Shown: positions 1 to 64,000 of the stretch, piece after piece
Numbering within the stretch: position 1 is the first letter of the stretch
Layout of the letters: each line of letters begins with the position of its first letter
NCBI GenBank assembly: GCA_031396695.1
Contig: JANNLG010000091.1
Coordinates: 3,632 to 67,631, forward strand
Length of the DNA: 64,000 nucleotides
Direction: 5' to 3'
From: Deltaproteobacteria bacterium
Lineage (GTDB): Bacteria; Myxococcota_A; UBA9160; SZUA-336
The notes under the pieces: generated by a model
Seen by the model: the letters and a program-made list of their open reading frames with translations, nothing else
Database searches by the model: none
Told to the model about the DNA's origin: nothing
Translations under genes and position numbers: made by a program

Positions 1-156
1 GCTTTTTCCTACGGCAGATGAAAATAAACAGGATCTCCGAGACGAAAACCCGGGCGAAAGTGAGCCACTCGATCGACCCGGGTCTCGGTGCGGCGCCGAC
101 TCCGCAAGGTCGATAGATTCCCCGACTCCATCGCTCGAACCGCGGAGGTGGCTCCG

Positions 157-789
157 ATGCGCAAGTCGCTGCTCCTGACCTCGATCGCCCTGCTCGGCGC
201 CCTCGCCGCCCCGAGCGCCCGGGCCGATTCCGATTTCGCCCGTTCCGGTCCTTACATCGGAGTGGGCGCGACCTACGGCTTCAACCTGATCGAGTCCTCG
301 TTCGACGACGTGCTCGACGACGTGCTCTCGGAGGACGTCGAGGTCGACAACACTTGGGGCGCGAACGCCCGGCTCGGCTACCGGGTCCTGTCTTGGCTCG
401 CCGTCGAGGCCCAGTACGAATACCTCGACAACTTCGAGGTGAGCGTGAACGACTTCCGGCTGGCCGATCTGCAGGCGCAGACCCTCTCCGCCAACCTGCG
501 CTTCATCGTGCCGATCCAGCGCTTCCAGCCCTATCTCGTGCTCGGTGCGGGCGCGACCCTGTTCGATCTCGACGACAACCAGGTGCCTGGCCTGGAGGTC
601 GACCACTCGAGCTTCTCGGGTCGGATCGGCCTGGGCTTCGACGTGTACCTGACCCGGCACATCGTGCTCGGGATCGGTGCCGACGCCGTGCTCTCGACCG
701 CCGAGGTCGAGGACGAATTCATCAGCGGCGACTCGAGTGGGAGCCTGAGCTACATCGCGCTAAACGCGGGACTCGCGTATCGCTTCTAG
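157..789 (+). CDS. Outer-membrane beta-barrel protein (OmpA-like/porin-type OMP)
   Basis: Internal ATG at 157 preceded by GGAGG (144-148). Signal peptide MRKSLLLTSIALLGALAAPSARA. Alternating amphipathic strands with Gly/Tyr-rich turns. Typical C-terminal ...GLAYRF. I trimmed the 88..789 ORF to the RBS-supported start. Confidence 0.8.
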   Translation: MRKSLLLTSIALLGALAAPSARADSDFARSGPYIGVGATYGFNLIESSFDDVLDDVLSEDVEVDNTWGANARLGYRVLSWLAVEAQYEYLDNFEVSVNDFRLADLQAQTLSANLRFIVPIQRFQPYLVLGAGATLFDLDDNQVPGLEVDHSSFSGRIGLGFDVYLTRHIVLGIGADAVLSTAEVEDEFISGDSSGSLSYIALNAGLAYRF

Positions 790-2186
790 ACCGTCTGGCT
801 GAACAGCGGGCGCTCCCCCGCGCGCTGCCCTGGCAGGTAGGCGTCGAACACCATCGCCACGTTGCGCAGAACCAGCCGGCCGAGTGGCGTCACGCGCAAG
901 CTGCCGTCGGAGTCGAGCACGACCAGTCCGTCGGCAGCGAGCGGCTCGAGCGCGCGCCGCTCCGCGGCGAAGCGCGTGGCGAAGTCGCAGCCGTTGCGCG
1001 CGCGCCAATCACCCGCGCGCAGCTCGCCGTGACACATGATCTCGCCGATCACCCAGCGTCGCTCGAGGTCGTCGCGCGACAGCCGGTGGCCGCGCAACGT
1101 CGCGAGCCGCTCGCCGGCGATCGCCTCGTGCCAGGCATCGAGCTCGCGGACCGACTGGGCGTAGCTGGCCGACAGCTCGCTGATCGCGCTCGGTCCGAAG
1201 CCGATCAGCTCGACACCCGCGCGTGTCGTGTAACCCATGAAGTTGCGCCGCAGCGTGCGCTCGTGCAGAGCGCGCACTAGCTCGTCGTCGGGGCGCGCGA
1301 AGTGATCCATGCCGATGGACACGTAGCCGGCCCCGAGCAGGCGCTGGATCGCCGCGAGCTGAATGCGCAGGCGCAGCGCCGGCTCGGGCAGGTCGCCGCG
1401 TTCGAAGCCGCGCTGCTGCTTCGCGACCCAGGTGACGTGCGCGTAGGCGTACAGCGCGATGCGGTCGGGCGCGATCGCGAGCACCTCGTCGAGCGTGTGC
1501 TCGGTCGACTCGAGGGTCTGGAACGGCAGGCCGTAGATCAGGTCGAGGTTCACGCTCTCGAAGCCGCTCGCCCGCGCGCGCTCGACCAGCCGCCCGGTCA
1601 GCGCGGGGCTCTGCTCGCGGTGGATTGCCGCCTGTACGCGCGGCGCGAAGTCCTGGACGCCGAGCGAGATGCGGTTGAAGCCGCACGCTCGCAGCGCATC
1701 GACGTGCGCGTCGCTGGTCACGCGCGGATCGACCTCGAGCGAGATCTCTGCCCCGGGCCGCGCGGGAAACGCGGCGTTCACGGCTCGGAACAGGCGCGTC
1801 AGCTGCGCGGGTTCGAGGTGTGTCGGCGTGCCGCCGCCCCAGTGCTGCTGCACGACCGTGCGCTCGCCGGGCAGCGCCTCGCGCACGATCTCTATCTCGC
1901 GTTCGAGCGCGTCGAGGTAACGGGCAGGCGGCTCCGTCTTGCGCGTGATCACCCGGTTGCACGCGCAGAAATGACAGAGGCTGCGACAGAACGGGACGTG
2001 CACGTAGACCGACAACTCGTCGCCTGCAGGAATCGCCGCGAGATCGCGGCGGAAGTCTTCGGCGCCGTACGCCTCCGACCAGACCGGCGCCGTCGGATAG
2101 CTGGTGTAGCGCGGCCCGCTGCCGGCGTAGCGCAGCAGGATGGCTTCCACTCGCTCCGGGTCGAGCGCGACGGGCGAGAGCGTCAA
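786..2186 (-). CDS. hemN: Oxygen-independent coproporphyrinogen III oxidase (radical SAM)
   Basis: 466 aa. Radical-SAM CxxxCxxC motif (CRSLCHFCAC), N-terminal GPRYTSYPTAP, and HemN-like length and C-terminal domain. TTG start with AAGGAG upstream. Confidence 0.9.
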   Translation of the reverse strand: MTLSPVALDPERVEAILLRYAGSGPRYTSYPTAPVWSEAYGAEDFRRDLAAIPAGDELSVYVHVPFCRSLCHFCACNRVITRKTEPPARYLDALEREIEIVREALPGERTVVQQHWGGGTPTHLEPAQLTRLFRAVNAAFPARPGAEISLEVDPRVTSDAHVDALRACGFNRISLGVQDFAPRVQAAIHREQSPALTGRLVERARASGFESVNLDLIYGLPFQTLESTEHTLDEVLAIAPDRIALYAYAHVTWVAKQQRGFERGDLPEPALRLRIQLAAIQRLLGAGYVSIGMDHFARPDDELVRALHERTLRRNFMGYTTRAGVELIGFGPSAISELSASYAQSVRELDAWHEAIAGERLATLRGHRLSRDDLERRWVIGEIMCHGELRAGDWRARNGCDFATRFAAERRALEPLAADGLVVLDSDGSLRVTPLGRLVLRNVAMVFDAYLPGQRAGERPLFSQTV

Positions 2187-2201
2187 GCGCGAGCGGCTCC
2201 T

Positions 2202-3818
2202 TTACCGACCTACGTAGACGTTCTTCGCATCGGGCGCAAAGCGCTCGAGCAGGAATCTCTCCTGCGGCTTCTCCGATGCGGTCTTTGGAATCTCGTCCAC
2301 GACCTGAAGATAAGTCGGCACGAAGTTCGCCTCGAGGCCGGCGCGGCAGGCCGCGAAGATCGCCGCGGGGACGAACGCGGTGCCCGGCTGCGGGACGACC
2401 GCGGCAACTACGTCCTTCTCGCCGGGTGATCCCGACGCGGCGGGCACGCCGTACACGAAAACGTCCGAGACACTCGGCTGCTCCGCAATCAGCTTCTCGA
2501 CGAAGCCGGCGTTCACGAAGTCGCCGTTGTGGCGGATGCCGCCGCCCTTTCGGTGCGAGAAGAACAGCCAGCCGTGCTCGTCTCGCCAGCCCATGTCGCC
2601 GCTGCGCAGCCAGCCGCCGCGCGTCTTCTGCGCCGAAGCCTCCGCGTTCTCGAAGTACTCCACCTCGGCCGAGCCGCCGCTGGCTGGACGCGAGCAGATC
2701 TCGCCGATCTCGCCGTGCGCGCACTCGCGGTCGTTCGCGTCGAGCACCCGCATGTCGAGCCCCGGCGCTGGCTTGCCGAACGAGCCGATCGGCCCCTGCC
2801 CGATCGGCTTGTACGCAAGTCCGCCCTCGACGGCGCCGTACCACTCGAAGATCTTCACGTTGAAGCGCTTTTCGAACTCCGCCCAGATCGCGGCGGGCAT
2901 GCCCGCGCTGATCACCATGCGCACGGGGTTGTCGGCATCGTTGGCTCGGACACGCTCGCTGTAGATGGCCGTCGACATGCCGCCGAGCAGCGAGAACGTC
3001 GTGCAGCCGTGCAGACGGCACACGTCCCACAACTTCGACTTCGTGAACTTGCGGCTGAACACCGCGCGCAGTCCCATCCCCAGCGACGGACCCAGCGTGA
3101 CGGCTTGAGCGTTTCCGTGCGTGAGTGAGAGCCCCGTGTAGGGCCGGTCACTCGGCTGGTAGCCGAGCAACGACCCGAGCATGGCGAAGCCACCGAAGCG
3201 CGCATTGGGGAATACGACGCCCTTCGGATCTCCCGTGGTGCCGGAGGTGTAGATGATCTGCAGCGCATCGTTCCCGCTCTCCAGGCACGAGTCGACGGTC
3301 GGCACCGGCTTCGACAGCACTTCTCGCAACGACTCGACGCCCCGTACCGACGACAGCGGCAGTGCATCGTCGCCCTCGCGCGTATCGAGCGCGAGGATCC
3401 ATTCGAGCGCGGGCAGCGAGCCGCGCACAATCTCGAGAGAGCCGAGACAGTAGTCGGCGCAGACGATGCCCTTGCAGCCCGCCTTGCCCAGGAAGAAAGC
3501 GAGTTTCTCCCCGCGCGTGCGCGGGTCGATCGGTACGAAGACGGTGCCGGTGATCGAGGCCGCGATCATCGCCTCCACGTACTCCGGGTGGTTGCGCATC
3601 ATCAGTCCGAAGCGGTCGCCGCGGCGAAGGCCCCGCGCGAGGAGCGCCGCCGCGATCTGGTTCGCGTGCGTCGCCAGTTCCGCGTAGCTGCGCACCTCGT
3701 CCGGCGTACGACCGTCGTCGAGCGAGAGATGCTCGAACGTCAGCACGTCGAGGTCGGGCTTCTCCTCGGCGCGGATCCGGACCAAGTCACCGAGAATCAG
3801 AGGACTGCGCTCGCGCAT
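2202..3818 (-). CDS. AMP-dependent acyl-CoA synthetase/ligase (FadD-like)
   Basis: 538 aa. AMP-binding signature IYTSGTTGDPKGV, plus a GWLRSGD-type motif and a C-terminal PKTASEK-type lysine loop. Confidence 0.9.
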   Translation of the reverse strand: MRERSPLILGDLVRIRAEEKPDLDVLTFEHLSLDDGRTPDEVRSYAELATHANQIAAALLARGLRRGDRFGLMMRNHPEYVEAMIAASITGTVFVPIDPRTRGEKLAFFLGKAGCKGIVCADYCLGSLEIVRGSLPALEWILALDTREGDDALPLSSVRGVESLREVLSKPVPTVDSCLESGNDALQIIYTSGTTGDPKGVVFPNARFGGFAMLGSLLGYQPSDRPYTGLSLTHGNAQAVTLGPSLGMGLRAVFSRKFTKSKLWDVCRLHGCTTFSLLGGMSTAIYSERVRANDADNPVRMVISAGMPAAIWAEFEKRFNVKIFEWYGAVEGGLAYKPIGQGPIGSFGKPAPGLDMRVLDANDRECAHGEIGEICSRPASGGSAEVEYFENAEASAQKTRGGWLRSGDMGWRDEHGWLFFSHRKGGGIRHNGDFVNAGFVEKLIAEQPSVSDVFVYGVPAASGSPGEKDVVAAVVPQPGTAFVPAAIFAACRAGLEANFVPTYLQVVDEIPKTASEKPQERFLLERFAPDAKNVYVGR

Positions 3819-3833
3819 GCTGGGTCCCTTCCT

Positions 3834-5066
3834 TCAGACCTCGAGAATCGTCACGCACATCGCCGCCGCGTCGCTGCCGACGTTGCCGCCGCCGTTGTGC
3901 GCCAGGCCGACACGTGCGCCGTCGACCTGGCGCGAGCTCGAGCGGCCCTGAAGCTGCTCGGTGAGCTCGACGATCTGCGCGAGGCCGGTCGCGCCGACCG
4001 GATGTCCCTTGCGCAGGAGCCCGCCCGAGGTGTTCACGGGAATGCGCCCGCCCAGGCGCGTCGCCCCTTCGTCCAGCAGCTTCCCGCCATCGCCCTTCGC
4101 GCACAGGCCGAGTGACTCGTAGGCCAGTATCTCGGCCGGCGCCGAGGCGTCGTGACACTCGATCACGCTGAGCTCGCCGGGGCCGATGCCCGCCTCCTCG
4201 TACGCCTCGCGGGACGTGAGCTCGACGGTGCCGGGTTCGTCGACGCCGTGGTCCCAGCCCGAGCGAAGCACGGACGAAACGATGCGGACGGGCTTGCGGA
4301 TGCCGAGCTCGCGCGCCTTTCGCTCGCTCACGATCACCGCCGCGGCCGCGCCGTCGCCGATCGGCGAGCACATCGGCCGCGTCAGGGGCTCTGCGATCAT
4401 CGGCGCCGCGAGCACGTCCTCGACGCTGAGCACGTCGCGGAACTGCGCGCGCGGGTTCTGGCTACCGTGCCGCGAGTTCTTGGCCGCGACCTCCGCGAAC
4501 TGCTGCACGGTCGTGCCGTAGCGCCGCATGTGCGCGCGCGCCGCGGCCGCATAGATGTCCATGAACATCGAGCGGCTCTCGCCCGAGCCGCTCGAGGCGC
4601 TCTTCGCGCCTGTGTCGGCGGCGCTCTGCTGCAGCGACGCGAGGATCGCCTGCAGCGCCTCGACATCGACCGCGCCGCTGAAGGCGGCGAAGCTCTTCCG
4701 CTTGTCGGCGTGGTAGAGCTTCTCGACTCCGAGCGCGAGCACCACGTCGTAGAGCCCCGCACTCACCATCGCCGCAGCCTGCTGCAACGCCGTCGACGCG
4801 CTCGCGCAGGCGTTCTCGACGTTCACCACAGGAATCCTGCCGATTCCGATCGAGCGCAGGATCACCTGGCCGCGGATCGACTCCTGGCCAGTGATCAAGC
4901 CGGCCGCGGCGTTGCCGACCCACGCCGCCTGCAGGTCCTTGGCCTCGATCCCGGCATCCGCGAGCGCGCCCTTCACGGCGCCGGCGCCGAGCGCCTTCAG
5001 CCCCAGGTCCAGGTGCTTGCCGAAGTTCGTCATGCCGACGCCTGCGACCACTGCCTTCATTCGCAT
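3834..5066 (-). CDS. Thiolase-family protein (SCP2/nsLTP-type acetyl-CoA C-acyltransferase)
   Basis: 410 aa. Catalytic Cys context VNVENACASASTAL and C-terminal NGGGN...AAMCVTILE. GGGAGGG RBS 6 nt before the ATG at 5066. Confidence 0.85.
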   Translation of the reverse strand: MRMKAVVAGVGMTNFGKHLDLGLKALGAGAVKGALADAGIEAKDLQAAWVGNAAAGLITGQESIRGQVILRSIGIGRIPVVNVENACASASTALQQAAAMVSAGLYDVVLALGVEKLYHADKRKSFAAFSGAVDVEALQAILASLQQSAADTGAKSASSGSGESRSMFMDIYAAAARAHMRRYGTTVQQFAEVAAKNSRHGSQNPRAQFRDVLSVEDVLAAPMIAEPLTRPMCSPIGDGAAAAVIVSERKARELGIRKPVRIVSSVLRSGWDHGVDEPGTVELTSREAYEEAGIGPGELSVIECHDASAPAEILAYESLGLCAKGDGGKLLDEGATRLGGRIPVNTSGGLLRKGHPVGATGLAQIVELTEQLQGRSSSRQVDGARVGLAHNGGGNVGSDAAAMCVTILEV

Positions 5067-5088
5067 CGGAGTCCCTCCCGGTGGGCGG

Positions 5089-5877
5089 TCACAACAGGCC
5101 GTGACCCTTGATCTCGAGCGCCTTCTGCAGGAAGTCGAGCTCCGCCTCTCGGTAAGGAAGCGGCGCCGTGGCCTGGAGCAGCCGATCGCGCTCGAGCTCC
5201 TCGACGACCTTCGCGTCGCGCGGAAACGCGCTGCCGTAGCGGTTCATGTGGAACAGGTCGCCGAACGGACGGCGCGGCCGCTGCCCGCCCGCGCGCGGAT
5301 CCTCGAGCGGGTAGCCGACCGTCTGCAGCAGCAGCACGCGGCAGGTCTCGGGCATGCCGAGCGAGGCGCGGATCTTGTCGCCGTTCGGTGTACCCAGGCA
5401 ACAGGTGCCGAGCCCCTGCTCGTACGCCATCAGCGTGGCCTGCGCGATGCCCTGGCCGCAGTCGACCTCCGTGAGGCCGGGCTCCTTCAGCTTGTCGCGC
5501 AAGCTCGCGAACACGGGGATGAGCTGGGTCTCGAGCGCCTGCTCCTTGCCCGCGCCGAAGCCGAGCGCGCCGGCCTTGAGCAGCTCGCGCAAGCGGTTCG
5601 CCTGGTCGTCGATCGCGTCGGTGTCCAGGTACCAGACGATCACGACCGGCGCGCGCCGGATCTGGAAGCCCGCGATCGGAGCGACGATCGCGTCGACCAC
5701 GTCCTTCGGCGCGGTGTCGCGAAACACGACCACCGCGCGCAGCGCGCTCACGTTGCCCCAGTGCGAGGCGAGCCGCGCCGCTTCGAGCATGCGCTGGATC
5801 TTCTCCGGCTCGACCGGCTGATACGGCCGCATGAAACGGATCGAGCGCCGATTGCCGATGACCTCGCGAAGCTCCAT
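5089..5877 (-). CDS. Nitroreductase-family protein (paralog of 18543..19325)
   Basis: 262 aa. N-terminal NRRSIRFM motif typical of FMN nitroreductases. Shares a roughly 60-aa C-terminal extension (GGQRPRxPF...RDAKVV.ELE...APLP) with the second copy. Confidence 0.85.
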   Translation of the reverse strand: MELREVIGNRRSIRFMRPYQPVEPEKIQRMLEAARLASHWGNVSALRAVVVFRDTAPKDVVDAIVAPIAGFQIRRAPVVIVWYLDTDAIDDQANRLRELLKAGALGFGAGKEQALETQLIPVFASLRDKLKEPGLTEVDCGQGIAQATLMAYEQGLGTCCLGTPNGDKIRASLGMPETCRVLLLQTVGYPLEDPRAGGQRPRRPFGDLFHMNRYGSAFPRDAKVVEELERDRLLQATAPLPYREAELDFLQKALEIKGHGLL

Positions 5878-5913
5878 GACATTTCCTCCTTGCTCTCGTC
5901 TCGAGCGCTCGTC

Positions 5914-7119
5914 CTAGAGGCGGGTCGCGCCGACCAGCCCCAGTACCTCGTTGCAGCCGTCCTCGATCATCGATGCGCGCGCGTCGCGCACCAGCTTCTC
6001 GATCGGGTATTCGCGCGTCAGGCCGTTGCCGCCGAAGATCTGCAGCGCCTCGCTCGAGACCTCGAAGGCGGTCTGCGTGACGAAGGTCTTCGAGGCGATC
6101 GAGTAGTGCAGCAGCGGCGGGTTCGTGGCGTTGTAGAGCGCCACGCGCCGCGCCAGCGCGCGCGCGGCTTCGACGCGCGCGAACATCTTGAACAGCCGCG
6201 AGCGCACGCTCTGGTGCTGAAAAATCGGCACGCCGCCCTGCACGCGCTCCTTCGCATAGGAGACCGCGAGCTCGAGCGCCGCCTGCGCAACGCCCACGAA
6301 GATCGCGCCCATCGACGCATTGGCCATCGTGAGCACCATCTCCACGACGGCGCCGTAGGCCTCCGAGCCGACGATCATGTACTCCTCGGGAATCCGTACG
6401 TCGTCGAAGAAGATCTCGCCCTGATTCAGCGCGCGCTGGCCGATCTTGTCGAGCGGCTTGCCCCGCGACACACCCGGCAGATCGAGCGGTACGAGACATA
6501 CGCCGCCACCGTGGAAGCCGTGGCTCGGGTCGATGGTGCAGAACAGCGTCGCAACAGTGGCGATCGTGCCGTTCGAGACCCAAGCGGCCTTCTGGCCGCG
6601 GATCACCCACTCCTTCCCGTCCTTGCGCGCGACACAGTTCGGTTTCAGGTTGGGATCGCGGAAGTGCGGCTCACTGATCGCCAGCGAATCGCTTCCGTGG
6701 TCCGGCTCCGTGACGGCCCAGCAGCCGATCTCGTGCGCGGACTCGTCGCAGAAACGCTCGACCAGCGCGGGCCGCCCGGACATGCGCGCGAAGATCCGGT
6801 GGAAGCTCGCGACCCCGAGACTGATCGCCAGGCCCGAGTCGCCGCGGCCCATCTCCTCGCTCACCAGGCAGCGCACACGTGCCGCGTCGCCCGGAGCGAG
6901 GTCGCTGCCGCTCGATTCGAGCTGATCGAGTCCGAGCTCGCGCGACTTCTCGAACACGCGCCACAGCGTCGACTCGGGCGCGATCACCTGTGCCGGATCG
7001 GACAAGCGATCGAGCGCGATCCCGGCCGGCCGCAGCACCTCGTCGGCGAATTTTCGCGCGGTGTCGCGGATCGCCTTCTGCTCGTCGCTGAGTCCGACCT
7101 CGATGTCCGTGATCGCCAT
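5914..7119 (-). CDS. Acyl-CoA dehydrogenase
   Basis: ACAD fold motifs (CWAVTEPDHGSD, QIFGGNG..EYPIEK..RDA). Start moved to the internal ATG at 7119 (MAITDIEV...), which has a GGGAGG RBS 6 nt upstream. 401 aa. Confidence 0.9.
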   Translation of the reverse strand: MAITDIEVGLSDEQKAIRDTARKFADEVLRPAGIALDRLSDPAQVIAPESTLWRVFEKSRELGLDQLESSGSDLAPGDAARVRCLVSEEMGRGDSGLAISLGVASFHRIFARMSGRPALVERFCDESAHEIGCWAVTEPDHGSDSLAISEPHFRDPNLKPNCVARKDGKEWVIRGQKAAWVSNGTIATVATLFCTIDPSHGFHGGGVCLVPLDLPGVSRGKPLDKIGQRALNQGEIFFDDVRIPEEYMIVGSEAYGAVVEMVLTMANASMGAIFVGVAQAALELAVSYAKERVQGGVPIFQHQSVRSRLFKMFARVEAARALARRVALYNATNPPLLHYSIASKTFVTQTAFEVSSEALQIFGGNGLTREYPIEKLVRDARASMIEDGCNEVLGLVGATRL

Positions 7120-7177
7120 GACCGGCCTCCCAGTTCGGATCGATGACCGCAACGTACGGACCCACGCGATGCGCCGG

Positions 7178-7193
7178 TATGACCGGCGTCATA
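7178..7193. promoter_or_regulatory. Perfect palindrome TATGAC-CGGC-GTCATA, candidate Crp/Fnr-family operator (copy 1 of 5)
   Basis: Read directly. Centre is 66.5 bp upstream of the ACAD ATG (7119). A TACGTT (TAnnnT) hexamer lies 21 nt downstream of the site on the minus strand, the geometry of a class II (-41.5) activator site. The site overlaps the stop codon of the Crp/Fnr gene. Confidence 0.7.
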
Positions 7194-7878
7194 TGGACCG
7201 CGAATCGCTCGCGGACTCTCCGTTCGCGACCTGCTCGAGCGCTACGCGATCGAGCAGGCGGATCCAGCCCACTCCGCCCTCGATCCAGCCCGCGCGCTCG
7301 AAGCCGCGCAGCACGCGGATGGCCGTCTCGACGGTCGTGCCGGCCGCTTCACCCAGGATCCGGCGCTTCGTCACGAGCCGCTGTCCCTCCGGTGCTTCGA
7401 GCAGCACTCGCGCCATGCGCGCGGTGACGGTGTCACTCGCGAACGAGCACAGCCGGTCGTGCGCATGCTGCAGACGCTCCGCCACGATCGAGAGCAGACC
7501 TCGGGCGATGCCGGGATCCTCCGCCAGGAACGTCTGCACCACGCGACGCGGTACCCGCCACGCCTCGCCCGGCACGACGCCCTGCGCGGACTCCGCGTGA
7601 CTCGCCCCGGACGTCAGCGCCGCGAGTCCGAACAAGTCACCGATCTGGAGGCGCTCGAGCTCGATCGCCCGTCCCGAAGCGTGGCTCTTCAGCGTGCGCA
7701 GCTCGCCGTTGCCGACGGCGAACATGTACTCCGCCGCCGCCGATTCGAAGTACAGGTACTCGCCCTCGCGGAACGGAATCGAGCGCACGTGAGGTCTGAG
7801 ACGGGGCATCCGCGCCGGTCCGAGCAGCCGGAACAGCGCGGTTTCCTCGAGCGGTCGCGGCTTCGCAGGGGCCTGCAT
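7189..7878 (-). CDS. Crp/Fnr-family transcriptional regulator (no FNR-type Cys cluster)
   Basis: 229 aa. Has a cNMP-binding-like beta-roll plus a C-terminal HTH (GTTVETAIRVLRGFERAGWI) resembling the FNR recognition helix TVETISR. Contains only one Cys. Confidence 0.9.
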   Translation of the reverse strand: MQAPAKPRPLEETALFRLLGPARMPRLRPHVRSIPFREGEYLYFESAAAEYMFAVGNGELRTLKSHASGRAIELERLQIGDLFGLAALTSGASHAESAQGVVPGEAWRVPRRVVQTFLAEDPGIARGLLSIVAERLQHAHDRLCSFASDTVTARMARVLLEAPEGQRLVTKRRILGEAAGTTVETAIRVLRGFERAGWIEGGVGWIRLLDRVALEQVANGESASDSRSI

Positions 7879-7948
7879 CTCAGACTGTCCCCGAGCTGCA
7901 CTGAGGCAGAGCGCCCTGTGCGGGGCAATTCGGCACGGCGACGGGATG

Positions 7949-7964
7949 TATGACCTTCGTCATA
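7949..7964. promoter_or_regulatory. Perfect palindrome TATGAC-CTTC-GTCATA (copy 2 of 5)
   Basis: Lies in the divergent gap between the Crp/Fnr gene (ATG 7878) and the hemerythrin-like gene (ATG 8010). Suggests autoregulation. Confidence 0.7.
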
Positions 7965-8009
7965 GACGCTCCGCCCGCTGATTTTGCATGTTCGGTGCCG
8001 GAGGTAGCG

Positions 8010-8420
8010 ATGTCAGCGCACGCGACGTCGAATCCCATGATCCGCTGGTGGCAGGAGCACAGTGAGCTCGACGGCCTGGTCGAGGTCGTGGTCGAGGCGC
8101 TCGGCGGGGGCGCGATCGACTCCGCGGGCGAGTCGCTCGAGGATCTCGCAAGAGCGCTAGAGGCGCACTTCGAGCTCGAGGAGACAGCCTACTTCCCGCT
8201 GGTCGAGCGCCTCTCGCCCGACCAGCGCGCAGCGGTCGATGCGGCGCGGGTCGGTCACAGAAACATCCGCGAGCGACTCGAGGCTCTACTCACGCTCGTC
8301 GCGACCGGAGACTTGCGCGCCGCACGGGCGGCGTTCGACGTCCTGCTCGAGCGCTTCCGCACCCACGAAGCCGAAGAGGGCAAGTTGATCGCGCGGCTCG
8401 AGGCACTCGCCACCAGCTAG
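8010..8420 (+). CDS. Hemerythrin-like (HHE cation-binding) domain protein
   Basis: 136 aa from the internal ATG at 8010 (GGAGG at 8000-8004). Repeated H/E metal-ligand spacing (EHSELD, HFELEE, GHRNIRE, THEAEE) in a four-helix pattern. Confidence 0.7.
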   Translation: MSAHATSNPMIRWWQEHSELDGLVEVVVEALGGGAIDSAGESLEDLARALEAHFELEETAYFPLVERLSPDQRAAVDAARVGHRNIRERLEALLTLVATGDLRAARAAFDVLLERFRTHEAEEGKLIARLEALATS

Positions 8421-9754
8421 GGCGCGGGTCGGACGAAGTTGTTCATCCAATAGATGAACAGGCCCGTCAGCGCGACGTAGAGCCAGATGGGATAGCTGAT
8501 CCGCACGAGCCGCCGGTGCTCGGCGAAGCGCTCGCCAAGCGCGAGCTGCAACGTGCGCGCGACCAGCGGCACGACGGCGACGGCGAGCACGGTGTGAGTG
8601 GTCAGCACGGCGAGGAAGAAGGTTCGCAGCCAGTCGTCACCCGGAAAGCGGCGATGCCCGGCGAGACCGGTCTGCAGCACGTACAGCACCACGAAGAGCG
8701 CTCCGAGCGACACCGCCGAGAGCATCAGGCGTCGGTGCACCTCGCGCTGGCCGCGCCGGATCGCCACCAGCGCGGCAATCAAGAGCGCCGTGATCGCCGC
8801 GTTCAGCGCGCCGTTCAGGTGCGGCAGTAGCTCGCGTGGGCTCATCTCGACTCCTCGGGCTCCGAGCTCTAGGAGCATCGCGCCAAACAGACTCGAGAGG
8901 TAGAGCAGTGAGACGACGAACACGCGCCGATCGCCTGCGGCGCTGCGAGTGCGCACGGCCGCTGCGATCGAGCCCACGAACGCGATTCCGCCCGCGAGGG
9001 CGATGCTCGCGTAGCCGGCGCCGAGTACGCCGCCGGCGACCGGAAGCAGAGTCACGGGAATCAGCGCCAGCGCGAAGGCGAGCATGAAGCGACGAGTGAC
9101 TTGATCTCCGGCCACGGAGGGAAGCATGCGGAACGACGCCGCCTCGTACTCCTCGCGCCGGTACAGCGCGATCGCGAACACGTGCGGCGGTTGCCAGACC
9201 AGCACGATCGCGGCGAGCGCGATCCCCCACGGGCTGACGCGGCCGTCGACGGCGGCATCGGCGATCAACGGTGCAGTGCAGCCGGCGAACGCGCCCACCA
9301 GCGTGTTCCAGGCGCTGCGCGGCTTCAGCCAGATCGTGTAGACGAGCAGATAGTGCGCGAGCGTCGCCGCGCCGATCGCCGCGGGCAGCCAGCCACCGAC
9401 GGCGAAGAGCGCCAGCAGTCCGGCGACCGACGTCGCCATCCCGAAGGCCAGCGCGCGTCGAACCGGCAGCCGGCCGCTCGGCAGCGGGCGTGCGCGCGTT
9501 CGCTCCATGCGGGCGTCCGCGTCGCGCTCCCAGCACGCGTTGAGCGCGCTCGATCCCGCGCCGACGAGCGCGACTCCGAGCAGCGCGCCGAGCACCGTCG
9601 TCAGGTCGGGAAGTGCCGGCTGACCGAGCACGAACGCCGGCAGTGCGGTCAGCAGCACGCCGAGCAGCACGCCCGGACGCGTCAGGTCGAGATAGTCGCG
9701 CGCGCCCGATGTGCGCGGTGCGAGAGTCGCGACCTGCTGAGCGCTCGACGTCAT
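8417..9754 (-). CDS. ctaB: Protoheme IX farnesyltransferase (heme O synthase) fused to a DUF420 (CtaM-like) membrane domain
   Basis: 445 aa. The N-terminal ~290 aa is a UbiA-type prenyltransferase with CtaB/CyoE-like loops (NACWERDADARMERTRARPLP). The C-terminal ~150 aa (LPHLNGALNA...HRRLM...THTVLA...HRRLVRISYPIWLYVALTG) matches the DUF420 pattern. Confidence 0.85.
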   Translation of the reverse strand: MTSSAQQVATLAPRTSGARDYLDLTRPGVLLGVLLTALPAFVLGQPALPDLTTVLGALLGVALVGAGSSALNACWERDADARMERTRARPLPSGRLPVRRALAFGMATSVAGLLALFAVGGWLPAAIGAATLAHYLLVYTIWLKPRSAWNTLVGAFAGCTAPLIADAAVDGRVSPWGIALAAIVLVWQPPHVFAIALYRREEYEAASFRMLPSVAGDQVTRRFMLAFALALIPVTLLPVAGGVLGAGYASIALAGGIAFVGSIAAAVRTRSAAGDRRVFVVSLLYLSSLFGAMLLELGARGVEMSPRELLPHLNGALNAAITALLIAALVAIRRGQREVHRRLMLSAVSLGALFVVLYVLQTGLAGHRRFPGDDWLRTFFLAVLTTHTVLAVAVVPLVARTLQLALGERFAEHRRLVRISYPIWLYVALTGLFIYWMNNFVRPAP

Positions 9755-9764
9755 CCGGTCTCTC

Positions 9765-11852
9765 CTAGTGCAGGGTGAAGCCCGACGCGCGGTCGAACGC
9801 GATCACCCGCCGGGCTCGCTCGTCGAACGCGATGGACTGCTCGCTCGTGTGGGCCCACTCGTCGTCGTGGGTATCACCGATCTCCACGCGCACGAGGTGC
9901 TCTCCCGCAGGGACCGAGAGCGGCGCGACGGCGACGCTGGCGCCGTCGTTCCAGATGCCCTCGGGCGCGAAGCTCTCGTCGACCACTCGCGCACCGTCCA
10001 CGCTGACGCGCAGGCGAACCGGGGCGCGGCCCCGCTCGCACACCTCCGCCTGTCGCATGTGTCTGGGCAGACGTTCGAGCTCTTCCTCGCTGCGCGTGCG
10101 ACACACGTCGCTCTGTCGACCGGGGTGCTTGAACGTGACCACGAGCTCGGCGCCCGGCGCAGCAGGCGCGGTATAGCCCCAATCGCTGACAACGCCGATG
10201 ATCGCGCTGACGAGCAGCGCCAGAGCGACGGACCCCACGCCCGCCAGCGCGCGCGGTGGCTCCACAGTGGCTGGCCGTGGACGGTCTGCGAGCATTCGCG
10301 CGGCCGCGCGCACAAGCTCGGACTTGCGGGTCCGGTCGAGCCAGACGACCTCGATCCGCTCACGCACCTCGTGCTGCACACGCAGCGCCGGCCCACGCGT
10401 CCCGTCGAGCCGCTGGCCGAGAAACTCGGGCCCCTCGCGAAAGTGACACGATCCGGGCGGGCAGCTCACGATCAGCACCTGCTTCGCGCCGCGCCGCAGC
10501 GCCCGCTCGATCGACATCGCGTGGACCCAGCCCGCACACGGACCCGCCTGAACCCGCCAGCCGGGCAGCTCCGCACACAGCCCCGTCTTCGGGTCGATCT
10601 CGAGCGCACCTCCCGCCGACTGCGCGCAGACGAACGCGACGCCTGGCTGCTCGCCGTCCTGTCGTGCATGCTCGAGCCACGACGCGACGCGCTTGCGCTG
10701 TTCCAGCAGCGGGAACGCGGGCAGATCCGTGCCGATCGAATTGCACGAAGCCACGCAGATCCCGCACGCGACGCACTTCGCCGGGTCGACACGCGCCTCG
10801 AGCGCGTAGCTCTCGCGGCGGACCGGCTCCTCGCGTGTGACCATCGAGATCGCCTCGTACGGGCAGTCCTGGTAGCACTGCTCGCAAGCGTTGCAGCGCG
10901 CGGGGTCGACGGCCGCGCTCCGCGGCGCGCGCTTGCGCAGCGACCACGGCACCGCGCCGACCAGAGCGCCGCCGACGAGACACACGGTCCAGACCGCTCC
11001 GCCCGACAGCCGCTGGCCGAGCGCGAGCGGAAACAGGTACCACCAATCCATGCTGAACGACTCCGCGCGCGCGGTCATCTGCGCGCGCTCGGCGCTCGCG
11101 GCGGGATACGCGACCGAGAGCAGCGCGAGCGATCCCAGCACCCAGATCGTCATCGGAGCGCGCGTCAGGAAGCGCGCCCGCGCCGTGCGAGTCAGGTGCA
11201 GCCAGAGCAAGAACGCGAGCGCGAGAGGAACGAGCATGTGGAAGAAGAACACCACGAAGAACAACAGCGAGTTGATGCCCTCGTCGAACAGGAACGAGCG
11301 GCCCATCGGATCCGCGAAGATCGGCAGCGCGTCGAGCGCCTTCGCCGTCTCGATCGCCACGTATTTCCCGCGCACGTCCCAGACCAGCCAGTAACCGGTC
11401 CAGCCGAGCAGCCAGAGCACGCCAAGCGACAGCACGCCGGTCACCCACGCGACCCAGCGCGCGCCGCTGAAGCGTCTCTCGAAGAACAGCCGCAGCGCGT
11501 GCACCAGTCCGAAGAAGATGCACGCGTCGGAGCTGTAGCGGTGCAGCGAGCGCAAGAATCCCGCGCTCCACGGAGCGCTCGACATCGCGGCGACCGAGTC
11601 GTAGGCGAGGTACACGCTCGGGCGGTACCAGAACAGAAGCAGCACGCCCGTGACCGTGGCGACGAAGAGAGCGGTCAGCGCGACCGCCCCGGTCTGCAAG
11701 AACGGATTCAGCGCGTCGGGAAGCGCGCGCCCGAGCACGCGATCGAAGCCGAGGAACGAACGCTCGAGCAGACGCAGCGCGGCCTCCCCGCGGACCGATG
11801 CCTCGCCACCGTGCGCGGCCTCACCGGCCAGCCCGGCGCCTTCAGCCGCCAT
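9765..11852 (-). CDS. Fusion protein: di-heme cytochrome b (bc1/b6 N-terminal type) + 2x[4Fe-4S] ferredoxin + MvhD/FlpD-like domain + TM + C-terminal beta-rich domain
   Basis: 695 aa. Two His pairs on predicted helices (SLHRYSSDACIFFGLVHALR and FFFHMLVPLALAFLLWLHL). CNACEQCYQDCP and CVACGICVASCN cluster motifs. MvhD-like VAFVCAQS...GPCAGWV...VLIVSCPPGSCHFREG. Confidence 0.8.
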   Translation of the reverse strand: MAAEGAGLAGEAAHGGEASVRGEAALRLLERSFLGFDRVLGRALPDALNPFLQTGAVALTALFVATVTGVLLLFWYRPSVYLAYDSVAAMSSAPWSAGFLRSLHRYSSDACIFFGLVHALRLFFERRFSGARWVAWVTGVLSLGVLWLLGWTGYWLVWDVRGKYVAIETAKALDALPIFADPMGRSFLFDEGINSLLFFVVFFFHMLVPLALAFLLWLHLTRTARARFLTRAPMTIWVLGSLALLSVAYPAASAERAQMTARAESFSMDWWYLFPLALGQRLSGGAVWTVCLVGGALVGAVPWSLRKRAPRSAAVDPARCNACEQCYQDCPYEAISMVTREEPVRRESYALEARVDPAKCVACGICVASCNSIGTDLPAFPLLEQRKRVASWLEHARQDGEQPGVAFVCAQSAGGALEIDPKTGLCAELPGWRVQAGPCAGWVHAMSIERALRRGAKQVLIVSCPPGSCHFREGPEFLGQRLDGTRGPALRVQHEVRERIEVVWLDRTRKSELVRAAARMLADRPRPATVEPPRALAGVGSVALALLVSAIIGVVSDWGYTAPAAPGAELVVTFKHPGRQSDVCRTRSEEELERLPRHMRQAEVCERGRAPVRLRVSVDGARVVDESFAPEGIWNDGASVAVAPLSVPAGEHLVRVEIGDTHDDEWAHTSEQSIAFDERARRVIAFDRASGFTLH

Positions 11853-12777
11853 CGGGCTTCTCCCGCAGGAGAAGCTCCAGCGCCGAGCTCAGCCAGCGCT
11901 GCTGCCGCTCACCCAGCGTGAGTCGATAGGCGATGCGCCCGTCCCGGTCGACGAGGAGAAAGAGATTCGCGTGATCGATCACGCCGGTCTCGGGATCGCG
12001 GGTGCGCGCGATGCCCATGTCGTCGAGCACGCGCTCGACCTCGGTCGGCTCGCCGGTGACGAGCGCATAGAGCGGCGCCTCGATCTGGTGACTGCGCGCG
12101 AGCGCCGCGAGCACGTCTGGCGTGTCGTGCGCCGGATCCATGCTGACGGCGATCACGCGCAGATCGCCGCGCAGCTCCGCGGGCACCGCCGCGATCGCCG
12201 CCTTGGTCTGACCGAAAATCAGCGGACAGCTCAGCGGGCACGACGAGTACACGGCAGTCAGCAGCACGACCTTGCCCCGCAGTGCTTCGAGATCCAACGT
12301 GACTCCGTCCTGATTCACGAGCCGCAGAACGGGCGAGTGGAGCTGCGTGCGCAGCGCCTCGGCCGGGAACGTCAGCTGATCTCCCTCGGGCTCGCGACCG
12401 AGCGCCGTGAAGGAGATGGCGGCAATCGCGACGAAGAGAGCGCTCGATAGACATGGCCACACCCACGCGCGGCGTTGTGCCGCCAGCGCGCGCAACGGCT
12501 GCCACCAGAACAGCGCGATGACCGGAGCGATCACGGCCGGCGGTCCCATCATGGCCATCACGTAGCCCGGATTCAGACGGCCCGTCGCGGGGTCGTAGCC
12601 GAAGCACCAGATCCGGAACTCGTCCGCGAACCCGCCCATGCTCGTCTCACCTCCCGGGCTGAACAGCATCACGAGCAGCAGCAGCTCCCAGAACACGAGC
12701 ACGCCGAGCGCGAATGCGGGAAAGCCGCCGCCGTCGAAGAAGCGTTCGGCGTCCGCGCGGGCGTCGAGGGTGGTCAT
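11842..12777 (-). CDS. SCO1/SenC-family copper chaperone with extended N-terminal membrane region
   Basis: 311 aa from the ATG at 12777, which forms an ATGA overlap with the subunit I stop. Thioredoxin-fold CxxxC copper motif (SSCPLSCPLIF) and a downstream conserved His (D.AH.DTP-type region). The 669-aa ORF in the track is an artefactual N-terminal extension. Confidence 0.8.
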   Translation of the reverse strand: MTTLDARADAERFFDGGGFPAFALGVLVFWELLLLVMLFSPGGETSMGGFADEFRIWCFGYDPATGRLNPGYVMAMMGPPAVIAPVIALFWWQPLRALAAQRRAWVWPCLSSALFVAIAAISFTALGREPEGDQLTFPAEALRTQLHSPVLRLVNQDGVTLDLEALRGKVVLLTAVYSSCPLSCPLIFGQTKAAIAAVPAELRGDLRVIAVSMDPAHDTPDVLAALARSHQIEAPLYALVTGEPTEVERVLDDMGIARTRDPETGVIDHANLFLLVDRDGRIAYRLTLGERQQRWLSSALELLLREKPDGG

Positions 12778-14525
12778 CGCACGTGCCACACGTCTGCGAG
12801 CCATAGCCAGTTCGCGAAGTAGTAGACCGCGAACGAAAGCAGGAACACGAGCACCAGCACGAGCGTTCCCGGCGTGCGCTCGTCCTCGCCACCCGAACCC
12901 GGCGCCGGCTGGATCGCGGCGGCCGCGCGGCGATCGACGTGCCAGGCCGTCATCGGCTGGCCCGCGTTGGAGCGACCGAAGAACACGGCCGCGACCACCA
13001 GCGCGATGAACAGGAACAGCCCCAGGAAGGCGATCACCGACCCGACCCCGAGCAGCCCCAACATGACGTGCGCGCCGGAGTCGAAGCCCGCCGAGAACTG
13101 TGCGCCGCTGAACTCGACATCCCAGTGACGGCGCGGGACGCCGTAGGACCCGGCGAACGACATGCCGATCGCCATGGTCGTGATGCCGATGCCGAACAGG
13201 TACGGCTGGATCCTGCACCAGGTCCTCGCGTAGAACTCGCGCTGGAAGATCAGCGGGACGAGGTAGTAGGTCAGCGCCATGAACGCGAGCGTCGTGCCGC
13301 CGACTACGGTGACGTGGAAGTGACCCGGGATGCGCAGCGTGTTGTGCGCCATGATGTTGATCTGCTGCGTGCCGAGCACGACCCCGGTGATCCCGCCGCC
13401 GAAACCGAAGATCACGAGCGACAGGAAGAAGCCGGAGAATCCGGGATTCGACCACGGCGCGTTGGCGAGCCAGCCGAACAGCCCGCGCCCGAAGCCCTTC
13501 CCCCGCATCGCCACCTCGATCGACGCCGGCACCGTGAAGCCGTGGATCATCGATGCCAGGACGGCGAGATACATCGCGTAGGAGGTGTTCCAGATCTTCC
13601 ACGCCGCGCCGACGCCCGGATCGACCAGGATATGGTGCGCCGAGGCGAGGTTGATGAACAGGATGTAGAGCACGAAGGCGCCGCGGCAGACCGCCTGCGA
13701 GATCGGCTTCGCACCCACGGTCAATGCGCCGAGCAGGTACCAGACCGAGACCATCGCGCATACGTTCACCTGCTGAGACATGTGACCCAGTCCCCACCAG
13801 GTCACTCGATACCAACCGGGGTCGATCGCCGGCAGCACTCCGACCGACCACAGGAACGTCGGGATCATCACCACCGCGCCGTGCAAGAGCGTCACGACCG
13901 CGATGATCGCGGCCGCGGTGGCGCCGAACACGACCAGCGGCACGGAGCCCTCGTAGGTGTGGTCGCGCTTCGCGATGTAGAGCGTGCAGAAGAAGTTGAT
14001 CACGGCCACCAGCGCTCCGACCGCGAACAGGATGATGCCCAGGTAGAACAGCGGGTGCGCGACCAGCGGCGCGTACGACGTCATCAGCACGTCCGCCTTG
14101 CCGATCAGAATGGTGGCGTTGAACATGACCGCGCCGGCGAGCATCAGCGCGAATGCGATCCAGGCCAGCGCCACCGAATAGAGTCGGCTGTTGAGCAGGA
14201 CCGTCCCCGCGAAGTAGAGGATCGCGATCTCGAAGTTCAGGATCATCACGATCAGCATGTCGAGGCCGTGCAGCGTGAGAACGCGGTAGTACCAGTCCGC
14301 GGGAAGCAGATGCACCGCCGGCCAGCGCGTGAGACCGAGCAGGATGGCTCCCACGCCGCCGATCAGCAGGAACACGACGGCTGTGACCGCGTGCAGCTTC
14401 ATGAAGCGCTGCGCCGTGAGACAGACCGGCAGCCCGGTCGTGTCGCAGGCGCGGACCACTCCGGTCGGGTGATTTCCATGTGCCTCCGTCGGGATCGTGT
14501 CGCCGGGGATCGTCGTAGTCGTCAT
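12774..14525 (-). CDS. Heme-copper oxidase superfamily subunit I (B-family-like, canonical cross-link Tyr absent)
   Basis: 583 aa with about 12+ TM segments. Helix VI WWGLGHMSQQV (CuB His, but Gln at His+4). Helix VII SAHHILV (CuB HH). Helix X PGHFHVTVVGGT (heme ligands). Helix II LTLHGLDM. Confidence 0.85.
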   Translation of the reverse strand: MTTTTIPGDTIPTEAHGNHPTGVVRACDTTGLPVCLTAQRFMKLHAVTAVVFLLIGGVGAILLGLTRWPAVHLLPADWYYRVLTLHGLDMLIVMILNFEIAILYFAGTVLLNSRLYSVALAWIAFALMLAGAVMFNATILIGKADVLMTSYAPLVAHPLFYLGIILFAVGALVAVINFFCTLYIAKRDHTYEGSVPLVVFGATAAAIIAVVTLLHGAVVMIPTFLWSVGVLPAIDPGWYRVTWWGLGHMSQQVNVCAMVSVWYLLGALTVGAKPISQAVCRGAFVLYILFINLASAHHILVDPGVGAAWKIWNTSYAMYLAVLASMIHGFTVPASIEVAMRGKGFGRGLFGWLANAPWSNPGFSGFFLSLVIFGFGGGITGVVLGTQQINIMAHNTLRIPGHFHVTVVGGTTLAFMALTYYLVPLIFQREFYARTWCRIQPYLFGIGITTMAIGMSFAGSYGVPRRHWDVEFSGAQFSAGFDSGAHVMLGLLGVGSVIAFLGLFLFIALVVAAVFFGRSNAGQPMTAWHVDRRAAAAIQPAPGSGGEDERTPGTLVLVLVFLLSFAVYYFANWLWLADVWHVR

Positions 14526-14529
14526 CGCG

Positions 14530-15057
14530 CTACTCCTCGACCAGGATGCGTCCGGCCATCAGGTGGTGGCCGATGCCGCAGAACTCGTTGCAGATGATCG
14601 TGAACTCACCCGAGCTCGTCGGAGTCAGGGTGAGCACGTGGTCGTAGCCCGGCAGGATCTGGAAGTTCATGTTCAATGGCTGCAGCGAGAAGCCGTGCTG
14701 CAGGTCGATCGACGAGATGTGTACGCGGTAGGTCTGATCCTTCTTGAGCTTCAGGACCGGAAACCACGACCACATCTGCGCCTGCAGATAGGCGTCTCCT
14801 CCGGGCGCGGGCTGCACGATCGGGATGCCGTTCAGCTCCCCGACTTGGTTCGTGGACACGAAGCGCGCCACGCGCTGGGCGAACTCCGCGGGCGTGACCC
14901 GGTACGCCTCGCCGGTGCTGTTCTGCTTGCCGTAGAAGTGCCAGTACGGCATTGCGACGAACATCACGAGGCACCAGCTCATCGCGAGGCCGACCCAGAG
15001 TCTCTCCGCTCCGTGCGGCGCCTTGAACCAGCCCGCCGGCGGTGGATGAATGCTCAT
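14530..15057 (-). CDS. Heme-copper oxidase subunit II with complete CuA site (single TM, ba3-like size)
   Basis: 175 aa with one N-terminal TM and a cupredoxin domain. CuA ligand pattern: H in DLQHGFSL, and CNEFCGIGHHLM (C-x-E-x-C-G-x2-H-x2-M). Confidence 0.85.
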   Translation of the reverse strand: MSIHPPPAGWFKAPHGAERLWVGLAMSWCLVMFVAMPYWHFYGKQNSTGEAYRVTPAEFAQRVARFVSTNQVGELNGIPIVQPAPGGDAYLQAQMWSWFPVLKLKKDQTYRVHISSIDLQHGFSLQPLNMNFQILPGYDHVLTLTPTSSGEFTIICNEFCGIGHHLMAGRILVEE

Positions 15058-15072
15058 GCGATCACTCCTTGT

Positions 15073-15228
15073 TCACGGCAACGTCGCGGGCGCCAGGTAG
15101 TACAGCTCGACCCATGCCCAAAGCGTGTACGAGACGATCGGGATCAACACCCCGAGCGCGAGCAGCAGCCACGGATTGTCCATGAGTCTCTGCAGCGGGT
15201 GGACGTAGCCCGAGTCACTTCGCGCCAT
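15073..15228 (-). CDS. Small single-TM membrane protein (oxidase accessory subunit candidate)
   Basis: 51 aa from the ATG at 15228 with a GAGGAGG RBS. One hydrophobic helix (PWLLLALGVLIPIVSYTLWAWV). Position is analogous to the small subunits of ba3/cbb3 oxidases. Confidence 0.5.
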   Translation of the reverse strand: MARSDSGYVHPLQRLMDNPWLLLALGVLIPIVSYTLWAWVELYYLAPATLP

Positions 15229-16666
15229 AGTCGAACCTCCTCGACCCGGCCAGCGCACCCGCCGCCGGAGTGACCGATTCGCGACTCAGCCAGGCGGACC
15301 CGACGACCGCGATGAACAAGATGCCTCCGGCGATCGAGGCGAAGCCGCCTAGCCCCATCAGGCCCAGACCCAACGTCTCGGCGACACCGCGAGCCGCCTG
15401 CTCCGCGCCGTAGATCTTGCGCCCCATGCCGTGCGCGCCCGCGAGCGCGAAGCCGGCCGCCAGCACCAGCATCCCGGCGCCATACACCGCGGGCTGCCAG
15501 ACGACCGCGCGGCGCATTCCACTGCTCGAGATCCCGAGACCGAACGACGGCAGCAGCAGGTAGCTCGCCGCCATGAATGCGAGCGTGATCGCCCCGACCG
15601 ACGCGTGATAGTGCGCGGGGACCATCGTGCTCTGGCCGCGAATCGCCGCGCCGAGCCCGAAGCCCACCGCGGTCAGGACTGCACTCACGAGAAACGCGGA
15701 GATGCGCGGGTCCGCGAGCGACGCGGCGGAGATCGCGCCCGCACGCCATGCACGCACGACGGCCGTCGTGCACAAGATCAGGAAGATCGTGACGACCGGG
15801 AAGATGCACCAGCGCATCAGCTCGGTGTATCCGACCTGGTAGCCCGCCGTGTGGGTGCCCGCGAGCGCGAACACAGGCGCGAACAGCCACGGCAGAAGAA
15901 GCGCGACGAATAGCCAGCGCGCCGCGAGCGCGCTCACCGGGGCCGCGCCGAGCGCGGACTCGAGCAGCCACAGCCAAAGCGAGAGCATGGCGAGCGTGCA
16001 CACGAGCTGCAGCACGTGCCCGATTCCCCAGACCAGCAGGTCGGCGTACACGTCGGGTTGGAGACCGCCTGGCGCGCGCAGCCAGGTGAATGCGAGCGTG
16101 AGCGCGGCGAGCAGCAGCGCCGCGCGCGCCGTGCGCAGGCCGCTGACCACGCCCGCCGGCATGTCGATGGCGACCAGGCGCGCCGCGCCCGCGCGCCGAT
16201 CGGGCAGAAAGCGGGAATCGACGAAGCTGGCGAGTACGCCGAATCCGAACACCAGCTGACCCGCCTGGAAGATCCAGTGATCCACTGTCGGGATGTAGTT
16301 CGAGAGCAACGGAGGCGCGCCGGGAATCCCGGCTCCGACGAGCTGCAGCGCGATCCCCGCACCCGCGACGTGAACCGAGTGCCGCGCGAGCCACCCGGCG
16401 CGTCCGCGCGCCGGCAGCAGGAAGAAGAGCGAAGCCAGGATCGAGTAGAACCAGGCGACCAACGCCAGGTTGACGTGCGCGACCAGACAGCGCTTGAAGA
16501 AGACCGGGTCGGTCACGAAGCGATCGAAGGGAGGCATGCGTCCCAGAACCACGGCAAGCGCGAACAATCCGGCGAGCACGAGCACGATCAGCGACATTCC
16601 CAGCCAGCGCCGAGAAGCGAGTCGAAGTTCCGAGGTGTCGCTGCTCGTGCTAGCCGTTGAGGACAT
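15215..16666 (-). CDS. Divergent heme-copper-oxidase subunit I-like membrane protein lacking the helix VII His-His pair
   Basis: 483 aa, polytopic. Clear local similarity to the neighbouring subunit I (LVWGIGHVLQLV vs WWGLGHMSQQV; VPAHYHASVGAITLAFMAASYLLLP vs IPGHFHVTVVGGTTLAFMALTYYLVP). No HH motif, only GTHTAG. Confidence 0.7.
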   Translation of the reverse strand: MSSTASTSSDTSELRLASRRWLGMSLIVLVLAGLFALAVVLGRMPPFDRFVTDPVFFKRCLVAHVNLALVAWFYSILASLFFLLPARGRAGWLARHSVHVAGAGIALQLVGAGIPGAPPLLSNYIPTVDHWIFQAGQLVFGFGVLASFVDSRFLPDRRAGAARLVAIDMPAGVVSGLRTARAALLLAALTLAFTWLRAPGGLQPDVYADLLVWGIGHVLQLVCTLAMLSLWLWLLESALGAAPVSALAARWLFVALLLPWLFAPVFALAGTHTAGYQVGYTELMRWCIFPVVTIFLILCTTAVVRAWRAGAISAASLADPRISAFLVSAVLTAVGFGLGAAIRGQSTMVPAHYHASVGAITLAFMAASYLLLPSFGLGISSSGMRRAVVWQPAVYGAGMLVLAAGFALAGAHGMGRKIYGAEQAARGVAETLGLGLMGLGGFASIAGGILFIAVVGSAWLSRESVTPAAGALAGSRRFDYGAK

Positions 16667-16853
16667 GCTGCCGCACGGAAGTGCAATCGACGGGCCAGCG
16701 GTGCGACGCGGAATCGCAGAACGACGTGCTCGATCCGCGAAGGCGTGAGTCGATCAGTCTCATGGGAGTCCCCTCGCCGTAGCGTCAGGCCTCAGCAGGT
16801 CGCGTGGAGTGAGTCGCGCGACCCCGAATGGCGACGAGCTGTTCCGCGATCGA

Positions 16854-17084
16854 TCAGTCGATCTGCGGCATCTTCGCGCGCGACAGTCCGAGCAGCGCGC
16901 GGACCAGGAAGCCGAGCATTCGCGGCCGCAGCGTCATGCGCAGCAGCTGCAGAAACTCGCCGAGCGTCATGTGGGTGCGCGCGTCCCACACGCCCATCTT
17001 CCCGCTGATCACGATCTCGCCCTGGCCCGGCTCCATCCTGTCGAACGACAGGATGAAGCGCCCCGCTTGCGACTCGACCGTCAT
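16854..17084 (-). CDS. Hypothetical small protein (76 aa)
   Basis: High GC3 coding pattern. The ATG is 1 nt after the stop of the upstream 450-aa gene. No recognisable motif. Confidence 0.5.
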   Translation of the reverse strand: MTVESQAGRFILSFDRMEPGQGEIVISGKMGVWDARTHMTLGEFLQLLRMTLRPRMLGFLVRALLGLSRAKMPQID

Positions 17085-17085
17085 C

Positions 17086-18438
17086 TCAGGCCGCCCGCAG
17101 CGCCCGCGCGCGCCGCGCGTGCCACTTCTCCAGGTGGCGTCGGTGCCGTTCGGTGTAGGCCCCGTCCTGGTAGTGCGTGTCGTAGAAGTCGCAATCGATG
17201 TGCTGCGCCTGCACCATCACCGTCAGCAGGCAGGGATCGACGAGCGCCGGCAAGCGTCCCCACTTGCGCCAGACCGCGCGCAAGACGTCCTTCGTGCACT
17301 GCACGATCACCGGGTCCGTGCGCGGGATGGCGACCTCCATCTGGCCCGGACGCTTGTACGGAGCGTTCTCCGCGTTCGCGGGATGGAAGATCCCCGTCGG
17401 ACCCCACTTGCGCTCGATCAGATCGTCGACCGCGTCGTCGATCGAGCCGCCGTAGTAGTACGGGTGGTGCGTCTCGAAGACACCGTCTTTCCCGATCGGG
17501 TACGGGAAGCCCGCGAGCGGACCGTGATCCGCGGTCTCGAAGCGGAAGCCGAGGCCTCGACACAGAGGTGTGCCGCCGAGCGCCATCATCGCGTTGAAGC
17601 CGCCAAACGGCCAGCCTCCGAGTCCGAGCGCCGATTCCACCAGCAGCAGGTTCTGCGCCATGAAGCCGACCTCGACGTTGCACGCGCCGAAGGCGACCAG
17701 CGGCTCGAGACTCTGGTACGGCACCGGAATCGTCGCCAGCCCCTGCTTCACCCACTTCTCGCAGCCGAGCGGCGTCATGCCGTCATCGGCGTCCACCGGA
17801 TAGTTGCCCTGCTCGATGAACAGCATCAGCCCGTTGATCAGCTCCGCGGTCACGTCGCAGACCGGCATGAAGAGCGTCGTGCCGGGCTGGTTCGCGTTCC
17901 AGGTGTTGAACGACATGAACGCGGGCGAAGAGTGCGGCAGGTCGATGCGCTCGCTCGAGATCTGCACGCGCCGGTCCGCGAACACGGAGACTAGCTGATC
18001 GAGATCGTCCATGCGCGCGATCTCCTGCATGCGCTCGGGGTGCGTGCCGCGGATCTTCACGACGTAAGTGCCCTCGTCGTTCGTGTAGAACAGCTCCGTG
18101 CCGTGCGAGCCACAGGGACTCGGAAAGGTGCGGCCCGAGTACTCGAGCATGGTGTTGCAGTTGCCGTCCCAGGCCTCACCGGGCGCGAGCTCCTCCTTCC
18201 GCGTGTGCGGCATGTCCGCGAGGTTCGTGCCGGACATGCCCGTCGCGGCCATGCACAAGAGCGCCTCCTCCTCGAAGGAGAGCGGCAGCGGCTGCGCCTG
18301 CGACTTGAATGCGTTGGGTCCGTGACGGATCTCCATGCCCAGTCCGAAGCGGCGTGAGCGCCGTGTGAAGATCGACTCGAAGAGTGGCGTCGACCAAGCC
18401 TCTTCGAGCAGCTTGCGGGTCTCGGGATCCATCGCCAT
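17086..18438 (-). CDS. Large nitroreductase-superfamily-like protein (450 aa, function unknown)
   Basis: Start at the ATG at 18438 (MAMDPE...), with GAGGAGGAA 6 nt upstream. N-terminal TRRSRRFGLG and mid-protein GFMAQNLLLVESALGLGGWPFGG resemble nitroreductase FMN-fold motifs. The domain assignment is tentative. Confidence 0.7.
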   Translation of the reverse strand: MAMDPETRKLLEEAWSTPLFESIFTRRSRRFGLGMEIRHGPNAFKSQAQPLPLSFEEEALLCMAATGMSGTNLADMPHTRKEELAPGEAWDGNCNTMLEYSGRTFPSPCGSHGTELFYTNDEGTYVVKIRGTHPERMQEIARMDDLDQLVSVFADRRVQISSERIDLPHSSPAFMSFNTWNANQPGTTLFMPVCDVTAELINGLMLFIEQGNYPVDADDGMTPLGCEKWVKQGLATIPVPYQSLEPLVAFGACNVEVGFMAQNLLLVESALGLGGWPFGGFNAMMALGGTPLCRGLGFRFETADHGPLAGFPYPIGKDGVFETHHPYYYGGSIDDAVDDLIERKWGPTGIFHPANAENAPYKRPGQMEVAIPRTDPVIVQCTKDVLRAVWRKWGRLPALVDPCLLTVMVQAQHIDCDFYDTHYQDGAYTERHRRHLEKWHARRARALRAA

Positions 18439-18492
18439 GGCAGGTTCCTCCTCGCGCTGGCTGCAAAGAGAACAGGCGCGCCGAGCGGCAGC

Positions 18493-18508
18493 TATGACGG
18501 CGGTCATA
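18493..18508. promoter_or_regulatory. Perfect palindrome TATGAC-GGCG-GTCATA (copy 3 of 5)
   Basis: Lies in the divergent gap. Centre is 62.5 bp from the 450-aa gene ATG (18438) and 42.5 bp from the nitroreductase ATG (18543). Confidence 0.7.
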
Positions 18509-18542
18509 AGCCGGGGGATTGCGCCCGGCTAGTGTCGTGTTG

Positions 18543-19325
18543 ATGGAACTACGCGGTGTACTCGGTGGGCGGCGTTCGATCCGCTTCTTCGACCCGGATC
18601 GACCGGTCGAGCGTGCGAAGATCCAGAGGATGCTCGAGGCGATGCGAATCGCTTCGTGCGCGGTGAACGCGCACTGGCTGCGCGCGGTGGTGGTGAATCG
18701 CGCCGACATCCCGGCCGCGACGCTGGAGGCTCTGAAGACGCCCGTCGCCGGGCTCGTCCAAGAGCTCGCTCCGGTCCACATCTACTGCTACCTCGACGCG
18801 GGCGTGGTCACGCGCGTGAAGGGTGCGCGCCTGAAGCAGCTCGTGGACGTCGGCGCGCTGAACCCGACGCACGGTTGGAGTCACCGCTTCGTCGACGAGT
18901 TCGTCTATCCCCAGATCCTCGAGCCGATGACGAAGGGGCCAGGCTATCTCGTCTCGGCCGCCTTCGACTGCGGCGGCGCCGGTACGCAGGGTCTGCTGGT
19001 CGCCGTCGACGAGGGACTCGGCGTCTGCTGGACGGCGTTCAACCCGGCGCCCGCAAAGCAGCTGCTCGGCGTGCCCGACGACTGGGTGCCTCTCTACTGT
19101 CTGAACGTCGGCTACGCACTCGAGTCACGCGATGCCGGTGGCCAGCGACCACGCCCGCCGTTCGAAGAGCTGTACTTCGAGGGTCGCTTCGGCCGGCCCT
19201 TCGCGCGCGACGCGAAGGTGGTCGGCGAGCTCGAGCAGACCGGCATGATCCAGCCGCCCGCGCCGCTGCCGGGCCGCCGCGAGGAAATTCGCGGGCTCGC
19301 GCACCGGCTCGGGCTGCCGGAGTAA
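18543..19325 (+). CDS. Nitroreductase-family protein (paralog of 5089..5877)
   Basis: 260 aa from the ATG at 18543 (MELRGVLGGRRSIRFF...). Alignable end to end with the 262-aa copy, including the C-terminal extension. Confidence 0.85.
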   Translation: MELRGVLGGRRSIRFFDPDRPVERAKIQRMLEAMRIASCAVNAHWLRAVVVNRADIPAATLEALKTPVAGLVQELAPVHIYCYLDAGVVTRVKGARLKQLVDVGALNPTHGWSHRFVDEFVYPQILEPMTKGPGYLVSAAFDCGGAGTQGLLVAVDEGLGVCWTAFNPAPAKQLLGVPDDWVPLYCLNVGYALESRDAGGQRPRPPFEELYFEGRFGRPFARDAKVVGELEQTGMIQPPAPLPGRREEIRGLAHRLGLPE

Positions 19326-19329
19326 CGCG

Positions 19330-19737
19330 GTGCCGCTCGAGCGCGCACCGGACACGTTCGGGAGCGTGGCGATCTGGCGCGCGGGCCTGCGCGCGCAGTG
19401 GGGCGGCGACCCGCTGGCCGAGGAGCCGAGCCGGCTCGAGAGCCTGGCCGACTTCTGCGTTTTCGCCGGACAGGATCCCGACGCGCTGGTGGCGTTCTGC
19501 GTCCTGCGCAAACGCGACACCGGCGAGCGTTTCGCCAGCGCCGCCCGCCGCGCCGAACTCGCCGCGAAGCTGCGCGCCTGGGTCGCCGAGCGCGGACTCG
19601 CGGGCGCGGCGGCACCGCGCGCCTCGGCCGACGTGCTTTCGTTCCTGATCCACAACGGTGTCATGATGAACCCGGGCGCCGCGCACACGACGCCCCCGCC
19701 CGCGGGCCCGACCACGCCTCCCGGTCAGCCCGCGTAG
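19330..19737 (+). CDS. Hypothetical protein (135 aa)
   Basis: GTG start 4 nt after the nitroreductase stop. Strong GC3 bias in this frame. No motif recognised. The Pro-rich tail overlaps the convergent LLM gene by 13 nt. Confidence 0.5.
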   Translation: MPLERAPDTFGSVAIWRAGLRAQWGGDPLAEEPSRLESLADFCVFAGQDPDALVAFCVLRKRDTGERFASAARRAELAAKLRAWVAERGLAGAAAPRASADVLSFLIHNGVMMNPGAAHTTPPPAGPTTPPGQPA

Positions 19738-20750
19738 AAGAGCTTCGCGATCCGCTCCTGGTACGCGAACAGGCGATCGGGAGCGAGCGCGTAGGCCGGT
19801 GGAACGAGACACAGGGAGTCGGCGACGGTCCAGGCGCGCTCGACCTGCGCGCGCACGCGATCGTTCGAGCCGAGCAGCACGAAGCAACGAACCATCTCGT
19901 CGGGGACGAGCCGGGCGTGCGACAGCACCTCTCCGCGCTTGACCTCTTGCTGCAGACGCCGCGCGACATCGCCGAAGCCGTGGGCTTCGAAGAACGACTC
20001 GTACTGCTGGATTCCGGCGTAGAACGCGACGCTCGCGCGCGAGTCCTCGATCGCCTCGCCCTCGTCAGAGTTCGGTGCGCACCAGAGCCAGAGGTTCAGC
20101 TCGATGTCTTCGCGCTTTCGGCCCGCGCGCGCGAGGCCGGCGCGCAGATCGGGCTGGATGCGCTCGACCGCCCAATCGAGCGACCACATCGGATGGCCCA
20201 TCACGCCGTTCGCGATCTCTGCGGCCAGGCGCACGGCGGGGCCGCGCAGCGCGGCGATCCAGACGGGCACGTCCTCGCGCAGCGGCGGCGCGGTCGGTTG
20301 CAACTCGGCGAAGTCGGCCCGGTAGTAGCGGCCTTCGAAGGGCTCGAGCCCGCGGTGCGCACCGCGCATCACGTGGCGCACGGCGGCGACGGTCTCGCGC
20401 AGGTGCTCGAGCGGTCGGTGCTCGGGCGCGCCGAACACGCCGCGCGTCCACGCTTGCACGCTCGCGCCGAGACCGAGCACGAAGCGACCGCCGCTCAGGC
20501 GGTCGAGGTCGAGCGCCGCCATCGCCGTCTCGAACGGGCTGCGCGCGGCGGCGATCGCGATGCCGCTCGCGAGTTTCACGCGCTCGGTCGCCATCGCGGC
20601 GGCGGCGAGCGGAATCCACGGGGGTCCGTAGACCTGCGGCGCGAACAGCCCCTCGAGTCCCTGTGCCTCCGCCTGTCGCGCGATCACATTCAGGATCGGC
20701 GCCGGCAGCGCGCTCACGAAGCCCCAGTACCGCCGTCGAGCACTCATCAT
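19725..20750 (-). CDS. LLM-class (luciferase-like) flavin/F420-dependent oxidoreductase
   Basis: 341 aa from the ATG at 20750 (GGGAG RBS). Has LLM TIM-barrel hallmarks (GFVSALP..., SGGRFVLGLGAS, insertion region). Confidence 0.85.
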   Translation of the reverse strand: MMSARRRYWGFVSALPAPILNVIARQAEAQGLEGLFAPQVYGPPWIPLAAAAMATERVKLASGIAIAAARSPFETAMAALDLDRLSGGRFVLGLGASVQAWTRGVFGAPEHRPLEHLRETVAAVRHVMRGAHRGLEPFEGRYYRADFAELQPTAPPLREDVPVWIAALRGPAVRLAAEIANGVMGHPMWSLDWAVERIQPDLRAGLARAGRKREDIELNLWLWCAPNSDEGEAIEDSRASVAFYAGIQQYESFFEAHGFGDVARRLQQEVKRGEVLSHARLVPDEMVRCFVLLGSNDRVRAQVERAWTVADSLCLVPPAYALAPDRLFAYQERIAKLFYAG

Positions 20751-20805
20751 GCTGCTCCCTGTCTGCCGTCTCGTCACAGCATCGGCGACGCCATGGCTGG
20801 GCGGC

Positions 20806-20821
20806 TATGACGGGCGTCATA
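20806..20821. promoter_or_regulatory. Perfect palindrome TATGAC-GGGC-GTCATA (copy 4 of 5)
   Basis: Lies in the divergent gap. Centre is 63.5 bp from the LLM ATG (20750) and 41.5 bp from the RND adaptor ATG (20855). Confidence 0.7.
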
Positions 20822-20854
20822 ACGACGAATCCACGCGCGCCGTAGCGTGCTTGC

Positions 20855-22015
20855 ATGACTTCGAGACACTCTCGCTGCGCGTTCATGGCCGTGCTCGCCG
20901 CTTCGCTCTGGGGGAACGGCTGCAATTCCCCGGTGGCTCCCTCACTAGAAGACGAGCGCGCAGCGAAAGCTTCGGCCGCGTCCGCGGCGGCGCCCTCCGT
21001 CGAAGGCGTCTACACCGCGCTGGTTCACCGTGGCCAGATCGCGAGCACGATCACGACCTCGGGTTCGATCGCCGCGCGCCGCTCGACCACGCTCGGTCCG
21101 TCTGTGCCCGGACGCATCATCCACATCTTCGTGCAGGTCGGTGACGAGGTTCCGTTCGGCGCGCCGATCTTCCAGATCGACCCAGGGCCCTACGCGAGCA
21201 TCCAGGCCGAGGCGGATGCCGGTCTCGCGGTCGCGCGCGCCGACCTCGAGGACGCGCGCGAGAACGAAGCACGCATTGCCATGCTGGCCGCCAAGGAGAT
21301 GATCTCGAGCGAGGATCACCGCCGCGCGCGCACGGCGGTCAAGCTCGCGATGTCGCGGCTCGAGGCAGCCGAGGCGCGGGCATCGCGCGCGCGCGACGAC
21401 TTGAACCGCACGCTCGTGCTCGCGCCCTACGCGGGAAGCATCATCGAGCGCAGCACCCACGAGGGCACCATGGCGACGGTCACGCCGAACACCGCCGTCG
21501 TCGTGCTGCAGGAGAGCGGTGAGCTCGAGGCGATCGTCGACGTGCCCGAGGCATCGCGTATCGCCGTGCGGCCGGGTGACCGCGTGCGCATCTGGACCGA
21601 GGAGCTGCCCGCGCCGCTCGAGTCGGAGGTGCGCGCAGTGAGCCGCGCGATCGACCCGCGCACGCGTACCTACCGCGTGCGCGCGAGCGTTCGCGATCCG
21701 AGCAGCACGCTCAAGTCGGGCGCGTTCGTGCGCGCCGAGATCAGTCCCGGTCCGCGTCCGGAAGCGCTGCTCGTGGAGCGTTCCGCAGTCGTGCAGCGCG
21801 ACGGCAGCTCGTACGTCTTCCGCGTCGCCGACGGCCGCGCCGAACGCATCAGCGTGCGCCTCGGCGTGCTTGGCCTGCAGGACGCGGAAGTGCTCGATGG
21901 ACTCGCAGACGGCGACCGCGTCGTGCTCGGCGATGTGGTCGGGAGGCTCGATGACGGCGCGCGCGTGCGCCCGATCGAGGTCGCGGCGGGCCCTGCGCCG
22001 AAGGCGCGGCCGTGA
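20855..22015 (+). CDS. RND efflux periplasmic adaptor (membrane fusion protein), probable lipoprotein
   Basis: 386 aa. N-terminal hydrophobic segment ending in Cys (AASLWGNGC). Coiled-coil hairpin, lipoyl and beta-barrel pattern of the HlyD/AcrA family. GTGA overlap with the pump gene. Confidence 0.85.
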   Translation: MTSRHSRCAFMAVLAASLWGNGCNSPVAPSLEDERAAKASAASAAAPSVEGVYTALVHRGQIASTITTSGSIAARRSTTLGPSVPGRIIHIFVQVGDEVPFGAPIFQIDPGPYASIQAEADAGLAVARADLEDARENEARIAMLAAKEMISSEDHRRARTAVKLAMSRLEAAEARASRARDDLNRTLVLAPYAGSIIERSTHEGTMATVTPNTAVVVLQESGELEAIVDVPEASRIAVRPGDRVRIWTEELPAPLESEVRAVSRAIDPRTRTYRVRASVRDPSSTLKSGAFVRAEISPGPRPEALLVERSAVVQRDGSSYVFRVADGRAERISVRLGVLGLQDAEVLDGLADGDRVVLGDVVGRLDDGARVRPIEVAAGPAPKARP

Positions 22016-25000
22016 AGCTCGCCTCGCTCTCGATCCGGCGACCGGTGTTCGCGCTGATGCTGTCACTCGGGCTGGTCGTGCTCGGCTTGGTCTCGCTTTC
22101 GCGCCTCGAGATCGCGCTCGACCCGGACGTGGAGTTCCCGTTCATCGCGGTGACGACCGTGCTGCGCGGCGCCTCGCCCGAGACCGTCGAGTCCGAGATC
22201 ACCGACGTGCTCGAGGAGGAGATCAACACCACCGAGGGCATCCGCTCGCTGCGCTCGGTCTCCGCGGAGAGCCTCTCGCAGGTGTTCGTCGAGTTCGAGA
22301 TCGGCGAGGACGTCGACGTGAAGGCTCAGCAGATCCGCGACAAGGTCGCGCTCGCGCGTCCGCGGCTGCCGCTCGACGCGGAGGACTCCGTGGTCGCGCA
22401 GCTCGATCCGGACGCGGCGCCGATCCTGTCGATCCTGCTGGCGGGACCGTATGCGATTCGCGAGCTCTCCGAGCTCGCGGAGAACGAGGTCGCCGATCGC
22501 ATCGAGCGGCTGCCCGGAGTGGGCAGTGTCTCGGTCGTGGGCTCGCGCAGGCGCGAGATCCGCATCTGGCTCGATCCGCTGAGACTGTCCGGCTACGGGC
22601 TCTCGATCGAAGAGATCGCCGACGTGCTGCGCCGCGAGAACGCGGAGCTCGCCGGCGGCCGGATCGAGAACGCCGAGCAGGAGTGGGCGGTCACGACCGC
22701 CAACAAGGTCGGCCGGATCGACGACTTCGGCAGCCTGATCGTCGCCGAGCGTGGTGGCAGCCTCGTTCATCTGCTCGACGTGGCCACGATCGAGGACGGC
22801 CTGCAAGAGGAACGCAGCATCGCGCGCCTGAACGGCGAGCGCGGCGTTTCCCTCGAGGTGCGCCGACGCAGCGGCGCCAACACCGTCGCGGTTGCGCGCG
22901 CGGTGCGCGCGACCGTCGAGGAGCTGCGCGCGACCCTGCCCGCCGGCCTGTCGATGTCGCTCGCGCGCGACAACGCGACCTTCATCGAGGACTCGATCGG
23001 CTCGATCTTCGAGGACATGGTGCTCGGCGCGATCCTGACCGTAGCGGTCGTGCTGCTCTTCCTGCGCAACCTGCGCTCGACGCTGATCGCTGCACTCGCG
23101 ATCCCCGCCAGCGTGATCGCCTCGTTCACGTTCTTCCTGATGGCGGGCTTCACGCTGAACATGATGTCGCTGATGGCACTCTCGCTCTCAATCGGGCTGG
23201 TGATCGATGACGCGATCGTGGTGCTCGAGGCAATCTACCGCCGGCTCGAGTCTGGCGAGTCCCGCCGTGAGGCCGCGGACCGGGGAACCGAACAGGTCGG
23301 GCTCGCGGTCGTGTCCACGACACTCGCCGTGTGCGCGGTTTTCGTGCCGATCGCCTTCATGTCGGGCATGGTCGGCCAGTGGTTCTACGAGTTCGGCTTG
23401 GTCGTCGCGATCGCCGTCGGCGTCTCCACGCTGGTGGCGCTGACGCTCACGCCGATGCTTGCGAGCAAACTGCTGCGGCTCGAGCGTGCACCCGGTCGCA
23501 CGGTGCGCACGCTCGAGCGCGGCCAGACCGCGCTCGAGCACGGCTATCGGCGCCTGCTGGCCGGCGCGTTGCGACGCAAGGGACTCACGGTCGGCGCAGC
23601 GCTCGTCGCGATCGTGCTCGGACTCGGCGTGGCAGCGCTTCTGCCCTTCGACTTCTACCAACAGGGCGATCAAGGCGAGTTCGCGGTCGACGCCAAGCTC
23701 CCGATCGGAACACCGCTCGGCGTCACCGATCGGGTTTCTCGACGCATCGAGGAGATCGTCTCAGCCCAACCGCATGTGCTCGACGTGTTCGCGACGGTCG
23801 GGCCCGGCTTGCAGCGCGAAGCCAACCGCACGCACATCGTCGTGAAGCTGGTGCCGAAGCAGGAGCGGAGCGCGACCCAGCTCGACGTGATGGACGCCCT
23901 GCGCGAGACGCTGCACGATGCGGTGCCGGAGGCCGAGGAAATCTCCGTCGGCGAGCTCTCCTGGATCCAGTTCAGCGGTGGACGCTCCGCGACGCTCGTC
24001 TACACGCTGCGCGGTCCCGACCTCGAGCGGCTCGCAGGTCACGCGGCGGCGCTGGTCGCGCGCATGAAGTCCGACCCGGTCTTCGTCGACGTCGCGTCGT
24101 CGCACGAGACCGGCCGGCCGGAGATCCGGCTCACGCTCGCGCGCGACGTCGCCGCGGACTTGAGCGTGCCCGGCGTCGCGGTCGGCCGCACGATCCGCGC
24201 GCTGCTCGCCGGTGAGAAGGTCGGCACCTTCGAGCAGTCCGGCGAGCGCTACGACGTGCGCGTGCAGGTGCTCCCGGAGTATCGCGACGATCCCGGCGAG
24301 CTCGACCTGATCCGCGTGCGCTCCATGCGCGGCGATCTGGTCCCGCTCACCAACGTGGCGCGCGTGCGCATCGGCGAAGGCCCGGTCGAGATCCATCGCG
24401 AGGATCGCTCGCGGCAGATCACGCTGTACGCAAACCTCGCGCACGGCGCGCCACTCGGCGTCGGATCGCAGAAGCTCGAGGCCTGGGGCCGCGAGCTCGC
24501 GATCGTTAGCCCGGACGAGCTGGCGGCCGCGGGGCGCGCGCGCGCGATGATGGAGACGGGTACGGCCATCCGCTTCGCGTTCTTCCTGGCGCTCGCGGCC
24601 ATCTACATGATCCTCGCATCGCTGTTCAACTCGCTCGTGCATCCGTTCACGATCATGGTGTCCGCGCCGCTCGCGTTCATCGGCGGCTTCCTCGCGCTCT
24701 GGTTCGCGGGCATGTCACTCGACCTGATGAGCGGCATCGGCCTGCTGGTGCTTCTGGGTCTGGTGATGAAGAACGGCATCCTGCTGGTCGACTGCGCGAA
24801 CCAGCTGCGCGAGGACGGCCGGAGCGCGCAGAACGCCATGCTCGAGGCGGGCCCAGTGCGCTTGCGCCCCGTGCTGATGACGACGGGCGCGCTGATCTTC
24901 GGTCTGCTGCCGGTCGCGTTCAGTGCCAGCTCTGGCTCGGAATTCCGCGCACCCATGGCCATGATCACCGTCGGCGGCCTGTTGACCTCGACGCTGCTCA

Positions 25001-25146
25001 CCTTGGTCGTGGTTCCGGTCGTCTATTGCCTGCTCGATTCGCTGCGCATCGGCGCCGCATTGCGCCTCGGCACCGCTCTGCGCGAGCGGCTTCGCGGATG
25101 GTCAGGGCTCGTCGAAGAACGAATCGATCTCGGGCGGCGCCCGTAG
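22012..25146 (+). CDS. RND efflux transporter permease (AcrB/HAE family)
   Basis: 1044 aa. Internally duplicated 12-TM architecture with two large periplasmic loops. Typical N-terminus SIRRPVFALMLSL. Confidence 0.95.
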   Translation: MKLASLSIRRPVFALMLSLGLVVLGLVSLSRLEIALDPDVEFPFIAVTTVLRGASPETVESEITDVLEEEINTTEGIRSLRSVSAESLSQVFVEFEIGEDVDVKAQQIRDKVALARPRLPLDAEDSVVAQLDPDAAPILSILLAGPYAIRELSELAENEVADRIERLPGVGSVSVVGSRRREIRIWLDPLRLSGYGLSIEEIADVLRRENAELAGGRIENAEQEWAVTTANKVGRIDDFGSLIVAERGGSLVHLLDVATIEDGLQEERSIARLNGERGVSLEVRRRSGANTVAVARAVRATVEELRATLPAGLSMSLARDNATFIEDSIGSIFEDMVLGAILTVAVVLLFLRNLRSTLIAALAIPASVIASFTFFLMAGFTLNMMSLMALSLSIGLVIDDAIVVLEAIYRRLESGESRREAADRGTEQVGLAVVSTTLAVCAVFVPIAFMSGMVGQWFYEFGLVVAIAVGVSTLVALTLTPMLASKLLRLERAPGRTVRTLERGQTALEHGYRRLLAGALRRKGLTVGAALVAIVLGLGVAALLPFDFYQQGDQGEFAVDAKLPIGTPLGVTDRVSRRIEEIVSAQPHVLDVFATVGPGLQREANRTHIVVKLVPKQERSATQLDVMDALRETLHDAVPEAEEISVGELSWIQFSGGRSATLVYTLRGPDLERLAGHAAALVARMKSDPVFVDVASSHETGRPEIRLTLARDVAADLSVPGVAVGRTIRALLAGEKVGTFEQSGERYDVRVQVLPEYRDDPGELDLIRVRSMRGDLVPLTNVARVRIGEGPVEIHREDRSRQITLYANLAHGAPLGVGSQKLEAWGRELAIVSPDELAAAGRARAMMETGTAIRFAFFLALAAIYMILASLFNSLVHPFTIMVSAPLAFIGGFLALWFAGMSLDLMSGIGLLVLLGLVMKNGILLVDCANQLREDGRSAQNAMLEAGPVRLRPVLMTTGALIFGLLPVAFSASSGSEFRAPMAMITVGGLLTSTLLTLVVVPVVYCLLDSLRIGAALRLGTALRERLRGWSGLVEERIDLGRRP

Positions 25147-25620
25147 GCCCAGCTGGATCGCGGCGATATCCGCGATCTTCCGCCGCGCGGCGATCAGGTG
25201 GACCGGGATCGAGATCGCGATCGCCCAAGACAGCCAGATGTGGGAGTCGAGCGCGAAGTCGGCCGCGCCGACCGGCAGGTGCTCCTGCTGCCACAGCGCG
25301 AGGCCGGAGAGCGACAACAGCAGCGACAACACGAGCGTGAGCACGATGTGCAGCTTGCGCCAGTTCGGCGGATCGGGCGGGCCGAGCCGCGCGCCCAGGT
25401 CGCGAGCGAGCGGCCGCGCCGCGAGCGCCAACGAGAGCAGCGGCGCGGCGATGAACGCGAAGCCCGTCCACTCGTGCACGGCGGCGAGCGCCAGTCCGTA
25501 GCCGCCGAGCAGCTGCGCGCGCAGCTCCGGCCAGTGGATCAGAACGCCGGTGGCGACGAGCAGCAGGCTGGCGCAGGCATGCGCGGCGTGGAGGGCGCGT
25601 CGCAGGCTTCCCGGGCTCAT
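25102..25620 (-). CDS. Four-helix b-type cytochrome (cytochrome b561 / hydrogenase-FDH gamma-like) membrane protein
   Basis: 172 aa with 4 predicted TM segments and conserved-looking His on the helices (LIHW, AVHEW, LHIVL, SHIW...PVHL). Divergent from the molybdoenzyme operon. The RBS is weak. Confidence 0.6.
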   Translation of the reverse strand: MSPGSLRRALHAAHACASLLLVATGVLIHWPELRAQLLGGYGLALAAVHEWTGFAFIAAPLLSLALAARPLARDLGARLGPPDPPNWRKLHIVLTLVLSLLLSLSGLALWQQEHLPVGAADFALDSHIWLSWAIAISIPVHLIAARRKIADIAAIQLGLRAPPEIDSFFDEP

Positions 25621-25655
25621 GGATTTGGAGGCTATGGGCGCGGCCGTCGCACGCC

Positions 25656-25671
25656 TATGACAGCCGTCATA
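25656..25671. promoter_or_regulatory. Perfect palindrome TATGAC-AGCC-GTCATA (copy 5 of 5)
   Basis: Lies in the divergent gap. Centre is 66.5 bp from the gamma-subunit ATG (25730) and 43.5 bp from the cytochrome b ATG (25620). CAGATT lies 21 nt downstream toward the molybdoenzyme operon. Confidence 0.7.
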
Positions 25672-25729
25672 ACCACGCGTCGCGCCGCAAGGCAGATTCT
25701 CGAGCAGAGACTGACTCGGAGGCCGGACG

Positions 25730-26401
25730 ATGCGCGCCCACTACGTCACTCCCGCGGAATTCTCGACGCTGCTCGCTCCGGACGCAGTCGGCTGGAATGC
25801 AGCAAGACCCGAGACCCTGCGGCTCTCGGGCACACCCCTGGCGCTGCAGCCGACGGCTGCGATCCAGGTTGCCTGGGCCAAGCGCAAGATCGGCGCGGTG
25901 GGTCGCGTCGAGGTGGCGGCGCTTCACGACGGCGCGCGTCTGGCGTTCCATCTCGACTGGCCGGATGCGACGGAGAACCGGGAGGTGAGCGACACCGTCA
26001 CCTTCGTCGACGCGGCCGCGGTCGTGCTGGCGGCGACCCCCGCCGCACCGCTGATCACGATGGGCGCGCCGGGCCTGCCGGTGAACGCCTGGTACTGGCG
26101 CGCCGACGAGACGCATGGTCGCGAGGTCATTGCCGAGGGCATCGGCTCCAGTCTCACGCTCGACGGAGCGCTCGTGACCAGCCAGGGACTTTGGAAAGGC
26201 GGCCGCTGGCACGTCGTGATCGCGCGTCTGTTGCACACAGCTGCTGGCAGCGCGGGCGTGCAGCTCGAACCCGGCCGGCCGACACCGTTCGCTGTCGCCG
26301 TCTGGGAAGGCTCGAACGGCGAGCGTGCGGGCATCAAGGCGTTCTCCGGCGAATGGCGGGAGCTCGTGCTCGACGTGATTCCCGCGTCGACGGCGGGGTG
26401 A
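25730..26401 (+). CDS. Type II DMSO-reductase-family gamma subunit (EB_dh heme-b domain), no signal peptide
   Basis: 223 aa. Ethylbenzene-dehydrogenase-gamma-like pattern (HLDWPD, NAWYWRAD, ERAGIKAFSGEW with a candidate Lys ligand, and a Met in ITMGAP). GGAGG is 7 nt before the ATG, and no upstream in-frame start is available. Confidence 0.8.
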   Translation: MRAHYVTPAEFSTLLAPDAVGWNAARPETLRLSGTPLALQPTAAIQVAWAKRKIGAVGRVEVAALHDGARLAFHLDWPDATENREVSDTVTFVDAAAVVLAATPAAPLITMGAPGLPVNAWYWRADETHGREVIAEGIGSSLTLDGALVTSQGLWKGGRWHVVIARLLHTAAGSAGVQLEPGRPTPFAVAVWEGSNGERAGIKAFSGEWRELVLDVIPASTAG

Positions 26402-26404
26402 GCG

Positions 26405-27427
26405 ATGTCGCAGCGACAGATCGCGATGGTCTTCGATCTCAACAAGTGCATCGGCTGCCAGACCTGCACGATCGCGTGCAAGCGGCTTTGGACCCGCGAC
26501 GAGGGCATGGAGTACATGTGGTGGAACACCGTGAACACCCAGCCCGGCCAGGGCACGCCCCGCAACTGGGAGCAGATGGGTGGCGGCTTCCGCGACGGCG
26601 TCGCGCAGCCGGGCCGCATGCCGACGCGCGACGACTTCGGCGACGCCTGGGAGTTCAACCAGCAGGAGGTGTTCCTCGGCGGCAAAGGCACCGCCCTGCA
26701 GCTGCGCCCCAACGGCAAGCAGCCCGAGTGGAGTCCGAACTGGGACGAGGACCAGGGCGCGGGTGAGTATCCGAACGCGCACTACTTCTATCTGCCTCGC
26801 ATCTGCAATCACTGCACGCATCCCGCCTGTCTCGAGGCGTGCCCGCGCAAGGCGATCGAGAAGCGCGAGCAGGACGGCATCGTGCTGATCAACGAAGAGC
26901 GCTGTCGCGGCTACCGCTTCTGCATGGAAGCTTGCCCGTACAAGAAGATCTACTTCAACCACGCGAAGAAGGTCTCGCAGAAGTGCATCTTCTGCTTCCC
27001 GCGCATCGAGCAGGGCGTCGCGCCCGCGTGCGCGCGCATGTGCCCCGGCCGCGTGCGCTTCGTCGGGTACCGCGACGATCCGGCCGCGCCGATCCACAAG
27101 CTCGTCGACGTGTGGAAGGTGGCGATCGCGCTCCACCCGGAATACGGGACGGAGCCCAACGTATTCTACGTGCCGCCGCTCGCGCCGCCGCGCTTCGACG
27201 CGAACGGCGAGATCGATGGCTCCAAGCCGCGCATCCCGGACGAGTATCTCGTCTCGCTGTTCGGTCCCGACGTATTCCGGGCGCTCGAGATCCTGAAGGC
27301 GGAGATGGCGAAGACGCGCGCCGGCGGGAAGTCGGAGCTGATGGACCTGCTGATCGGCTACCGCTGGAAGGAGATGTTCGGCGGCTTCGACACCGATCCC
27401 GCGACGCTCGAGAGAAAGAGCGCATGA
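26405..27427 (+). CDS. Type II DMSO-reductase-family beta subunit (NarH/EbdB-like, 4 Fe-S clusters)
   Basis: 340 aa. Motifs: MVFDLNKCIGCQTCTIACK, CNHCTHPACLEACP, CRGYRFCMEACPY, CIFCFPRIE...CARMCP. Confidence 0.9.
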   Translation: MSQRQIAMVFDLNKCIGCQTCTIACKRLWTRDEGMEYMWWNTVNTQPGQGTPRNWEQMGGGFRDGVAQPGRMPTRDDFGDAWEFNQQEVFLGGKGTALQLRPNGKQPEWSPNWDEDQGAGEYPNAHYFYLPRICNHCTHPACLEACPRKAIEKREQDGIVLINEERCRGYRFCMEACPYKKIYFNHAKKVSQKCIFCFPRIEQGVAPACARMCPGRVRFVGYRDDPAAPIHKLVDVWKVAIALHPEYGTEPNVFYVPPLAPPRFDANGEIDGSKPRIPDEYLVSLFGPDVFRALEILKAEMAKTRAGGKSELMDLLIGYRWKEMFGGFDTDPATLERKSA

Positions 27428-30273
27428 CCCTCGCAATCGACCGCAGGACCTTCATGCGCGGAGCGGCGGCCGGCTCCGCGTCGCTTGCGCTCGGCCTGTT
27501 CCGCCTGCGCCCCGCCGACGCCGCCGCGCTCGCGGTGCCGGTGGCGTACGCGGACTGGCGCGACGTGTATCGCCAGAAGTGGACATGGGACAAGGTCGTG
27601 CGCTCGACTCACTTCGTGAACTGCTGGTACCAGTCACACTGCGCATGGAACGTGTACGTGAAGGACGGCATGGTCTGGCGCGAGGAGCAGGCGGCGGACT
27701 ACCCGCAGATCCGACCGGATGTGCCGGACTTCAATCCGCGCGGCTGTCAGAAGGGCGCGTGCTTCAGTGAGCGCATGTATGACCCCGCGCGCGTGAAGTA
27801 CCCGCTGAAGCGCGTGGGTCCGCGCGGCTCCGGGCGATGGAAGCGCATCTCCTGGGACCAGGCGCTCGACGAGCTGGCCGACTCGCTGATCGACACGATC
27901 ACGCAGGAGGGCACGGACCGCGTGATCTGGGAGGTCGGTCCTCTCTACACCCTCGGCACGATGGGCGCGGGGCACCAGCGCATGGTGCTGCTGCTCGACT
28001 CGGTCTCGCTCGACATGAACACCGAGATCGGAGACGGACACCGCGGCGCGGCCGAGACCTTCGGCAAGATCGTCTTCGAGCGCTCAGCCGACGACTACTT
28101 CTTCTCCGACCTGATCCTGTGTTGGGGTGCAAACCCGGTCGCGACCCAGATTCCCAACGCGCACTTCCTGCTCGAGGCGCGCTACAAGGGCGCGGAGCTG
28201 GTCACGATCGCTCCGGATTTCAGTCCGTCGGCGATGCACGCGGACCGCTGGATTCCCGTGAAGCCGGGCGGCGACGCCGCGCTCGGGCTCGGCATGGCGC
28301 ACGTGCTCGTCGAAGAAGGCCTGTTCGACCGCGCGTTCGTGCTCGAGCAGACGGACATGCCGCTGCTCGTGCGCGACGACACTCACCGCTATCTGCGCAG
28401 CTCCGACCTGCAGCAAGGCGGCGACGACGAGGAGCTGTACGTCCACGACGCCAAGCGCGGCATCGTGCCGATCGGACGCCGAACGCTCGCGCTCGACGGA
28501 CTCCAGCCTTCGCTCGAGGGGCGCTTCGACGCGAAGCTCTCCGACGGCAAGACGGTGCCGGTGCGTACGGTCTTCTCGATCCTGCGTGAACGCCTCGCGG
28601 GCTATACGCCCGAGCGCGCGGCCGAGCTCTCCGGCACGCCCGCTGCGCAGATCCGCTGGCTCGCGCGCCGCATGGCGAAGTCCAAGGCCGCCTGCATGGT
28701 CACGACCAGCAACTTCAGCAAGTACTACCACGGCAACCTGATCGAGCGGACGCAAGCGCTCGTGTTCGCGCTGACCGGAAACTACGGCAGGAAGGGCAGC
28801 GGCTTCGTCGGCTTCCCGTTCCTGGTGCACGACGGGCTCGAGCGCCTGACGCTCTCGATGTTCGACCTGCCGCTGCGCGCGCTGGTCGCGGCGGACGTGG
28901 TGATCGACACCGTCAAGCTGAAGCTCGCCGGCTGGACCGACGAGATGATCGCCTACGAGCGCAGCCGCGAGATGTACGCGAACGGCAGCGGCGCCAGCGG
29001 CTCGCTGTTCTGGTACGTGCACGGCGGATTGCTCGAGGCGAGCGAGAAGCTCGAGGACTGGGATCCGTACCTGAAGCGACCGGTCAAAGACGTGCTGAAG
29101 GAGTCTCTGGAAAAGAACAGGCAGCAGGTGGTGCCCGCGCCCGGCCGCGATCCGCGCTTCATGTTCGTCTACGGCAGCAATCCGCTGCGCCGGATCCGAT
29201 CCTACCCGTTGGTGCTCAAGAATCTGTGGCCGAAGCTCAAGACCGTCGTGACGCTCGACTGGCGCATGACCTCGACGGGTATGCAGTCGGACTACGTGCT
29301 GCCCGTGTCCGCTTGGTACGAGCGCACCGAACACAAATGGGTGACGCCGCTCATGCCGTTCATCCACGCGGGCGAGAAAATGACCCAGTTCTACGAGGCC
29401 AAGTCAGACTGGGAGATCCTGTCGCTGCTCACGCAGCGGGTCGAGAAGCGCGCGGCGGTGCGCGGGATCGAGAAGTTCCACGATCGCGCGGGCCGCGAGC
29501 GCAGCTTCCCCGGCCTCTACGCCGCCTTCTCTCAAGACGGAGCCTACGGACCGACCGACGACGACAAGGTCGCGAAGGCGCTGCTCGCGCACTCGACGAA
29601 CTTCAACGAGGTCGACTGGGAGGCGCTCAAGAAGAAGGGCTGGGCGCGCTTCACGAGCCTGGGCACGAATCCACTCTCGATCGGCAACGCGACGCAGATC
29701 AAGCCCGACGACACGATCACGCCGCTCACCGATCATGTGATCGACAAAGTCCCCTACCCGACTCTCTCGCGGCGCATGCAATTCTATCTCGACCAGGAAC
29801 TGTATCTCGAGATGGCGGAGGAGCTTCCGGTCCACAAAGACCCGCCGTCGGCCGGCGGACGCTATCCGCTCACGCTCACGGGCGGACACACGCGCTGGAG
29901 CATCCACTCCGCGTGGCGCGACGACGCTCTCATGCTCCGGCTGCAACGCGGAGAGCCCGTGATGTACATGAGCTCGGAGGATGCGAAGACGCGCGGCATC
30001 GAGGACGCCCAGATCGTGCGCGTCTGGAACGACCTCGACTCCTTCCAGGTGATGGCCAAGCTCTCGCCCGCGCTGCGGCCGGGGCAGGTCACCATCTACC
30101 ACGCCTGGGACAACTTCCAGTTTCGGGGCGGCAAGGGCTTCCAGAATCTGATTCCGACGCCGCTCAACCCCGTCGAGCTCGCCGGTGGCCAGTTCCACTT
30201 GCGACCGATGGTCATCTGCCTGCAGCCCAGTCACACCGACCGCGACACGCGCGTGGAAGTCGCGCTCGCATGA
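27424..30273 (+). CDS. Type II DMSO-reductase-family molybdopterin catalytic alpha subunit, Tat-exported
   Basis: 949 aa from the ATG at 27424 (ATGA overlap with the beta stop). Twin-arginine signal DRRTFMRGAAAGSASLALG. His-first FS0 motif THFVNCWYQSHC...PRGCQKGAC, typical of the Nar/Ebd-type clade. Has MopB and C-terminal molydopterin-dinucleotide-binding regions. Confidence 0.9.
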   Translation: MTLAIDRRTFMRGAAAGSASLALGLFRLRPADAAALAVPVAYADWRDVYRQKWTWDKVVRSTHFVNCWYQSHCAWNVYVKDGMVWREEQAADYPQIRPDVPDFNPRGCQKGACFSERMYDPARVKYPLKRVGPRGSGRWKRISWDQALDELADSLIDTITQEGTDRVIWEVGPLYTLGTMGAGHQRMVLLLDSVSLDMNTEIGDGHRGAAETFGKIVFERSADDYFFSDLILCWGANPVATQIPNAHFLLEARYKGAELVTIAPDFSPSAMHADRWIPVKPGGDAALGLGMAHVLVEEGLFDRAFVLEQTDMPLLVRDDTHRYLRSSDLQQGGDDEELYVHDAKRGIVPIGRRTLALDGLQPSLEGRFDAKLSDGKTVPVRTVFSILRERLAGYTPERAAELSGTPAAQIRWLARRMAKSKAACMVTTSNFSKYYHGNLIERTQALVFALTGNYGRKGSGFVGFPFLVHDGLERLTLSMFDLPLRALVAADVVIDTVKLKLAGWTDEMIAYERSREMYANGSGASGSLFWYVHGGLLEASEKLEDWDPYLKRPVKDVLKESLEKNRQQVVPAPGRDPRFMFVYGSNPLRRIRSYPLVLKNLWPKLKTVVTLDWRMTSTGMQSDYVLPVSAWYERTEHKWVTPLMPFIHAGEKMTQFYEAKSDWEILSLLTQRVEKRAAVRGIEKFHDRAGRERSFPGLYAAFSQDGAYGPTDDDKVAKALLAHSTNFNEVDWEALKKKGWARFTSLGTNPLSIGNATQIKPDDTITPLTDHVIDKVPYPTLSRRMQFYLDQELYLEMAEELPVHKDPPSAGGRYPLTLTGGHTRWSIHSAWRDDALMLRLQRGEPVMYMSSEDAKTRGIEDAQIVRVWNDLDSFQVMAKLSPALRPGQVTIYHAWDNFQFRGGKGFQNLIPTPLNPVELAGGQFHLRPMVICLQPSHTDRDTRVEVALA

Positions 30274-30878
30274 GCGCCGAGGCGCGCAGTCACGCGTATC
30301 GAGTCTTCGCCGAGGCGTTCGGCTATCCGGAGGGGGAGCTACTCGACGAGATCCGGAGCGGTGCGCTGCGCGACGCAGTGCACGAGGCGCTCGAAGCCGT
30401 CTCTCCCGGACTCGAGGAAGAGTTCGATCGCGAAGCGCTGCACGTCGACGGCGACGGAGACGCGCTTGCCGCCGAGTACACGCGCCTGTTCGACGTGGGC
30501 ACTTCCGGTCCGCCCTGCCCCCTGCACGGCGGACTCTGGATGGGTGACCGCATGAAGACGATGGAAGAGGTGCTGCGCTTCTACCGCCACTTCGGGCTCA
30601 CGGTGGGGGGCGAACCGAGCGAGCTTCCCGATCATCTCGGGCTCGAGCTCGAGTTCCTGCACTACCTCGCGTTCCGCGAGAGCCAGGCGCTGCGCGACGG
30701 CACCGATCCGGGCGCCTTCACACGCGCGGAGCGCGATTTCCTGACTCGCCATCCGGGCCGCGCCGTTCCGCTGCTGCGCGCGAAGCTCGAGCAAGTGCAG
30801 GCGGCGCCCTTCTTCGTCGCGCTGGCGCGCGCGCTCGAAGGTCTGCTGGCCCACGCTCGTGCGCAGCTCGACTCCTAG
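30270..30878 (+). CDS. TorD/NarJ-family molybdoenzyme maturation chaperone (delta subunit)
   Basis: 202 aa from the ATG at 30270 (ATGA overlap with the alpha stop). Motifs: YRVFAEAFGYP, EYTRLF, PDHLGLELEFLHYL. Confidence 0.8.
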   Translation: MSAEARSHAYRVFAEAFGYPEGELLDEIRSGALRDAVHEALEAVSPGLEEEFDREALHVDGDGDALAAEYTRLFDVGTSGPPCPLHGGLWMGDRMKTMEEVLRFYRHFGLTVGGEPSELPDHLGLELEFLHYLAFRESQALRDGTDPGAFTRAERDFLTRHPGRAVPLLRAKLEQVQAAPFFVALARALEGLLAHARAQLDS

Positions 30879-31670
30879 CTGCCCTTGTTCTCGCCCACGA
30901 AGCCCTGCACGTCGCGCATGTGCTTGCGACCCGCGGGCTGGTAGCTGTAGAGCAGCGCGCGCCGATCGGACTCGCTGCGGTTGGGCTGCGAGCGGTGCAC
31001 CAGGTAGGGGCCGAAGTAGGCGACCGTGCCCGCGGGCACGACTAGCGGCACGAGCCGCTCGGTGTCAAAACGCTCGAGGTCCATCTCGTACTGACCGAAG
31101 TCCTCGACCTCGCGGCGCGGCATTTCGCCACTGCGGTGACTGCCGGGCACGACCTCGAGGCAGCCGTTCTCGAGCGTCGCGTCGTCCAGGAAGAGCATCG
31201 CGGTTCCGACCTCGTCCGCGTTCTCGGCCACGCCCACCCAGTAAGGGTGATCCTGGTGCAGCACGATCGGCCCGCCGACCCGCGCGCGTTTCACGTTCAG
31301 CTTCTCGGTGAAGAGGCCCACTGCGTCGACGCCGACGACGTCTTGCATCGGCTCGAGGAAGCGCGCGTCGTGCGCCCACCGGTTCAGCGCCTCGGACAGG
31401 TGCGCGAACGACCACGACACCCTGCAGCGCGTCGTGGTCGTGCGCTTCCCACTTCACCATCGTGCCGAACTCGCGCTGTAGCTCGAACACGTACGCCCCG
31501 ATCGGCCACTTCCGGCGGCGCTTCAGGTCGAGCAGACGCTGGCAGAGCTCCTCGCAGGCGTCGCGGATCTCGCGCAGCTCGCGGGCGTCGAAGGCCTGGC
31601 TTCGCACCACGAAGCCGTCGCGCTCGAGCGCCGCCTTCTCGTCCGGAGAGAAGCGCCGAGATGGCTGCAT
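30875..31670 (-). pseudogene. Phytanoyl-CoA dioxygenase (PhyH)-family gene interrupted by a 1-nt frameshift near 31415-31430
   Basis: The N-terminal ~83 aa (MQPSRRFSPDEKAALERDGFVV...KWEAHDHDALQG) are in the frame of ORF 31065..31685. The catalytic part (HQDHPYW...LVHRS) is in the frame of ORF 30875..31420. The span is 796 nt, not divisible by 3. GAGGAGG RBS before the ATG at 31670. Could also be an assembly error. Confidence 0.6.
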
Positions 31671-31728
31671 GGCTGTCCTCCTCACAGCTGAGTTTCGGCA
31701 TGATACGGTCGCGAGAGATGGGGTTTCA

Positions 31729-32493
31729 ATGAACTATCCGGACGCCTCGAGGGCGCAGCGCGAGTTCTTCCGGGAGCACGGCTGGCTCGTGGTCGAGGAC
31801 GCAGTCGCGCTCGACGAGCTCGCCGAAGTCTCTCGGCGCATGGAGATCATCCTCGAGAAGAAGGAGAAGCTCGCCTTCGACTGGGCCTGGGAAAAGGGCA
31901 AGTCAAAAGAGGCGCGCGAGTTCAAGATCGTGCAGGGCAGCCCGACGCTGGTCTGGAGCGAGATCGCGCAGCAGCCCTTCCGACGCTGGGCGCTCGCCTT
32001 CGCCGCGTCGCTTTCCGGCAAGCCGGTCGAGTTCTGGTACGACCAGTTCCTGGCCAAGCCACCGCGCGACGGCGCGCCCACGTACTGGCACCAGGACGAG
32101 GGCTACTGGGGCCGCAACCTCGACGAGCTCGGGCTCACCTGCTGGCTTCCGCTGCACGACGTGGACGAGACGAACGGCTGCATGTGCTTCATCGACCGCG
32201 GCCATCGCGACGGAATCCTCGAGCACTTCCACCCGGAGCACATCCAGAGCGACCTGCTCTACTGCGAGCCCGACCTGTCGCGGCGCGTCGCCTGCCCGAT
32301 CCGCGCGGGCAGCGTCACGTTCCACCACGGCAAGACCCCCCACATGACGCCGCCCAACACGAGCGAAGCCTGGCGCCGCGCGGTGACGACACACATGCGT
32401 GTCGAGGGCAGCCCCGGCGAGGGCGATCACTTCCCGTGGAAGACCTACGTCAACCAGATCACGGGCGAGACGACCGTTCCGCCTCGTCGCTGA
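31729..32493 (+). CDS. Phytanoyl-CoA dioxygenase (PhyH)-family Fe(II)/2OG oxygenase
   Basis: 254 aa. REFFREHGWLVVEDA, facial triad context YWHQDEGYW and TFHHGKTPH. Start chosen at the ATG at 31729 rather than the extended ORF start. Confidence 0.8.
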   Translation: MNYPDASRAQREFFREHGWLVVEDAVALDELAEVSRRMEIILEKKEKLAFDWAWEKGKSKEAREFKIVQGSPTLVWSEIAQQPFRRWALAFAASLSGKPVEFWYDQFLAKPPRDGAPTYWHQDEGYWGRNLDELGLTCWLPLHDVDETNGCMCFIDRGHRDGILEHFHPEHIQSDLLYCEPDLSRRVACPIRAGSVTFHHGKTPHMTPPNTSEAWRRAVTTHMRVEGSPGEGDHFPWKTYVNQITGETTVPPRR

Positions 32494-32500
32494 GCGCGCG

Positions 32501-33325
32501 ATGACCGTCGCCGAGCTCTACCTGGAACTCCTGAAACGCTCGCTCACGCGCACCGAGCTGGGCGAGACCTGGCGTCCGTACCTGCCCAAGGCGCGGCACC
32601 GGCTGCGCCGAGCCTTCGCGCTCGGGCTGCGAGGCTGGCTGCGACGGCGCGGCTTGGACCTGGTGCGTCGCACCGAGGTCGACCCGAGCCGGCGCGCGCT
32701 CGGACGCGACCGAACGCCTGCGGGCGAGACCATGATCGGCCAGCGTCGGCTCGACCACTTGCAGGCGTGCCTCCGAGACCTGCTCGAGAAGGGCGTGCCC
32801 GGGGATCTGATCGAGACGGGCGTGTGGCGCGGCGGAGCCGTGATCTTCATGCGCGCAGCGCTCGCGGCCTTCGGCGACGAGTCCCGGCGCGTCTGGGTCG
32901 CGGACTCGTTCGAGGGCCTGCCGCGCGCGGAGTCCGATCGCTTCGCGTCCGACCGCGGACAGCTGCACTGGACCGACGTGGAGCCGGCCGTCTCGCTCGA
33001 GACCGTGAAGCGGAACTTCGAGCGCCACGGCCTGCTCGACGAACGCGTGCGCTTCCTGGCCGGCTGGTTCCGCGACACGTTGCCCGACGCCCCGATCGAC
33101 GCGCTCGCGCTGCTCCGGCTCGACGGGGTCACCTACGACTCGACGCTCGACGCGCTGCGCCCGCTCTATCCGAAGCTCTCGCCCGGCGGCTACCTGATCG
33201 TCGACGACTGGGCGCTCGAGGGCTGCCGGCGCGCGGTCGAAGACTACCGCCGCGAACATGCGATCCGAGAGACGATCGTCGAGATCGACGGCAGCGCCGT
33301 CTACTGGCAGAAGCGTTCGGGCTAG
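32501..33325 (+). CDS. TylF/MycF-family (macrocin-type) O-methyltransferase
   Basis: 274 aa. [16 protein letters not shown] motif and [15 protein letters not shown]...[10 protein letters not shown] metal/SAM region, typical of the TylF family. Confidence 0.85.
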
Positions 33326-34326
33326 CCGAGATCGCTCGCGAGCTGCGGAAACACGCGCGAGACCTTCGCGACCAGATACTCGCCGTAGCTGCCCTCGAAG
33401 GCGTGCACGCTCTGGCCGTCCCAGCGCGATTCGCGATCGTCCGCGCGCGCCGGCAAGCCCTCGATCGGCTGCACGCGCGCGTGGAAGCCGGGATCGAAGA
33501 AGAGCGGGAACGAGAGCCGGTCGCGCAGCGCGCTCGCGCGCACGCGGTGCGGCGTCGAGCGGTACAGCCCGCGTGTCATGCGGTCGAGCATGTCGCCGAT
33601 GTTGCAGACGAAGCTGCCCGGGATCGGCGCAGCGTCGATCCAGCCCGCGTCGGTGCGGATCTCGAGCCCGCCGTTGTCGTCCTGTAGCAGCAGCGTGAGC
33701 AGGCCGTAGTCGGTGTGCTCGCCGACGCCCCAGACTCCGACGCTTTCCGGTGTCGGCGCGGGATAGTTGAAGATCCGGAACAGCACCAGCGGCTCGGCGG
33801 TGTAGCGGCACGCGAAGTAGTCCTCCTCGAGCTCCAGGCTCAGCGCGATCGCCGCGACTAGCCGCTGTCCGAGCGCGGTCAGCGCGGCGACGTAGTCGAG
33901 CACGGTCTCGCGGAAGCCGGGCAGATCGGGGAACAGGTTCGCGCCGTGCATGGGTGTACGCGCGCGCACCAGCGGGTGCTCGGGCGGCAGCTCCGTGCCC
34001 AGGTACAGGCCCTCCTTGCGATCGGGAACGCCGGACGTGAGCTCGTCGCCGACGCCGAAGTAGCCGCGCCAGGCTCGGCCGCCGTGCGCCATGGCGATGC
34101 GCTGCTTGCTCGACAGGTCACTCGCGAAGAACGCGCGAGAGAGGGATTCGAGCCGCATCAGCAACGCTCCGTCCACGCCGTGGCCCGTGACGTAGAAGAA
34201 ACCGTGCGCGCGGCAGGCTTCGCCGATCTGCCCTGCGACGCGGCGGCGATCCCGGATGTCGCCGGCGAGCGGCGCCACGTCGATCACCGGAACGATCGCC
34301 GCGAGATCGGTTGGGCTGGAGGTCAT
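33322..34326 (-). CDS. 2OG-Fe(II) oxygenase (isopenicillin N synthase-like family)
   Basis: 334 aa from the ATG at 34326. [10 protein letters not shown]-terminal DIOX_N motif, [12 protein letters not shown] (HxD) and STPHRV (distal His/Arg). Confidence 0.85.
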
Positions 34327-34488
34327 GATCGATTCGGGCCAGTATCGCAGAACAGGAGACGCGCGACGGACACCGAACCCGCACAGACCGAGAGCAGCCC
34401 GCCCGATGCGAGCGCCGAGACCACGACGGTCGCGGCCGAGGCCGCGCAGCACCTGCGCGGCCTCGCGAACGAGCTCCCCGAGCTGATC

Positions 34489-34803
34489 TTGGGGCTCGGC
34501 GGGCTGGCCTCGGCGGAGGCTTCGCTCAGCCTGACCGCCCTCCTGCGCATGCTCGGCTTGCGTGCGATCGGCGTCGTCCTGGTCGCGGTCGCGATCGCGC
34601 TGGTTGTAGTCGCCGCGACGCTGCTGCTCTCGCAGTGGCTCGGCTCCAGCTCCGCTGCGCTGGGCTTGGTGGCCGCGGCGGCGCTCGGGCTCGCCTGGCT
34701 CTCGATCTGGCGCGCGGGTGTCTGGCGGGCGCGGATCGGGTTCACGCGCACGCGCGAAGCGCTCGGGGCCGAGCCGCCGCCGCGCGAGGGCCCGCGCCCA
34801 TGA
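34489..34803 (+). CDS. YqjE-like (holin-X/DUF1469-type) two-TM membrane protein, start uncertain
   Basis: Two hydrophobic helices ([40 protein letters not shown]). The stop forms an ATGA overlap with the next gene. No in-frame ATG/GTG between 34327 and 34548. I chose the TTG at 34489; the ATG at 34549 is the alternative. Confidence 0.45.
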
Positions 34804-35147
34804 CGGCCAAACAGTCGCTCGCGCGCGTCGAACGCGAGAGCGCGCGAGCCACGGCGGCTCGAAACGCGCTCGCGCTGCGCGCGGAGCCGCTGATCCGACT
34901 CGCGGGCCGCGTGCACCCGCTCGCGCTCGCGGGCTCCGCATTCGCCGCCGGCCTGCTCGCGGGTCGTCTGTTCGGACGGCCGCGGCTTCCGCGCGCGCTC
35001 GAGCCCGCTGCGCTGATCTCGAATACGCTTGCGAGGTCGCTCGCGGGCTTGCTCGAGTCGTTCGTCTCGGCCGCGCTCGCGCCGGCTCCGGCTAGCGACG
35101 GCTCGACAGCAGATAGCCCGCCAGGAACGCGATCCCGAGCGCCGTGA
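34800..35147 (+). CDS. YqjK-like small membrane protein (hypothetical)
   Basis: 115 aa with ATGA coupling to the preceding gene. One hydrophobic segment ([15 protein letters not shown]). The 3' end overlaps the convergent DUF883 gene by 56 nt, so the true end is uncertain. Confidence 0.45.
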
Positions 35148-35445
35148 ACGGGCGCTCGCGGATGAAGGTCTCCGTCTGGCGGAGCACGTCGCCCGCCTTC
35201 TCGCGCGTGGCCTGCGTCGCGTGAGCGGTGCGCTCGCCCACCGATTCAGTGCCGGTCGCGAGCGTCTCGCGCATGCGCTGCGCCGCCTCGTCGGCGAGGC
35301 CCGCGACGCCCACGCCCAGCTCTTGCAGCGCGTCGAGCAGCTTCGCCGCGCCCGGGCTCAGGGTTTCTTTCGCGACGGTGCGAAATCCCGGGTCTTTTCC
35401 GTTGTCGCTCGGCGCCTTCGCACCCGGCTCCGCCGTTGGACTCAT
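35092..35445 (-). CDS. DUF883 (ElaB/YqjD-like) C-tail-anchored membrane protein
   Basis: 117 aa from the ATG at 35445 (GGGAGG RBS). Helical N-terminal part and characteristic C-terminus [22 protein letters not shown]. Confidence 0.7.
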   Translation of the reverse strand: MSPTAEPGAKAPSDNGKDPGFRTVAKETLSPGAAKLLDALQELGVGVAGLADEAAQRMRETLATGTESVGERTAHATQATREKAGDVLRQTETFIRERPFTALGIAFLAGYLLSSRR

Positions 35446-35501
35446 CTTCGACCTCCCGCGTTGTCGCGTCTCGCCAAGACTACCGCGCTCGCGTCGCCGC
35501 G

Positions 35502-36944
35502 CTAGACACCCAGGAGTGTCGGAGGGCGCTTCGTCACCCAGCCGCTGCGCCGGTCGTACGCGTGGGCGAGCTCGAGGCAGTCCCTTTCCGCGCGATTGCG
35601 TCCGACGATCTGCAGCCCCATCGGCAGACCGTTCGCGCCGAAGCCCGCCGGCGCGGTGACGACGGGACAGCCCGACATCGTCACGGGCAGCACGACCTTC
35701 ATCCACTCGTGGTAGGTCTCCATGCGGCGACCGGCGATCTCGCGCGGCCAGTCGAGCGAAACGTCGAACGGAAATAGCTGCGCCGTGGGCAGAATCCAGT
35801 AGTCGAAGCGCTCGAAGAAGGCGCGCACGGCCTCGTACCAGCGCGAGCGCACGAGCGAGGCGGCCGTCACCTCGTAGGCGCTGAGTTTCGCGCCGCTTTC
35901 GACCTCGAAGATCGCTTCGGGCTTCATGTGCGCGCGCAGCGACGCGCTCTTGTACACGTCGAGCAGGCCGCTGCCGGCCTGCCAGGCGCGCAGCACGAGC
36001 CACGCCCGCCAGACCTCGTCGATCGGGAAATCGGGATTCGCCTCTGCGACGCTGCAGCCGAGCTCCTCGAACACGGCGAGCGCGGCGCGACAGGTTTCGA
36101 GCACGCCGGCCTCGAAGGGCAGGTAGCCGTCCATGTCGCCCGAGAAGGCGATGCGCGCTCCAGAGAAGTCGCGCGAGAGATCGAGCGGCCGCTCGAGCGC
36201 GGGTCCGCCTTCGAGCGTGAGCGGCGCGCGCGCGTCGTAGCCGGCTTGTACGCCGTAGAGCAGCGCCAGGTCCGGGACGCTGCGCGCCATCGGCCCCAGC
36301 ACGCCCATCGACGGCAGCCACAGGTCGCGCGCGTTCGTCGGCACGCGGCCGATGCTCGGCCGCAGCGAGAACACGTTGTTCCAGCCTGCGGGATTGCGCA
36401 GGCTGCCGCCGAAATCGCCGCCGTCAGCGACGGGCAGCATGCGCAGCGCCAGCGCCACGGCCGCACCTCCGCTGCTGCCACCGGCGCTGCGCGACGGGTC
36501 GTAGGCGTTGCGCGTGGCGCCGTGCACTTTGTTGAAGGTGTGCGAGCCGAGACCGAACTCGGGCGCGTTGGTGCGGCCGATCAAGATCGCTCCGGCGCGG
36601 CGAACGCGCTCGACCATCAGGCCGTCGGCGGGCGCGACGAAACTTCGGAGCGGCGCGAAGCCGCCCATCGACGTCGGCATGCCGCGGACCGGCTCGAGAT
36701 CCTTGATCGCCTGCGGGAAGCCATGCAGCGGCCCGCGGCGCTCGCCGCGCGAGAGCTCGTCGTCGCAGGCCCGCGCCTCGGCGAGCAGCGCGTCGCGGTC
36801 GCGCAGCGCGATGATCGCGTTCACCTGCGGGTTCAGGCGCTCGATCTGGTCGAGCGTCGCGCGCATGACCTCGACACACGACACCTGCCGGTCGCGGATC
36901 GAAGCCGCGAGCTCGACGGCGTCCAGCGTGACGATCGGGTGCAT
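35502..36944 (-). CDS. Amidase (amidase-signature family)
   Basis: 480 aa. AS signature GGSSGGAAVALA and the upstream FPQAIKD/Ser-cisSer-Lys context. Confidence 0.9.
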   Translation of the reverse strand: MHPIVTLDAVELAASIRDRQVSCVEVMRATLDQIERLNPQVNAIIALRDRDALLAEARACDDELSRGERRGPLHGFPQAIKDLEPVRGMPTSMGGFAPLRSFVAPADGLMVERVRRAGAILIGRTNAPEFGLGSHTFNKVHGATRNAYDPSRSAGGSSGGAAVALALRMLPVADGGDFGGSLRNPAGWNNVFSLRPSIGRVPTNARDLWLPSMGVLGPMARSVPDLALLYGVQAGYDARAPLTLEGGPALERPLDLSRDFSGARIAFSGDMDGYLPFEAGVLETCRAALAVFEELGCSVAEANPDFPIDEVWRAWLVLRAWQAGSGLLDVYKSASLRAHMKPEAIFEVESGAKLSAYEVTAASLVRSRWYEAVRAFFERFDYWILPTAQLFPFDVSLDWPREIAGRRMETYHEWMKVVLPVTMSGCPVVTAPAGFGANGLPMGLQIVGRNRAERDCLELAHAYDRRSGWVTKRPPTLLGV

Positions 36945-37072
36945 GCTTCGCTCCGCGCGTTCCGAGCCTGGCTGCCGCGCATGCTAGCGCGTTTCGCGCA
37001 GCGCAACGGTTTCTCGCCGGACTTTGCGCGCTCCGATAGACTGCCGCCGGGCGCGCGCGCCCTGGAGGTCGA

Positions 37073-37501
37073 ATGCGCAGATTCCGAAAGCTCGTCGTGA
37101 TTGGACTCGCCGTGTTGATGGCGCTCGGCGTCGGAATTTTCGGCGTGTCCGAGCTCGGTGGCGAGATCGTGACGCTCGAAACCCACACGCCGGACGGCGA
37201 CTCGAGCACGCGCATCTGGGTCGTCGACGACGCGGGTCGCGCCTGGCTGCGCGCGGGCACACCGGACAACGGCTGGCTGAAGCGCATCGACGCCAATCCC
37301 GACGTCAGCGTCGAGCGCAACGGCGAGCCGACACGCTACAAGGCCGTGCCGGTGCGCGACGATCCGGCCCTGCGCGACCGCATCCACCAACTGATGCGCG
37401 ACAAGTACACCTGGGCCGATCGGATCGTGAGCCTGATGCGCGACGGCTCGTCCTCGGTGCCGATCCGGCTCGATCCGATCGAGCCCGGCGGCGCGTCGTA
37501 G
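37073..37501 (+). CDS. Hypothetical membrane-anchored protein (142 aa)
   Basis: GGAGG 5 nt before the ATG. N-terminal TM/signal anchor KLVVIGLAVLMALGVGIFG followed by a soluble beta-rich domain. No confident family call. Confidence 0.6.
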   Translation: MRRFRKLVVIGLAVLMALGVGIFGVSELGGEIVTLETHTPDGDSSTRIWVVDDAGRAWLRAGTPDNGWLKRIDANPDVSVERNGEPTRYKAVPVRDDPALRDRIHQLMRDKYTWADRIVSLMRDGSSSVPIRLDPIEPGGAS

Positions 37502-37511
37502 CGCGCGCGGC

Positions 37512-38831
37512 CTAGGCGGCGAGCTCGAGCGCGCGCAGCGCCAGGCCGCTGGCGACCGAAACCAGCTCGTCGCCCGCGCGCACGCGATCGACGCCGAAGC
37601 GCGACGCGAACAGCGCGCGCACGGCCGGCACCAGCGACGAACCGCCGGTCAGGAACACGCGGTCGACGTCGCCGGCCGCCACGCTCGAGGCCGCCAGCAG
37701 ATCGTCGACGCAGGTCTCGATCGCCTGCAGCTCGGGCGCGATCCAATTCTCGAAATCCGCGCGCGCGATCCTGGTCTCGATCTTGACCGGCTCGTGCGCG
37801 AAGCGCAGCACGGTCGCGTCGTCGCGCGTGAGCGAGAGCTTGGCGCGCTCCACCGCGCGGTGTAGCGGGAAGCCGAGATCCGAGCGCACCACGTGAATCA
37901 GCGCCTCGAGCCGCGCGGGCTCGAGCGCGTCGCGCTGCAAGTCGTAGAGCAGTGCGAGCGTGCGCGGCGTGCGCAGGAAGCTCAAGTGGTGCCAGCGCTC
38001 GAGATGGCCGTAGATCCAGCGCGGCACGGGCAGGACCGTGCCGAAGATGGAACGGAACTCGCTGCCCAGGCCGAGCGCGGGCGCGACCGACGCGCGCACG
38101 ATCCGGCCGTCGAACACGTCACCGGCCACCGGCACGCCGGAGTTGCCAAGCACGCCGCGCGCGCCGCCCTCCGAACGCTCGCGGCGCGCGCCGGGCCCGA
38201 CGCGCAGCAGCGAGAAGTCGCTGGTGCCGCCACCGAAATCTCCGATCAGGATCAGCTCGTCGTGATCGAGCGTGCGCTCGTAGTGGTAGGCGGCGGCGAT
38301 CGGCTCGTACTCGAACACCACATCTTCGACGCCGGCGGTCGCGAACGCGGCCCGCAGACGCGCGAGTGCGAGCGTCTCGTCGTCGGGCGAGCGCGCGGAC
38401 ACGAAGCGCACGGGGCGGCCGACCACGACGGGGCCCGTCACCGGACCGAGCTCCTTCTCGGCCTCGCTCAGCATGGCGCGTAAGAGCACCGCGATCAGCG
38501 CCTCGAGCCGGTACTCGCGCTCGAAGATGCGCGTGGCCGAGAAGTCGCGCGCGGCGAGAAACGACTTCAACGACTGGACCAACCGCCCGGGCTCGTCGAC
38601 CGCGAGATAGCGCGCGATCGCGCGCGGTCCGGCCAGCTCGCGCATCCCGCCCGACGTCGAGTCGCGACCGTCGGGCGTGCGCTCGACGTACACCACCGAT
38701 CGGAACGTCGACGTCAGCTTCCCGCCGCCGCGCGCGAACTGCGCCAGGCGCGGCGCGCCCTCACCTTCGGCCAACGCCAGCGCAGAGTTGGTGGTGCCGA
38801 AATCGATCCCGAAGGCGCGCGCCATGGCCAC
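37512..38831 (-). CDS. Hsp70-family ATPase (YegD-like, nucleotide-binding domain dominated)
   Basis: 439 aa. Phosphate-1 motif FGIDFGTTNSALA, IGDFGGGTSDFSL, and the adenosine motif VFLTGGSSLVPAV. Confidence 0.85.
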   Translation of the reverse strand: MAMARAFGIDFGTTNSALALAEGEGAPRLAQFARGGGKLTSTFRSVVYVERTPDGRDSTSGGMRELAGPRAIARYLAVDEPGRLVQSLKSFLAARDFSATRIFEREYRLEALIAVLLRAMLSEAEKELGPVTGPVVVGRPVRFVSARSPDDETLALARLRAAFATAGVEDVVFEYEPIAAAYHYERTLDHDELILIGDFGGGTSDFSLLRVGPGARRERSEGGARGVLGNSGVPVAGDVFDGRIVRASVAPALGLGSEFRSIFGTVLPVPRWIYGHLERWHHLSFLRTPRTLALLYDLQRDALEPARLEALIHVVRSDLGFPLHRAVERAKLSLTRDDATVLRFAHEPVKIETRIARADFENWIAPELQAIETCVDDLLAASSVAAGDVDRVFLTGGSSLVPAVRALFASRFGVDRVRAGDELVSVASGLALRALELAA

Positions 38832-38895
38832 CCCGCCGCAGAGAGCGGCGCAGGATGCGCTCGGGCGCTCGTTCCGGCAAGCGCCGGGTCAGACG

Positions 38896-39846
38896 CTAGG
38901 CGTTCTGATCCAGATACTCGGACAGACCGTAGCCGACTCGCTCGCCGTCGAGCGTGTACTCGGTCATGCCCTCGCCGATGTGCGTGTTCTGACCGGCGCG
39001 CCGGTTGCGCAGCGGGATGAAGCCGCGTACGCGCCCCTCGACGCGGTGCTTGGCGCCGTCCGCGAGCGTCACGTTGGCGCGCAGCACCGAGTGGTAGTTC
39101 GTGCCGCCCTCGTAGTCGGTCTCTAGATCGACGCTGGTGATCCGGTGCAGCTCCTGCCCCTTGTGGAACACGCCGCCGACACGGTCGCCCACGATCGAGA
39201 TCACCATGCCCAGGTCATCGCCGAAGTTGCCCGTGATCCAACGGTACGACGGCGTCGACTGCCAGTAGCGCGGACCCCAGGAGTGGTCGCGCAGGCCGTG
39301 GCCGCGGATGTCGATGCGCGGCTCGCCTTCGACCGCGATCGTGCCCGACACTTTCATGTGCTGCTCGTAGTGCGCGCGTGCGAAGTCGTTCTTGTCGTCG
39401 GGTTTTCCCACGTGGCCGTAGATCGGACCGACGCCCTCGTGCACCAGGTCGATCACCAGCCGCTTGTGCGGGTTCTCCTTGAAGGCCTTGCCGGGGTCCG
39501 CCATGCCGCGCGGATCGGCGAGATACACGACCGAGCCCTCGTAGCGCGTGCGCAGCTTCTCGCCGGGCACGAGCACCGTCACTTCGAGTCCGCCCGCGTT
39601 CCAGCCGTCGTTCGACGTGATCGCCGGCCGCTTGTAGTTGAACAGCGCCGAGCCATCCGCGTTGTAGACGATCACGGTCATCTCCGCCTGACCTTCGTTG
39701 GCGCGGTTGCCGATGCGCAAGAAGCCGCCGCGGTTCTGGGCCCGGTCGAAGAAGTTGAAGTACACCGACTCGTTGAAGTTCGGCTCGGGTCCGAGCGGGT
39801 GGGTGTAGTCGTCTTCGGGCTTCACGTTGCCGACGATCTTGACCAA
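38896..39846 (-). CDS. Conserved hypothetical soluble protein (316 aa)
   Basis: Clean GC3-biased ORF with GGAGG-like sequence upstream. Beta-rich, with no TM or signal peptide. I do not confidently recognise the family. Confidence 0.7.
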   Translation of the reverse strand: MVKIVGNVKPEDDYTHPLGPEPNFNESVYFNFFDRAQNRGGFLRIGNRANEGQAEMTVIVYNADGSALFNYKRPAITSNDGWNAGGLEVTVLVPGEKLRTRYEGSVVYLADPRGMADPGKAFKENPHKRLVIDLVHEGVGPIYGHVGKPDDKNDFARAHYEQHMKVSGTIAVEGEPRIDIRGHGLRDHSWGPRYWQSTPSYRWITGNFGDDLGMVISIVGDRVGGVFHKGQELHRITSVDLETDYEGGTNYHSVLRANVTLADGAKHRVEGRVRGFIPLRNRRAGQNTHIGEGMTEYTLDGERVGYGLSEYLDQNA

Positions 39847-39935
39847 GGGCGGTGCCTCCTCGCCGCATCCTACCCTAACGGGGCAATCCTAAAGGGACAC
39901 TCGCGACGCTCCGATGCGACGCCGAGGAAGCATCG

Positions 39936-41753
39936 GTGCCCGAATCGGGAGCCACACGCGCACGCCGCTATCCGCGCTTCGGGCGCATCGACGGGTCACA
40001 CCCGTGGAAGCGCCGTGTGCCCGGCGCGTTCGTCGACTACGCGGCCCGGCGCCGCCACAACGGCTCGGTCGCCTACTTCAACTTCGAGCTCGCGAAGGAG
40101 CTCGGCCTGGTGCCGCGCCAGCACGCCGTGCGCCTGAACCAGACACTCGAGCGCGCGATCCTGCGCACATTCGGCCTGCGCATCATCAACGAGTGGGACT
40201 ATCTGCACCGCGTGCGCGTGCCCGCGCGCGAGCGCCTGCCCGGCACCTACATGGCCACGCGCTACCTGCAGCTCCAGCATCCGGGACGCAGCGGAAAGAC
40301 CTCCGGCGACGGGCGCAGCATTTGGAACGGCACGATCACGCACGACGGTGTCACCTGGGACATCTCGAGTTGCGGCACCGGCGTCACGCGGCTGTGTCCG
40401 GCCACCGCGCTCGAGGGGCGCTACTTCCGGTCCGGCTCGCGCACCGCATCGTACGGTTGCGGCACCGCGGCGCTCGGCGAGGGCATCGCGGCGGCGCTGC
40501 TCTCCGAGACCTTCCACCGCAACGGTATCGCGACCGAACGCGTGCTGGCGGTGATCGCGCTGCCGAACGGCCAGGCGATCAACGTGCGCGCGGGCCGCAA
40601 CCTGCTGCGGCCCTCGCACCTGTTCGCGCCGCTCCGCCAGGGCGACGTCGCGCGCCTGCGCGCCGCCGTCGACCTGTTCTGCGAGCGGCAGATCGCGAAC
40701 GGCGAGTGGCCGAAGCTCGCCCGCGGCGCCGCGCGCTACCGATTCATGGCCGAAGAGACCGCGCGCGTGTTCGCGCGCGCCGCCGCCACCTTCGAGAGCG
40801 AGTACATCTTCTGTTGGCTCGACTGGGACGGCGACAACGTGCTCGCGAGCGGCGGGATCGTGGACTACGGCTCGGTGCGCCAGTTCGGCCTCTACCACCG
40901 CGAGTACCGCTTCGACGACGACGACCGCTGGTCGACGACGATCCCCGAGCAGCGCGTGAAGGCGCGCTTCATCGCGCAGTGCTTCGCGCAGATCCGCGAC
41001 TGCGTCACGACCGGCCGCAAGCGCCCGCTCGCGGCGTTCCGGCGCGATCCGGTGCTGCGCGTGTTCGACGCGGAGTTCGAGAGGACGAAGCTTCGCCTGT
41101 TCCTGCGCAAGCTGGGCTTCCGCGCCGAGACCAGCGCCTGGCTCGCGCGCGCACACGCGCCCGCGCTCGCCCGCTTGCGCCGCGCCTACGATCACTTCGA
41201 GTCCGCGCGCGCGACGCGTGGGCCACGCAAGGCTGCCGACGGACTGACCTGGAACGCGATCTTCAGCACGCGCGATCTGCTGCGCGAGCTGACCGCGCAC
41301 TTCGCGCGCGAGCGCGCACCGCTCGCAGCGCGCGCGCTCGTCGCGCTCGCGAGCTCGAGCTACGCATCGGCCGCCGACCGCGCATGCACGCCCACGCGGG
41401 CGCGCCGCGCGCGCGAGCTGCAGCGCGAATACCTCGCGCTCCTGAAGGCCGCCGCGCGCCGCGAGCGCCGCCCGCTCGCCGAGCTGCTGAACGAAGTCGC
41501 CGAGCGAAGCGCCGTGATCAACCGCCGCGAGCGCATCACGGGCGACGGCGTCGAGTACGCGACCGACCGCCTGCTGCGACACCGACGCCGACTCGGGCGC
41601 GAGGGCGTGATGCGCGTGATCGCGGAGTTCGTGAACCACCAGGACTTGAATCCCGTGTCCGCGAACGGCGCGGGCTCGAAACCGACGGGCGATGTCCGCC
41701 GCGTGCTCGACAGCTTGATCCGGGTCGTCACCGACCTGCGTCACGGTTTGTAG
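39936..41753 (+). CDS. Divergent SelO/YdiU (UPF0061)-like pseudokinase-fold protein with long helical C-terminal region
   Basis: 605 aa. GTG start after GAGGAAG. Motifs parallel SelO: SGDGRSI (GDGRA), WDISSCGTGVT (dlqLKGsGpT), LSETFHRNGIATERVLAVI (SEAMhaLGIPTTRALa), and RPSHLF (SHiRfG). Confidence 0.6.
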   Translation: MPESGATRARRYPRFGRIDGSHPWKRRVPGAFVDYAARRRHNGSVAYFNFELAKELGLVPRQHAVRLNQTLERAILRTFGLRIINEWDYLHRVRVPARERLPGTYMATRYLQLQHPGRSGKTSGDGRSIWNGTITHDGVTWDISSCGTGVTRLCPATALEGRYFRSGSRTASYGCGTAALGEGIAAALLSETFHRNGIATERVLAVIALPNGQAINVRAGRNLLRPSHLFAPLRQGDVARLRAAVDLFCERQIANGEWPKLARGAARYRFMAEETARVFARAAATFESEYIFCWLDWDGDNVLASGGIVDYGSVRQFGLYHREYRFDDDDRWSTTIPEQRVKARFIAQCFAQIRDCVTTGRKRPLAAFRRDPVLRVFDAEFERTKLRLFLRKLGFRAETSAWLARAHAPALARLRRAYDHFESARATRGPRKAADGLTWNAIFSTRDLLRELTAHFARERAPLAARALVALASSSYASAADRACTPTRARRARELQREYLALLKAAARRERRPLAELLNEVAERSAVINRRERITGDGVEYATDRLLRHRRRLGREGVMRVIAEFVNHQDLNPVSANGAGSKPTGDVRRVLDSLIRVVTDLRHGL

Positions 41754-41836
41754 CCAGCGCAGGAATCCCGCGGCAGCGCGCCCCCTTAGGCGATCGGGTA
41801 TGATCCGACCCAACGTCGCACGCGGGGAGTCGGACC

Positions 41837-42540
<704 letters not shown>

Positions 42541-42544
<4 letters not shown>

Positions 42545-43707
42545 AGTACCTGCCGTTCATCCTGCGCAACCTGGGCCGGAACAAGCTGCGCTCGCTGCTC
42601 ACCGCTTCGGCGATCGCGCTCGCGATCGCGCTGGTCTGCATCCTTCGCACCATGCCCGCGGGCATGGATTCGTTCCTGTCTTCGATCGCGTCGAACACGC
42701 GCATCTCCACGCACAACGAAGCGGGCATGGTCTACGCGATGCCGTACTCGTACCTGCAGAAGGTGCGCGCCGTGCCGGGCGTGGTCGCGGCGATCAGCTG
42801 GCAGTGGTTCGGCGGCGCCACGGATCTCGCCAAGGGCGTCGAGTTTCCGAACTTCGCGGTCGACCCGGAGGACTTCGGCCGGGTCTACGAGGACTGGAAG
42901 ATCGCGCCGCAAGCGCTCGAGGATTTTCGCAAGTACCGCGACGCGGCGATCGTGGGTCGCGCGACGCTGCTGAAGAAAGACTGGAAGGTCGGCGACGTCG
43001 TCACGCTGCAAAGTACGGTGTTTCCGCTCCAGCTCTCGTTCCGGATCGTCGGCGAGGTGCCGAATCCGCAGGCCATGCAGTTCTACTTCCAGCGCGAGTA
43101 CCTGACGCAGGCCTTCGCAGCGACCGGCACGCCGATCGACACGACCGGCATGATCTGGTCGCGCATCGACGATCCCGAGCGCGTCGCGCCGGCGATGAAG
43201 CAGATCGATGAGATGTTCCGCAACGGCGAGGCGGAGACCACTTCCGAAACCGAGAAGAGCTTCTTCGGGAACTTCTTCGGCAGCTTGAAGGGCATCGTCA
43301 CGATCATCATGATCGTCGCCGGCATCGTCACGCTGTGCATCGTGTTCATCGCCGCGAACACGGCCAGCATGTCGGTGCGCGAGCGCGTCGGCGAGATTGC
43401 GATCCTGAAAGCGATCGGCTTCCGGAAGGCGACGATCTTCTCGACGCTGCTCGCCGAGGCAGTGGTGTTGTCGACCGTGGCGGGCATCGCGGGCGCACTG
43501 ATCTCGCTCGGCCTCACGTCGCTCCTGCGCTCGAGCGCGGGCTCGGGCGGGCCGCAGATGGGACCGCTGACCGGCTTCATCGTCACCGACGCGATCCTGA
43601 TCCAGGCGATCTTCATTGCCTTCTTCATCGGGATCCTGTCCGGCTGGCTGCCCGCGCTGGGCGCGTCGAAGCGCAGCGTCGCGCAGACGCTACGCGAGGT
43701 CTTCTAG
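42541..43707 (+). CDS. ABC transporter permease, FtsX/MacB-like (copy 1)
   Basis: 388 aa with ATGA overlap to the ATPase gene. N-terminal RNLGRNKLRSLLT, a large periplasmic loop, and a C-terminal FtsX 3-TM bundle. Confidence 0.85.
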
Positions 43708-43712
43708 CCGCC

Positions 43713-44891
43713 ATGGCGCTCCCGCTCTCGTACAGCTGGCGCAGCCTGATCGCACGCGGCACGCGCACGGCCTTCACGGTGGCGGTGATCGCGCTGGTCG
43801 TGATCGCGACCACGCTGTTCTGGAGCTTGATCGGCAGCCTGAAACGCACGCTCGTCTCGTCGGGCTCACCCGAGAACCTGGTGGTGATGCGCAAGGGCGC
43901 GACCAACGACGGCTCGAGCCAGCTCTCGCTCGAGTCGCTGCAGGCGATCCGCTTCTTCGAGGGCATCGCGCGTGACGCGCAGGGCAACCCGCTGATCTCG
44001 CCCGAGCTGGTGGTGCAACCGTTCTTCGCCACCTCGGACGGCGGGCGCGAGAACGTGCTGGTGCGCGGCGTCGAGCCCGTCGCGCTGCTCGTGCACGACG
44101 AGGTCGAGCTCGTCGAGGGCCGCATGTTCAACGCCTCGAGCGGCGAGGCGGTGGTCGGTCGCGGCGTGTCGAGGCGCTACGCGGGCGCGTCGCTCGGCTC
44201 GCAGATGAAATTCGGCCGCGGCACCTGGACAGTGGTCGGCATCCTGGAGTCGGGCGGCTCCTCGTTCGAGAGCGAGGTCTGGGTCGACGCGCGCGAGCTC
44301 GCCAACGACGCCAAGCGCACCCTGCCCTACTCGGGCTACCGCGTGCGCGTGGCGCCCGGCGCCGACATGGACGCACTGGCGCGGCGGATCGGCGACGACC
44401 CCCGCTTCGCACTCCAAGCCACGCGCGAGATCGACTACTACGAGAGCCTGTCGTCGGCCGCGAACACGCTCTACATCATCGTGATCGGGCTCGCGGTGCT
44501 GGCGGGCATCGGCGCGGTGTTCGGCGCGACCAACACCATGTACGCGGCGGTGCAGTCGCGCACCTCCGAGATCGGCACGCTGCGGGCGCTCGGCTTCTCG
44601 CGCGGCTCGATCCTGTTCTCGTTCCTGGCCGAGTCCGTGATGACCGCGCTGTTCGCGTTCGCGGTCGGCGCGCTCGGCGGCTGGGCGCTCGGGCTGTTGA
44701 TCTCGTGGTGGCTTGGCGGCATCGCGTTCGGCGCGGCGACCTTCACCACCAACGTGATCCAGCTCCGTGTCGCTCCCACCGATTTGCTGATGCCGCTCGC
44801 ATTGTCCGTCCTGATCGGCGTCTTCGGCGGTCTCGCGCCCGCGGCCCGCGCCGCGCGCATGCGGCCCGTCGACGCCCTGCGAAAGGCGTAG
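43713..44891 (+). CDS. ABC transporter permease, FtsX/MacB-like (copy 2)
   Basis: 392 aa from the ATG at 43713. Same architecture (SWRSLIARGTRTAFT..., and EIGTLRALGFSR in the FtsX domain). Confidence 0.85.
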   Translation: MALPLSYSWRSLIARGTRTAFTVAVIALVVIATTLFWSLIGSLKRTLVSSGSPENLVVMRKGATNDGSSQLSLESLQAIRFFEGIARDAQGNPLISPELVVQPFFATSDGGRENVLVRGVEPVALLVHDEVELVEGRMFNASSGEAVVGRGVSRRYAGASLGSQMKFGRGTWTVVGILESGGSSFESEVWVDARELANDAKRTLPYSGYRVRVAPGADMDALARRIGDDPRFALQATREIDYYESLSSAANTLYIIVIGLAVLAGIGAVFGATNTMYAAVQSRTSEIGTLRALGFSRGSILFSFLAESVMTALFAFAVGALGGWALGLLISWWLGGIAFGAATFTTNVIQLRVAPTDLLMPLALSVLIGVFGGLAPAARAARMRPVDALRKA

Positions 44892-44894
44892 AGC

Positions 44895-46106
44895 ATGGCA
44901 GCCGAGTCCCCACGAAACCTGCGCGACGATCTGCAAGCGCTGCGCATCGATCGCAGCGCGCCCGCCGCGAGACCGCCGAGCGGTCGGCGCAACCTGTACA
45001 TCGGCGTCGCTGCGGCGCTGGCGGTGGCGCTGCTCGGCGCGGGCGCCTGGTCGCTGATCGGCGGCGCGCGCGAGGTCGCGGTCGCCTATGCGAGCCGGAT
45101 CGAAGCCGGCGGATCGGCGCCGGCCGCGCCCGTGCTCTCCGGCTCCGGCTACGTCGTCACCGCCGACAAATACATCTCCGTCGGCACGCGCATTCCCGGA
45201 CGCATCGAGAAGTTCTTCGTCGACGAAGCGGACCGCGTGAAGGCAGGCGACCCACTGGTGCAGCTCGACGATCGCGACTACAGCGCAGCGCTCGAGAGCA
45301 CTCGCGCACGGCTGGCGGTGGTGAAGGCGAACGCGCAGCTCCACAAGCTCGAGGCCGCGCGTGCGGTGAAGCTGCGCGCCGAGAACTACGCCTCGCAGTC
45401 CGAGCTCGACACCGCCCAGACTCTGCTCCGTGTCGACCAGGCGCAGATCGCGCAGTTCGAGGCGGAGATCGCGCAGGCGCAGGTGAACCTGGACTACACC
45501 GTTCTGCGTGCACCGACCGACGGCGTGATCCTCGCCAAGTTGAAGGAGGTCGGCGAGATGGCGGTGCCCGGCGGCTTCGCCGGCTCCGGCGAGCTGATCC
45601 GGATGGCGAATCTGACCGAGCTGCGCGCCGAGGTCGACGTGTCCGAGGCCGATCTCGCGCGCGTGAAGCTCGGCCAGAAGGCACAGGTGGTTCCCGACGC
45701 GTACCCGGACAAGCGCTACGGCGCGTCGGTCGTGAAGCTCTACCCGCAGGTCAATCGTCAGAAGGGCACGCTCAAGATCGAAGTCTCGATCGAGAGTCCC
45801 GACCAGGCGCTCTTGCCCGACATGAGCGTGCGCATCCACTTTCTCGGCGACGACCAGTCGCCGCAGAGCGGCGGGCCGGCGCTGGTGCTCGCGCCGCGCG
45901 CCGCGATCCGCAGCGACGCCGGCGGCAGCTTCGCGTGGATCGTCTCCGACGGCCGGCTGCGCCGCCAGCCGCTGCGCACCGGCGCAGACCAGGGCGAGCA
46001 GGTCGTGGTGGTCGAGGGCCTATCCGGCGGCGAGGCACTCGTCGTCGGCGAGGCCGACGACCTGAAGGACGGCCAGCGCGTCGAAACCGCGACGGGCGCC
46101 TCCTAG
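44895..46106 (+). CDS. HlyD/MacA-family periplasmic adaptor
   Basis: 403 aa. N-terminal TM anchor, lipoyl motif (KAGDPLVQLDD), coiled-coil hairpin, and a beta-barrel C-terminal part. Confidence 0.85.
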   Translation: MAAESPRNLRDDLQALRIDRSAPAARPPSGRRNLYIGVAAALAVALLGAGAWSLIGGAREVAVAYASRIEAGGSAPAAPVLSGSGYVVTADKYISVGTRIPGRIEKFFVDEADRVKAGDPLVQLDDRDYSAALESTRARLAVVKANAQLHKLEAARAVKLRAENYASQSELDTAQTLLRVDQAQIAQFEAEIAQAQVNLDYTVLRAPTDGVILAKLKEVGEMAVPGGFAGSGELIRMANLTELRAEVDVSEADLARVKLGQKAQVVPDAYPDKRYGASVVKLYPQVNRQKGTLKIEVSIESPDQALLPDMSVRIHFLGDDQSPQSGGPALVLAPRAAIRSDAGGSFAWIVSDGRLRRQPLRTGADQGEQVVVVEGLSGGEALVVGEADDLKDGQRVETATGAS

Positions 46107-46381
46107 TCCTTGGGCTTGGCCTTGCCGTTGGTCCCCAGCGTGGTGCGCGCGTAGTCGCGCACGCGCGTCAGCAGCCGGCGCGCCCAGATGAACTCGGTCG
46201 CCAGAATCGCGAGCCCGGCCGGGATCACCACGAGCGCAGGTCCGGGCGCGACGATCATCACCACGCCGATCGCGAGCACGGTGCCGCCGACCACGAGCAC
46301 GACGAGCTTGCGCGCGCCGCGCACGAGCTGTGCCGCGATCGAGGCCTTGGGCTCGAGAAGCGGATCGGGCTCCTCAACCAT
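46103..46381 (-). CDS. PGPGW-motif small membrane protein
   Basis: 92 aa from the ATG at 46381. IVAPGPALVVIPAGLAILATEFIWARR matches the PGPGW-family two-TM hairpin. 8-nt overlap with the TerC stop. Confidence 0.65.
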   Translation of the reverse strand: MVEEPDPLLEPKASIAAQLVRGARKLVVLVVGGTVLAIGVVMIVAPGPALVVIPAGLAILATEFIWARRLLTRVRDYARTTLGTNGKAKPKD

Positions 46382-47084
46382 GCTGCGACAGGCGCGCGTC
46401 CGCGCGCGCGCGCGCCGCGCGTGCACGCCACCAGCCCAGCGCCGAAATGGACACGAACAGGCCGATCCGCAGCGGCAGGTTGATCGCGTCCGCGAGCTCC
46501 TCACCGATGTAGCTCCGGATCAGCGGGTCGTGCAACATGATGTTGCCCGCGATCTCGCCGAGCAGACCGCCGCCCAGCCAGATGATCCACGGGAAGCGGC
46601 CCATCATCTGCGCCAGGAAACCGCTGCCCCAGACCACCAGCGGGATCGACAGTGCGACCCCGAACGTGACCAGAAGCATGTCGCCCTCGGCCGCTCCGGT
46701 GATCGCGATGACGTTGTCGAGGCTCATGCTCACGTCCGCGACGATGATCACCCAGATGGCGTCGCGCAGGCTCGTGGCCTCGCGTCCGCCGGCGTGCTCC
46801 CCGCCTTCCTGCAGGATCAGCTTCAACGCGACCCAGATCAGCACCGCGCCCGCGACGAACTGCAGGAACGAAACGCCCATCAGCTGGCTCATGAACGCGA
46901 TGAAGATCAGCCGCAGGCCGACGGCGCCCGCGGTGCCCCAGAGCCGCCCGAGCAGCTGTTGGCGCGCCGGAAGCGTGCGCACGGCCAGGGCGATCACGAG
47001 CGCGTTGTCGCCCGCGAGCAGGAGGTCGATGCCGACGATCTTCAGCCAGCGGAGCCAGAAGTCGCCGGTGAAGATCTCTTCCAT
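46374..47084 (-). CDS. TerC-family integral membrane protein
   Basis: 236 aa. Duplicated DNxxV motif (LLAGDNALVIALA and SMSLDNVIAITGA). Confidence 0.85.
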   Translation of the reverse strand: MEEIFTGDFWLRWLKIVGIDLLLAGDNALVIALAVRTLPARQQLLGRLWGTAGAVGLRLIFIAFMSQLMGVSFLQFVAGAVLIWVALKLILQEGGEHAGGREATSLRDAIWVIIVADVSMSLDNVIAITGAAEGDMLLVTFGVALSIPLVVWGSGFLAQMMGRFPWIIWLGGGLLGEIAGNIMLHDPLIRSYIGEELADAINLPLRIGLFVSISALGWWRARAARARADARLSQHG

Positions 47085-47090
47085 GTCTGC

Positions 47091-48797
47091 TCATCCCTCC
47101 CGAAGCGCCGGCGCGCGTCGCAGCGCGTCGGCGAGGTCATCGAAGCTCGTGGCCCGCGCGACGGCTGCGCGCATCTCCGGATCCTGAAATGTCCGCGCGA
47201 TTTCCGCCAGCAGCTCGAGCTGGATCAGGTCGTCGTGCTCAGGGGTGACGACCAGCACGATGAAGCGCGCCAGCTCGCCGTCGGGCGCGCCGAAGTCCAC
47301 GCCGCCGCTCGACAAGCCCAGCGCGACGACCGGCGCCGACAGCCCTGGCATGCGCGCGTGGGGGATCGCGATGCCCTGCCCCACACCGGTGGGCATGATC
47401 GCCTCGCGGGCGAGCACCGCATCCGCGAGCACGGCCGGATCGAGGCCCGCGACCGGCGCGGTCGCCTGCGCCAGGCCGCGAATCGCCTCGGCGCGATCGG
47501 CGCCGAGCAGCGACGGCACGAACGTGCGCGGATCGAGGTGGGCGAGAAAAAGCCGGCGCATGCGGCGCCCGACGAGTCTTTTGAGCATCGGTCCGCTCAT
47601 CGCCGAGGTCGCGAGCGCCATCACTACGAGCGCCACGAACAGCTGCTCCGAGATGATTTCGTACTGCAGCGCGACGACCGCCATCGCCATCTCCATGGCG
47701 CCGCGCGCGTTCATGCCGAAGCCGATCGCCCAGGCTTCGCTCGGCGGCAGACCGCTCCAGCGCGCGGCCAGTCCGCAGCCGAGCACCTTGCCGATGCACG
47801 CGATCGCGAACACGAGCAACACCAGCCCCGGTTCGAAGTTCGCCACGAAGTCGACGCGCAGGCCAAGGCTGCCGAAGAACAGCGGCGCGAACACCACCGC
47901 GACCAGCCGTTCGAGCGCGATCAGCCGCCGCGGCGAAGTCTCGATCGTGCCGCCCATCACGACGCCGGCCAGGAACGCGCCCATCAGCGCGCCGTGCCCG
48001 ACGGACTCGGTCAGCGCCGCGGCGGCGAACGCTACGCAGACCACGAACGCGACCACGCCGCCGGCATCGGGCGCGCCGCGGTCGAGCCAGGCCAGCACGC
48101 GCAGCGCGAGCCTGCGCCCGACGGTGAGCGCGAGCCCGACCGACGCGATCGTGATCGCGATCTCGGTGCCGACGCCGACGAGACCCGGGCCCGCCTCGCG
48201 AAACAGTCCTACCACGAGCCCGAACAGTGTCCAGCCAATCAGATCGTCGAAGACGGCCGAGCCGATGATCAGCGCGCCGAGATCGGTGCGGTACAAGTCG
48301 AGGTCGACGAGCGTCTTCGCGATCACCGGCAGCGCCGAGATCGCGAGCGCCGTGCCCATGAACAGCGCGAACACGATCGGCTCGACGCCGCCCTCGGAGC
48401 CGAACGCGACCGGCCACACGTAGGCCGCGCCGAAGCCCGTCGCGAACGGAACCACGATACCCGCGACGCCCACCGCCGACGCGACGCGCAGGCGCGCGAG
48501 CAGGCGGCCGAGATCGACTTCGAGTCCCGCCACCGTCAGGAACAGGATGATCGAGACCAGCGTCAGCACCGTGAACGCGGTCGCCTGCGCGCCCGCCTGC
48601 GGGTAGAGCTGCGCGCACAGCTCGGGCGCGAAGCGGCCGAACAGCGTCGGCCCGAGTAGGATTCCGGCGAGCAACTCGCCCAGCACCGACGGCTGGCCGA
48701 TCCGGCGCGCGAGCGTGCCCAAGAGGCGCGCGGTGCCGAGCAAAAGGCTCAGCGCGAGCAGAAGCTGGGGCAGCTCACCGGGGGCTAGCGAGTTCAC
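47091..48797 (-). CDS. CPA2 cation:proton antiporter fused to a C-terminal PTS EIIA(Ntr)-type regulatory domain
   Basis: 568 aa. ~400-aa Na+/H+ exchanger membrane domain (GELLAGILLGP), then an EIIA-2-like domain with GIAIPHARM. Confidence 0.85.
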   Translation of the reverse strand: MNSLAPGELPQLLLALSLLLGTARLLGTLARRIGQPSVLGELLAGILLGPTLFGRFAPELCAQLYPQAGAQATAFTVLTLVSIILFLTVAGLEVDLGRLLARLRVASAVGVAGIVVPFATGFGAAYVWPVAFGSEGGVEPIVFALFMGTALAISALPVIAKTLVDLDLYRTDLGALIIGSAVFDDLIGWTLFGLVVGLFREAGPGLVGVGTEIAITIASVGLALTVGRRLALRVLAWLDRGAPDAGGVVAFVVCVAFAAAALTESVGHGALMGAFLAGVVMGGTIETSPRRLIALERLVAVVFAPLFFGSLGLRVDFVANFEPGLVLLVFAIACIGKVLGCGLAARWSGLPPSEAWAIGFGMNARGAMEMAMAVVALQYEIISEQLFVALVVMALATSAMSGPMLKRLVGRRMRRLFLAHLDPRTFVPSLLGADRAEAIRGLAQATAPVAGLDPAVLADAVLAREAIMPTGVGQGIAIPHARMPGLSAPVVALGLSSGGVDFGAPDGELARFIVLVVTPEHDDLIQLELLAEIARTFQDPEMRAAVARATSFDDLADALRRAPALREG

Positions 48798-48828
48798 GAG
48801 CTAGAGCTCGGGCCGCGCGCTCGTCGGC

Positions 48829-49968
48829 TCAGCGCTCGTCGATCGGGGTGTAGACCTCCCCCTTGGGTCCGACGTAGCTCCCGCGCGGGCGGTAGATGCG
48901 GTTGTTCTGGTACTGCTCGAGCACGTGCGCGCACCAGCCGGCGATGCGGCTGGTCGCGAACACGGGCGTGAACAGGTCGATCGGGATGCCCATGCTGTAG
49001 TAGACCGACGCCGAGTAGAAGTCGACGTTGCAGATCAGGCCCTTGCGCTGACCCATCAGCTCTTCGAGCCGCGCGCTCATCTCGTACAGCTCCGGGTGCC
49101 CGGTCTCGCGCGTGATGTCCTTGCTCATCGCCTTCAGGATCTTCGCGCGCGGATCGCCCTCTTTGTACACGCGGTGACCGAAGCCCATGATCTTCTCGCC
49201 CGACGCGAGCGCCGCTTCGAGCCAGGCCTCGAGCCGGTCGGGCGATTTGATCTCGAGCAGCATGCGCGCCACCTGCTCGTTCGCGCCGCCGTGCAGCGGG
49301 CCCTTCAACGTGCCGATCGCGGCCATCACGCTCGAGTAGATTCCCGACAGCGTGCTCGATGTGACGCGCGCCGAGAACGCCGACGCATTCAGCTCGTGAT
49401 CTGCGTGCAGGATCAGACAGGTGTCGAAGCGCTCGACTTCCTTCGCGTCGGGCTCCTCGCCCTTCAGCATGTACAGGAAGTTCCAGGCGATCGACTTGTC
49501 GGGCAGCGGCTGCAGCGGCCATTGCCCGCTGCGCACGCGCTGGTAGGCGGTGACGATCGTGCCGACGCGCGCGGCGAGCCGCGTCGACTTGCGCAGCGTC
49601 GCCGCCGCGTTCACGAGGTTCGCGTCGGGATCGTGCAGTGTGAGCCCAGCGATCACGGCGTGCAGGAAGTCCATCGGATGCACGCGGGTCGGCAGGCCGT
49701 GGAACCAGCCGAAACTCTCCGGAGGCAGCGCCATGCTGTGGTGCAGGTCGGTCGAGAATTCCTCGAGCTCACGGCGTGTCGGCAGCCAGCCGTACCAGAG
49801 CAGGTAGACGACCTCTTCGAAGGTCGCGTGCGCGGCGAGATCCTCGATCGTGAAGCCACGGTAGAGCAGCGTCGTGCCTTCGATGGTGCTGATCGACGTG
49901 GTCGCGGTGACAACGCCTTCGAGGCCGCGGTCGATGGCGCCGCTGTACTCCGGGACTGGCTCGCTCAC
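48829..49968 (-). CDS. gltA: Citrate synthase (type I-size; a 2-methylcitrate synthase is not excluded)
   Basis: 379 aa from the GTG at 49968 (GGGGAGA RBS). Motifs: LILHADHELNAS, GPLHGGAN, GFGHRVYK. The extended 635-aa ORF in the track is rejected. Confidence 0.9.
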   Translation of the reverse strand: MSEPVPEYSGAIDRGLEGVVTATTSISTIEGTTLLYRGFTIEDLAAHATFEEVVYLLWYGWLPTRRELEEFSTDLHHSMALPPESFGWFHGLPTRVHPMDFLHAVIAGLTLHDPDANLVNAAATLRKSTRLAARVGTIVTAYQRVRSGQWPLQPLPDKSIAWNFLYMLKGEEPDAKEVERFDTCLILHADHELNASAFSARVTSSTLSGIYSSVMAAIGTLKGPLHGGANEQVARMLLEIKSPDRLEAWLEAALASGEKIMGFGHRVYKEGDPRAKILKAMSKDITRETGHPELYEMSARLEELMGQRKGLICNVDFYSASVYYSMGIPIDLFTPVFATSRIAGWCAHVLEQYQNNRIYRPRGSYVGPKGEVYTPIDER

Positions 49969-50540
49969 GTTCGTCTCCCCTGCCGGCTCGCCTCTCGACC
50001 CCCGTTCGTATGAGACCGCAATCCCCGCTTGGCCGCCAGCTTCGCGTCGATGCGCCGCTGCAGGTACGGAGAGAAGTGACCGCGGTACCTTTTCCAGAGC
50101 TCCGGCCGGCTCCAGTCTTCGCCGGTGATCCGGCCCCGACACTCGGGCGCGCCACAGCCGCAGTTGAACTGATCGTACGGCGAGCCGTCGCTCATCGCGT
50201 AGTCGAAGCAGACTTCCTCGCCCGGCTCGAGCCGGCGCAGCGCGACCAGCGCGATCTGACCCGACAGCCCGCAGTTCGGCTGGCACGAGTGATTCACCCA
50301 GTCGGCCGGCCCGTCCTGCGCCGAGACCAGGTACAGATCCTCTTCGACCTGGATCGTGAGCAGCCGCTCCGCGGGGGTGAGCGCGTCGAGACCCGACGCG
50401 TGCACGGCCTCGCCGCCCCAGACGACGACCAGCTCGCCCGCCGCGACCGGCTCGCGCACGACCAATGTGCGTCCACCCTTGCCGTTGATTTGCCGAGGCT
50501 GAAGCTTCGGAGAGTGATACGACGTCGGGTGGTCGGCCAT
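49965..50540 (-). CDS. SET-domain protein (putative protein-lysine methyltransferase) with Cys-rich post-SET segment
   Basis: 191 aa. NHSCQPN, FDY and CGCGAPECRG motifs. GTGA overlap of its stop with the citrate synthase start. Confidence 0.8.
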   Translation of the reverse strand: MADHPTSYHSPKLQPRQINGKGGRTLVVREPVAAGELVVVWGGEAVHASGLDALTPAERLLTIQVEEDLYLVSAQDGPADWVNHSCQPNCGLSGQIALVALRRLEPGEEVCFDYAMSDGSPYDQFNCGCGAPECRGRITGEDWSRPELWKRYRGHFSPYLQRRIDAKLAAKRGLRSHTNGGREASRQGRRT

Positions 50541-50596
50541 GAGCGAATCGTAGAAGAACCTCGCAGCTGCGCGCCAGTGCGTGCGAGAATCTTTGC

Positions 50597-51364
50597 ATGA
50601 GCTCTGCGCTCGACGACCTGAGCGAGGTGGCCGGTTGGATCGCGGAGTCCCGGCGCGTCGTGGTGCTGACCGGCGCCGGCATCTCGACCGAGTCGGGAAT
50701 TCCCGACTTCCGCGGGCCCCAGGGCGTGTGGACCAAGAATCCGGGCGCCGAGAAAATGGCGACGCTTTCCCACTACGTCGCCGACCCGGAGGTGCGCCGG
50801 CGCGCGTGGCGCAGTCGCCTCGAGTCGCCGGCGTGGCAGGCGAAACCCAACGCGGGTCACCAGGCGTTGGTCGCGCTCGAGCGGAGCGGTCGCCTGCACA
50901 CGCTGATCACGCAGAACGTCGACGGCCTGCACCAGGCCGCCGGCTCGTCGCCGTCGCTCGTGGTCGAGATCCACGGCACGCTGCACGAGGTCACGTGTCT
51001 GGACTGCGGCGAGCGCGCGCCCATGGAGCGAGCGCTCGCGCGCGTGCGCGCCGGCGAGGACGACCCGGCCTGCCGGAGCTGCGGGGGAATCCTGAAGTCG
51101 GCCACTATCTCGTTCGGTCAGAACCTGGTGTCGCGCGATCTCGAGCGCGCGGAGCGGGCGGCGCACGAGTGCGACCTGCTGCTCGCGGTGGGCAGCACCC
51201 TGTCGGTGTTTCCGATCGCCAACGTCGTGCCGGTCGCCAAGCGCGCGGGTGCGCGGGTGGTGATCGTGAACGCGCAGCCGACCGAGATGGACGAGCTGGC
51301 CGACGCGCTGATCCGCGGTCCGATCGGCGAGATCCTGCCGGTGCTCGTGAACGCCCCGAGCTAG
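50597..51364 (+). CDS. cobB: NAD-dependent protein deacylase (Sir2/CobB family)
   Basis: 255 aa. GAGISTESGIPDFRG, QNVDGLH, Zn ribbon CLDCG...CRSCGG, catalytic His in EIHGTL. Confidence 0.9.
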   Translation: MSSALDDLSEVAGWIAESRRVVVLTGAGISTESGIPDFRGPQGVWTKNPGAEKMATLSHYVADPEVRRRAWRSRLESPAWQAKPNAGHQALVALERSGRLHTLITQNVDGLHQAAGSSPSLVVEIHGTLHEVTCLDCGERAPMERALARVRAGEDDPACRSCGGILKSATISFGQNLVSRDLERAERAAHECDLLLAVGSTLSVFPIANVVPVAKRAGARVVIVNAQPTEMDELADALIRGPIGEILPVLVNAPS

Positions 51365-51374
51365 AGTCGGCGCG

Positions 51375-52448
51375 GTGATCGCACTCGAAGTCAGCTCGGC
51401 CGCGGGCAAGCCGCCGTTCGGTGGCGTGGGCGGCACGATCCGCGCGCTGGCCGGCGAGCTGCTGGCGCAGGACCGCGAGACCGAATACGCGCTCTGCAAC
51501 CGCTTCGGCCGCTGGCGGCGCGGAGACCTGTGGCGGCCGCAGGCCGAGAACGCGCGCGTGCGCGTGTTGATCGATCCGTTGAACGGCTGGATCCTGCGCG
51601 GCGCGCGGCTCCTGCACTCGATGGCCGTGTACCTGCCGCGCACGCCGCGCATCACCAAGCTGGTCACGATCCACGACCTGAACGCGGTGCGGAACGTGGA
51701 GTGGGTCACTCAGTCCTGGCACGAGAAGCGCAGCGGGAAGATCGCGCTCGCCGTCTCGCGCGCGGATCACGTGATGACCTACAGCGCCTTCACCGCCAAC
51801 GAGATCCGCGAGCAGTACGCGTTTCCCGCCGAATGCGTGCACCCCGTTCTGCTCGGCGTCGATTGCGAGCGCTTCGCGCCGACCGCGCCCGAGCTCGTGG
51901 CCGGCCTGCGCGCGAAGCACGGCGACTACGTGATCGCGATCGGCCTGCTCACCGCGCGCAAGAACTTCGTCACGCTGATCGAGGCGATGGCGCGCCTGCC
52001 CGAGCTGCGGCTGGTGCTGGTCGGTCGCGGCAGCGACGGCGAGGCCGAGGTCGAGGCTGCGCTCGATCGCACCGGCATGCGCGCGCGCACGCTGCGCATG
52101 ACGGGCGTGCCGGAGCCGGAGCTGGTGGCTCTGATCGGCGCCGCGCGCGTCTGCGCCGTGCCGAGCCTGTACGAGGGCTTCGGACTGACCACGCTCGAGG
52201 CGATGGCCTGCGGGACGCCGGTCGTGTGCTCGAACGCGGCCTCGCTGCCCGAGGCGGCCGGCGACGCGGCGCTGCTGGTCGATGCGCGCCGAGGCGACGA
52301 GCTCGAGGCGGCACTGCGCCGGGTCGTGTTCGATTCCGCGCTCGCGGCGGACCTGCGCGCGCGCGGGCTCGCGCACGCGCGCGCGATGTCGTGGGCGGCC
52401 TCCGCGCGCCGGCTGCGCGCGATCTACCGCGCGATCGCCGACGTCTAG
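51375..52448 (+). CDS. Glycosyltransferase family 4 (GT-B, GT1-type)
   Basis: 357 aa. C-terminal EGFGLTTLEAMACGTPVV motif. GTG start. Confidence 0.85.
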   Translation: MIALEVSSAAGKPPFGGVGGTIRALAGELLAQDRETEYALCNRFGRWRRGDLWRPQAENARVRVLIDPLNGWILRGARLLHSMAVYLPRTPRITKLVTIHDLNAVRNVEWVTQSWHEKRSGKIALAVSRADHVMTYSAFTANEIREQYAFPAECVHPVLLGVDCERFAPTAPELVAGLRAKHGDYVIAIGLLTARKNFVTLIEAMARLPELRLVLVGRGSDGEAEVEAALDRTGMRARTLRMTGVPEPELVALIGAARVCAVPSLYEGFGLTTLEAMACGTPVVCSNAASLPEAAGDAALLVDARRGDELEAALRRVVFDSALAADLRARGLAHARAMSWAASARRLRAIYRAIADV

Positions 52449-52458
52449 ACGCGCGGAC

Positions 52459-53253
52459 TCACGAGCGCGCGCCGATCCGATTGCCCGAGGCGTAGCGCAC
52501 GAGACCGCGCTCGAACACGAAAATCGCGAGCAGCGTCCAGCCCAACGACGCGGCCAGGGCTGCCGCCGCGAGCGCGAGGCTCGGCGCGCGCACCAGCTCC
52601 GCCGGTAGGAAGCCGACGAAGCCCGCCGGCACGACGGTGTAGAGCAGGACGCTGACCCCGCCCGAGAACAGCGGCCGCGGATAGGTGCTGAAGACCAGCG
52701 TGAACTCGGAGATCTGCCGCGCGAACGTCTCCATGCCGTCGATCCAGAACGAGAGGCTTTGCAGCAGCACGCCGCTGGCCGTGAACACGCAGGCGCTCGA
52801 GGCCACCGCGAGCCCGGTGGCCGCGAGCGACGCGGGCTCGAGCGCGCCCGCGAGCCCGAGCATGACCGCGCCGCTCGCCATGTCGCCCCAGCCCGAAGCG
52901 ATCGTGTGTGACGCGAGCCGGTGCAGCAGCACCGGCTTGGGCTGGACCAGGCACGAGTCGAGCTCGCCGTCGTGGATCGCGCGGCCCAGGTCGCGCACCC
53001 CGCCCGCCAGCACGATCGACGCGCCGTAGCCCGACGCGACCACACCGAAGAGCGTCAGCACGTCGAGCAGACGCCAGCCGCCGATCTCGGGGAAGCGCTC
53101 GAACAAGAGCCACCAGACCGAGAAGAACGCCGCGTTGTTGAGCGCCATGAAGCTGGCTTGCAACCAGAAGGCGCCGCGCAGCGCCAGGCTCGAACGCAGG
53201 TTCATGGCCACGAGCGCGCGCGCGAAGCGGAGCGTGCCGGCGAGTCGCGACAT
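52459..53253 (-). CDS. ABC-2-type transporter permease
   Basis: 264 aa from the ATG at 53253, with six predicted TM segments. Second of two tandem permeases downstream of the ATPase. Confidence 0.7.
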   Translation of the reverse strand: MSRLAGTLRFARALVAMNLRSSLALRGAFWLQASFMALNNAAFFSVWWLLFERFPEIGGWRLLDVLTLFGVVASGYGASIVLAGGVRDLGRAIHDGELDSCLVQPKPVLLHRLASHTIASGWGDMASGAVMLGLAGALEPASLAATGLAVASSACVFTASGVLLQSLSFWIDGMETFARQISEFTLVFSTYPRPLFSGGVSVLLYTVVPAGFVGFLPAELVRAPSLALAAAALAASLGWTLLAIFVFERGLVRYASGNRIGARS

Positions 53254-53255
53254 CG

Positions 53256-54068
53256 CTAGCCCCCGCTCACGGTGAGCCGCGCGCGGGCCGAACGCGAGAG
53301 CCAGGCGAGTCCGACGCCGATCCCTACGCCCCACGCCAACAGCTCGAGCAGCGTCACCAGCGCAGCTTCCGGCGCGAATCCGAACGCCATCCGGCCCGGT
53401 CCCCAGAGCATGGCGGGGAACGGCGAGCAGCGCGCCAGTGTGCGCAGCCAGTCCGGATACAGCTCGAGCGGTAGCAGGAGCCCGCCGAGCACGAACACGA
53501 GCTTCTGCCAGATCCAGTAGACCGGGCTCGTGTCCACGATCCAGAACGCGGACAGCCCGATCGCCGCCGTCGAGAGCACCGCGAGCACGCTCGCGAGCGC
53601 GCCGAGCGGCAACGCGAGCAGGAGACCGCGCGGATCCTCCGGAAACCCGCCCGCCATCCAGAAGGCGACCGCCGCGCCAGTCGGTCCGAGCACGAGCAGG
53701 CGCAAGCCCGTCTCGCCGAGCGCCTCCGCGATCTGCGTGCCGAGATAGGAGACCGGCCGAACCAGCCGGCAGGCGATGTCGCCGGAGCGAACGTCGGCCT
53801 CGATCGCCAGGAACAGGTGCGGCACGGACAGCAGACACCATTCGGTGACGGCCAGGTACCAGATCAGCTCCCGCTTGCCCGCGCCCGGGATCGCCTGGGG
53901 GCCCTGCCCCAGCACCGTCTCCCAAACGCGCGAGAAGATGAACACGATCACGCCGAGGAACAGGGCGCGGCCCGCGAGCACGGAGCGCTCGGCCAGCGCC
54001 CGGCGCGCGGACACCAACGCGATCGCACCGTACTTGCGGGTCGAACGGACGAAGCGATCGGCCGTCAT
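53256..54068 (-). CDS. ABC-2-type transporter permease
   Basis: 270 aa from the ATG at 54068 (ATGA overlap with the ATPase stop). Polytopic. Confidence 0.7.
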   Translation of the reverse strand: MTADRFVRSTRKYGAIALVSARRALAERSVLAGRALFLGVIVFIFSRVWETVLGQGPQAIPGAGKRELIWYLAVTEWCLLSVPHLFLAIEADVRSGDIACRLVRPVSYLGTQIAEALGETGLRLLVLGPTGAAVAFWMAGGFPEDPRGLLLALPLGALASVLAVLSTAAIGLSAFWIVDTSPVYWIWQKLVFVLGGLLLPLELYPDWLRTLARCSPFPAMLWGPGRMAFGFAPEAALVTLLELLAWGVGIGVGLAWLSRSARARLTVSGG

Positions 54069-55066
54069 GCGCGCGACACCGACCGGGCCGCGCCCGCGTA
54101 GATGGCGCTGACGATCTCCTCCATCGGCGGATCCTCGACCGACAGATCGAGCACGCGGGCGCCGGCCACGATCGCGGCAACCACACGGTCGACGCCGATC
54201 ACGTCGAGATCGACTTCGAGCTCCGTGCGGTGACTCGCGCTCGGCAGCCGCCTCACGCCCGGCAGGTCGACGCGCAGCTCCACCTCCTCGGTCACGACCG
54301 AGACGCGCTTCTTGGCGATGAAGCCCCTGCGCAGCGTGGCGAGGGAGCGATCGAGCAGGAGCCGTCCGTGATGGATCACGAGCACGCGCTCGCACACGCT
54401 CTCCATGTCGCCGGTGTCGTGCGAGGTGAGCAGGATCGTGCAGCCGTCCAGACGGCCGCGCTCGCGCAACAGGTCGCGAATGGTGGCCTTCGCGACCACG
54501 TCGAGCCCGATCGTCGGTTCGTCCAGGAACAGGATCTCCGGCCGGTGCAGGAGGCTCGCCACCAGCTCACAGCGCATGCGCTCGCCGAGCGAGAGCTGGC
54601 GCACCGGCTTCTCGACCACCTGCGCGATCTCGAAGCTCGCGACCAGGTCGTCGCGCCGGCGCCGGTACTCGGCCGGCTCGAGCTCGTAGATGCGCGCCAG
54701 CAGGTCGAACGTGTCCGCGGCCGGCAAGTGACTCCAGAGCTGCGAGCGCTGACCGAAAACCGCGCCGATCCGATACGCTAGCCGCGTGCGCTCGCGTCCC
54801 GGCTCGAGCCCGAGCACGCGCACCCGTCCGGCGGTCGGCTGCAGGATCCCCGACAGGATCTTCAGCGTGGTCGACTTGCCGGCTCCGTTCGGGCCCACGA
54901 ACGCCACGCGCTCGCCGGGCGCGATCGCGAACGAGAGATCGTCGACCGCCACCACCTCGCGCGTGCGCCGGACGAACAGCGCGCGCAGGGAGCCCGCGAG
55001 TCCGTGGGCGCGTTCGGTCACGCGAAACGTCTTGCGCAGGTTTTCGAGCTCGATCGCGGGCGCCAT
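54065..55066 (-). CDS. ABC transporter ATP-binding protein
   Basis: 333 aa from the ATG at 55066 (GGGGAG RBS). GPNGAGKST, LSLGERMR, LFLDEPT. Confidence 0.9.
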   Translation of the reverse strand: MAPAIELENLRKTFRVTERAHGLAGSLRALFVRRTREVVAVDDLSFAIAPGERVAFVGPNGAGKSTTLKILSGILQPTAGRVRVLGLEPGRERTRLAYRIGAVFGQRSQLWSHLPAADTFDLLARIYELEPAEYRRRRDDLVASFEIAQVVEKPVRQLSLGERMRCELVASLLHRPEILFLDEPTIGLDVVAKATIRDLLRERGRLDGCTILLTSHDTGDMESVCERVLVIHHGRLLLDRSLATLRRGFIAKKRVSVVTEEVELRVDLPGVRRLPSASHRTELEVDLDVIGVDRVVAAIVAGARVLDLSVEDPPMEEIVSAIYAGAARSVSRA

Positions 55067-55085
55067 GTCGACTCCCCGAAACGCC

Positions 55086-55119
55086 GAACGCCCTTCCGGA
55101 GGGATCCGGAAGGGCGTTC
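55086..55119. repeat. Perfect 14-bp inverted repeat (GAACGCCCTTCCGG-AGGGAT-CCGGAAGGGCGTTC)
   Basis: Read directly. Lies 20 bp upstream of the ABC ATPase ATG, in the 230-bp divergent gap shared with the GT39 gene. Could be an operator or a leader hairpin. Confidence 0.6.
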
Positions 55120-55296
55120 GAGGGTAAAACGCTGTCCTTCCGGCTACACGCGGGTCTCCGCGCAGACGCCGAGCGAGGCGCAAATCTGCGCGCGCTTCGC
55201 GAGCGAGCCGAGAAGGTCGAAAGCGGACATCGATGGCAGCTTCGCGTCCGCGGCCCGAGCTTGTCAAGCGATCGCTGTGCTAAAAGACGCCTCTCG

Positions 55297-56763
55297 ATGA
55301 CCCACGACAGCGAGCTCGATTCGGGACCGTGGTACCGGAGGCGCCTGGGCGGCGGCCTGTGCGCGGCGGTGTTGCTGATCGCGATGTCGGGCGTGCTGTT
55401 CCTGAACCTGCGCGAGGAGCCAGTGGCACGCTCGAGCGAGAAGCGCTGCCTCTCGGTGGTGCATTCGATGGTTCGGTCGGGCGACTGGATGGTCCCGCGC
55501 ATTCAGGGGCAGGCGCGGCTGCAGAAGCCGCCGCTGATGTACTGGGCGGGGGCCGCGACGGCGAGCCTGCTCGACGACACCAGCGCCTTCGCGGTGCGTC
55601 TTCCGTCGGCCCTCGCGACGCTCGCGCTGGTCGCGCTGGTGATCGCGTGGGGAGCGTCGCTGGGTGGGATCGGCCGGGGTCTGGCGGCCGGCGCGGTGAT
55701 CGTCGCCATGTACCAGCTCACGGCCTCGGGCCGGCGCGGCGACGCGGAGATGCTGCTCGCCTTTTTCTGTGCGGCGACCCTGTTCGCATTCGATCGCCTG
55801 CACTTCACGCGGCGACACGCGCTGCTGCCGCTGCTCGGCCTGCTCGCCGGGCTTGCGCTGCTCTCGAAGGCGACCGCGGTGTTCGTGGTCGTCCTCCTAC
55901 CCATCCTCGTCTTCCTCGCGCTCGAGGGTGAGCTGCGTCGGCTGCGCGAGCCCGGTCTGCTCGGCGCCATCGCGTTGGCATTCGCGATCGGCATCGCGTG
56001 GTACGTGGCGATCGTCGCGCGCGTGCCCGGCGCCTTCGAGTCGCTTTGGCAGGACCTGGTCCTGCCGCTCGGCTTCAGCTCGGAGTTCGGCGTCGACGCG
56101 AAGCACTACCAGCCGGTCTGGTACTACCTGACGGTTCTGCCGCGGCGCGCCGCGCCCGCGAGCGTGCTGCTGCCGATCGTTCTGTGGCGGCTCTGGACGA
56201 CGCGGGTGTACCGCGACGATCCGCGCATGCGCTTCGCGGCGCTCGGCTTCGTGGCGCCGTTCGTAGCGTTCTCGCTGCTGCCGCAGAAGCAGGCGCACTA
56301 CACGCTGGTGATGCTGCCGTCGCTCGCGCTGCTGTGCGCGGAGTCGCTCGCCGCGCTCGCGCCGCGGGCGCGCTTCTGGCTCGCGCGCGGGCTCGGCGCG
56401 CCGTTCGCGCTCGCGGGGATCGCCGCCACCGCGCTGCTCGCGCTGTACTTCCACTGGCTCGAAGCCCGGCCGCTCGCGCTGATCGTCCTCGCGTCGCTGG
56501 TCGTGGGCGGACTCTTCGCGGTCGCGCTGGTCGCGGCGCTGCGCGGTCGGCTCGCCGGTTTCGCGCTGGCGGCCGTGCCCGCCTTCCTGCTCGTGCTCGC
56601 GCTGCAGCGCGGCGTCGCGATGGTGCGCGCGCAGACGATCGAGGTGGATGGACTCACCCACCTGACGATCGACGAGCGCGAGCGCCTCTACCGCGTGTCG
56701 CGCGAGCAGCCCTGGTTCCTCGACCTGTTCCAGCTCGCACGCGAGCGCGACAACGGCGGCTAG
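55297..56763 (+). CDS. ArnT/PMT-like glycosyltransferase (GT39/GT83 family, polyprenyl-phosphate-sugar dependent)
   Basis: 488 aa from the ATG at 55297. Polytopic, with the periplasmic-loop motif RLQKPPLMYW. Confidence 0.8.
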   Translation: MTHDSELDSGPWYRRRLGGGLCAAVLLIAMSGVLFLNLREEPVARSSEKRCLSVVHSMVRSGDWMVPRIQGQARLQKPPLMYWAGAATASLLDDTSAFAVRLPSALATLALVALVIAWGASLGGIGRGLAAGAVIVAMYQLTASGRRGDAEMLLAFFCAATLFAFDRLHFTRRHALLPLLGLLAGLALLSKATAVFVVVLLPILVFLALEGELRRLREPGLLGAIALAFAIGIAWYVAIVARVPGAFESLWQDLVLPLGFSSEFGVDAKHYQPVWYYLTVLPRRAAPASVLLPIVLWRLWTTRVYRDDPRMRFAALGFVAPFVAFSLLPQKQAHYTLVMLPSLALLCAESLAALAPRARFWLARGLGAPFALAGIAATALLALYFHWLEARPLALIVLASLVVGGLFAVALVAALRGRLAGFALAAVPAFLLVLALQRGVAMVRAQTIEVDGLTHLTIDERERLYRVSREQPWFLDLFQLARERDNGG

Positions 56764-57485
56764 CGCGGCGCGGCGTCGATCTCGGGCAGGATCGCGCGCC
56801 GCATCAGCCACCACACGCCCAGCAGGTCGATGAGCGTCCGCCGCAAGCGCTTGAAGTTGGAGTACTTCGAGCGCCCCGTACGGCGCGGGCGGTGGTTCAC
56901 GTCGAGCTCGTGCACGGAGAGTCCCTGTCGCGCGAACAGCGCCGGCAGAAAGCGGTGCATGCCGTCGAACTGCGGCAGCTCGACGAACGCTTCGACCGCA
57001 AAGACCTTGAGCGAGCAGCCCGTGTCCGACGCGCCGTCGCGCAGCAGCGCACGGCGCGCGGCGTTCGCGAACCGACTCGCGAGCCGGCGCGAGAGCGAGT
57101 CGCGGCGAATCGCGCGACGCCCGATCACCACGTCGAAGCGTGCGGCTCGCTCCAGCAAGCCAGGCAGATCGGCGGGATCGTTCTGAAGATCCCCGTCGAG
57201 TGTGGCCACGTGCGAGAAGCGCGCAGTGCGCACACCGGCGAGCAGCGCCGCGGACTGGCCGAGATTCCACCGCAGCGGCACGAGCCGCACGTGGCGGTTG
57301 CGCTCGACGGCTTCGAACGCCCGCTTGCGCGTCTCGTCGCGGCTGCCGTCGTCGACCAGGATCAGCTCCCACGGGAGCTCGCGCACGCCGAGCACGGCCA
57401 CCAGCTCGGCGACCAGCGGGACGACGTTCTCCTCTTCGTCGAAGAGCGGCACGACGACCGACACGCCGGTGAGCTGCTCGGTCAT
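56760..57485 (-). CDS. GT2 polyprenyl-phosphate glycosyltransferase (ArnC/DPM1-like)
   Basis: 241 aa from the ATG at 57485 (ATGA overlap). VVVPLFDEEENV, LVDDGSRD, DGDLQNDP. Confidence 0.85.
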   Translation of the reverse strand: MTEQLTGVSVVVPLFDEEENVVPLVAELVAVLGVRELPWELILVDDGSRDETRKRAFEAVERNRHVRLVPLRWNLGQSAALLAGVRTARFSHVATLDGDLQNDPADLPGLLERAARFDVVIGRRAIRRDSLSRRLASRFANAARRALLRDGASDTGCSLKVFAVEAFVELPQFDGMHRFLPALFARQGLSVHELDVNHRPRRTGRSKYSNFKRLRRTLIDLLGVWWLMRRAILPEIDAAPR

Positions 57486-57763
57486 GCGACCTCGCGACGC
57501 CGCAGCGCGATGTTGCGCGCGTAGACCAGGAAGCCGGTCGACTGCCCGATGATGAACACCAGATCGCGCCGGTATAGCGAGTACAGCAGCAGCAGCGCCG
57601 AGCCGGCGATCGAGAGCTGCCAGAACACCTCCGGCACGATGCTGCGGCCCGCCCGTTCGGAGTGGATCCACTGCACGACGAAGCGGAGCGAGAAGATCGC
57701 CTGACCGATCAGGCCGAGGAGCAACCAGGGATCGCGCAGCGCATCGAGCAGCGCGTCGTTCAT
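57482..57763 (-). CDS. LAB_N (lipid-A-disaccharide synthase N-terminal-like) small membrane protein
   Basis: 93 aa with three TM segments. GQAIFSLRFVVQWIHSE motif. Commonly paired with ArnC-like GT2 genes. Confidence 0.75.
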   Translation of the reverse strand: MNDALLDALRDPWLLLGLIGQAIFSLRFVVQWIHSERAGRSIVPEVFWQLSIAGSALLLLYSLYRRDLVFIIGQSTGFLVYARNIALRRREVA

Positions 57764-57791
57764 CGCGCCCGCTTCGCGGCGAACCGCGGTG

Positions 57792-58661
57792 TTACGCGAT
57801 CCGCACCCAGCCGAACCAGAACGCGACGGCCATGACCGCGGACAGGCCGACGCGATACCAACCGAACGCGGCCAGCCCGTGGCGGTTCAGAAAGGCGACC
57901 AACCAGCGCACCGCCAGCGCGGCCGACAGCGTCGCCACCGCGACGCCGAGCGCGACCGAGCCGGCGCCCAGCGTTTCGATCAAGTTCGGTGTGCCGTCGC
58001 GGGCCGAGGCCAGCACGTTTTTGGCCAGCTTGTAGACGCAGGCGCCACCAAGCGTCGGCACGCCGACCAGGAACGAGAACTCGGCCGCGTCGCGCGGGCG
58101 CAGGCCCACGAGCGTGCCGCCCGCGATCGTCATCATCGAACGCGAAGTGCCGGGCCACATGGCGACGCACTGCAACAAGCCGATCGCGAACGCGCGCCGC
58201 CAGTCGAGCGCGTCCAGCGCCAGCGCGCCGCGCGGCTCCGCCGAGGCGCGCCCGCGATCCAGCCAGATCATCCACACGCCGCCGGCCAGCAGCGCTCCGA
58301 CCACCGGCAGCGGCCGGAACAGATGCAGCTCGAGCCAGTCGTCGAGCAGCGGGCCGAGGATCGCCGCTGGCAGGAATGCCACGGCGATGTTCCGCAGCAG
58401 GCGAAGCCCCGCTTCGTCGCGGCCCACGACTCCGCGCAACATCTGCGCGACGCGCGAGGCGTACAAGCCGAGCACCGCCAGGATCGCGCCGCCCTGGATC
58501 ACGATCGAAAAGGCGTCCAGCGCGGACTTCATCTCCGGCTGATCCAGACCGAGCAAAGACTGCGCCAGGATCAGATGGCCGGTCGAACTCACCGGCAGAT
58601 ACTCGGTGATTCCCTCGACCAGCCCGAGCACCGCCGCCTGCCACTTCTCGAGCATGCACAC
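57792..58661 (-). CDS. uppP: Undecaprenyl-diphosphate phosphatase
   Basis: 289 aa. GLVEGITEYLPVSSTGHLIL and the PGTSRS motif. The true start may be the third codon (ATG at 58655). Confidence 0.9.
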   Translation of the reverse strand: MCMLEKWQAAVLGLVEGITEYLPVSSTGHLILAQSLLGLDQPEMKSALDAFSIVIQGGAILAVLGLYASRVAQMLRGVVGRDEAGLRLLRNIAVAFLPAAILGPLLDDWLELHLFRPLPVVGALLAGGVWMIWLDRGRASAEPRGALALDALDWRRAFAIGLLQCVAMWPGTSRSMMTIAGGTLVGLRPRDAAEFSFLVGVPTLGGACVYKLAKNVLASARDGTPNLIETLGAGSVALGVAVATLSAALAVRWLVAFLNRHGLAAFGWYRVGLSAVMAVAFWFGWVRIA

Positions 58662-58775
58662 TCCGGGGAGGGAGGTGGCGGCAGGTTACAGAAGCGCGGC
58701 GTCGACAGCGAGCAGGCACGCGAGGGATTGAAGCCGATCGACTTGAATCCCCCGTGAGCGCGGCATGAGAAGCCC

Positions 58776-59897
58776 CTAATCGAGCCGCTTGCGGAAACGC
58801 AGGATCGCGATCCCGATCGCGACCGAGAAGAACAGCACGAGCGGCCAGACGTCGCGCGAGAGCTCGCCGAGCGTCGCGCCGCGCAGGACGATCCCGCGCA
58901 CGATGCGCAGGAAGTGCGTGAGCGGGAACACCTCCGCCAGCCAGCGCGCCGGCCACGGCATGCCGTCGAACGGGAACATGAAGCCCGACAGCAGGATCTG
59001 CGGCAGGAAGGTGACGAACGCCATCTGGAAGGCCTGGAACTGCGTCTGCGCGAGCGTCGAGATCAGGAGCCCGAGCGTGAGCGCGGCCGCGACGAAGACG
59101 CCCGTGCCCGCATACAGCCCGAGCAGGCTGCCCTGGATCGGCACGCCGAACACATAGCGGCCGAGCACCAGGATCAGCGTGACCTGCGCGTACCCGATCA
59201 GCACGTACGGCGCGATCTTGCCGACCATCAGCTCGGGCGTCTGCACCGGCGTGGTGATCAAGAGCTCGAGGTTTCCGCGCTCGCGCTCGCGCACGATCGC
59301 GACGGCGGTGAAGAGCACGAGCGTGAGCGTCAGGATGACACCGCACAGGGCCGGCACGATGTGCACGGGCGAGCGGCGCTCCGGGTTGTAGTACGCGCGC
59401 AGCTCGAAGACCGGCGCCGCACGTGCCGCCGCAGCCGCGGGTCGCGCGAAGCGATCGACCATCTCGAGCGACGCGAGCCCGCGCGCGGCCGCGAGCACGA
59501 TCGGGTCGCCGCCGTCGACGAGCAGCTGTGCGCGCGCGCGATCGCCGTCGATCGCGCGGCGCTCGAAGTCGGCGGGAATCACGATCCCGACCGAGATCCG
59601 CCCCTCCACCAGCTGGCGCTCGAGCGCCTCGACCGAGCGCGCGCTGTAGACCACGTCGATCACCTGCGTGGCTTGCGCGTCTTGCACCAGCAGGCGCGCG
59701 CGCTGCGTGCCCGCCAGGTCCACGACACCGGCGCGCAGGTGGCGCACGTCCTGGTTGATCGCGTAGCCGAACAGCATCGTCATCATCAGCGGCACACCCG
59801 CGACCATGCCGCCGGTCAGCCGGTCGCGGCGCAGGTGGCGGAACTCCTTGCGTGCGATGGCAGAGATGCGCGAGAGCGAGCGCGTAAAGCCGGTCAT
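58776..59897 (-). CDS. ABC-2-type exporter permease (YhhJ/YbhS-like)
   Basis: 373 aa from the ATG at 59897 (ATGA overlap). N-terminal ARKEFRHLRRD, a large periplasmic loop, then a 5-TM bundle. Confidence 0.8.
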   Translation of the reverse strand: MTGFTRSLSRISAIARKEFRHLRRDRLTGGMVAGVPLMMTMLFGYAINQDVRHLRAGVVDLAGTQRARLLVQDAQATQVIDVVYSARSVEALERQLVEGRISVGIVIPADFERRAIDGDRARAQLLVDGGDPIVLAAARGLASLEMVDRFARPAAAAARAAPVFELRAYYNPERRSPVHIVPALCGVILTLTLVLFTAVAIVRERERGNLELLITTPVQTPELMVGKIAPYVLIGYAQVTLILVLGRYVFGVPIQGSLLGLYAGTGVFVAAALTLGLLISTLAQTQFQAFQMAFVTFLPQILLSGFMFPFDGMPWPARWLAEVFPLTHFLRIVRGIVLRGATLGELSRDVWPLVLFFSVAIGIAILRFRKRLD

Positions 59898-60841
59898 GCG
59901 TTCGCCTCCGACTCGCGCAGGCGGCGCGTCGACGCGACGAACACGTCCTCGAGGCTCGCGCGCGCGAGCACCACGTGCGCGTCGACGTCGGCGTCGGCGA
60001 GCGCATGCGCGACCCGCGACGCCGGCTCCGCGACCTCGCGATCGACCAGCGCGTGCAGCCGCTGTCCGAGCTGCGCCACGCTCTGCACCTCCGAGAGTCG
60101 CGCCAGCACGTCGCGCGCCGCGCGCAGGTCGGGTCCCTCGATTTCGACCACCGCCGCCTCGATCTCGGCCATCAAGCGTTCCGGCGCGCCGTTCGCGACG
60201 ACCCGGCCGCGGTCCAGGATCGCGAGTCCGTGACAGCGCTCGGCTTCGTCCATGTAGTGCGTCGAGACGAGGATAGTCGTGCCACGCTCGACCAGCCGGA
60301 ACAAGCTCTCCCAGAAATCGCGCCGACTCTGCGGATCGACCGCGCTGGTCGGCTCGTCCAGGAACAGGAGCTCCGGCTCGTGCAGCGTCGCGGCGGCGAG
60401 CGCGAGCCGCTGCTTCTGTCCGCCCGAGAGCGTGCCCGCGCGCTGCTCGGCGCGCTCGCCGAGCCGGAACTCCTCGAGCAGCGCCTCGATGCGCGCGCGC
60501 CGCTGCGCTTTTCCGAGCGAGTAGATCTCGCCCAGGAACTCGAGGTTCTCGCGCACCGACAGATCCTCGTAGAGCGAGAAGCGCTGGGTCATGTAGCCGA
60601 GCTTGCGGCGCAGCTTCTCGGCGTCGCGCGGCATCTGCAGGCCGAGCACCTCCGCTTCGCCCTCGGACGGCACGAGCAGTCCGCACAGCATGCGGATCGT
60701 GGTCGACTTGCCCGAGCCGTTCGGGCCCAGGAAACCGTAGATCGCCGCGCGCGGCACTTCGAGATCGACGTGATCGACCGCGACCAGCGACCCGAAGCAG
60801 CGCGTGAGTCCGCGCGTGCGGATCGCGATCGCGTCGCTCAC
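59894..60841 (-). CDS. ABC transporter ATP-binding protein
   Basis: 315 aa. GPNGSGKST, LSGGQKQR, LFLDEPT. The GTG start forms a GTGA overlap with the adaptor stop. Confidence 0.9.
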   Translation of the reverse strand: MSDAIAIRTRGLTRCFGSLVAVDHVDLEVPRAAIYGFLGPNGSGKSTTIRMLCGLLVPSEGEAEVLGLQMPRDAEKLRRKLGYMTQRFSLYEDLSVRENLEFLGEIYSLGKAQRRARIEALLEEFRLGERAEQRAGTLSGGQKQRLALAAATLHEPELLFLDEPTSAVDPQSRRDFWESLFRLVERGTTILVSTHYMDEAERCHGLAILDRGRVVANGAPERLMAEIEAAVVEIEGPDLRAARDVLARLSEVQSVAQLGQRLHALVDREVAEPASRVAHALADADVDAHVVLARASLEDVFVASTRRLRESEANA

Positions 60842-61824
60842 TTCGGCACGGGCGCGGGCCCCGCCTCGGCTAGCGCGTCGAGCTCGAAGCGCACCTCGAC
60901 CGGCACGCCGGTCGGCAGATTCCGGTCGGGCACTCCGTCGATCTCGATCTCGGCCAGGTACGAGAGCCGGCCGCGGTCGTACTGCGTGAGCGCGAAGTAC
61001 GGCGTGAACGCGGCCTCGTGAGAGAGCATGCGCACCGTGCCCGCGAGCTCGCCCTCGAGACCCGCGATCTGCACGCGCGCGCGACTGCCGGCGGCGATGC
61101 GCGCGCGCACAGGCTCGGGCACGTACACGCGCGCGTAGGCCGGGTCGGACGAGAGCAGGATCGCGACCACCGCGCCGGCCGGCGGGCGCTCGCCGAGCTC
61201 GAACGGCAGCGCGTCCACGCGACCCGCGCGCGGCGCGCGTACCGCCAGGCGCGCGCGGCGAATGCCGATCTCGGCGACCTGCGCATCGGCGGCCGCCAGC
61301 GCGCCGCGCGCCTGATCGAGCTCTTCCGAGGTCGAGCCCTGTTCGAGCGCCTCGAGCGTGGCGCGGAATTCGTCGCGCCGCGCGATCGCCTCGTCGCGCC
61401 GCGCGCGCAACAGGTCGCTGCGCGCCTGCGACTCGAACGCGCGCTGCTCGAGCGCGCGCGCGCGTTCGAAGTCGGACTGCGCGTTGCGCACCGCGCTCTC
61501 GGCGCCGGCCAGCCGCGCGCGCGCTTCGCGAATGCGCTCGGCGCGCGGCCCGCGCTCGGCCTCGGCGAGCCGCGCGCGCAGCTCGTCGCGCGTGGCTTCG
61601 GCGCGCGCGTTCTGCGCATCGAGCAGCGCGTCGTCGAGCTGCACGAGCACCTGACCCGCGACGACGGCGTCGCCCTCGCGGACCAAGATCGCGACGATCG
61701 GCTCGTTCGCTTCCGCGACCAGCTCGATGCGGTCGCGCTCCAGCGTGCCCACGGCCGGGAGGTCGGCGGGATCGGAGCCGCAGGCCGCCAGCAGAACGAG
61801 ACTCGCGATCCGGGTACGCTTCAT
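60838..61824 (-). CDS. HlyD-family secretion adaptor, probable lipoprotein
   Basis: 328 aa from the ATG at 61824 (ATGA overlap with the TetR stop). Lipobox-like LLAAC, lipoyl motif, long coiled coil. Confidence 0.8.
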   Translation of the reverse strand: MKRTRIASLVLLAACGSDPADLPAVGTLERDRIELVAEANEPIVAILVREGDAVVAGQVLVQLDDALLDAQNARAEATRDELRARLAEAERGPRAERIREARARLAGAESAVRNAQSDFERARALEQRAFESQARSDLLRARRDEAIARRDEFRATLEALEQGSTSEELDQARGALAAADAQVAEIGIRRARLAVRAPRAGRVDALPFELGERPPAGAVVAILLSSDPAYARVYVPEPVRARIAAGSRARVQIAGLEGELAGTVRMLSHEAAFTPYFALTQYDRGRLSYLAEIEIDGVPDRNLPTGVPVEVRFELDALAEAGPAPVPK

Positions 61825-62501
61825 GTCGGCTCCACGCGCGCGCGCGCGCCGTCGAAGAACAGCCGCGTCGTGTGCTCGATCAGTCGTTCGCTGAACGCGG
61901 CGTCGAGCTCGTATCCGAGCACCTTGCCGGTGAGCGGGTGCGCGAGAAACGGGAAGATGCACATGCCGAACAGCGACAGCACCGCGAGCTTCGGCTCGAG
62001 GTCCGAACGCAGCTCGCCGCTCGCAACCTCGGCCGCGACCAGTCCGGGGATGAGCGCGGCCGCGCGCGTCGCGAAGCGCTCGATGAAGCGCGCGCGCGCC
62101 GCGGAGTCTCCGGTCACGATCTCGCGCAGGAGCAGCGCCGGCACCCACGGCTGACTCGCGATCGTCGCGATGTACATCCGCACCAGCGCAACCAACGGAC
62201 CGGTGCCGTCGTCCGGCTGCGCGGCCAGCTCGCGCACCCGCCCGAGCAGCTCCTCGAACACCGAGCCGAGCATCGCCTCGTACAAGCCGAGCTTGTCTCC
62301 GAAGTAGTACGAGATCATGCCCGGGGTCACGTCGGCCTCGCGCGCGATCTCGCGAATCCCCACCTCGCCGAAGCCGCGCTTGGCAAACAGCTCGCGCGCC
62401 ACCGCGACCAGCCGGCGCCGGACGTCGTCGGCCGACTCGCCGCGAGCCGGCCGACCCACCCGCTTCGCCTGCCCCTGCCTTCGTTCGTGCCGCAGTGCCA
62501 T
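61821..62501 (-). CDS. TetR/AcrR-family transcriptional regulator
   Basis: 226 aa. N-terminal HTH ELFAKRGFGEVGIREIAREADVTPGMISYYFGDK. Confidence 0.9.
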   Translation of the reverse strand: MALRHERRQGQAKRVGRPARGESADDVRRRLVAVARELFAKRGFGEVGIREIAREADVTPGMISYYFGDKLGLYEAMLGSVFEELLGRVRELAAQPDDGTGPLVALVRMYIATIASQPWVPALLLREIVTGDSAARARFIERFATRAAALIPGLVAAEVASGELRSDLEPKLAVLSLFGMCIFPFLAHPLTGKVLGYELDAAFSERLIEHTTRLFFDGARARVEPT

Positions 62502-62510
62502 GGCTAGAAA

Positions 62511-62530
62511 TTATTCGAACGATCGATTAA
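62511..62530. promoter_or_regulatory. AT-rich imperfect palindrome TTATTCGAACGATCGATTAA, candidate TetR operator/promoter
   Basis: 16 of 20 positions are self-complementary. Lies 10 bp upstream of the TetR ATG, in an unusually AT-rich patch of a GC-rich window. Confidence 0.35.
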
Positions 62531-62577
62531 ATGCAAGCCGAGCCTGAATGACGGACGAAGGTCTCGCGCGCCGAGCC

Positions 62578-63999
62578 TCAGCTCCCGGCGGCCTTCGTGA
62601 CCAGGCGAGTGGTCGAGCGGCCCTCGACCAGCGGGACGAGCTCGACTCGGCCGCCCCATTTTTGGACGACGTCCCAGCCGACCACGTCGCGCTTGGTCTT
62701 GTAGTCGGCGCCCTTGGTGAGCACGTCGGGGCGGAGCGCGCGAATCAGTTGGAGCGGCGTCTCCTCATCGAACAGCACCACCGCGTCGACACATTCCAGT
62801 GACGCCAGAATCTGCGCGCGGTCGTGCTCGCTCTGCAGCGGCCGGCCCGCTCCCTTCAGCCGGCGCACCGATGCGTCCGTGTTCACGCCCACGATCAGCG
62901 CTTCGCCGAGCGCGCGCGAGCGCTCGAGATAGCGCACGTGACCGAGGTGCAGGATGTCGAAGCAGCCGTTGGTGAACACGACCGAGCGGCCCTGCGCGCG
63001 CAGGCGCGCGGCCAGCTCGGCCGCTTGCGCGCGGGTCGCGACTTTCTCGTGCGAGCGCGCGCTCTTCGCGCCGAGCTCGGCCAGGATTTCCTGACCCGAA
63101 ACCGTGGCGGCGCCGAACTTCCCGACCTTCACGCCCGCCGCGATGTTCGCGAGCCAGGCGGCCTCGGCGATCTCGGCGCCCGCAGCGAGCGCGAGCGCGA
63201 CGGCGGCCGCGACCACGTCGCCCGCGCCGGTCACGTCCATCAGTTCGCGCGGGCGCGCGGAGATCTCGAGCAGCTCACCTCCGCGCGAGCCGAGCAACAT
63301 GCCCGCCTGTCCGCGCGTGACGAGCGCGTGCGCGACGTCGAGCTCTTTGGTCATGCGCAACGCCGCCGCCGCCACGTCGTCGACATTCGCGAGTCGAACG
63401 CCGGCGAACGCAGCCGCTTCGCGCAGATTCGGTTTGATCACGGTCGCGCCGCGGTAGACCTCCCACGGCAAGCCCTTCGGATCGACCACCACGGGTTTGC
63501 CGCCAGCGGCCGCGATGGCGGCGCGACAGACAGCGGGCGTGAGCACGCCCTTGGCGTAGTCGGACAGGATCAGCGCGTCCGCCTTGCGCACCGCGGCGAC
63601 GACGCGCGCGCACAGGCGCTTCTCGAGCGCGGGCGAGAGGCTCGCGATGGTCTCGCGGTCGAGCCGGATCACCTGCTGGCGGCGCGCGACGATGCGCGTC
63701 TTGCGCGTGGTGACCCGTTCCCGGTCGGCGAGAATTCCCGGCGACGGAATGCCGAGGCTCTCGGCCTCGCCGCGGAACAGCGCGCCGTCTGCGTCCTCGC
63801 CGATCGCCGTGCACAGGCTCGCGCGCGCGCCGAGCGCGACGAGCGACTTGGCGACGTTCGCCGCGCCGCCGAGCATGAACTCCTCGCGCTCGACCGCGAG
63901 CACCGGCACCGGTGCCTCGGGCGAGATCCGCTCGACCTCGCCGATCACGTAGGCGTCGAGCGTCGCGTCGCCGACCACGACCACGCGCCGACCGACCAT
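62578..63999 (-). CDS. hldE: Bifunctional D-glycero-beta-D-manno-heptose-7-phosphate kinase / heptose-1-phosphate adenylyltransferase
   Basis: 473 aa. N-terminal ribokinase-like domain (VVVGDATLDAYV...ISPEAPVPV, DVTGAGD) and C-terminal cytidylyltransferase domain (VFTNGCFDILHLGHVRYL). Confidence 0.9.
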   Translation of the reverse strand: MVGRRVVVVGDATLDAYVIGEVERISPEAPVPVLAVEREEFMLGGAANVAKSLVALGARASLCTAIGEDADGALFRGEAESLGIPSPGILADRERVTTRKTRIVARRQQVIRLDRETIASLSPALEKRLCARVVAAVRKADALILSDYAKGVLTPAVCRAAIAAAGGKPVVVDPKGLPWEVYRGATVIKPNLREAAAFAGVRLANVDDVAAAALRMTKELDVAHALVTRGQAGMLLGSRGGELLEISARPRELMDVTGAGDVVAAAVALALAAGAEIAEAAWLANIAAGVKVGKFGAATVSGQEILAELGAKSARSHEKVATRAQAAELAARLRAQGRSVVFTNGCFDILHLGHVRYLERSRALGEALIVGVNTDASVRRLKGAGRPLQSEHDRAQILASLECVDAVVLFDEETPLQLIRALRPDVLTKGADYKTKRDVVGWDVVQKWGGRVELVPLVEGRSTTRLVTKAAGS

Positions 64000-64000
64000 C

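Follow-up and report, generated by a model that had tools for sequence, protein, structure and literature searches.

The locus examined here raises the question of what five identical palindromes, spread over the promoter gaps of a 64,000-nucleotide stretch of deltaproteobacterial DNA (the window), are for, and which protein reads them. An exact search of the window recovered five perfect copies of TATGAC-N4-GTCATA, with the positions and spacers given in a preliminary description of this DNA: box 1 at 7178..7193 (TATGACCGGCGTCATA), box 2 at 7949..7964 (TATGACCTTCGTCATA), box 3 at 18493..18508 (TATGACGGCGGTCATA), box 4 at 20806..20821 (TATGACGGGCGTCATA) and box 5 at 25656..25671 (TATGACAGCCGTCATA), all listed without strand. 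The number expected by chance had been put far below one, and no perfect box occurred in 100 dinucleotide-preserving shuffles of the window, versus five in the real sequence. A mismatch search, proposed earlier as a check, added no site in the window at one, two or three mismatches. The hexamer GTCATA occurs in the window solely at the five boxes, and the one further TATGAC, the sixth, lies at 27778 and is not half of a palindrome, as had been noted (with a position near 27779). Conservation is limited to the 16 bp; flanks and 4-bp spacer have the G+C-rich composition of the background. All five boxes are intergenic, four of them between divergent genes, and the first sits on the end of a regulator gene, whose TGA stop codon (7189-7191) is the TGA of a half-site; this placement had been read correctly. 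The region with both boxes flanking the regulator was found in three independent assemblies (L001-L003), thus an assembly artefact is ruled out.

The box contains the TGA-N6-TCA core of Crp/Fnr-type palindromes (TA-TGA-C N4 G-TCA-TA), and the window encodes a single Crp/Fnr-family protein, in agreement with the preliminary description. This regulator of 229 aa (7189..7878, minus strand) consists of an N-terminal cNMP-binding-like beta-roll (cNMP_binding, PF00027, E = 8e-13) and a C-terminal Crp-type helix-turn-helix domain (HTH_Crp_2, PF13545, E = 3.5e-10). Its matches in the PDB were FixK2, CRP, Cmr, NtcA, FNR and DNR; the best solved structure, FixK2 (4i2o), matched weakly (E = 8e-13), and the matches to FixK2, Thermus CRP and M. 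tuberculosis Crp were all weak to a similar degree. The recognition helix GTTVETAIRVLR is unchanged in 30 family members at 50-86% identity, and an alignment with FNR, CRP and DNR shows no change at E184, T185 and R188 of the helix GTTVETAIR. H140 and C144 are invariant across the regulator family, C144 being the sole conserved cysteine. The regulator has no N-terminal cysteine, and the family alignment bore out the earlier statement that an FNR-type cysteine cluster is absent. In the alignment with the reference proteins, what we take to be the column of FNR C122 holds Trp, those presumed for the heme-cofactor residues His139 and His187 of DNR hold Gln and Ala/Gly, and those presumed for CRP E72, R82 and S83 hold a gap, His and Ala. 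CRP contacts cAMP through E72, R82 and S83 and binds TGTGA-N6-TCACA. CRP proper was rejected as a candidate, since the cAMP-contact columns differ and the box is without GTG; FNR proper, the O2 sensor, was rejected for want of the four-Cys [4Fe-4S] ligand set, which in FNR is made up of three N-terminal cysteines and C122, and for the ATGAC half-site in place of TTGAT-N4-ATCAA. Among 1.84 billion representative proteins, only six clusters matched the regulator at E <= 1e-30, so that its clade is small.

The comparison with related loci, likewise suggested before, covered 36 loci with 670 kb, the window included, in which the regulator is at least 39% identical. In these loci, all retrieved by peptide patterns from the regulator itself and all from uncultured MAGs or metagenome contigs, 32 perfect boxes were present against 0.004 expected and 24 one-mismatch boxes against 0.18 expected, and 31 of the 36 regulator-selected loci carried at least one box. 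The usual place of the box is next to the regulator gene, in many cases 55-90 bp ahead of it or directly after its stop codon. Boxes were also present near distantly related regulators of other phyla that share the helix (six perfect copies vs 0.03 expected). All perfect sites have A instead of T before TGA, that is ATGAC and not TTGAC or TTGAT, and variants with one or two mismatches at orthologous positions, e.g. TATGAT/ATCATA, retain the promoter geometry described below. The box tracks the regulator family, and together with the invariant helix this co-occurrence supports the earlier proposal that the boxes are the predicted sites of the adjacent Crp/Fnr regulator.

A fixed distance to a downstream hexamer characterizes the boxes. 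In the flanks of all 35 perfect boxes (70 flanks) TANNNT started at an offset of 21 nt past the box in 13 flanks and of 22 nt in four, while it was found at only four other places across offsets 0-63 of the same flanks. With the relaxed pattern nAnnnT, 64 flanks of high-G+C loci gave 22 starts at offset 21 and ten at offset 22 over a background of about 1.2 per other offset; thus 32 of the 64 flanks carry a -10-like hexamer, mostly TAnnnT, 21-22 nt past the box. These 64 flanks show nothing conserved that resembles a -35 element, and no conserved bases lie between box and hexamer. Judged by its spacing, the hexamer is placed in the geometry of class II (-41.5) activation. Start-codon distances past the hexamer are bimodal: in about 17 cases a start codon follows 6-10 nt after the hexamer, which predicts a leaderless mRNA, and other start codons stand at 20-40 nt with a visible Shine-Dalgarno GGAGG. 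The leaderless starts are consistent with full-length domains, a lipoprotein signal peptide and a Tat signal.

Within the window this rule assigns predicted promoters to at least one side of each box. Box 1 is the predicted driver of the minus-strand operon for acyl-CoA dehydrogenase (ACAD), nitroreductase, thiolase, acyl-CoA (AMP) ligase and a HemN-like radical SAM protein (786..7119); the hexamer TACGTT (7151..7156, minus strand) lies exactly 21 nt away, as had been pointed out, and HemN, earlier counted to the regulon, is supported as the last gene of this operon (786-2186). Box 2, between the regulator (-) and a hemerythrin HHE-domain protein of 136 aa (8010..8420, plus strand), has class II placement for the latter, a predicted target, with the -10-like hexamer CATGTT at 7987..7992 (plus strand, 22 nt). 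Box 3 has a -10 on the plus side only: TAGTGT (18530..18535, 21 nt) is followed after 7 nt by the ATG of a nitroreductase-family protein (18543..19325, plus strand), a predicted target whose mRNA is probably leaderless and whose arrangement is kept in L106. Box 4 is predicted to act bidirectionally, on a luciferase-like monooxygenase (LLM; 19725..20750, minus strand) through GATGCT (20778..20783, minus strand, 22 nt) with a leadered mRNA and the Shine-Dalgarno sequence AGGGAG, and on a HlyD-type membrane-fusion lipoprotein with an AcrB-type RND pump (20855..25146, plus strand) through TAGCGT (20843..20848, plus strand, 21 nt), where the ATG 6 nt after the hexamer predicts a leaderless mRNA and the signal peptide of the lipoprotein starts at ATG 20855. 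Box 5 would likewise serve two sides, a cytochrome b561-type membrane protein (25102..25620, minus strand; TAGCCT at 25629..25634, minus strand, 21 nt; ATG 8 nt after, predicted leaderless) and a type II DMSO-reductase-family enzyme encoded gamma-beta-alpha (25730..30273, plus strand; CAGATT at 25693..25698, plus strand, 21 nt). The subunits of this molybdoenzyme are gamma (EB_dh), beta (Fer4_11) and alpha; the alpha subunit is exported by the Tat route, and the solved structure nearest to it is that of ethylbenzene dehydrogenase (EBDH). Three of the -10 elements in the window are weak (CATGTT, GATGCT, CAGATT).

The preliminary description had derived class II promoters from the distances between box centre and four start codons. 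All four distances, spanning 62.5-66.5 bp, are correct (66.5 bp for ACAD, 62.5 bp for a 450-aa gene, 63.5 bp for LLM and 66.5 bp for the gamma subunit), and the class II assignment is retained for ACAD, LLM and the gamma subunit, where a -10-like hexamer at 21-22 nt precedes a leader with a Shine-Dalgarno sequence. It is not supported for the 450-aa gene, on whose side of box 18493 a -10-like hexamer is absent. Orthologues of this gene lack the box save in the closest relative, and the 450-aa gene is not supported as a target. In other lineages it stands in box-free operons together with the LLM, nitroreductase, thiolase and ligase genes. The list of targets was also incomplete: it missed the leaderless promoters of nitroreductase, HlyD and cytochrome b561 and the hemerythrin promoter, and the strongest promoters of the window are the leaderless ones on the opposite sides (ATG 18543, ATG 20855, ATG 25620). 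A NOR-like heme-copper oxidase had been placed in the regulon as well. Since the hexamer is lacking, the gap of 420 bp between the 450-aa gene and the oxidase operon is free of boxes and genes of the oxidase operon were not found near the regulator in other genomes, this membership is not supported.

Transcription of the regulator gene itself seems to start from a conserved promoter of the sigma-54 type. A -24/-12 element (CGGCACCGAACATGCA; 7985..8000, minus strand) points at the gene, and of about 15 close orthologues, the window counted, 11 have such an element at the corresponding place. GGCA[CT]-N5-[CA]TGCA is carried by the window, L004, L005, L007, L008, L015, L085, L087, L109, L110 and L111; it is absent or degenerate in L006, L009, L010 and L112. 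As a positive control, other matches in L009 lie upstream of glnB and amtB. The element overlaps the -10 and the 5' UTR of the opposite-strand hemerythrin gene, thus part of its conservation could stem from there. A gene for an enhancer-binding protein is missing from the window. No class II -10 was found on the regulator's side of box 7949, so that autoactivation is not supported; class II autoactivation of the regulator gene is probably not the case. Counted along the putative sigma-54 transcript of the regulator, box 2 would span about +10 to +27.

Across different MAGs the gene families recurring downstream of boxes are the regulator (8), hemerythrin (6), the molybdoenzyme alpha subunit (8), ACAD (7), MobB (4), cytochrome b561 (3) and the gamma subunit (2). 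The conserved core regulon is, as read from the box positions, composed of hemerythrin, ethylbenzene-dehydrogenase-like molybdoenzymes, MobB and acyl-CoA genes. In each of the 15 close orthologous loci examined, the hemerythrin and regulator genes form a divergent pair. The cross-genome regulon includes O2-independent enzymes (HemN, EBDH-like molybdoenzymes) as well as O2-dependent ones (PhyH, AurF-like, FAD monooxygenase, LLM). In the loci examined no hcp, nir or nor gene stands directly behind a box, and a regulon of the DNR/HcpR type, centred on hcp, nir, nor and nos, was rejected because no such gene is directly downstream.

We consider it very likely that the boxes are predicted dimer sites of the 229-aa regulator, which would activate at least seven transcription units in class II manner and would itself be expressed from a putative sigma-54 promoter. 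The box centre would be located about 41.5-42.5 bp upstream of the transcription start and stand in for the -35 element, and the bound regulator would recruit sigma-70 RNA polymerase to the -10 (TAnnnT or the weaker nAnnnT) 21-22 nt past the box. The symmetry of the box may allow sites 20806 and 25656 to serve promoters on both sides, and with these two bidirectional sites the five boxes would drive at least seven units: ACAD-nitroreductase-thiolase-acyl-CoA ligase-HemN, hemerythrin, the second nitroreductase, LLM, HlyD-AcrB, cytochrome b561 and the EBDH-like gamma-beta-alpha genes. Three of the seven would be leaderless, their ATG standing 6-8 nt past the -10. The regulator gene would be transcribed from the sigma-54-type promoter upstream of box 7949; from its place a short way past the start, this box could serve to repress the gene, and the regulator would be the output of a cascade headed by some enhancer-binding protein. 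Box-regulator co-occurrence, the invariant helix, the fixed -10 spacing and the bimodal start-codon distances come directly from the sequence statistics; physical binding, activation rather than repression, the sigma-54 cascade and the signal we infer.

The signal to which the regulator responds can be read in several ways. Tentatively, the regulator itself may sense O2, NO or the redox state in the manner of DNR, HcpR or FNR, with the regulon as a low-oxygen or nitrosative-stress response, as proposed in the preliminary description. The TGAC-N4-GTCA core agrees with the boxes of HcpR1 and beta-proteobacterial DNR (TTGACnnnnGTCAA), and hemerythrin- and ferredoxin-like genes are common members of HcpR regulons (PMC1274295). 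The constant pairing with hemerythrin, the O2-independent HemN and Mo-bisMGD EBDH-like enzymes among the targets, the invariant H140 and C144, and the heme d1 (nir) biosynthesis genes nearby in L085 point the same way. Against such a sensor stand the missing N-terminal cysteine cluster and the presumed FNR C122 and DNR His139/His187 columns, which are not matched; nor does any locus examined have hcp, nir or nor directly behind a box, the NOR-like oxidase operon of the window is unsupported as a target, and O2-dependent enzymes are among the targets. It is rather unlikely that the regulator is effector-independent like FixK2, its activity set by its amount, an upstream sensor and a sigma-54 enhancer-binding protein switching on the gene and the downstream box providing negative feedback. 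FixK2 as best structure match, the sigma-54-type promoter of the close orthologues and the lack of a class II -10 at box 7949 fit this proposal, and L087 and L088 contain a protoglobin histidine kinase and a sigma-54 response regulator beside the hemerythrin-regulator pair; yet the window has no enhancer-binding protein gene, some orthologues miss the element, and other PDB matches are similarly weak.

Less probable is the sensing of a pathway substrate or intermediate, as in CprK, by which the regulon would serve the breakdown of an isoprenoid, sterol or hydrocarbon-like lipid. The presence, in one locus, of several paralogous alpha subunits of the EBDH/steroid-C25-dehydrogenase-like kind (compare PMC6016249), the targets ACAD, SCP-type thiolase and acyl-CoA ligase, the conserved targets WS/DGAT and PhyH, the RND pump of the window and the box-free operons of other lineages speak for it, but the invariable hemerythrin pairing and the HemN target favour a gas or redox input. 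Doubtful in its entirety is a two-tier circuit of a small regulator clade confined to uncultured Myxococcota and relatives, in which a sigma-54 enhancer-binding protein would turn on the regulator gene, the regulator would repress its own sigma-54 promoter from the box past the start, the same box would activate hemerythrin as an O2/NO-sensing partner, and largely leaderless class II promoters would serve O2-independent hydroxylases of the ethylbenzene/steroid-C25-dehydrogenase type and the acyl-CoA pathway downstream of them. A dispersed repeat of REP/MITE-like kind, or a site for a protein other than the regulator, is an explanation of the palindromes that is already largely refuted and hardly credible. 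All copies in the window are perfect and none degenerate, which is unusual for transcription-factor sites; against a repeat stand the restriction of likeness to 16 bp, the position at gene 5' ends, where a -10 follows at a set distance, the association with one regulator family across phyla and the promoter geometry kept by the mismatched orthologous variants.

Relatives of the predicted switch are known. HcpR1 of Geobacter, Desulfuromonas and cyanobacteria and the beta-proteobacterial DNR use boxes of the type wyTTGACnnnnGTCAArw (Rodionov et al. 2005, PMC1274295). Set beside HcpR1 by box and description, our regulator shares with these systems the 5-N4-5 palindrome with a TGAC-N4-GTCA core, the gene of a Crp/Fnr-family protein beside its targets and hemerythrin-like and ferredoxin-like genes as frequent targets; it differs in the A before TGA, the invariant outer T (TATGAC) and the lack of hcp, nor and nir behind the boxes, and at the CRP-R180 position it has V, as in FNR, where HcpR1 is reported to have S or P. 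Class II sites of E. coli FNR (TTGAT-N4-ATCAA at -41.5) have the same geometry without a -35 element, an identical 29.5 bp between the box centre and the opening base of the hexamer, a helix TVETxxR with the same Glu and Arg, and hemN-type targets. In contrast, the half-site here is ATGAC (with TATGAT variants at orthologous sites), Ile replaces FNR Ser212, the [4Fe-4S] cysteine cluster is lacking and overall identity is about 20%. With the FixLJ-FixK2 system of Bradyrhizobium the regulator shares, apart from the structure match, the lack of obvious effector-binding residues and a gene seemingly under a separate upstream regulator and negative feedback, but the upstream promoter is of sigma-54 type, the box sequence differs, and a counterpart of the FixK2 Cys183 switch is not evident. 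CprK of Desulfitobacterium (dehalobox TTAAT-N4-ATTAA), too, is a Crp/Fnr activator for a nearby catabolic or respiratory enzyme cluster, with a different box sequence.

On this reading the boxes belong to a gene switch of a kind ordinary in bacteria, here in a regulator subfamily from uncultured Myxococcota that is itself unstudied, and no new mechanism is revealed. The specificity code of the Crp/Fnr family, linking helix to box, gains a data point, V-E-T-A-I-R with ATGAC. The regulator is tied to ethylbenzene-dehydrogenase-like molybdoenzymes, with several paralogues per genome, and to an acyl-CoA pathway; to our knowledge, little is known about the control of such oxygen-independent hydroxylases. 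The operator TATGAY-N4-RTCATA and the promoter rule (box, 21-22 nt, TAnnnT, often leaderless) are proposed for an uncharacterised Crp/Fnr subfamily; with them, regulons may be read directly off the MAG sequences of uncultured Myxococcota, Binatia and lineages related to these.

Five exact matches of the palindrome TATGAC-N4-GTCATA (TATGACNNNNGTCATA) were found in the window, starting at 7178, 7949, 18493, 20806 and 25656, and none in 100 dinucleotide-preserving shuffles of it. All details of the preliminary description, the five perfect palindromes with their positions, their distances to the start codons and a TACGTT hexamer, were recovered. Up to three mismatches (searched as one, two or three) yielded no additional box in the window; matches with four mismatches appeared random and none was located in the gap upstream of a heme-copper oxidase (HCO) operon (16667-17085). 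GTCATA was confined to the five boxes, and TATGAC occurred outside of them only at 27778. A chance origin is remote, since 12 fixed, mostly A/T positions are placed in DNA with a G+C content of 69.5 %. An origin as dispersed repeat or mobile element was rejected, as the copies have just the 16 bp in common; no conservation was found in box flanks or spacers. The region of the adjacent Crp/Fnr regulator, together with both flanking boxes, was present in three independent assemblies (L001-L003). Neither Rfam nor tRNA searches of the window gave a match. ATG can be read on both strands of the box, which also includes TGA, and the stop codon of the regulator gene is the TGA in a half-site of box 7178. 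ORF finders and gene callers therefore open genes inside the box: spurious starts within 7178-7193 and 7949-7964 created ORFs of 156 and 473 aa in the window, and a 157-aa hemerythrin call in the related locus L110 (909) is of the same kind.

The regulator (229 aa, 7189-7878, minus strand) is the sole Crp/Fnr protein encoded in the window. Its relatives form a small family in metagenome-assembled genomes of uncultured Myxococcota and 'Deltaproteobacteria', with only 6 clusters at E <= 1e-30 among 1.84 billion representative proteins. Related loci were collected by a scan of one genome per species (80 loci) and contig look-ups (2 loci), with the window added. In the close set of 36 loci (670 kb, regulators at least 39 % identical to that of the window), 32 perfect boxes were observed against 0.004 expected and 24 one-mismatch boxes against 0.18 expected, and 31 of the 36 loci had at least one box. 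The usual place was 55-90 bp ahead of the regulator start or straight after the regulator stop. The distant set of 47 loci, from Elusimicrobiota, Eisenbacteria, Methylomirabilota, Ignavibacteria and other phyla, has regulators of 25-33 % identity with the helix TTVET[AT]IR in common; it contained 6 perfect boxes (0.03 expected). Nearly all boxes were at 5' ends of genes, only two one-mismatch copies deep within ORFs. Position 6 of the box may be T in orthologous sites (TATGAT/ATCATA). The boxes are thus very probably activator sites of the adjacent regulator.

Promoter anatomy was analysed by counting hexamers in the 60-70 nt on either side of each perfect box. Over 35 boxes (70 flanks), TANNNT started 21 nt past the box end in 13 cases and 22 nt past it in 4, while all other offsets from 0 to 63 together had only 4 starts. 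For the relaxed nAnnnT, counted in 64 flanks of high-G+C loci, 22 flanks had a start at offset 21 and 10 flanks one at offset 22, against a background of about 1.2 per offset. If the hexamer is taken as -12 to -7, the box centre is at -41.5 or -42.5. This is the class II position for FNR and CRP. Between box and hexamer no -35-like conservation was present in the 64 high-G+C flanks; a generic sigma-70 promoter scan gave no matches because it demands a -35. Start codons fell into two groups, either 20-40 nt past the hexamer with a GGAGG-like Shine-Dalgarno sequence or 6-10 nt past it, too close for a leader. About 17 starts in the related loci, and in the window those at 18543, 20855 and 25620, belonged to the latter group, implying a high frequency of leaderless mRNAs among these Myxococcota-related lineages.

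Four leadered promoters were predicted in the window. They precede the acyl-CoA dehydrogenase (ACAD) operon (-10 TACGTT, ATG 7119, minus strand), a hemerythrin HHE-domain gene (8010-8420, plus strand; CATGTT, ATG 8010), a luciferase-like monooxygenase (LLM) gene (19725-20750, minus strand; GATGCT, ATG 20750) and the gamma subunit gene, followed by those of the beta and alpha subunits, of an enzyme in the type II DMSO-reductase family (25730-30273, plus strand; CAGATT, ATG 25730). The ACAD operon (786-7119, minus strand) continues with nitroreductase, thiolase, acyl-CoA ligase and a HemN-like radical SAM enzyme (786-2186, minus strand). Leaderless promoters were predicted to be those of a nitroreductase (18543-19325, plus strand; TAGTGT, ATG 18543), of HlyD plus AcrB (20855-25146, plus strand; TAGCGT, ATG 20855) and of cytochrome b561 (25102-25620, minus strand; TAGCCT, ATG 25620). 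The HlyD lipoprotein signal peptide and full-length domain matches are consistent with these leaderless starts. On two sides a -10 hexamer of this kind was absent, the regulator side of box 7949 and the side of box 18493 facing a gene for a 450-aa protein (17086-18438, minus strand). Downstream of the molybdoenzyme operon, at 30875-33325, are two genes for PhyH-family dioxygenases, one apparently truncated (181 aa), and one for a TylF-type O-methyltransferase; no box was found near them.

The preliminary description had included an NO-reductase-like HCO in the regulon and the 450-aa gene as target of box 18493; neither assignment could be maintained. The oxidase operon (8417-16666, minus strand) was rejected as a member, having neither box nor -10 nor conservation: a box-free gap of 420 bp (16667-17085) sets it apart from the 450-aa gene, and no oxidase-operon gene was found within 10 kb of the regulator in other genomes. 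Against the 450-aa gene as a target stand the missing hexamer and the orthologues, since 19 of 20 metagenomic loci carrying them have no box. Nor is its product part of the oxidase operon, because other lineages place the gene in LLM-450aa-thiolase-ligase operons. The soluble 450-aa protein had no Pfam or NCBIfam match, yet was conserved with 70-97 % identity in 20 metagenome contigs (L089-L108), where its gene is regularly part of LLM-450aa-thiolase-acyl-CoA ligase operons next to a nitroreductase. It belongs to this acyl-CoA pathway as an uncharacterised enzyme.

The oxidase operon encodes a fusion of heme O synthase with DUF420 (8417-9754, minus strand), a 695-aa fusion of cytochrome b, 4Fe-4S ferredoxin and FlpD-like domains, a membrane-anchored SCO1/SenC protein (about 11842-12774), HCO subunits I and II and a polytopic membrane protein of 483 aa that matched no family. 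Subunit I (12774-14525, minus strand) is nearest to the B-family ba3 oxidase and keeps all six canonical histidines, with the cross-linked Tyr replaced by Gln (GHMSQQ vs GHPIVY); subunit II (14530-15057, minus strand) retains the CuA motif CNEFCGIGHHLM. Judged by the criterion that Murali et al. 2024 (PMC11214002) give, these features point to a putative NO reductase, of a type derived from the B family, and away from an O2 reductase.

The regulator gene seems to be controlled differently from the box targets. The hemerythrin-regulator gap contains CGGCACCGAACATGCA (8000 to 7985, minus strand); no other place in the window matched a relaxed sigma-54 -24/-12 pattern. The element is oriented toward the regulator gene, ends 20 nt ahead of box 7949 and overlaps the hemerythrin -10 on the opposite strand. 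GGCA[CT]-N5-[CA]TGCA was found at the equal relative position in L004 (9879), L005, L007 (9823), L008 (1986), L015 (9827), L085 (9821), L087 (9857), L109, L110 and L111 (9896); as positive control, two more matches in L009 were upstream of glnB and amtB. The window has no gene for an enhancer-binding protein; next to the hemerythrin-regulator pair, L087 and L088 encode a protoglobin histidine kinase together with a sigma-54 response regulator. With a functional element, the regulator mRNA would begin some 10-20 nt ahead of the box, and the bound regulator would hence impede its own transcription. We consider such a putative sigma-54-type promoter with a self-hindering box somewhat favoured. 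The logic resembles FixLJ-FixK2, and FixK2 was also the best, albeit weak, solved-structure match of the regulator.

The recognition helix GTTVETAIRVLR was invariant in 30 family members of 50-86 % identity, and for that reason helix-box covariation gave no usable signal. The nearest described box is that of HcpR1/DNR, TTGACnnnnGTCAA (PMC1274295), from which the present one differs by an A preceding TGA and a fixed outer T. A literature search with box and helix peptide revealed no earlier description, only this related HcpR/DNR box. Regulator and FNR share V-E at the helix positions corresponding to CRP 180/181, whereas Ser212 of FNR is Ile in the regulator; as proposed before, this exchange may fit the changed first half-site base. 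In an alignment with FNR, CRP and DNR, the regulator lacked the FNR cysteine cluster, as already claimed from the sequence, and an equivalent of C122, the Arg82/Ser83 pair of CRP and His139 and His187 of DNR. H140 and C144 on the long helix are invariant in the family and, speculatively, candidate redox or metal residues.

Directly behind boxes were the regulator (8 genomes) and the divergent hemerythrin (6 genomes), with one box between the two; this gene pair was present in 15 of 15 close orthologous loci examined. ACAD followed a box in 7 genomes, as first gene of ACAD-nitroreductase-thiolase-ligase operons, MobB in 4, cytochrome b561 in 3 and the gamma subunit in 2. Single cases were PhyH, WS/DGAT and a ferredoxin-AurF-like-FAD monooxygenase operon. 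An ethylbenzene dehydrogenase (EBDH)-like molybdoenzyme alpha subunit (~950 aa) was behind boxes in 8 genomes, often with 2-4 paralogues per locus; that of the window has a Tat signal and EBDH as nearest solved relative (682 bits). In L014, L018, L023, L024, L029 and L087 at least two tandem alpha paralogues, ~40 % and ~75 % identical to the window's subunit, follow one MobB-gamma-beta set. Sterolibacterium likewise has multiple paralogous alpha subunits of steroid C25 dehydrogenases (PMC6016249).

The Crp/Fnr regulon of the preliminary description thus stands, while its target list and physiological reading had to be corrected. It is real and conserved, very probably a class II activator regulon, and of an already known kind; new are the regulator subfamily, the box variant and the clean promoter rule. 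O2-independent enzymes (HemN, EBDH-like) and O2-dependent enzymes (PhyH, AurF-like, FAD monooxygenase, LLM) both belong to it, and what they have in common is catabolism of a lipid-, isoprenoid- or sterol-like kind and not any obvious response to NO.

Follow-up and report, generated by a model that had tools for sequence, protein, structure and literature searches.

The window analysed here, a 64,000-nucleotide stretch of deltaproteobacterial DNA, contains nine minus-strand open reading frames (g1 to g9), all of high GC3 and running in one direction between positions 8417 and 18438. These genes and the features around them are listed below.

18493-18508: palindrome TATGAC-N4-GTCATA
17086-18438, minus strand: g1, 450 aa, distant member of the nitroreductase superfamily by family profile
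16854-17084, minus strand: g2, ORF call of 76 aa, following g1 after a 1-nt gap
16682-16697, minus strand: candidate sigma-54-type -24/-12 promoter motif TGGCCCGTCGATTGCA, a strict motif match 16 nt upstream of the g3 start codon, inside the 187-bp spacer
15215-16666, minus strand: g3, 483-aa paralog of HCO subunit I (hhalign, AF2 model)
15073-15228, minus strand: g4, 51 aa, one predicted transmembrane segment, at the position of ba3 subunit IIa (order IIa-II-I)
14530-15057, minus strand: g5, probable eNOR subunit II, 175 aa, cupredoxin domain with a complete CuA motif (PF00116, COX2)
12774-14525, minus strand: g6, probable eNOR subunit I, 583 aa, predicted catalytic heme/non-heme-metal subunit (PF00115, E 1e-62)
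11842-12777, minus strand: g7, Sco1/SenC copper chaperone, 311 aa (PF02630, E 4e-18)
9765-11852, minus strand: g8, 695-aa cytochrome b/Fe-S/FlpD fusion (Pfam/NCBIfam domains, AF2 model)
8417-9754, minus strand: g9, CtaB/CyoE heme O synthase with a fused DUF420 domain of the CtaM type (TIGR01473, PF01040, PF04238)
7950-8420, plus strand: hemerythrin HHE-domain gene, convergent with the operon end (PF01814)
7189-7878, minus strand: Crp/Fnr-family (FixK-like) regulator gene adjoining the operon (PF00027, PF13545; weak FixK/Fnr matches in NCBIfam)

From g1 to g5 the junctions comprise a gap of 1 nt, a gap of 187 nt (16667-16853), an overlap of 14 nt and a gap of 15 nt; from g5 to g9 they comprise a gap of 4 nt, overlaps of 4 and 11 nt and a gap of 10 nt. 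This recount agrees with the first-pass annotation, which had described nine co-directional genes with no gap or overlap above 15 nt save the 187-bp spacer, and the palindrome that it placed upstream is present. Pfam and NCBIfam matches bear out the identities it had assigned, namely COX2, COX1, SCO1/SenC, Cytochrome_B with two Fer4 domains and FlpD, and UbiA (heme O synthase) with DUF420. It had also described the block as free of cytochrome c, Rieske protein, subunit III and heme A synthase; no CxxCH or Rieske motif occurs in any block protein, and none matches subunit III or CtaA in Pfam or NCBIfam. Among about 45 larger ORFs scanned in the window there are no nir or nos genes.

The catalytic core and the subunit I paralog

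The closest solved relative of g6 is the T. thermophilus ba3 oxidase, a B-family enzyme (PDB 1EHK, 3S8F; E 5e-45), which is also the closest solved structure for g3. All six metal-ligand histidines are present in g6, and residues H86, H248, Q251, Q252, H297, H298, H402, H404, S325 and T331 are invariant among 26 family members. The ba3 enzyme reduces O2 and has a His-Tyr cross-link at Y237, whereas the aligned residue in g6 is a glutamine, Q252 (motif GHMSQQ); S325, T331 and Y263 align to S309, T315 and Y248 of ba3. The cross-linked tyrosine is required for O2 reduction. The GHxxQQ motif is common to g6 and its homologs from Defluviimonas, T. roseum and T. thermophilus NAR1, and GHxxQQ homologs in cultured bacteria are 46-52% identical to g6; true B-family oxidases in the same alignment have GHxxVY and are 30-32% identical. 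A glutamine at the tyrosine position defines the eNOR family (PMC8756737), and for the eNOR of Rhodothermus marinus NO reduction, with no O2 reduction, has been shown biochemically (PMC11214002). The T. thermophilus NAR1 homolog adjoins nitrite reductase genes and an Rrf2 regulator, and has the His/Lys heme ligation seen in some eNORs (PMC11214002).

The CuA site of g5 reads DLQHGF ... CNEFCGIGHHLM, corresponding to H...CxExCx3Hx2M, and the protein has one hydrophobic N-terminal segment, judged by eye to be a transmembrane helix. Subunit II of ba3 likewise combines CuA with a single such helix, and the gene order IIa, II, I is common to both. A subunit I paralog and a cytochrome b/Fe-S partner are absent from the ba3 system. 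A small ORF is also found at the position of g4 in Defluviimonas, T. roseum, T. thermophilus and Natrinema, and g4 would, from its placement, be the counterpart of ba3 subunit IIa.

Comparison of the g3 family with the subunit I family by hhalign gave a probability of 99.7% (E 1e-25, 406 columns). The AF2 model (pLDDT 86) has ba3 subunit I as its best fold match, with a TM score of 0.77. By profile and model, g3 is a true paralog of subunit I, in keeping with its earlier description as a degenerate second subunit I. Its invariant residues are H64, H217, H352, H354 and R416/K417; the ligands of the hemes are kept, as is the R/K pair that binds propionate, but there is no HH pair: the two helix-7 CuB/FeB histidines are missing, and so are the K-channel residues. 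A protein of this type appears in the Ferrigenium straubiae preprint under the name 'eNOR scaffold protein'; its gene there (2878407321) carries KO K02274.

The cytochrome b/Fe-S/FlpD fusion and the assembly proteins

The N-terminal part of g8 is a membrane domain of the cytochrome b type, with helices A-F and two hemes b. Next come a domain with a pair of [4Fe-4S] sites, one that resembles MvhD/FlpD, a further transmembrane helix and a C-terminal beta-sandwich of no recognised family, for which no Pfam or PDB sequence match was returned. Invariant residues include H104, H118, H205 and H219, 8 + 5 cysteines, and H576, H598, M599 and H652. In the AF2 model (pLDDT 83) the membrane part superposes on cytochrome b6 and bc1 cytochrome b with TM scores of 0.66-0.70; the cytochrome b6 fold and four conserved heme histidines are shared with these proteins, and the helices and ef-loop that make the Qo pocket in bc1/b6f are retained, with DWWY at the PEWY position. 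A di-heme cytochrome b beside cytoplasmic Fe-S clusters follows the logic of the NarI/NarH, HdrE/HdrD and DsrM/DsrK membrane modules. In contrast to Rieske/cytochrome b complexes, however, there is neither a Rieske protein nor a cytochrome c1/f, and g8 differs from these complexes and from the Nar/Hdr/Dsr modules alike in joining the cytochrome b to Fe-S and MvhD-like domains within one polypeptide, and in its additional helix and periplasmic beta-sandwich, where His/His/Met/His are conserved. In Defluviimonas, the C-terminal domain is a separate gene of 172 aa.

The Sco protein g7 carries a CPLSC motif and is extended at its N-terminus by a conserved hydrophobic stretch; the gene call in a close relative (L084) is likewise 311 aa. 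The score of g9 against TIGR01473 (247 bits) is over the cut-off, and its second domain belongs to the DUF420 proteins, which include CtaM (PMC9145763).

Conservation and limits of the operon

The block was compared by tblastn (E <= 1e-5) with 80 related loci (L001-L080) from several phyla. In essentially every locus with enough flank, the order paralog, small membrane protein, CuA subunit II, subunit I, Sco, cytochrome b/Fe-S/FlpD fusion recurs. Nearly all such loci have the paralog ahead of the small gene and subunit II, and in most loci g4 immediately precedes subunit II, at 45-81% identity. Subunit I is directly followed by g7 (query coverage 0.9-1.0) and, wherever the flank is long enough, Sco by g8; g5 is 61-82% identical across the set. 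CtaB falls within the flanks in 42 of the 80, in most cases as the next gene after the fusion gene; a CtaB-DUF420 fusion is confined to the closest relatives, and in some others DUF420 is a separate gene nearby.

Neither g1 nor g2 has a match in any of the 80 loci; both accompany the cluster only in L084, which has all nine genes in the same order, with a subunit I 82% identical and a g1 that gene callers also make 450 aa. The conserved unit is the seven genes g3-g9 (8417-16666), with g1 and g2 outside. The neighbourhood conservation proposed as a check of the nine-gene block is therefore found for g3-g9 and fails for g1 and g2.

The start of g1 is marked by GAGGAGG preceding the ATG at 18438. 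The protein has no direct Pfam or NCBIfam match; its family (1045 representatives of 50%-identity clusters) yields a profile that reaches nitroreductase-fold PDB chains at E 6e-4, and PF00881 is matched by 6 of 40 members, so that the nitroreductase fold assigned to it earlier holds in the sense of a distant superfamily relationship. No Pfam or NCBIfam family match was found for g2. Judged by their distribution, g1 and g2 (16854-18438) are lineage-specific neighbours outside the operon, and the nitroreductase-like protein is not a component of the module.

In many relatives the place of g1/g2 is taken by a divergent Rrf2 regulator gene directly upstream of g3, and an Rrf2 regulator adjoins the cluster in 39 of the 80 loci. 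The motif in the 187-bp spacer is one of only two strict sigma-54-type matches on both strands of the window, and is kept in L084 and L001 and not in more distant loci. It would function as a promoter, and the operon probably starts from this sigma-54-type promoter of its own.

The same parts have been listed for F. straubiae KS in a 2026 preprint (bioRxiv 10.64898/2026.01.22.701106). The eNOR operon there comprises eNOR II, eNOR I, heme o synthase and Sco1, and also the scaffold protein resembling subunit I and fusions of cytochrome b with Fe-S domains, of which one bears the annotation ferredoxin/F420-hydrogenase delta subunit. Under autotrophic denitrifying conditions its eNOR I/II transcripts were top among the three HCOs of that organism, most eNOR operon proteins were detected in the proteome, and the authors ask how heme A arises anoxically (same preprint). 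The paralog lies downstream there, whereas here it is the first gene; an extra cytochrome b/Fe-S/FAD/NAD fusion and a PerM gene are present in F. straubiae and not here, and fusion of the beta-sandwich with the cytochrome b protein, and of DUF420 with CtaB, is seen here and not there. The cytochrome b fusions that the preprint calls 'rather unusual' are the rule in this clade, as the 80 loci show.

Assignment and proposed mechanism

The segment 8417-16666 is in all likelihood an operon for a nitric oxide reductase of the eNOR family, a heme-copper-superfamily enzyme type derived from B-family (ba3-type) oxidases, with g1 and g2 outside it. The placement rests on the signature residue, the identity levels and the literature rather than on a phylogeny with labelled references. 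Features in common with the eNOR family (Hemp & Gennis 2008; Murali et al. 2024, PMC11214002; enzyme from R. marinus) are a B-family-related subunit I with Gln for the active-site Tyr, three retained CuB/FeB histidines, K-channel-like residues including the equivalent of ba3 S309, CuA in subunit II, and heme O synthase and Sco in the operon. The likeness to the characterised enzyme is one of sequence, from which activity, heme type and active-site metal cannot be read. Many eNOR operons have CtaA and the characterised eNOR carries hemes As, whereas the present block is without heme A synthase; a further difference is that the clade here always carries the paralog upstream and the fusion downstream. 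The eNOR loci of T. thermophilus and T. roseum have neither g3 nor g8, and these two proteins are therefore not needed for every eNOR.

That the enzyme is instead an ordinary ba3-type oxygen reductase, as the automatic annotation 'cytochrome c oxidase subunit I' has it, is very improbable. The ba3 oxidase is its nearest match in structure and in sequence, databases label its homologs as subunit I of cytochrome c oxidase or of a cbb3-type oxidase, and the IIa-II-I order with a CuA subunit II fits, but the glutamine replacing the cross-linked tyrosine is invariant, true B-family oxidases keep GHxxVY at a mere 30-32% identity, and the characterised Gln-type member does not reduce O2 (PMC11214002). 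The first-pass annotation had put forward a broader proposal, in which all nine genes, the nitroreductase-like one included, form a self-contained, undescribed respiratory or detoxification chain expressed from the palindrome region at 18493-18508 and passing electrons from quinol through cytochrome b/FeS to the HCO. Co-direction and tight spacing, the identical order in L084, the lack of cytochrome c or Rieske protein in the block and the retained Qo-pocket helices and ef-loop of g8 all speak for such a chain. It nevertheless appears unlikely, given that g1/g2 are unmatched in the 80 loci while g3-g8 are kept, that a sigma-54-type motif lies in the spacer, that many relatives have the divergent Rrf2 gene at that point, and that the core enzyme and the composition of the cassette are already described. 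As eNOR is a known enzyme type, the block is therefore not a new respiratory system: the Gln signature (PMC8756737), the demonstrated NO reduction (PMC11214002) and the same parts in the F. straubiae preprint run against the claim of an undescribed architecture. The alternative that the same annotation had offered agrees with the findings: an NO reductase of the HCO type, provided with heme O by a gene of its own operon.

A different question is whether g3 and g8 belong to the electron path at all. They could conceivably be biogenesis factors that, for instance, hold or modify heme O or heme A ahead of its insertion, or provide or withdraw electrons for cofactor maturation when O2 is scarce. 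Both sit among the assembly genes Sco, CtaB and DUF420/CtaM, g3 has kept heme ligands and the R/K pair while losing CuB/FeB histidines and K-channel residues, CtaA is missing though the characterised eNOR has hemes As, and the Ferrigenium preprint both raises the question of anoxic heme A synthesis and calls the paralog a scaffold. We consider this role possible though somewhat doubtful, as both proteins occur in the F. straubiae proteome at levels little below those of the catalytic subunits, and the domains of g8 resemble electron-transfer modules (NarI/NarH, HdrE/HdrD, Rieske/cytb cytochrome b) and not known heme-modifying enzymes.

For the eNOR operon, a mechanism may be proposed by reference to the R. 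marinus enzyme. Electrons would enter at CuA and pass by way of the low-spin heme to the high-spin heme/non-heme-metal site, where 2 NO would be converted to N2O, in a role that may be respiratory or detoxifying, and protons would be delivered through a K-channel-like path, for which counterparts of ba3 S309, T315 and Y248 are conserved. Sco would load CuA, and CtaB-DUF420 would supply heme O and help in late assembly. Less certainly, g8 may be a dedicated membrane redox module that connects the enzyme with the quinone pool or with a donor in the cytoplasm, replacing a cytochrome c route, and g3 may bind two hemes but no CuB/FeB and act as a structural or electron-relay partner, not as a second catalytic site.

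The adjoining Crp/Fnr-family gene, which is not at this place in L084 or the 80 loci, might conceivably be linked to the operon. Hemerythrins of the window and of Defluviimonas have no tblastn match in the 80 loci. In L084 the cluster likewise ends in a hemerythrin gene, as does the one on the plasmid of Defluviimonas, and an association of the window's gene with the operon is possible.

Organization and conservation of the gene cluster

In the window, which has a G+C content of approximately 70%, nine minus-strand open reading frames lie between positions 8417 and 18438, all with the high third-position G+C that is typical of real genes. Start codons were chosen by ribosome-binding sites and from the gene calls in a relative. 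The genes, designated g1 to g9 from the upstream end, are listed below.

Genes of the block and the domain matches from Pfam and NCBIfam searches
17086–18438, minus strand: g1, 450-aa protein
16854–17084, minus strand: g2, 76-aa protein
15215–16666, minus strand: g3, subunit-I paralog
15073–15228, minus strand: g4, 51-aa protein
14530–15057, minus strand: g5, COX2, subunit II (Pfam PF00116/NCBIfam search)
12774–14525, minus strand: g6, COX1, subunit I (Pfam PF00115, E 1e-62)
11842–12777, minus strand: g7, SCO1/SenC (Pfam/NCBIfam)
9765–11852, minus strand: g8, Cytochrome_B with two Fer4 and FlpD (Pfam/NCBIfam)
8417–9754, minus strand: g9, heme O synthase (CtaB) with DUF420 (Pfam/NCBIfam)

From g1 to g9 the successive junctions are a 1-nt gap, a 187-nt gap (16667–16853), a 14-nt overlap, a 15-nt gap, a 4-nt gap, a 4-nt overlap, an 11-nt overlap and a 10-nt gap, so that the reading frames and their junctions bear out the description in the first-pass annotation of nine co-directional genes with tight spacing save for one 187-bp spacer. 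Direct Pfam and NCBIfam searches returned no match for g1–g4. A motif search found neither CxxCH nor a Rieske motif in any protein of the block, in agreement with the reported lack of cytochrome c and Rieske protein, and the palindrome TATGAC-N4-GTCATA was found at 18493–18508. With reading frames, domain matches, motif absences and palindrome all seen, the features originally described are present in the sequence.

Subunit I is represented in public data by more than 120 protein clusters at ≥75% identity, and a scan of species-representative genomes yielded 441 stretches encoding a relative of it. The best 80 of these 441 are mostly from Myxococcota or 'Deltaproteobacteria', with the remainder from Planctomycetota, Leptospiraceae, Acidobacteria, Calditrichota, Rhodothermales and Opitutales. 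The nine window proteins were compared by tblastn with these 80 loci, each taken with up to 10 kb of flanking sequence. The order g3-g4-g5-g6-g7-g8 on one strand occurs in essentially every one of the 80 loci with enough sequence, and CtaB comes next in about half of the 80; DUF420 is fused to CtaB only in the closest relatives and is encoded by a separate nearby gene in some other loci. With a cut-off of E ≤ 1e-5, g1 and g2 were matched in none of the 80 loci, and the two genes lie beside the cluster in one close relative (L084), whose subunit I is 82% identical. The gene cluster is real and well conserved, but the conserved unit is therefore one of seven genes and not nine. The expectation that the neighbourhood would recur in related genomes holds for the seven and fails for g1 and g2, and the proposal of nine genes as a single conserved unit is set aside. 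The hemerythrin, Crp regulator and HemN genes of the window are not conserved beside the cluster in the 80 loci and were left out of the module.

Subunits I and II and their probable function

The closest solved structure to g6 is the ba3 oxidase of Thermus thermophilus, which is of the B family (E 5e-45). The six canonical HCO histidines, comprising two ligands of the low-spin heme, one of the high-spin heme and three of CuB/FeB, are invariant (H86, H248, H297, H298, H402 and H404) and align with the ba3 ligands, with H248 corresponding to H233, H297/H298 to H282/H283 and H402/H404 to H384/H386. Residues S325, T331 and Y263 align with the ba3 K-channel residues S309, T315 and Y248, and the position of ba3 T312 is occupied by His. 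The helix-6 motif reads GHMSQQ and is without the Tyr of the cross-linked His-Tyr cofactor (GHPxVY), Q252 being aligned to the cross-linked Y237 of ba3. This Gln is found in 26 of 26 members of the subunit I family, in which the aligned ligand and K-channel positions are likewise invariant. The full CuA motif, H...CxExCx3Hx2M, can be read in the sequence of g5, which also matches PF00116.

Identification of the enzyme as a B-family O2 reductase of the ba3 type is very unlikely, because GHMSQQ instead of GHPxVY leaves it without the helix-6 Tyr of the His-Tyr cross-link. In C-family oxidases the cross-linking Tyr has moved to a different helix; here, residue Y287 lies 10 residues before H297, unlike the Tyr-to-His spacing of cbb3 enzymes, which is about 6 residues. 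[quoted passage not shown] The purified eNOR from Rhodothermus marinus reduces NO and not O2, and the combination of heme As in both heme sites with NO-only activity is known for that enzyme alone (PMC11214002). By its sequence signatures, the g6/g5 enzyme is probably a member of this known and recently characterised family.

Homologues of g6 with 46–52% identity are encoded on three plasmids of cultured bacteria (Defluviimonas sp., Thermomicrobium roseum and T. thermophilus NAR1), and all three have GHxxQQ(V/I)N, which lends the eNOR placement indirect support. In the same alignment, the B-family oxidase genes of Natrinema and Deinococcus have GHxxVY and only 30–32% identity to g6. The Thermus NAR1 homologue has HFK in place of HFH in helix 10, and such His/Lys ligation of the low-spin heme has been reported for some eNORs (Murali et al., PMC11214002).

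The eNOR-type gene pair on T. thermophilus NAR1 plasmid 4 (L083, 8307–11388; GHGAQQ) is annotated 'cbb3-type cytochrome c oxidase subunit I'. Genes for a nitrite reductase and a multicopper oxidase lie within approximately 5 kb of it, and immediately after the pair come an Rrf2 regulator gene and a DUF542 gene. Genes for eNOR are routinely annotated as cytochrome c oxidase, and as a result nitrogen-cycle surveys overlook organisms with the capacity to convert NO to N2O, of which the present one, probably a member of the Myxococcota, is an example.

The function of the enzyme is most likely the reduction of NO to N2O at a heme/non-heme-metal site. As has been proposed for eNOR, electrons would enter via CuA and protons via the K-channel-like path. 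The role of Sco would be in the assembly of CuA, and that of CtaB with its DUF420 (CtaM-type) domain in the supply of heme O and in late assembly steps. A CtaA gene is absent from the block. There are no nir or nos genes among the window ORFs scanned, so respiration and detoxification are not separable.

The accessory proteins g3 and g8

A direct PDB sequence search gave nothing useful for g3 and, for g1, only two weak matches to nitroreductase-fold structures (E 0.7–0.95), and profiles and models were therefore needed to place both. A PF00115 match is precomputed for many g3 homologues, and profile-profile comparison with the subunit I family gave a probability of 99.7% (E 1e-25, 406 columns). 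The AlphaFold model of g3 (pLDDT 86) finds its best match in ba3 subunit I, with a TM score of 0.77. What had been described as a degenerate second subunit I is thus a true subunit I paralog. Retained in the g3 family are a ligand of the low-spin heme (H64), ligands of both hemes (H352/H354), one ligand of CuB/FeB (H217) and an R/K pair at the heme-propionate position; the helix-7 HH pair and all of the K-channel residues are missing. The present analysis thereby adds that the two CuB/FeB ligands of helix 7 and the residues of the proton channel are precisely what the paralog has lost, with the heme ligands retained. Given this pattern of kept and lost residues, g3 probably binds two hemes and has neither a binuclear site nor a proton path. 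It could be a relay partner or scaffold.

The full-length architecture of g8, of approximately 700 residues, is conserved, and the protein carries the NCBI name 'hydrogenase iron-sulfur subunit'. The model (pLDDT 83) has six transmembrane helices folded as in cytochrome b6 and in the cytochrome b of bc1 (TM 0.66–0.70), four invariant heme histidines and a conserved DWWY in the ef-loop at the position of PEWY in bc1. The fusion also contains two 4-Cys ferredoxin motifs, an MvhD/FlpD-like domain with five invariant Cys, and one further transmembrane helix, which is followed by a C-terminal beta-sandwich with invariant H576, H598, M599 and H652. The helix count in the model suggests that the Fe-S domains are cytoplasmic and the beta-sandwich periplasmic. 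No significant Pfam or PDB sequence match was obtained for the beta-sandwich, so any part in metal binding or relay is conjecture based on the conserved His/His/Met/His; in Defluviimonas it is encoded by a separate 172-aa gene after the cytochrome b gene. Assignment of g8 to a Rieske/cytochrome b complex (bc1/b6f) was rejected, as the block holds no Rieske motif or CxxCH, and no Rieske or c-type cytochrome gene recurs beside the cluster in the neighbourhoods inspected. The protein could be an electron-input module or a biogenesis factor.

The earlier view of the architecture as undescribed has to be abandoned, since g6 carries the eNOR signature and the same components are already recorded for the eNOR operon of Ferrigenium straubiae (bioRxiv 10.64898/2026.01.22.701106). 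That operon comprises eNOR II, eNOR I, heme o synthase, sco1 and an 'eNOR scaffold protein of unknown function', a five-part set called 'a very common observation' in the preprint, and also two cytochrome b/Fe-S fusions, termed 'rather unusual' (bioRxiv 10.64898/2026.01.22.701106). In IMG the scaffold protein is hypothetical but carries KO K02274 (cytochrome c oxidase subunit I), and it is therefore the same kind of protein as g3; one of the two fusions, annotated as ferredoxin/F420-reducing hydrogenase delta subunit, is of the same kind as g8. Under autotrophic denitrifying conditions, none of the three HCOs of F. straubiae has transcripts more abundant than those of eNOR I/II, and its proteome includes six of the eight operon proteins listed, among them the scaffold protein and both fusions (bioRxiv 10.64898/2026.01.22.701106). 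The cassette components are thus on record, although the gene order of the F. straubiae operon differs from that of the window cluster. The Caldithrix genome paper, considered as an earlier description of the cassette, describes an A-family cluster instead.

With the operon composition already noted, the remaining interest is in the two uncharacterised accessory proteins, g3 and g8. It is added here that both are syntenic with this eNOR clade wherever the best 80 of the 441 loci had sufficient flanking sequence; they are the rule in the clade, whereas the sole preprint to mention cytochrome b fusions finds them unusual. The eNOR loci of T. thermophilus and T. roseum are without both, and neither protein is therefore essential to every eNOR. 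We regard it as unlikely that in this widespread clade the eNOR, g8 and the heme-only paralog g3 form a larger complex, in either of two forms. In one, electrons from a cytoplasmic donor would cross the membrane to CuA independently of cytochrome c. In the other, quinol electrons would be split, one passing to the very high-potential NO/N2O couple and the other, by way of the two b hemes, to the low-potential Fe-S chain in the cytoplasm; if this second form were true, NO reduction would drive the formation of low-potential reductant. On the same unlikely reading the paralog, with both heme sites but no CuB/FeB, could also play a separate role. Two questions are made concrete, namely the electron route to eNOR and the making or insertion of its heme cofactor at low O2.

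Regulatory elements, upstream genes and neighbouring loci

Inside the 187-bp spacer, 16 nt before the g3 ATG, the sequence TGGCCCGTCGATTGCA is present at 16697–16682 on the minus strand, its elements spaced exactly as in a sigma-54 -24/-12 promoter. Only one other strict match occurs anywhere in the window. The motif is kept in the two closest relatives, but its conservation does not extend to more distant loci. A regulator gene of the Rrf2 family adjoins the cluster in 39 of the 80 loci, mostly divergent and directly upstream of g3; it is located approximately 2.5–2.9 kb upstream of the subunit I start or 4.7–6 kb downstream. From the sigma-54-type motif in the spacer and the position of the Rrf2 gene in relatives, we infer a promoter directly upstream of g3. 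The Rrf2 regulators score only as generic members of the superfamily and fall short of the NsrR cut-off, which makes them at most putative NO sensors. The window has no Rrf2 gene at this place, and has instead a Crp/Fnr-type regulator gene (7189–7878) and the sigma-54-type motif. Control through an FNR/DNR box was rejected: with up to 2 mismatches, TTGAT-N4-ATCAA occurs 8 times where 4 are expected, and never in promoter position. A scan of 16500–18700 found no sigma-70 promoters or intrinsic terminators.

The family of g1 comprises approximately 1000 clusters at 50% identity. Its profile matches nitroreductase-fold structures in the PDB (E 6e-4) and PF00881 is matched by 6 of 40 members, which makes the earlier label 'nitroreductase-like' a fair one for a distant relationship. 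For g2, relatives are not detectable outside the close lineage. The g1 gene is divergent from a canonical nitroreductase gene at 18519–19325, and between the two lie the palindrome at 18493–18508 and an inverted repeat, AGCCGGG-N8-CCCGGCT (18509–18530). These symmetric elements at 18493–18530 may be operator sites for the g1/nitroreductase pair rather than for the eNOR operon.

Downstream of the operon are a HemN-type radical SAM gene (786–2186, minus strand), a second canonical nitroreductase-family gene (5089–5877, minus strand) and a hemerythrin-domain gene (7950–8420, plus strand); in L084 and on the plasmid of Defluviimonas, too, the last gene of the cluster encodes a hemerythrin. Further away, at 25730–30273 (plus strand), three successive genes match EB_dh (heme b gamma subunit type), Fer4_11 and Molybdopterin/Molydop_binding, and by these matches appear to encode a complex of the type II DMSO-reductase family, to which the Nar, Ebd, Ser, Clr and Pcr enzymes belong. 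Because the listed ORF 26839–30273 overlaps the Fer4_11 gene, the large subunit probably begins at a start codon further downstream. A cytochrome b561 gene (25102–25620, minus strand) lies beside these putative DMSO-reductase-family genes. The interval 30875–34941 holds tailoring-type genes for two PhyH-family dioxygenases, a TylF-type O-methyltransferase and a 2OG-Fe(II) oxygenase, possibly as part of a cluster for the modification of a small molecule. At 42454–46106 (plus strand), a pair of MacB/FtsX-type permease genes precedes a second gene for an HlyD-type adaptor. An RND efflux pair, composed of an HlyD-type adaptor and an AcrB-type pump, is encoded at 20855–25146 (plus strand), and the Defluviimonas plasmid has a similar pair (L081, 341–4612) close to its eNOR-type cluster.

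Follow-up and report, generated by a model that had tools for sequence, protein, structure and literature searches.

eNOR is reportedly extremely common among the nitric oxide reductases found in nature, and its product, N2O, is a greenhouse gas. According to the excerpts available, the enzyme from R. marinus, the only one for which this is shown, possesses NO reductase activity, does not reduce O2, and contains heme As. The published diagnostic of eNOR-type enzymes is the presence of a Gln residue in place of the cross-linked Tyr, with the His ligands being retained. In the accessible portions of the eNOR literature that we examined, no physiological electron donor is named for the enzyme; excerpts dealing with the purification of the R. 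marinus eNOR make no mention of a cytochrome b/Fe-S partner, and neither a ferredoxin nor a cytochrome b partner appears in the accessible part of the eNOR reference paper.

A preprint from 2026 (bioRxiv 10.64898/2026.01.22.701106, May 2026) describes, in the excerpts at hand, 'rather unusual' cytochrome b/[Fe-S] genes in the eNOR operon of Ferrigenium straubiae. According to these excerpts, the Ferrigenium cytochrome b is partly similar to chain C of bc1, the operon also carries genes for a heme O synthase, sco1, and a 'scaffold' protein, and the counterparts were detected in the proteome under denitrifying conditions. Its authors put forward the hypothesis of a quinol:NAD+ oxidoreductase coupled to NO reduction and suggest the genes as possible Ferrigenium markers; an MvhD domain and a periplasmic module are not mentioned in the excerpts.

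Several other redox systems are related to the protein described here in their layout or wiring. The NarI-NarH, HdrE-HdrD, and QmoC-type systems each represent one half of a redox loop, in which a quinol site on the p-side is connected via two stacked b hemes with a cytoplasmic Fe-S chain. NosR, NapGH, and NosGH are membrane proteins with a cytoplasmic 2x[4Fe-4S] domain, each assigned to a denitrification enzyme that faces the periplasm; NosR and NapH are devoid of hemes. The sNOR and bNOR gene clusters (norSY-senC-orf1; cbaCBA-senC-cbaD) encode a NOR that derives from the B family and has a CuA subunit; the genes for this reductase precede senC and the gene for a membrane protein. In these clusters, the gene after senC codes for a small membrane protein of ~190 amino acids with six TM helices, and the active site of the reductase carries an Asn residue.

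Here, we analyze a gene present in a 64,000-nucleotide stretch of DNA (referred to as the window) from a Deltaproteobacteria bacterium (GCA_031396695.1 JANNLG010000091.1:3632-67631) that encodes a cytochrome b fused to ferredoxin, MvhD, and periplasmic domains. A previous sequence-only reading of this DNA had set the combination apart from the usual heterodisulfide reductase or hydrogenase partners of MvhD/FlpD domains; the claim that it is without precedent is weakened by the above-mentioned Ferrigenium eNOR operon, as far as this operon is described in the preprint excerpts; our search for literature joining a heme-copper enzyme, a cytochrome b, and MvhD returned nothing.

Domain Architecture and Predicted Topology of the Fusion Protein

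The gene and its domains are arranged as follows (positions refer to the window):

9765..11852, minus strand: whole fusion gene, 695 amino acids, ATG start; cytochrome b, 2x[4Fe-4S], MvhD, TM7, and beta-sandwich
11187..11726, minus strand: core of the bc/b6-type cytochrome b, helices A-D (aa 43-222), from Pfam PF00033, PDB sequence matches, and Foldseek
10938..11159, minus strand: helices E and F (aa 232-305), whose ef loop on the p-side contains M-D269-W-W-Y as the equivalent of PEWY, from Foldseek and the conservation of D269
10737..10916, minus strand: predicted cytoplasmic 2x[4Fe-4S] ferredoxin domain (aa 313-372), from Pfam and the match to the C-terminus of HdrA2
10293..10640, minus strand: MvhD/FlpD-like domain with the presumed [2Fe-2S] ligands C409/C439/C464/C469 (aa 405-520), from Pfam PF02662
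10185..10253, minus strand: TM7 membrane anchor (aa 534-556), from hydropathy and the AlphaFold model
9768..10184, minus strand: predicted periplasmic beta-sandwich (aa 557-695) with a putative C584-C605 disulfide around the P-x-H598-M599-R600 loop

Pfam profiles, hydropathy, and an AlphaFold model (pLDDT 88; pTM 0.85) bear out the open reading frame and the domain order of the sequence-only reading. Helices A-F are followed by a cytoplasmic segment (aa 306-533), TM7 (aa 534-556), and an all-beta domain (aa 557-695). The topology that had been proposed, with the Fe-S domains facing the cytoplasm and the last domain lying outside, is likewise supported by hydropathy and the AlphaFold model, and it agrees with the pattern of the two Cys residues in that outer domain.

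The Cytochrome_B profile (PF00033) matches aa 43-221 with 59.7 bits (curated cut-off: 27.2), and the top PDB sequence matches of this part of the protein are to cytochrome b6 (E 2.5e-19). Foldseek yielded a TM score of 0.7 to b6 and alignments to bc1 cytochrome b that cover 290-350 columns; when the whole model was used as the query, only cytochrome b matches were recovered, which told nothing about the other domains. Both of the His pairs previously recognized (H104/H118 and H205/H219, with 13 residues between the members of each pair) are confirmed, and they are kept in every covering sequence of an alignment of 197 family members. From their positions, H104/H205 are predicted to ligate the p-side heme and H118/H219 the n-side heme. 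D269 of the M-D-W-W-Y motif, found in 188 of these 197 sequences, is located one position off the canonical Glu of PEWY; the replacement of this Glu by a shifted Asp speaks against a complex-III-like module.

Pfam families of the 4Fe-4S dicluster type cover aa 313-372 (e.g., Fer4_7 with 31.7 bits versus a cut-off of 27). The Cys residues of the two clusters that the sequence-only reading had noted as CxxCxxCxxxCP motifs (C320/323/326/330-P and C360/363/366/370) are essentially invariant in the 197-sequence alignment. Since the p-side loops with the PEWY-equivalent Asp are conserved to the extent given above and the Fe-S Cys residues hardly vary at all, both ends of the presumed transmembrane wire are under selection. 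The FlpD profile (PF02662) matches aa 405-520 with 43.6 bits (cut-off: 22.3), and C409, C439, C464, and C469 align with Cys residues of the solved MvhD chains 9sw2_D, 9sfi_K, and 8rvu_F; hence, the MvhD assignment withstood the Pfam check just as that of the cytochrome b did. In the wider family, the first three of these Cys residues are conserved to ~95% and the fourth to ~76%, and all four are lost in two orthologs from Verrucomicrobiota (L016 and L019), so that docking of a partner via the [2Fe-2S] cluster cannot be universal. The order of the relay predicted from the polypeptide chain is the n-side heme, then the two [4Fe-4S] clusters, and usually then the MvhD-type [2Fe-2S] cluster.

RME88945.1 is listed as a c-heme-fused variant in a table of PMC8756737. 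None of 269 family sequences contained a fused c-type heme domain, and CxxCH strings occurred exclusively within the first ferredoxin motif; we have therefore dropped c-heme-fused variants as proof for a periplasmic exit of electrons.

The same Pfam architecture is present in more than 1000 full-length homologs, and the family comprises 403 clusters at 50% identity (E<=1e-30) from at least seven phyla. Its members carry the NCBI name 'hydrogenase iron-sulfur subunit', which is misleading because neither Hdr nor hydrogenase genes are present in the window or in the related loci. Taken together, the fusion gene encodes a real and widespread membrane redox protein, for which two hemes and three iron-sulfur clusters are predicted.

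Comparison with Known Redox Systems

The cytochrome b part has the helix A-F fold, the four His ligands, and the cd and ef loops on the p-side in common with the bc1 and b6f complexes (b6 plus subunit IV); its PEWY-equivalent motif holds an acidic residue as well, though an Asp displaced by one position from the canonical Glu. Furthermore, the beta-sandwich resembles the Rieske protein topologically in being a periplasmic beta-domain partner anchored by a single TM helix. In contrast to these complexes, the fusion protein is accompanied by neither a Rieske protein nor a cytochrome c1 or f; genes for such proteins are found neither in the conserved cluster nor anywhere in the window. Cys35 of b6, which serves heme cn, corresponds to a Gln in the fusion protein, which thus lacks the heme cn Cys, and the n-side is capped by the fused Fe-S module, whereas bc1/b6f possess an open Qi site there.

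By analogy, the fusion protein would follow the same wiring logic as NarI-NarH, HdrE-HdrD, and QmoC. However, the cytochromes b of those systems belong to the NarI/HdrE family instead of the bc/b6 family, and they feed a co-encoded cytoplasmic catalytic subunit that has no counterpart here. The segment between aa 310 and 515 matches the C-terminal ferredoxin-MvhD cassette of HdrA2 (67.6 bits), which the fusion protein joins to a cytochrome b in the membrane; unlike in the Mvh-Hdr/HdrA2 systems, there are no genes for an HdrA flavoprotein, HdrBC, or a hydrogenase nearby. With NosR, NapGH, and NosGH, the fusion protein shares the cytoplasmic 2x[4Fe-4S] domain of a membrane protein, and NosGH-like genes adjoin the cluster in one of the divergent loci (L023); FMN_bind or NapH-type (CX3CP) Pfam domains were not detected in the fusion protein at E<=1.

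At the position after senC, where sNOR and bNOR clusters code for the small membrane protein, a 695-amino-acid cytochrome b/Fe-S protein is encoded here, and the active site carries Gln. An identity of the cluster with norSY-senC-orf1 is ruled out by the ~190-amino-acid six-TM gene and the Asn of sNOR. The cytochrome b plus [Fe-S] architecture and the gene context match those of the Ferrigenium eNOR operon, as compared through the description given in the preprint excerpts, and a comparable layout is present in the divergent locus L025; the protein encoded in the window, by contrast, is without an NADH- or FAD-binding part.

The Neighboring Heme-Copper Enzyme and Its Gene Cluster

The following genes surround the fusion gene in the window:

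7189..7878, minus strand: Crp/Fnr-family regulator adjoining the cluster
7950..8420, plus strand: hemerythrin-domain protein adjoining the cluster
8417..9754, minus strand: heme O synthase (CtaB) fused to DUF420
11842..12780, minus strand: SCO1/SenC-like protein that has a membrane extension at its N-terminus and whose true start lies close to 12780, within a longer ORF (11842-13851)
12774..14525, minus strand: heme-copper enzyme (HCO) subunit I with the eNOR signature GHMSQQ and all six His ligands
14530..15057, minus strand: HCO subunit II; its CuA site, H...CNEFCGIGHHLM, is complete, with ligands kept in 94 of 94 orthologs
15073..15258, minus strand: 61-amino-acid single-TM ORF, at the same position as the 51-64 amino acid ORFs called in L021-L024
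15215..16666, minus strand: degenerate HCO subunit-I paralog, 483 amino acids

The GHMSQQ sequence of subunit I aligns to GHPIVY of the T. thermophilus ba3 enzyme and places a Gln at the position of the cross-linked Tyr; the motif GHxSQQ(V/I)NV is found in every subunit I linked to the fusion family. As the ligands of the CuA motif (H...CxExCx3Hx2M) are preserved in all 94 orthologs of subunit II, electrons must enter eNOR from the p-side. Neither a cytochrome c nor a cupredoxin gene is present in the conserved cluster. The exchange of Tyr for Gln with retention of CuA sets the genomic context as that of NO reduction and denitrification. Judged by its sequence, the neighbor is an eNOR-signature enzyme and not an ordinary oxidase, and its earlier designation as a plain heme-copper oxidase has to be corrected. 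The degenerate subunit-I paralog is probably the 'eNOR scaffold protein' of the 2026 preprint.

Linkage of the Fusion Family to eNOR-Signature Loci

Synteny of the fusion family with COX2-COX1-SCO1 extends to Myxococcota, Planctomycetota, and Verrucomicrobiota and persists at 27-29% identity. For an unbiased survey, 80 metagenome loci with the eNOR signature were retrieved through COX1 patterns only, independently of the fusion gene; this sample represents subunit I sequences at least 54% identical to that of the window and not the whole eNOR family. A family member was present in all 24 loci that had both flanks of at least 4.5 kb, and in 44 of the 47 loci with one flank of at least 4.5 kb; the three exceptions were without upstream sequence, a frequent site of short forms. 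All complete loci examined contain genes for the eNOR subunits I and II (CuA), the subunit-I paralog, SCO1, and usually the heme O synthase.

The loci of divergent relatives additionally harbor denitrification genes. L021, L022, and L023 contain nirS, which in L023 is joined by nosZ, nosD/F/Y, nosGH-like genes, and the gene for an Rrf2 regulator; nosZ is also present in L024, whereas L025 has a nirK-like gene. In the latter, divergent locus, a gene for a NuoF-like NADH-binding flavoprotein is located between two paralogs. This flavoprotein is the sole candidate for a cytoplasmic partner in any locus; it is the only such case among more than 100 loci and is found in none of the 80 metagenome loci, so that we do not consider the NuoF-like flavoprotein as a general partner. 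The nitroreductase-like genes, which had been suggested to encode a cytoplasmic partner, show synteny in the closest relative (L001) alone and are missing from all other loci, and this suggestion is therefore not upheld; genes for an acyl-CoA dehydrogenase or a thiolase are set aside as partners because their synteny is limited to the same relative. A conserved gene for a cytoplasmic electron donor or acceptor was not found in the more than 100 loci inspected; the missing acceptor gene and the loss of the MvhD ligands in Verrucomicrobiota are points against a complex-III-like module.

Synteny in the complete loci (24 of 24) and the absence of Rieske and cytochrome c1 genes from cluster and window support the idea of the sequence-only reading that the protein feeds the neighboring heme-copper enzyme without a Rieske/cytochrome c1 module. 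Our data extend beyond the preprint in showing a widespread family whose members were encountered in each complete locus with the eNOR signature that we inspected. From this genomic evidence, the fusion protein is very likely a partner of eNOR.

The C-Terminal Beta-Sandwich Module

The beta-sandwich is fused to the cytochrome b/Fe-S protein in 48 loci and encoded by a separate downstream gene in 21 (~30% of the loci). It is a universal second component, or subunit, that accompanies the cytochrome b/Fe-S protein. The sequence-only reading was right in describing a beta-rich end domain of ~125 amino acids with two Cys residues (all-beta aa 557-695; C584 and C605), while its view of this domain as an extra does not hold. 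The separate genes mean that a frameshift error could, in principle, join the two. Given 48 independent fused loci and more than 1000 fused database proteins of conserved length, however, the notion that a sequencing error had merged two genes is excluded as an account of the fused architecture; together with the linkage to eNOR in all complete loci, this leaves a vanishingly small probability for an artefact of this kind or for a mere chance neighbor of the oxidase.

Across the family, C584 and C605 occur together or are missing together, the pattern that a disulfide of an extracytoplasmic domain should produce, and this behavior counts against readings of the domain as a Rieske or copper protein. 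No PDB structure matched its fold at E<1e-3, no Rieske structure was among the best 50 matches, and no Pfam family was recovered at E<=10. A role as a Rieske substitute is thus rejected, as the domain has no CxH...CxxH boxes, no Rieske fold, and no Pfam match. The same applies to a cupredoxin or a PCuAC copper chaperone, for which a fold or profile match is lacking and the candidate motif (H598, M599, D636, and H652) is only 75-91% conserved. A redox cofactor that would let electrons exit from a Qo site to CuA is not evident in the periplasmic domain, which weighs against a complex-III-like module.

Proposed Function and Alternative Explanations

We tentatively favor, with a probability of about 40%, a model drawn from sequence and gene context in which the fusion protein serves eNOR as a Rieske-less complex-III-like module, with quinol oxidation on the p-side and a branched electron flow to CuA/eNOR and to the cytoplasmic Fe-S relay. 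Quinol would be oxidized at the p-side, Qo-like site of the cytochrome b; the first electron would enter the high-potential branch towards CuA/eNOR, with the beta-sandwich serving as the adaptor on which the cytochrome b and the CuA domain dock, while the second would cross the membrane via the two hemes and reach a cytoplasmic acceptor through the Fe-S relay. This acceptor might be NAD+ where a NuoF-like module exists, and ferredoxin or another partner elsewhere. The direction and the branching of the electron flow as proposed are our best guess. A more far-reaching version, which we regard as unlikely, envisages a new kind of electron-bifurcating machine that works with quinone: placed by the beta-sandwich, the CuA domain would substitute for the Rieske head at a Qo-type site, and the strongly exergonic NO reduction would withdraw one quinol electron and thereby drive the second via the two b hemes and the Fe-S relay to NAD+ or ferredoxin.

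Electrons might also flow from the inside to the outside, a possibility to which we assign a rather low, though not a negligible, probability. NAD(P)H (via a NuoF-like or other flavoprotein) or ferredoxin would then reduce the MvhD/ferredoxin clusters, from which electrons would pass via the n-side and p-side hemes to CuA, possibly relayed by a quinone bound at the Qo-like site; the protein would thereby constitute an NADH/ferredoxin:NO oxidoreductase that needs neither bc1 nor cytochrome c. The membrane potential favors electron movement from the n-side to the p-side, the architecture fits that of transmembrane di-heme conduits fed from the cytoplasm, and the ferredoxin-MvhD cassette, known as an inter-protein electron relay, matches the HdrA2 C-terminus. 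The NuoF-like gene between the paralogs of L025 is in keeping with such a wire as well, and eNOR requires a p-side donor that the cluster does not otherwise encode. Yet ~1.5 V would be wasted by a cluster that is located in respiratory denitrification islands, the conservation of helices E/F and of the Qo-like loop would be left unexplained, and a conserved cytoplasmic donor gene is missing; moreover, as argued in the accessible part of the preprint, spending NADH on NO is senseless for an Fe(II)-oxidizing autotroph.

Two further explanations were weighed. The constant vicinity of the assembly genes for SCO1 and the heme O synthase, a NosR/NapH-type layout (cytoplasmic 2x[4Fe-4S] on a membrane protein in the service of an N-oxide reductase that faces the periplasm), and the conserved His-Met loop of the periplasmic beta-sandwich would suit a maintenance or assembly factor that keeps eNOR (CuA/CuB, active-site heme) or SCO1 in the proper redox state, or inserts cofactors, with the His/Met loop handling copper and without catalytic flux. 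Sequence or fold similarity to NosR, NapH, PCuAC, or cupredoxins is lacking, however, the His/Met/Asp/His motif is not invariant, and a full bc-type cytochrome b with a Qo-like loop would be elaborate for a chaperone, so that we consider this role improbable. Still less probable is a plain quinol dehydrogenase that passes both electrons to eNOR with no flux continuing into the cytoplasm; its Fe-S and MvhD domains would have a regulatory role, sensing NO or the redox state, or would buffer electrons. It would be the simplest route from the quinone pool to a CuA enzyme, and the dispensability of the MvhD ligands in some lineages and the want of a conserved cytoplasmic partner agree with it; but the conservation of the eight [4Fe-4S] Cys residues and of the ligands of the n-side heme across the family speaks for use of the transmembrane branch, and no periplasmic cofactor able to accept both electrons is present.

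Implications for Denitrification

The two-part module formed by the cytochrome b/Fe-S protein and the beta-sandwich is a concrete candidate for the connection of eNOR to the respiratory chain. The gene could also be a marker that helps to tell eNOR clusters from those of oxygen reductases in metagenomes. If Rieske-less quinol oxidation and the transfer of an electron to the cytoplasmic Fe-S relay hold true, the complex-III-like module favored here would represent a new solution to the task of complex III and might add a novel step of energy conservation or bifurcation to denitrification. Should bifurcation indeed occur, denitrification would directly yield low-potential reductant and proton-motive force, without the involvement of bc1, cytochrome c, or a complex I running in reverse.

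Architecture of the fusion protein and its family

The sequence-only reading had described one polypeptide that joins a cytochrome b to two [4Fe-4S] clusters, an MvhD/FlpD-like domain and a last domain outside the membrane; the ORF and its domain order are confirmed by Pfam, an AlphaFold model (83 homologs as input; pLDDT 88, pTM 0.85) and hydropathy.

Features of the fusion protein
9765-11852, minus strand: fusion ORF, ATG start, 695 aa
N-terminal part: helices A-F (AlphaFold and hydropathy)
aa 43-221: Cytochrome_B, PF00033 (Pfam, 59.7 bits against a cut-off of 27.2)
aa 306-533: cytoplasmic alpha/beta region (AlphaFold and hydropathy)
aa 313-372: 4Fe-4S dicluster families (Pfam, above the curated cut-off)
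aa 405-520: FlpD/MvhD, PF02662 (Pfam, 43.6 bits against a cut-off of 22.3)
aa 534-556: seventh TM helix, TM7 (AlphaFold and hydropathy)
aa 557-695: all-beta domain (AlphaFold and hydropathy)

NCBIfam yielded sub-threshold matches only, the best of which were to a b-type cytochrome (ExtP), to cytochrome b6 and, over aa 310-515, to the C-terminal ferredoxin-MvhD cassette of HdrA2. Cytochrome b6 is also the closest solved structure by sequence (E 2.5e-19), followed by bc1 cytochrome b, the ferredoxin domains of FwdF/HdrA, and MvhD. Foldseek recovers cytochrome b6 at a TM-score of 0.7, and its alignments to bc1 cytochrome b span 290-350 columns and hence include helices E and F. A Gln occupies the position of b6 Cys35, so that heme cn is lacking. 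Homology with the b6/bc1 topology places the N-terminus in the cytoplasm and, as had been proposed, predicts cytoplasmic Fe-S domains and a periplasmic last domain.

The fusion protein, built from known modules, is real and not an artefact, and its family is large. A word-indexed search gave 1001 matches; among the 120 listed, nearly all are full length (~700 aa; 51-82% identity) with an unchanged Pfam architecture. Among 50%-identity representatives, an exhaustive search recovered 403 clusters at E<=1e-30, and colinearity extends to matches of ~27% identity. In databases these proteins go by 'ferredoxin', 'hydrogenase iron-sulfur subunit' or 'cytochrome b N-terminal domain-containing protein', and the named examples are all MAGs (Myxococcota/'Deltaproteobacteria', Verrucomicrobiota, Planctomycetota, Spirochaetota, Dadabacteria, Thermodesulfobacteriota).

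Ligand conservation over 197 family sequences
Four heme His: kept wherever aligned
Eight ferredoxin Cys: essentially invariant
Asp of the PEWY-equivalent motif M-D-W-W-Y: 188/197 sequences
MvhD Cys 1-3: ~95%
MvhD Cys 4: ~76%

The fusion protein of the window possesses all four MvhD Cys, aligned with those of solved MvhD chains. All four are lost in the Verrucomicrobiota orthologs of the related loci L016 (7911-10001) and L019 (7956-10097), which also lack the C-terminal disulfide pair and retain the hemes, both [4Fe-4S] motifs, the C-terminal HMR loop and synteny; the [2Fe-2S] cluster is therefore dispensable in that lineage.

A neighbouring enzyme with the eNOR signature

The gene order on the minus strand is a 483-aa membrane protein, a 61-aa ORF, COX2, COX1, a SCO1/SenC-like gene, the fusion gene and CtaB-DUF420, beyond which lie a hemerythrin gene, a Crp/Fnr regulator and, further away, a HemN-like gene. 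By its sequence signature, the COX1/COX2 pair is assigned to the eNOR-type NO reductases. COX1 has its nearest relative in T. thermophilus ba3 (E 5e-45); the alignment pairs all six metal-ligand His and puts a Gln at the position of the cross-linked Tyr237 (GHMSQQ versus GHPIVY of ba3). Published work takes a Gln here as diagnostic of eNOR, Asn being found in sNOR and Tyr in oxygen reductases, and biochemistry on the R. marinus eNOR has demonstrated that it reduces NO and not O2. The CuA motif of COX2 is intact.

Further genes of the cluster
15215-16666, minus strand: subunit-I paralog, membrane protein of 483 aa
15073-15258, minus strand: 61-aa ORF with one TM helix, between the paralog and COX2
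11842-12780, minus strand: SCO1/SenC-like protein, N-terminal extension of ~170 aa with several hydrophobic segments
8417-9754, minus strand: heme O synthase (UbiA/CtaB) fused to DUF420, single 445-aa protein

The paralog has no Pfam or NCBIfam match and is a full-length, colinear relative of HCO subunit I (BLASTP E 2e-18, 26% identity). It keeps both heme-ligand positions (…AH…, PAHYH) and one CuB His within GIGHVLQ, the HH pair being degraded to TH-T. Synteny of the paralog upstream of COX2 holds in most of the related loci; the L023 ortholog carries a precomputed COX1 match. A preprint on Ferrigenium straubiae (bioRxiv 10.64898/2026.01.22.701106, May 2026) describes an operon with eNOR II, eNOR I, heme O synthase, sco1 and a 'scaffold protein of unknown function', to which the paralog probably corresponds. 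The 61-aa ORF sits where ORFs of 51-64 aa are called in L021-L024, and may encode a small additional subunit comparable to subunit IIa of ba3 oxidases. Heme O synthase and DUF420, fused in the window, are separate and oppositely oriented genes in L021. The mechanical SCO1 ORF reaches 13851 and overlaps COX1, which places the true start near 12780; the resulting length is conserved across loci (306-313 aa).

Co-inheritance of the fusion gene with eNOR

When the proteins of the window were compared by tblastn with 20 GTDB loci found through the fusion protein, the order paralog, COX2, COX1, SCO1, fusion gene, usually with CtaB, recurred in Myxococcota, Planctomycetota and Verrucomicrobiota, and the linkage is retained in two very distant family members (27-29% identity). 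Every linked COX1 carries GHxSQQ(V/I)NV and the HH pair, and the CuA ligands are intact in 94/94 COX2 orthologs. Because selection through the fusion protein biases linkage, 80 metagenome loci were fetched by COX1-alignment patterns only (GHxSQQ[VI]NV and AFM[GA][LV][TA]YY). A fusion-family gene is present in 56 of these 80 loci, which represent the subunit I sequences closest to the query (at least 54% identity) and not the entire eNOR family. Among loci flanked by at least 4.5 kb, it was found in 44/47 where one side reaches that length and in 24/24 where both do; the three exceptions (L054, L070, L098) lack upstream sequence, where opposite-strand short forms often sit. Within the sampled range of at least 54% subunit I identity to the window's COX1, the fusion gene is strictly co-inherited with eNOR, and this genomic pattern marks its product as a putative obligate, uncharacterised partner of eNOR-type NO reductases.

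The C-terminal domain as a second subunit

Loci at greater distance carry a shorter family gene (~510-590 aa) without TM7 or the beta-sandwich. When a profile was built from aa 530-695, the window-type C-terminus, it picked up another ORF immediately after the short gene; this ORF begins with a TM helix and shares the motif C...P-x-H-M-R...C (E 4e-24 in L073, 1e-19 in L079). Across all loci, 48 have the module fused and 21 have it split; the 10 that lack it all break off at a contig end. The C-terminal domain is hence a conserved second subunit. It has no Pfam family even at E<=10 and no PDB fold match at E<1e-3, generic Ig-like sandwiches being the best (TM ~0.4). Its two Cys are always either both present or both absent, and the HMR loop persists without them; they most likely form a disulfide that staples this loop. 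H598, M599, D636 and H652 are 75-91% conserved among long forms, more variation than an obligate metal site would tolerate.

Denitrification genes and candidate partners

The cluster adjoins nirS (Cytochrom_D1) and ACIII-like NrfD/Fer4_11/multiheme genes in L021, L022 and L023, with an Rrf2 regulator beside it in L023. It is followed by nosZ in L023 and L024; beyond nosZ, L023 encodes a cytochrome c, nosD, nosGH-like genes and nosF/nosY. A nirK-like gene adjoins it in L025. The 64-kb window itself contains no nir or nos genes.

Locus L025 (4617-10121) has a NuoF-like gene (Complex1_51K, SLBB and NADH_4Fe-4S domains) with a cytochrome b/Fe-S/MvhD paralog on either side (704 and 706 aa); its neighbours are the nirK-like and a rhodanese gene and, on the other strand, a Rieske/cytochrome b/multiheme c cluster. 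This layout resembles the Ferrigenium operon as the preprint describes it, and the NuoF-like protein is a candidate cytoplasmic partner. Its gene is absent from all other loci, including the COX1-fetched metagenome loci.

Further genes near the cluster
5089-5877, minus strand: nitroreductase-family gene, flanking the cluster at a distance
17086-18507: 473-aa ORF, high GC3, no Pfam match, between the cluster and the RND efflux operon
18519-19325, plus strand: nitroreductase-family gene, flanking the cluster at a distance
19725-20777: luciferase-like monooxygenase, between the cluster and the RND efflux operon
20855-25146: RND efflux operon

The sequence-only reading was partly right: its observation of the fusion stands, and its suggestion of nitroreductase-like partners fails. 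The nitroreductase, acyl-CoA dehydrogenase, thiolase and AMP-ligase genes are syntenic with the cluster only in the closest relative, L001, and their products are rejected as partners on this ground; nor are the monooxygenase and the 473-aa ORF conserved with the cluster beyond that relative. Further along, 25102-30273 may encode another membrane-linked periplasmic redox system: a cytochrome b561/Ni_hydr_CYTB gene (25102-25620, minus strand) is found close to the gene of a large molybdopterin oxidoreductase (26839-30273, plus strand), which has a weak Tat-signal match.

Electron supply to eNOR

Two 'rather unusual' genes of the Ferrigenium operon, one encoding cytochrome b, [Fe-S], FAD- and NADH-binding domains and the other cytochrome b and [Fe-S], are noted in the preprint (10.64898/2026.01.22.701106). 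It proposes a quinol:NAD+ oxidoreductase in a supercomplex coupling NO reduction to NAD+ reduction, and reports the proteins in the proteome of a denitrifying Fe(II)-oxidising culture. Such eNOR-operon proteins have thus been flagged once and are uncharacterised. The eNOR reference paper mentions no cytochrome b or ferredoxin partner. Table A3 of PMC8756737 lists, uncommented, a single protein (RME88945.1) in which a c-type cytochrome 'C1' domain accompanies cytochrome b6, DMSOR-beta-like and FlpD domains; it may represent a variant of the family that has a heme c in the periplasm. In the literature searched, we found no description of the family's generality, its MvhD domain or its periplasmic subunit.

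In the predicted arrangement, the two b hemes form a transmembrane chain, with a conserved Qo-like pocket and the TM-anchored beta-sandwich on its p-side and two [4Fe-4S] clusters, usually joined by a [2Fe-2S] cluster, on its n-side. eNOR must take electrons at its periplasmic CuA site, and the fusion/eNOR cluster contains no cytochrome c or cupredoxin genes. We tentatively favour, at a probability of about 0.42, a Rieske-less analogue of complex III: quinol would be oxidised at the p-side of the fusion protein, one electron would pass to CuA and eNOR, and the other would cross the membrane into the Fe-S relay and reach an acceptor in the cytoplasm. Against this reading stand the lack of an evident periplasmic redox cofactor and of a conserved cytoplasmic partner gene. 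Electrons could instead take the opposite route through this chain, with NAD(P)H or ferredoxin in the cytoplasm supplying eNOR, which we consider unlikely. A NosR/NapH-like role in maintenance or assembly seems improbable, and a simple quinol dehydrogenase whose Fe-S module is regulatory slightly more so.

Whether it works as a complex III analogue or otherwise, the fusion protein makes the electron supply of eNOR directly testable and is, for this reason, of moderate to high interest.
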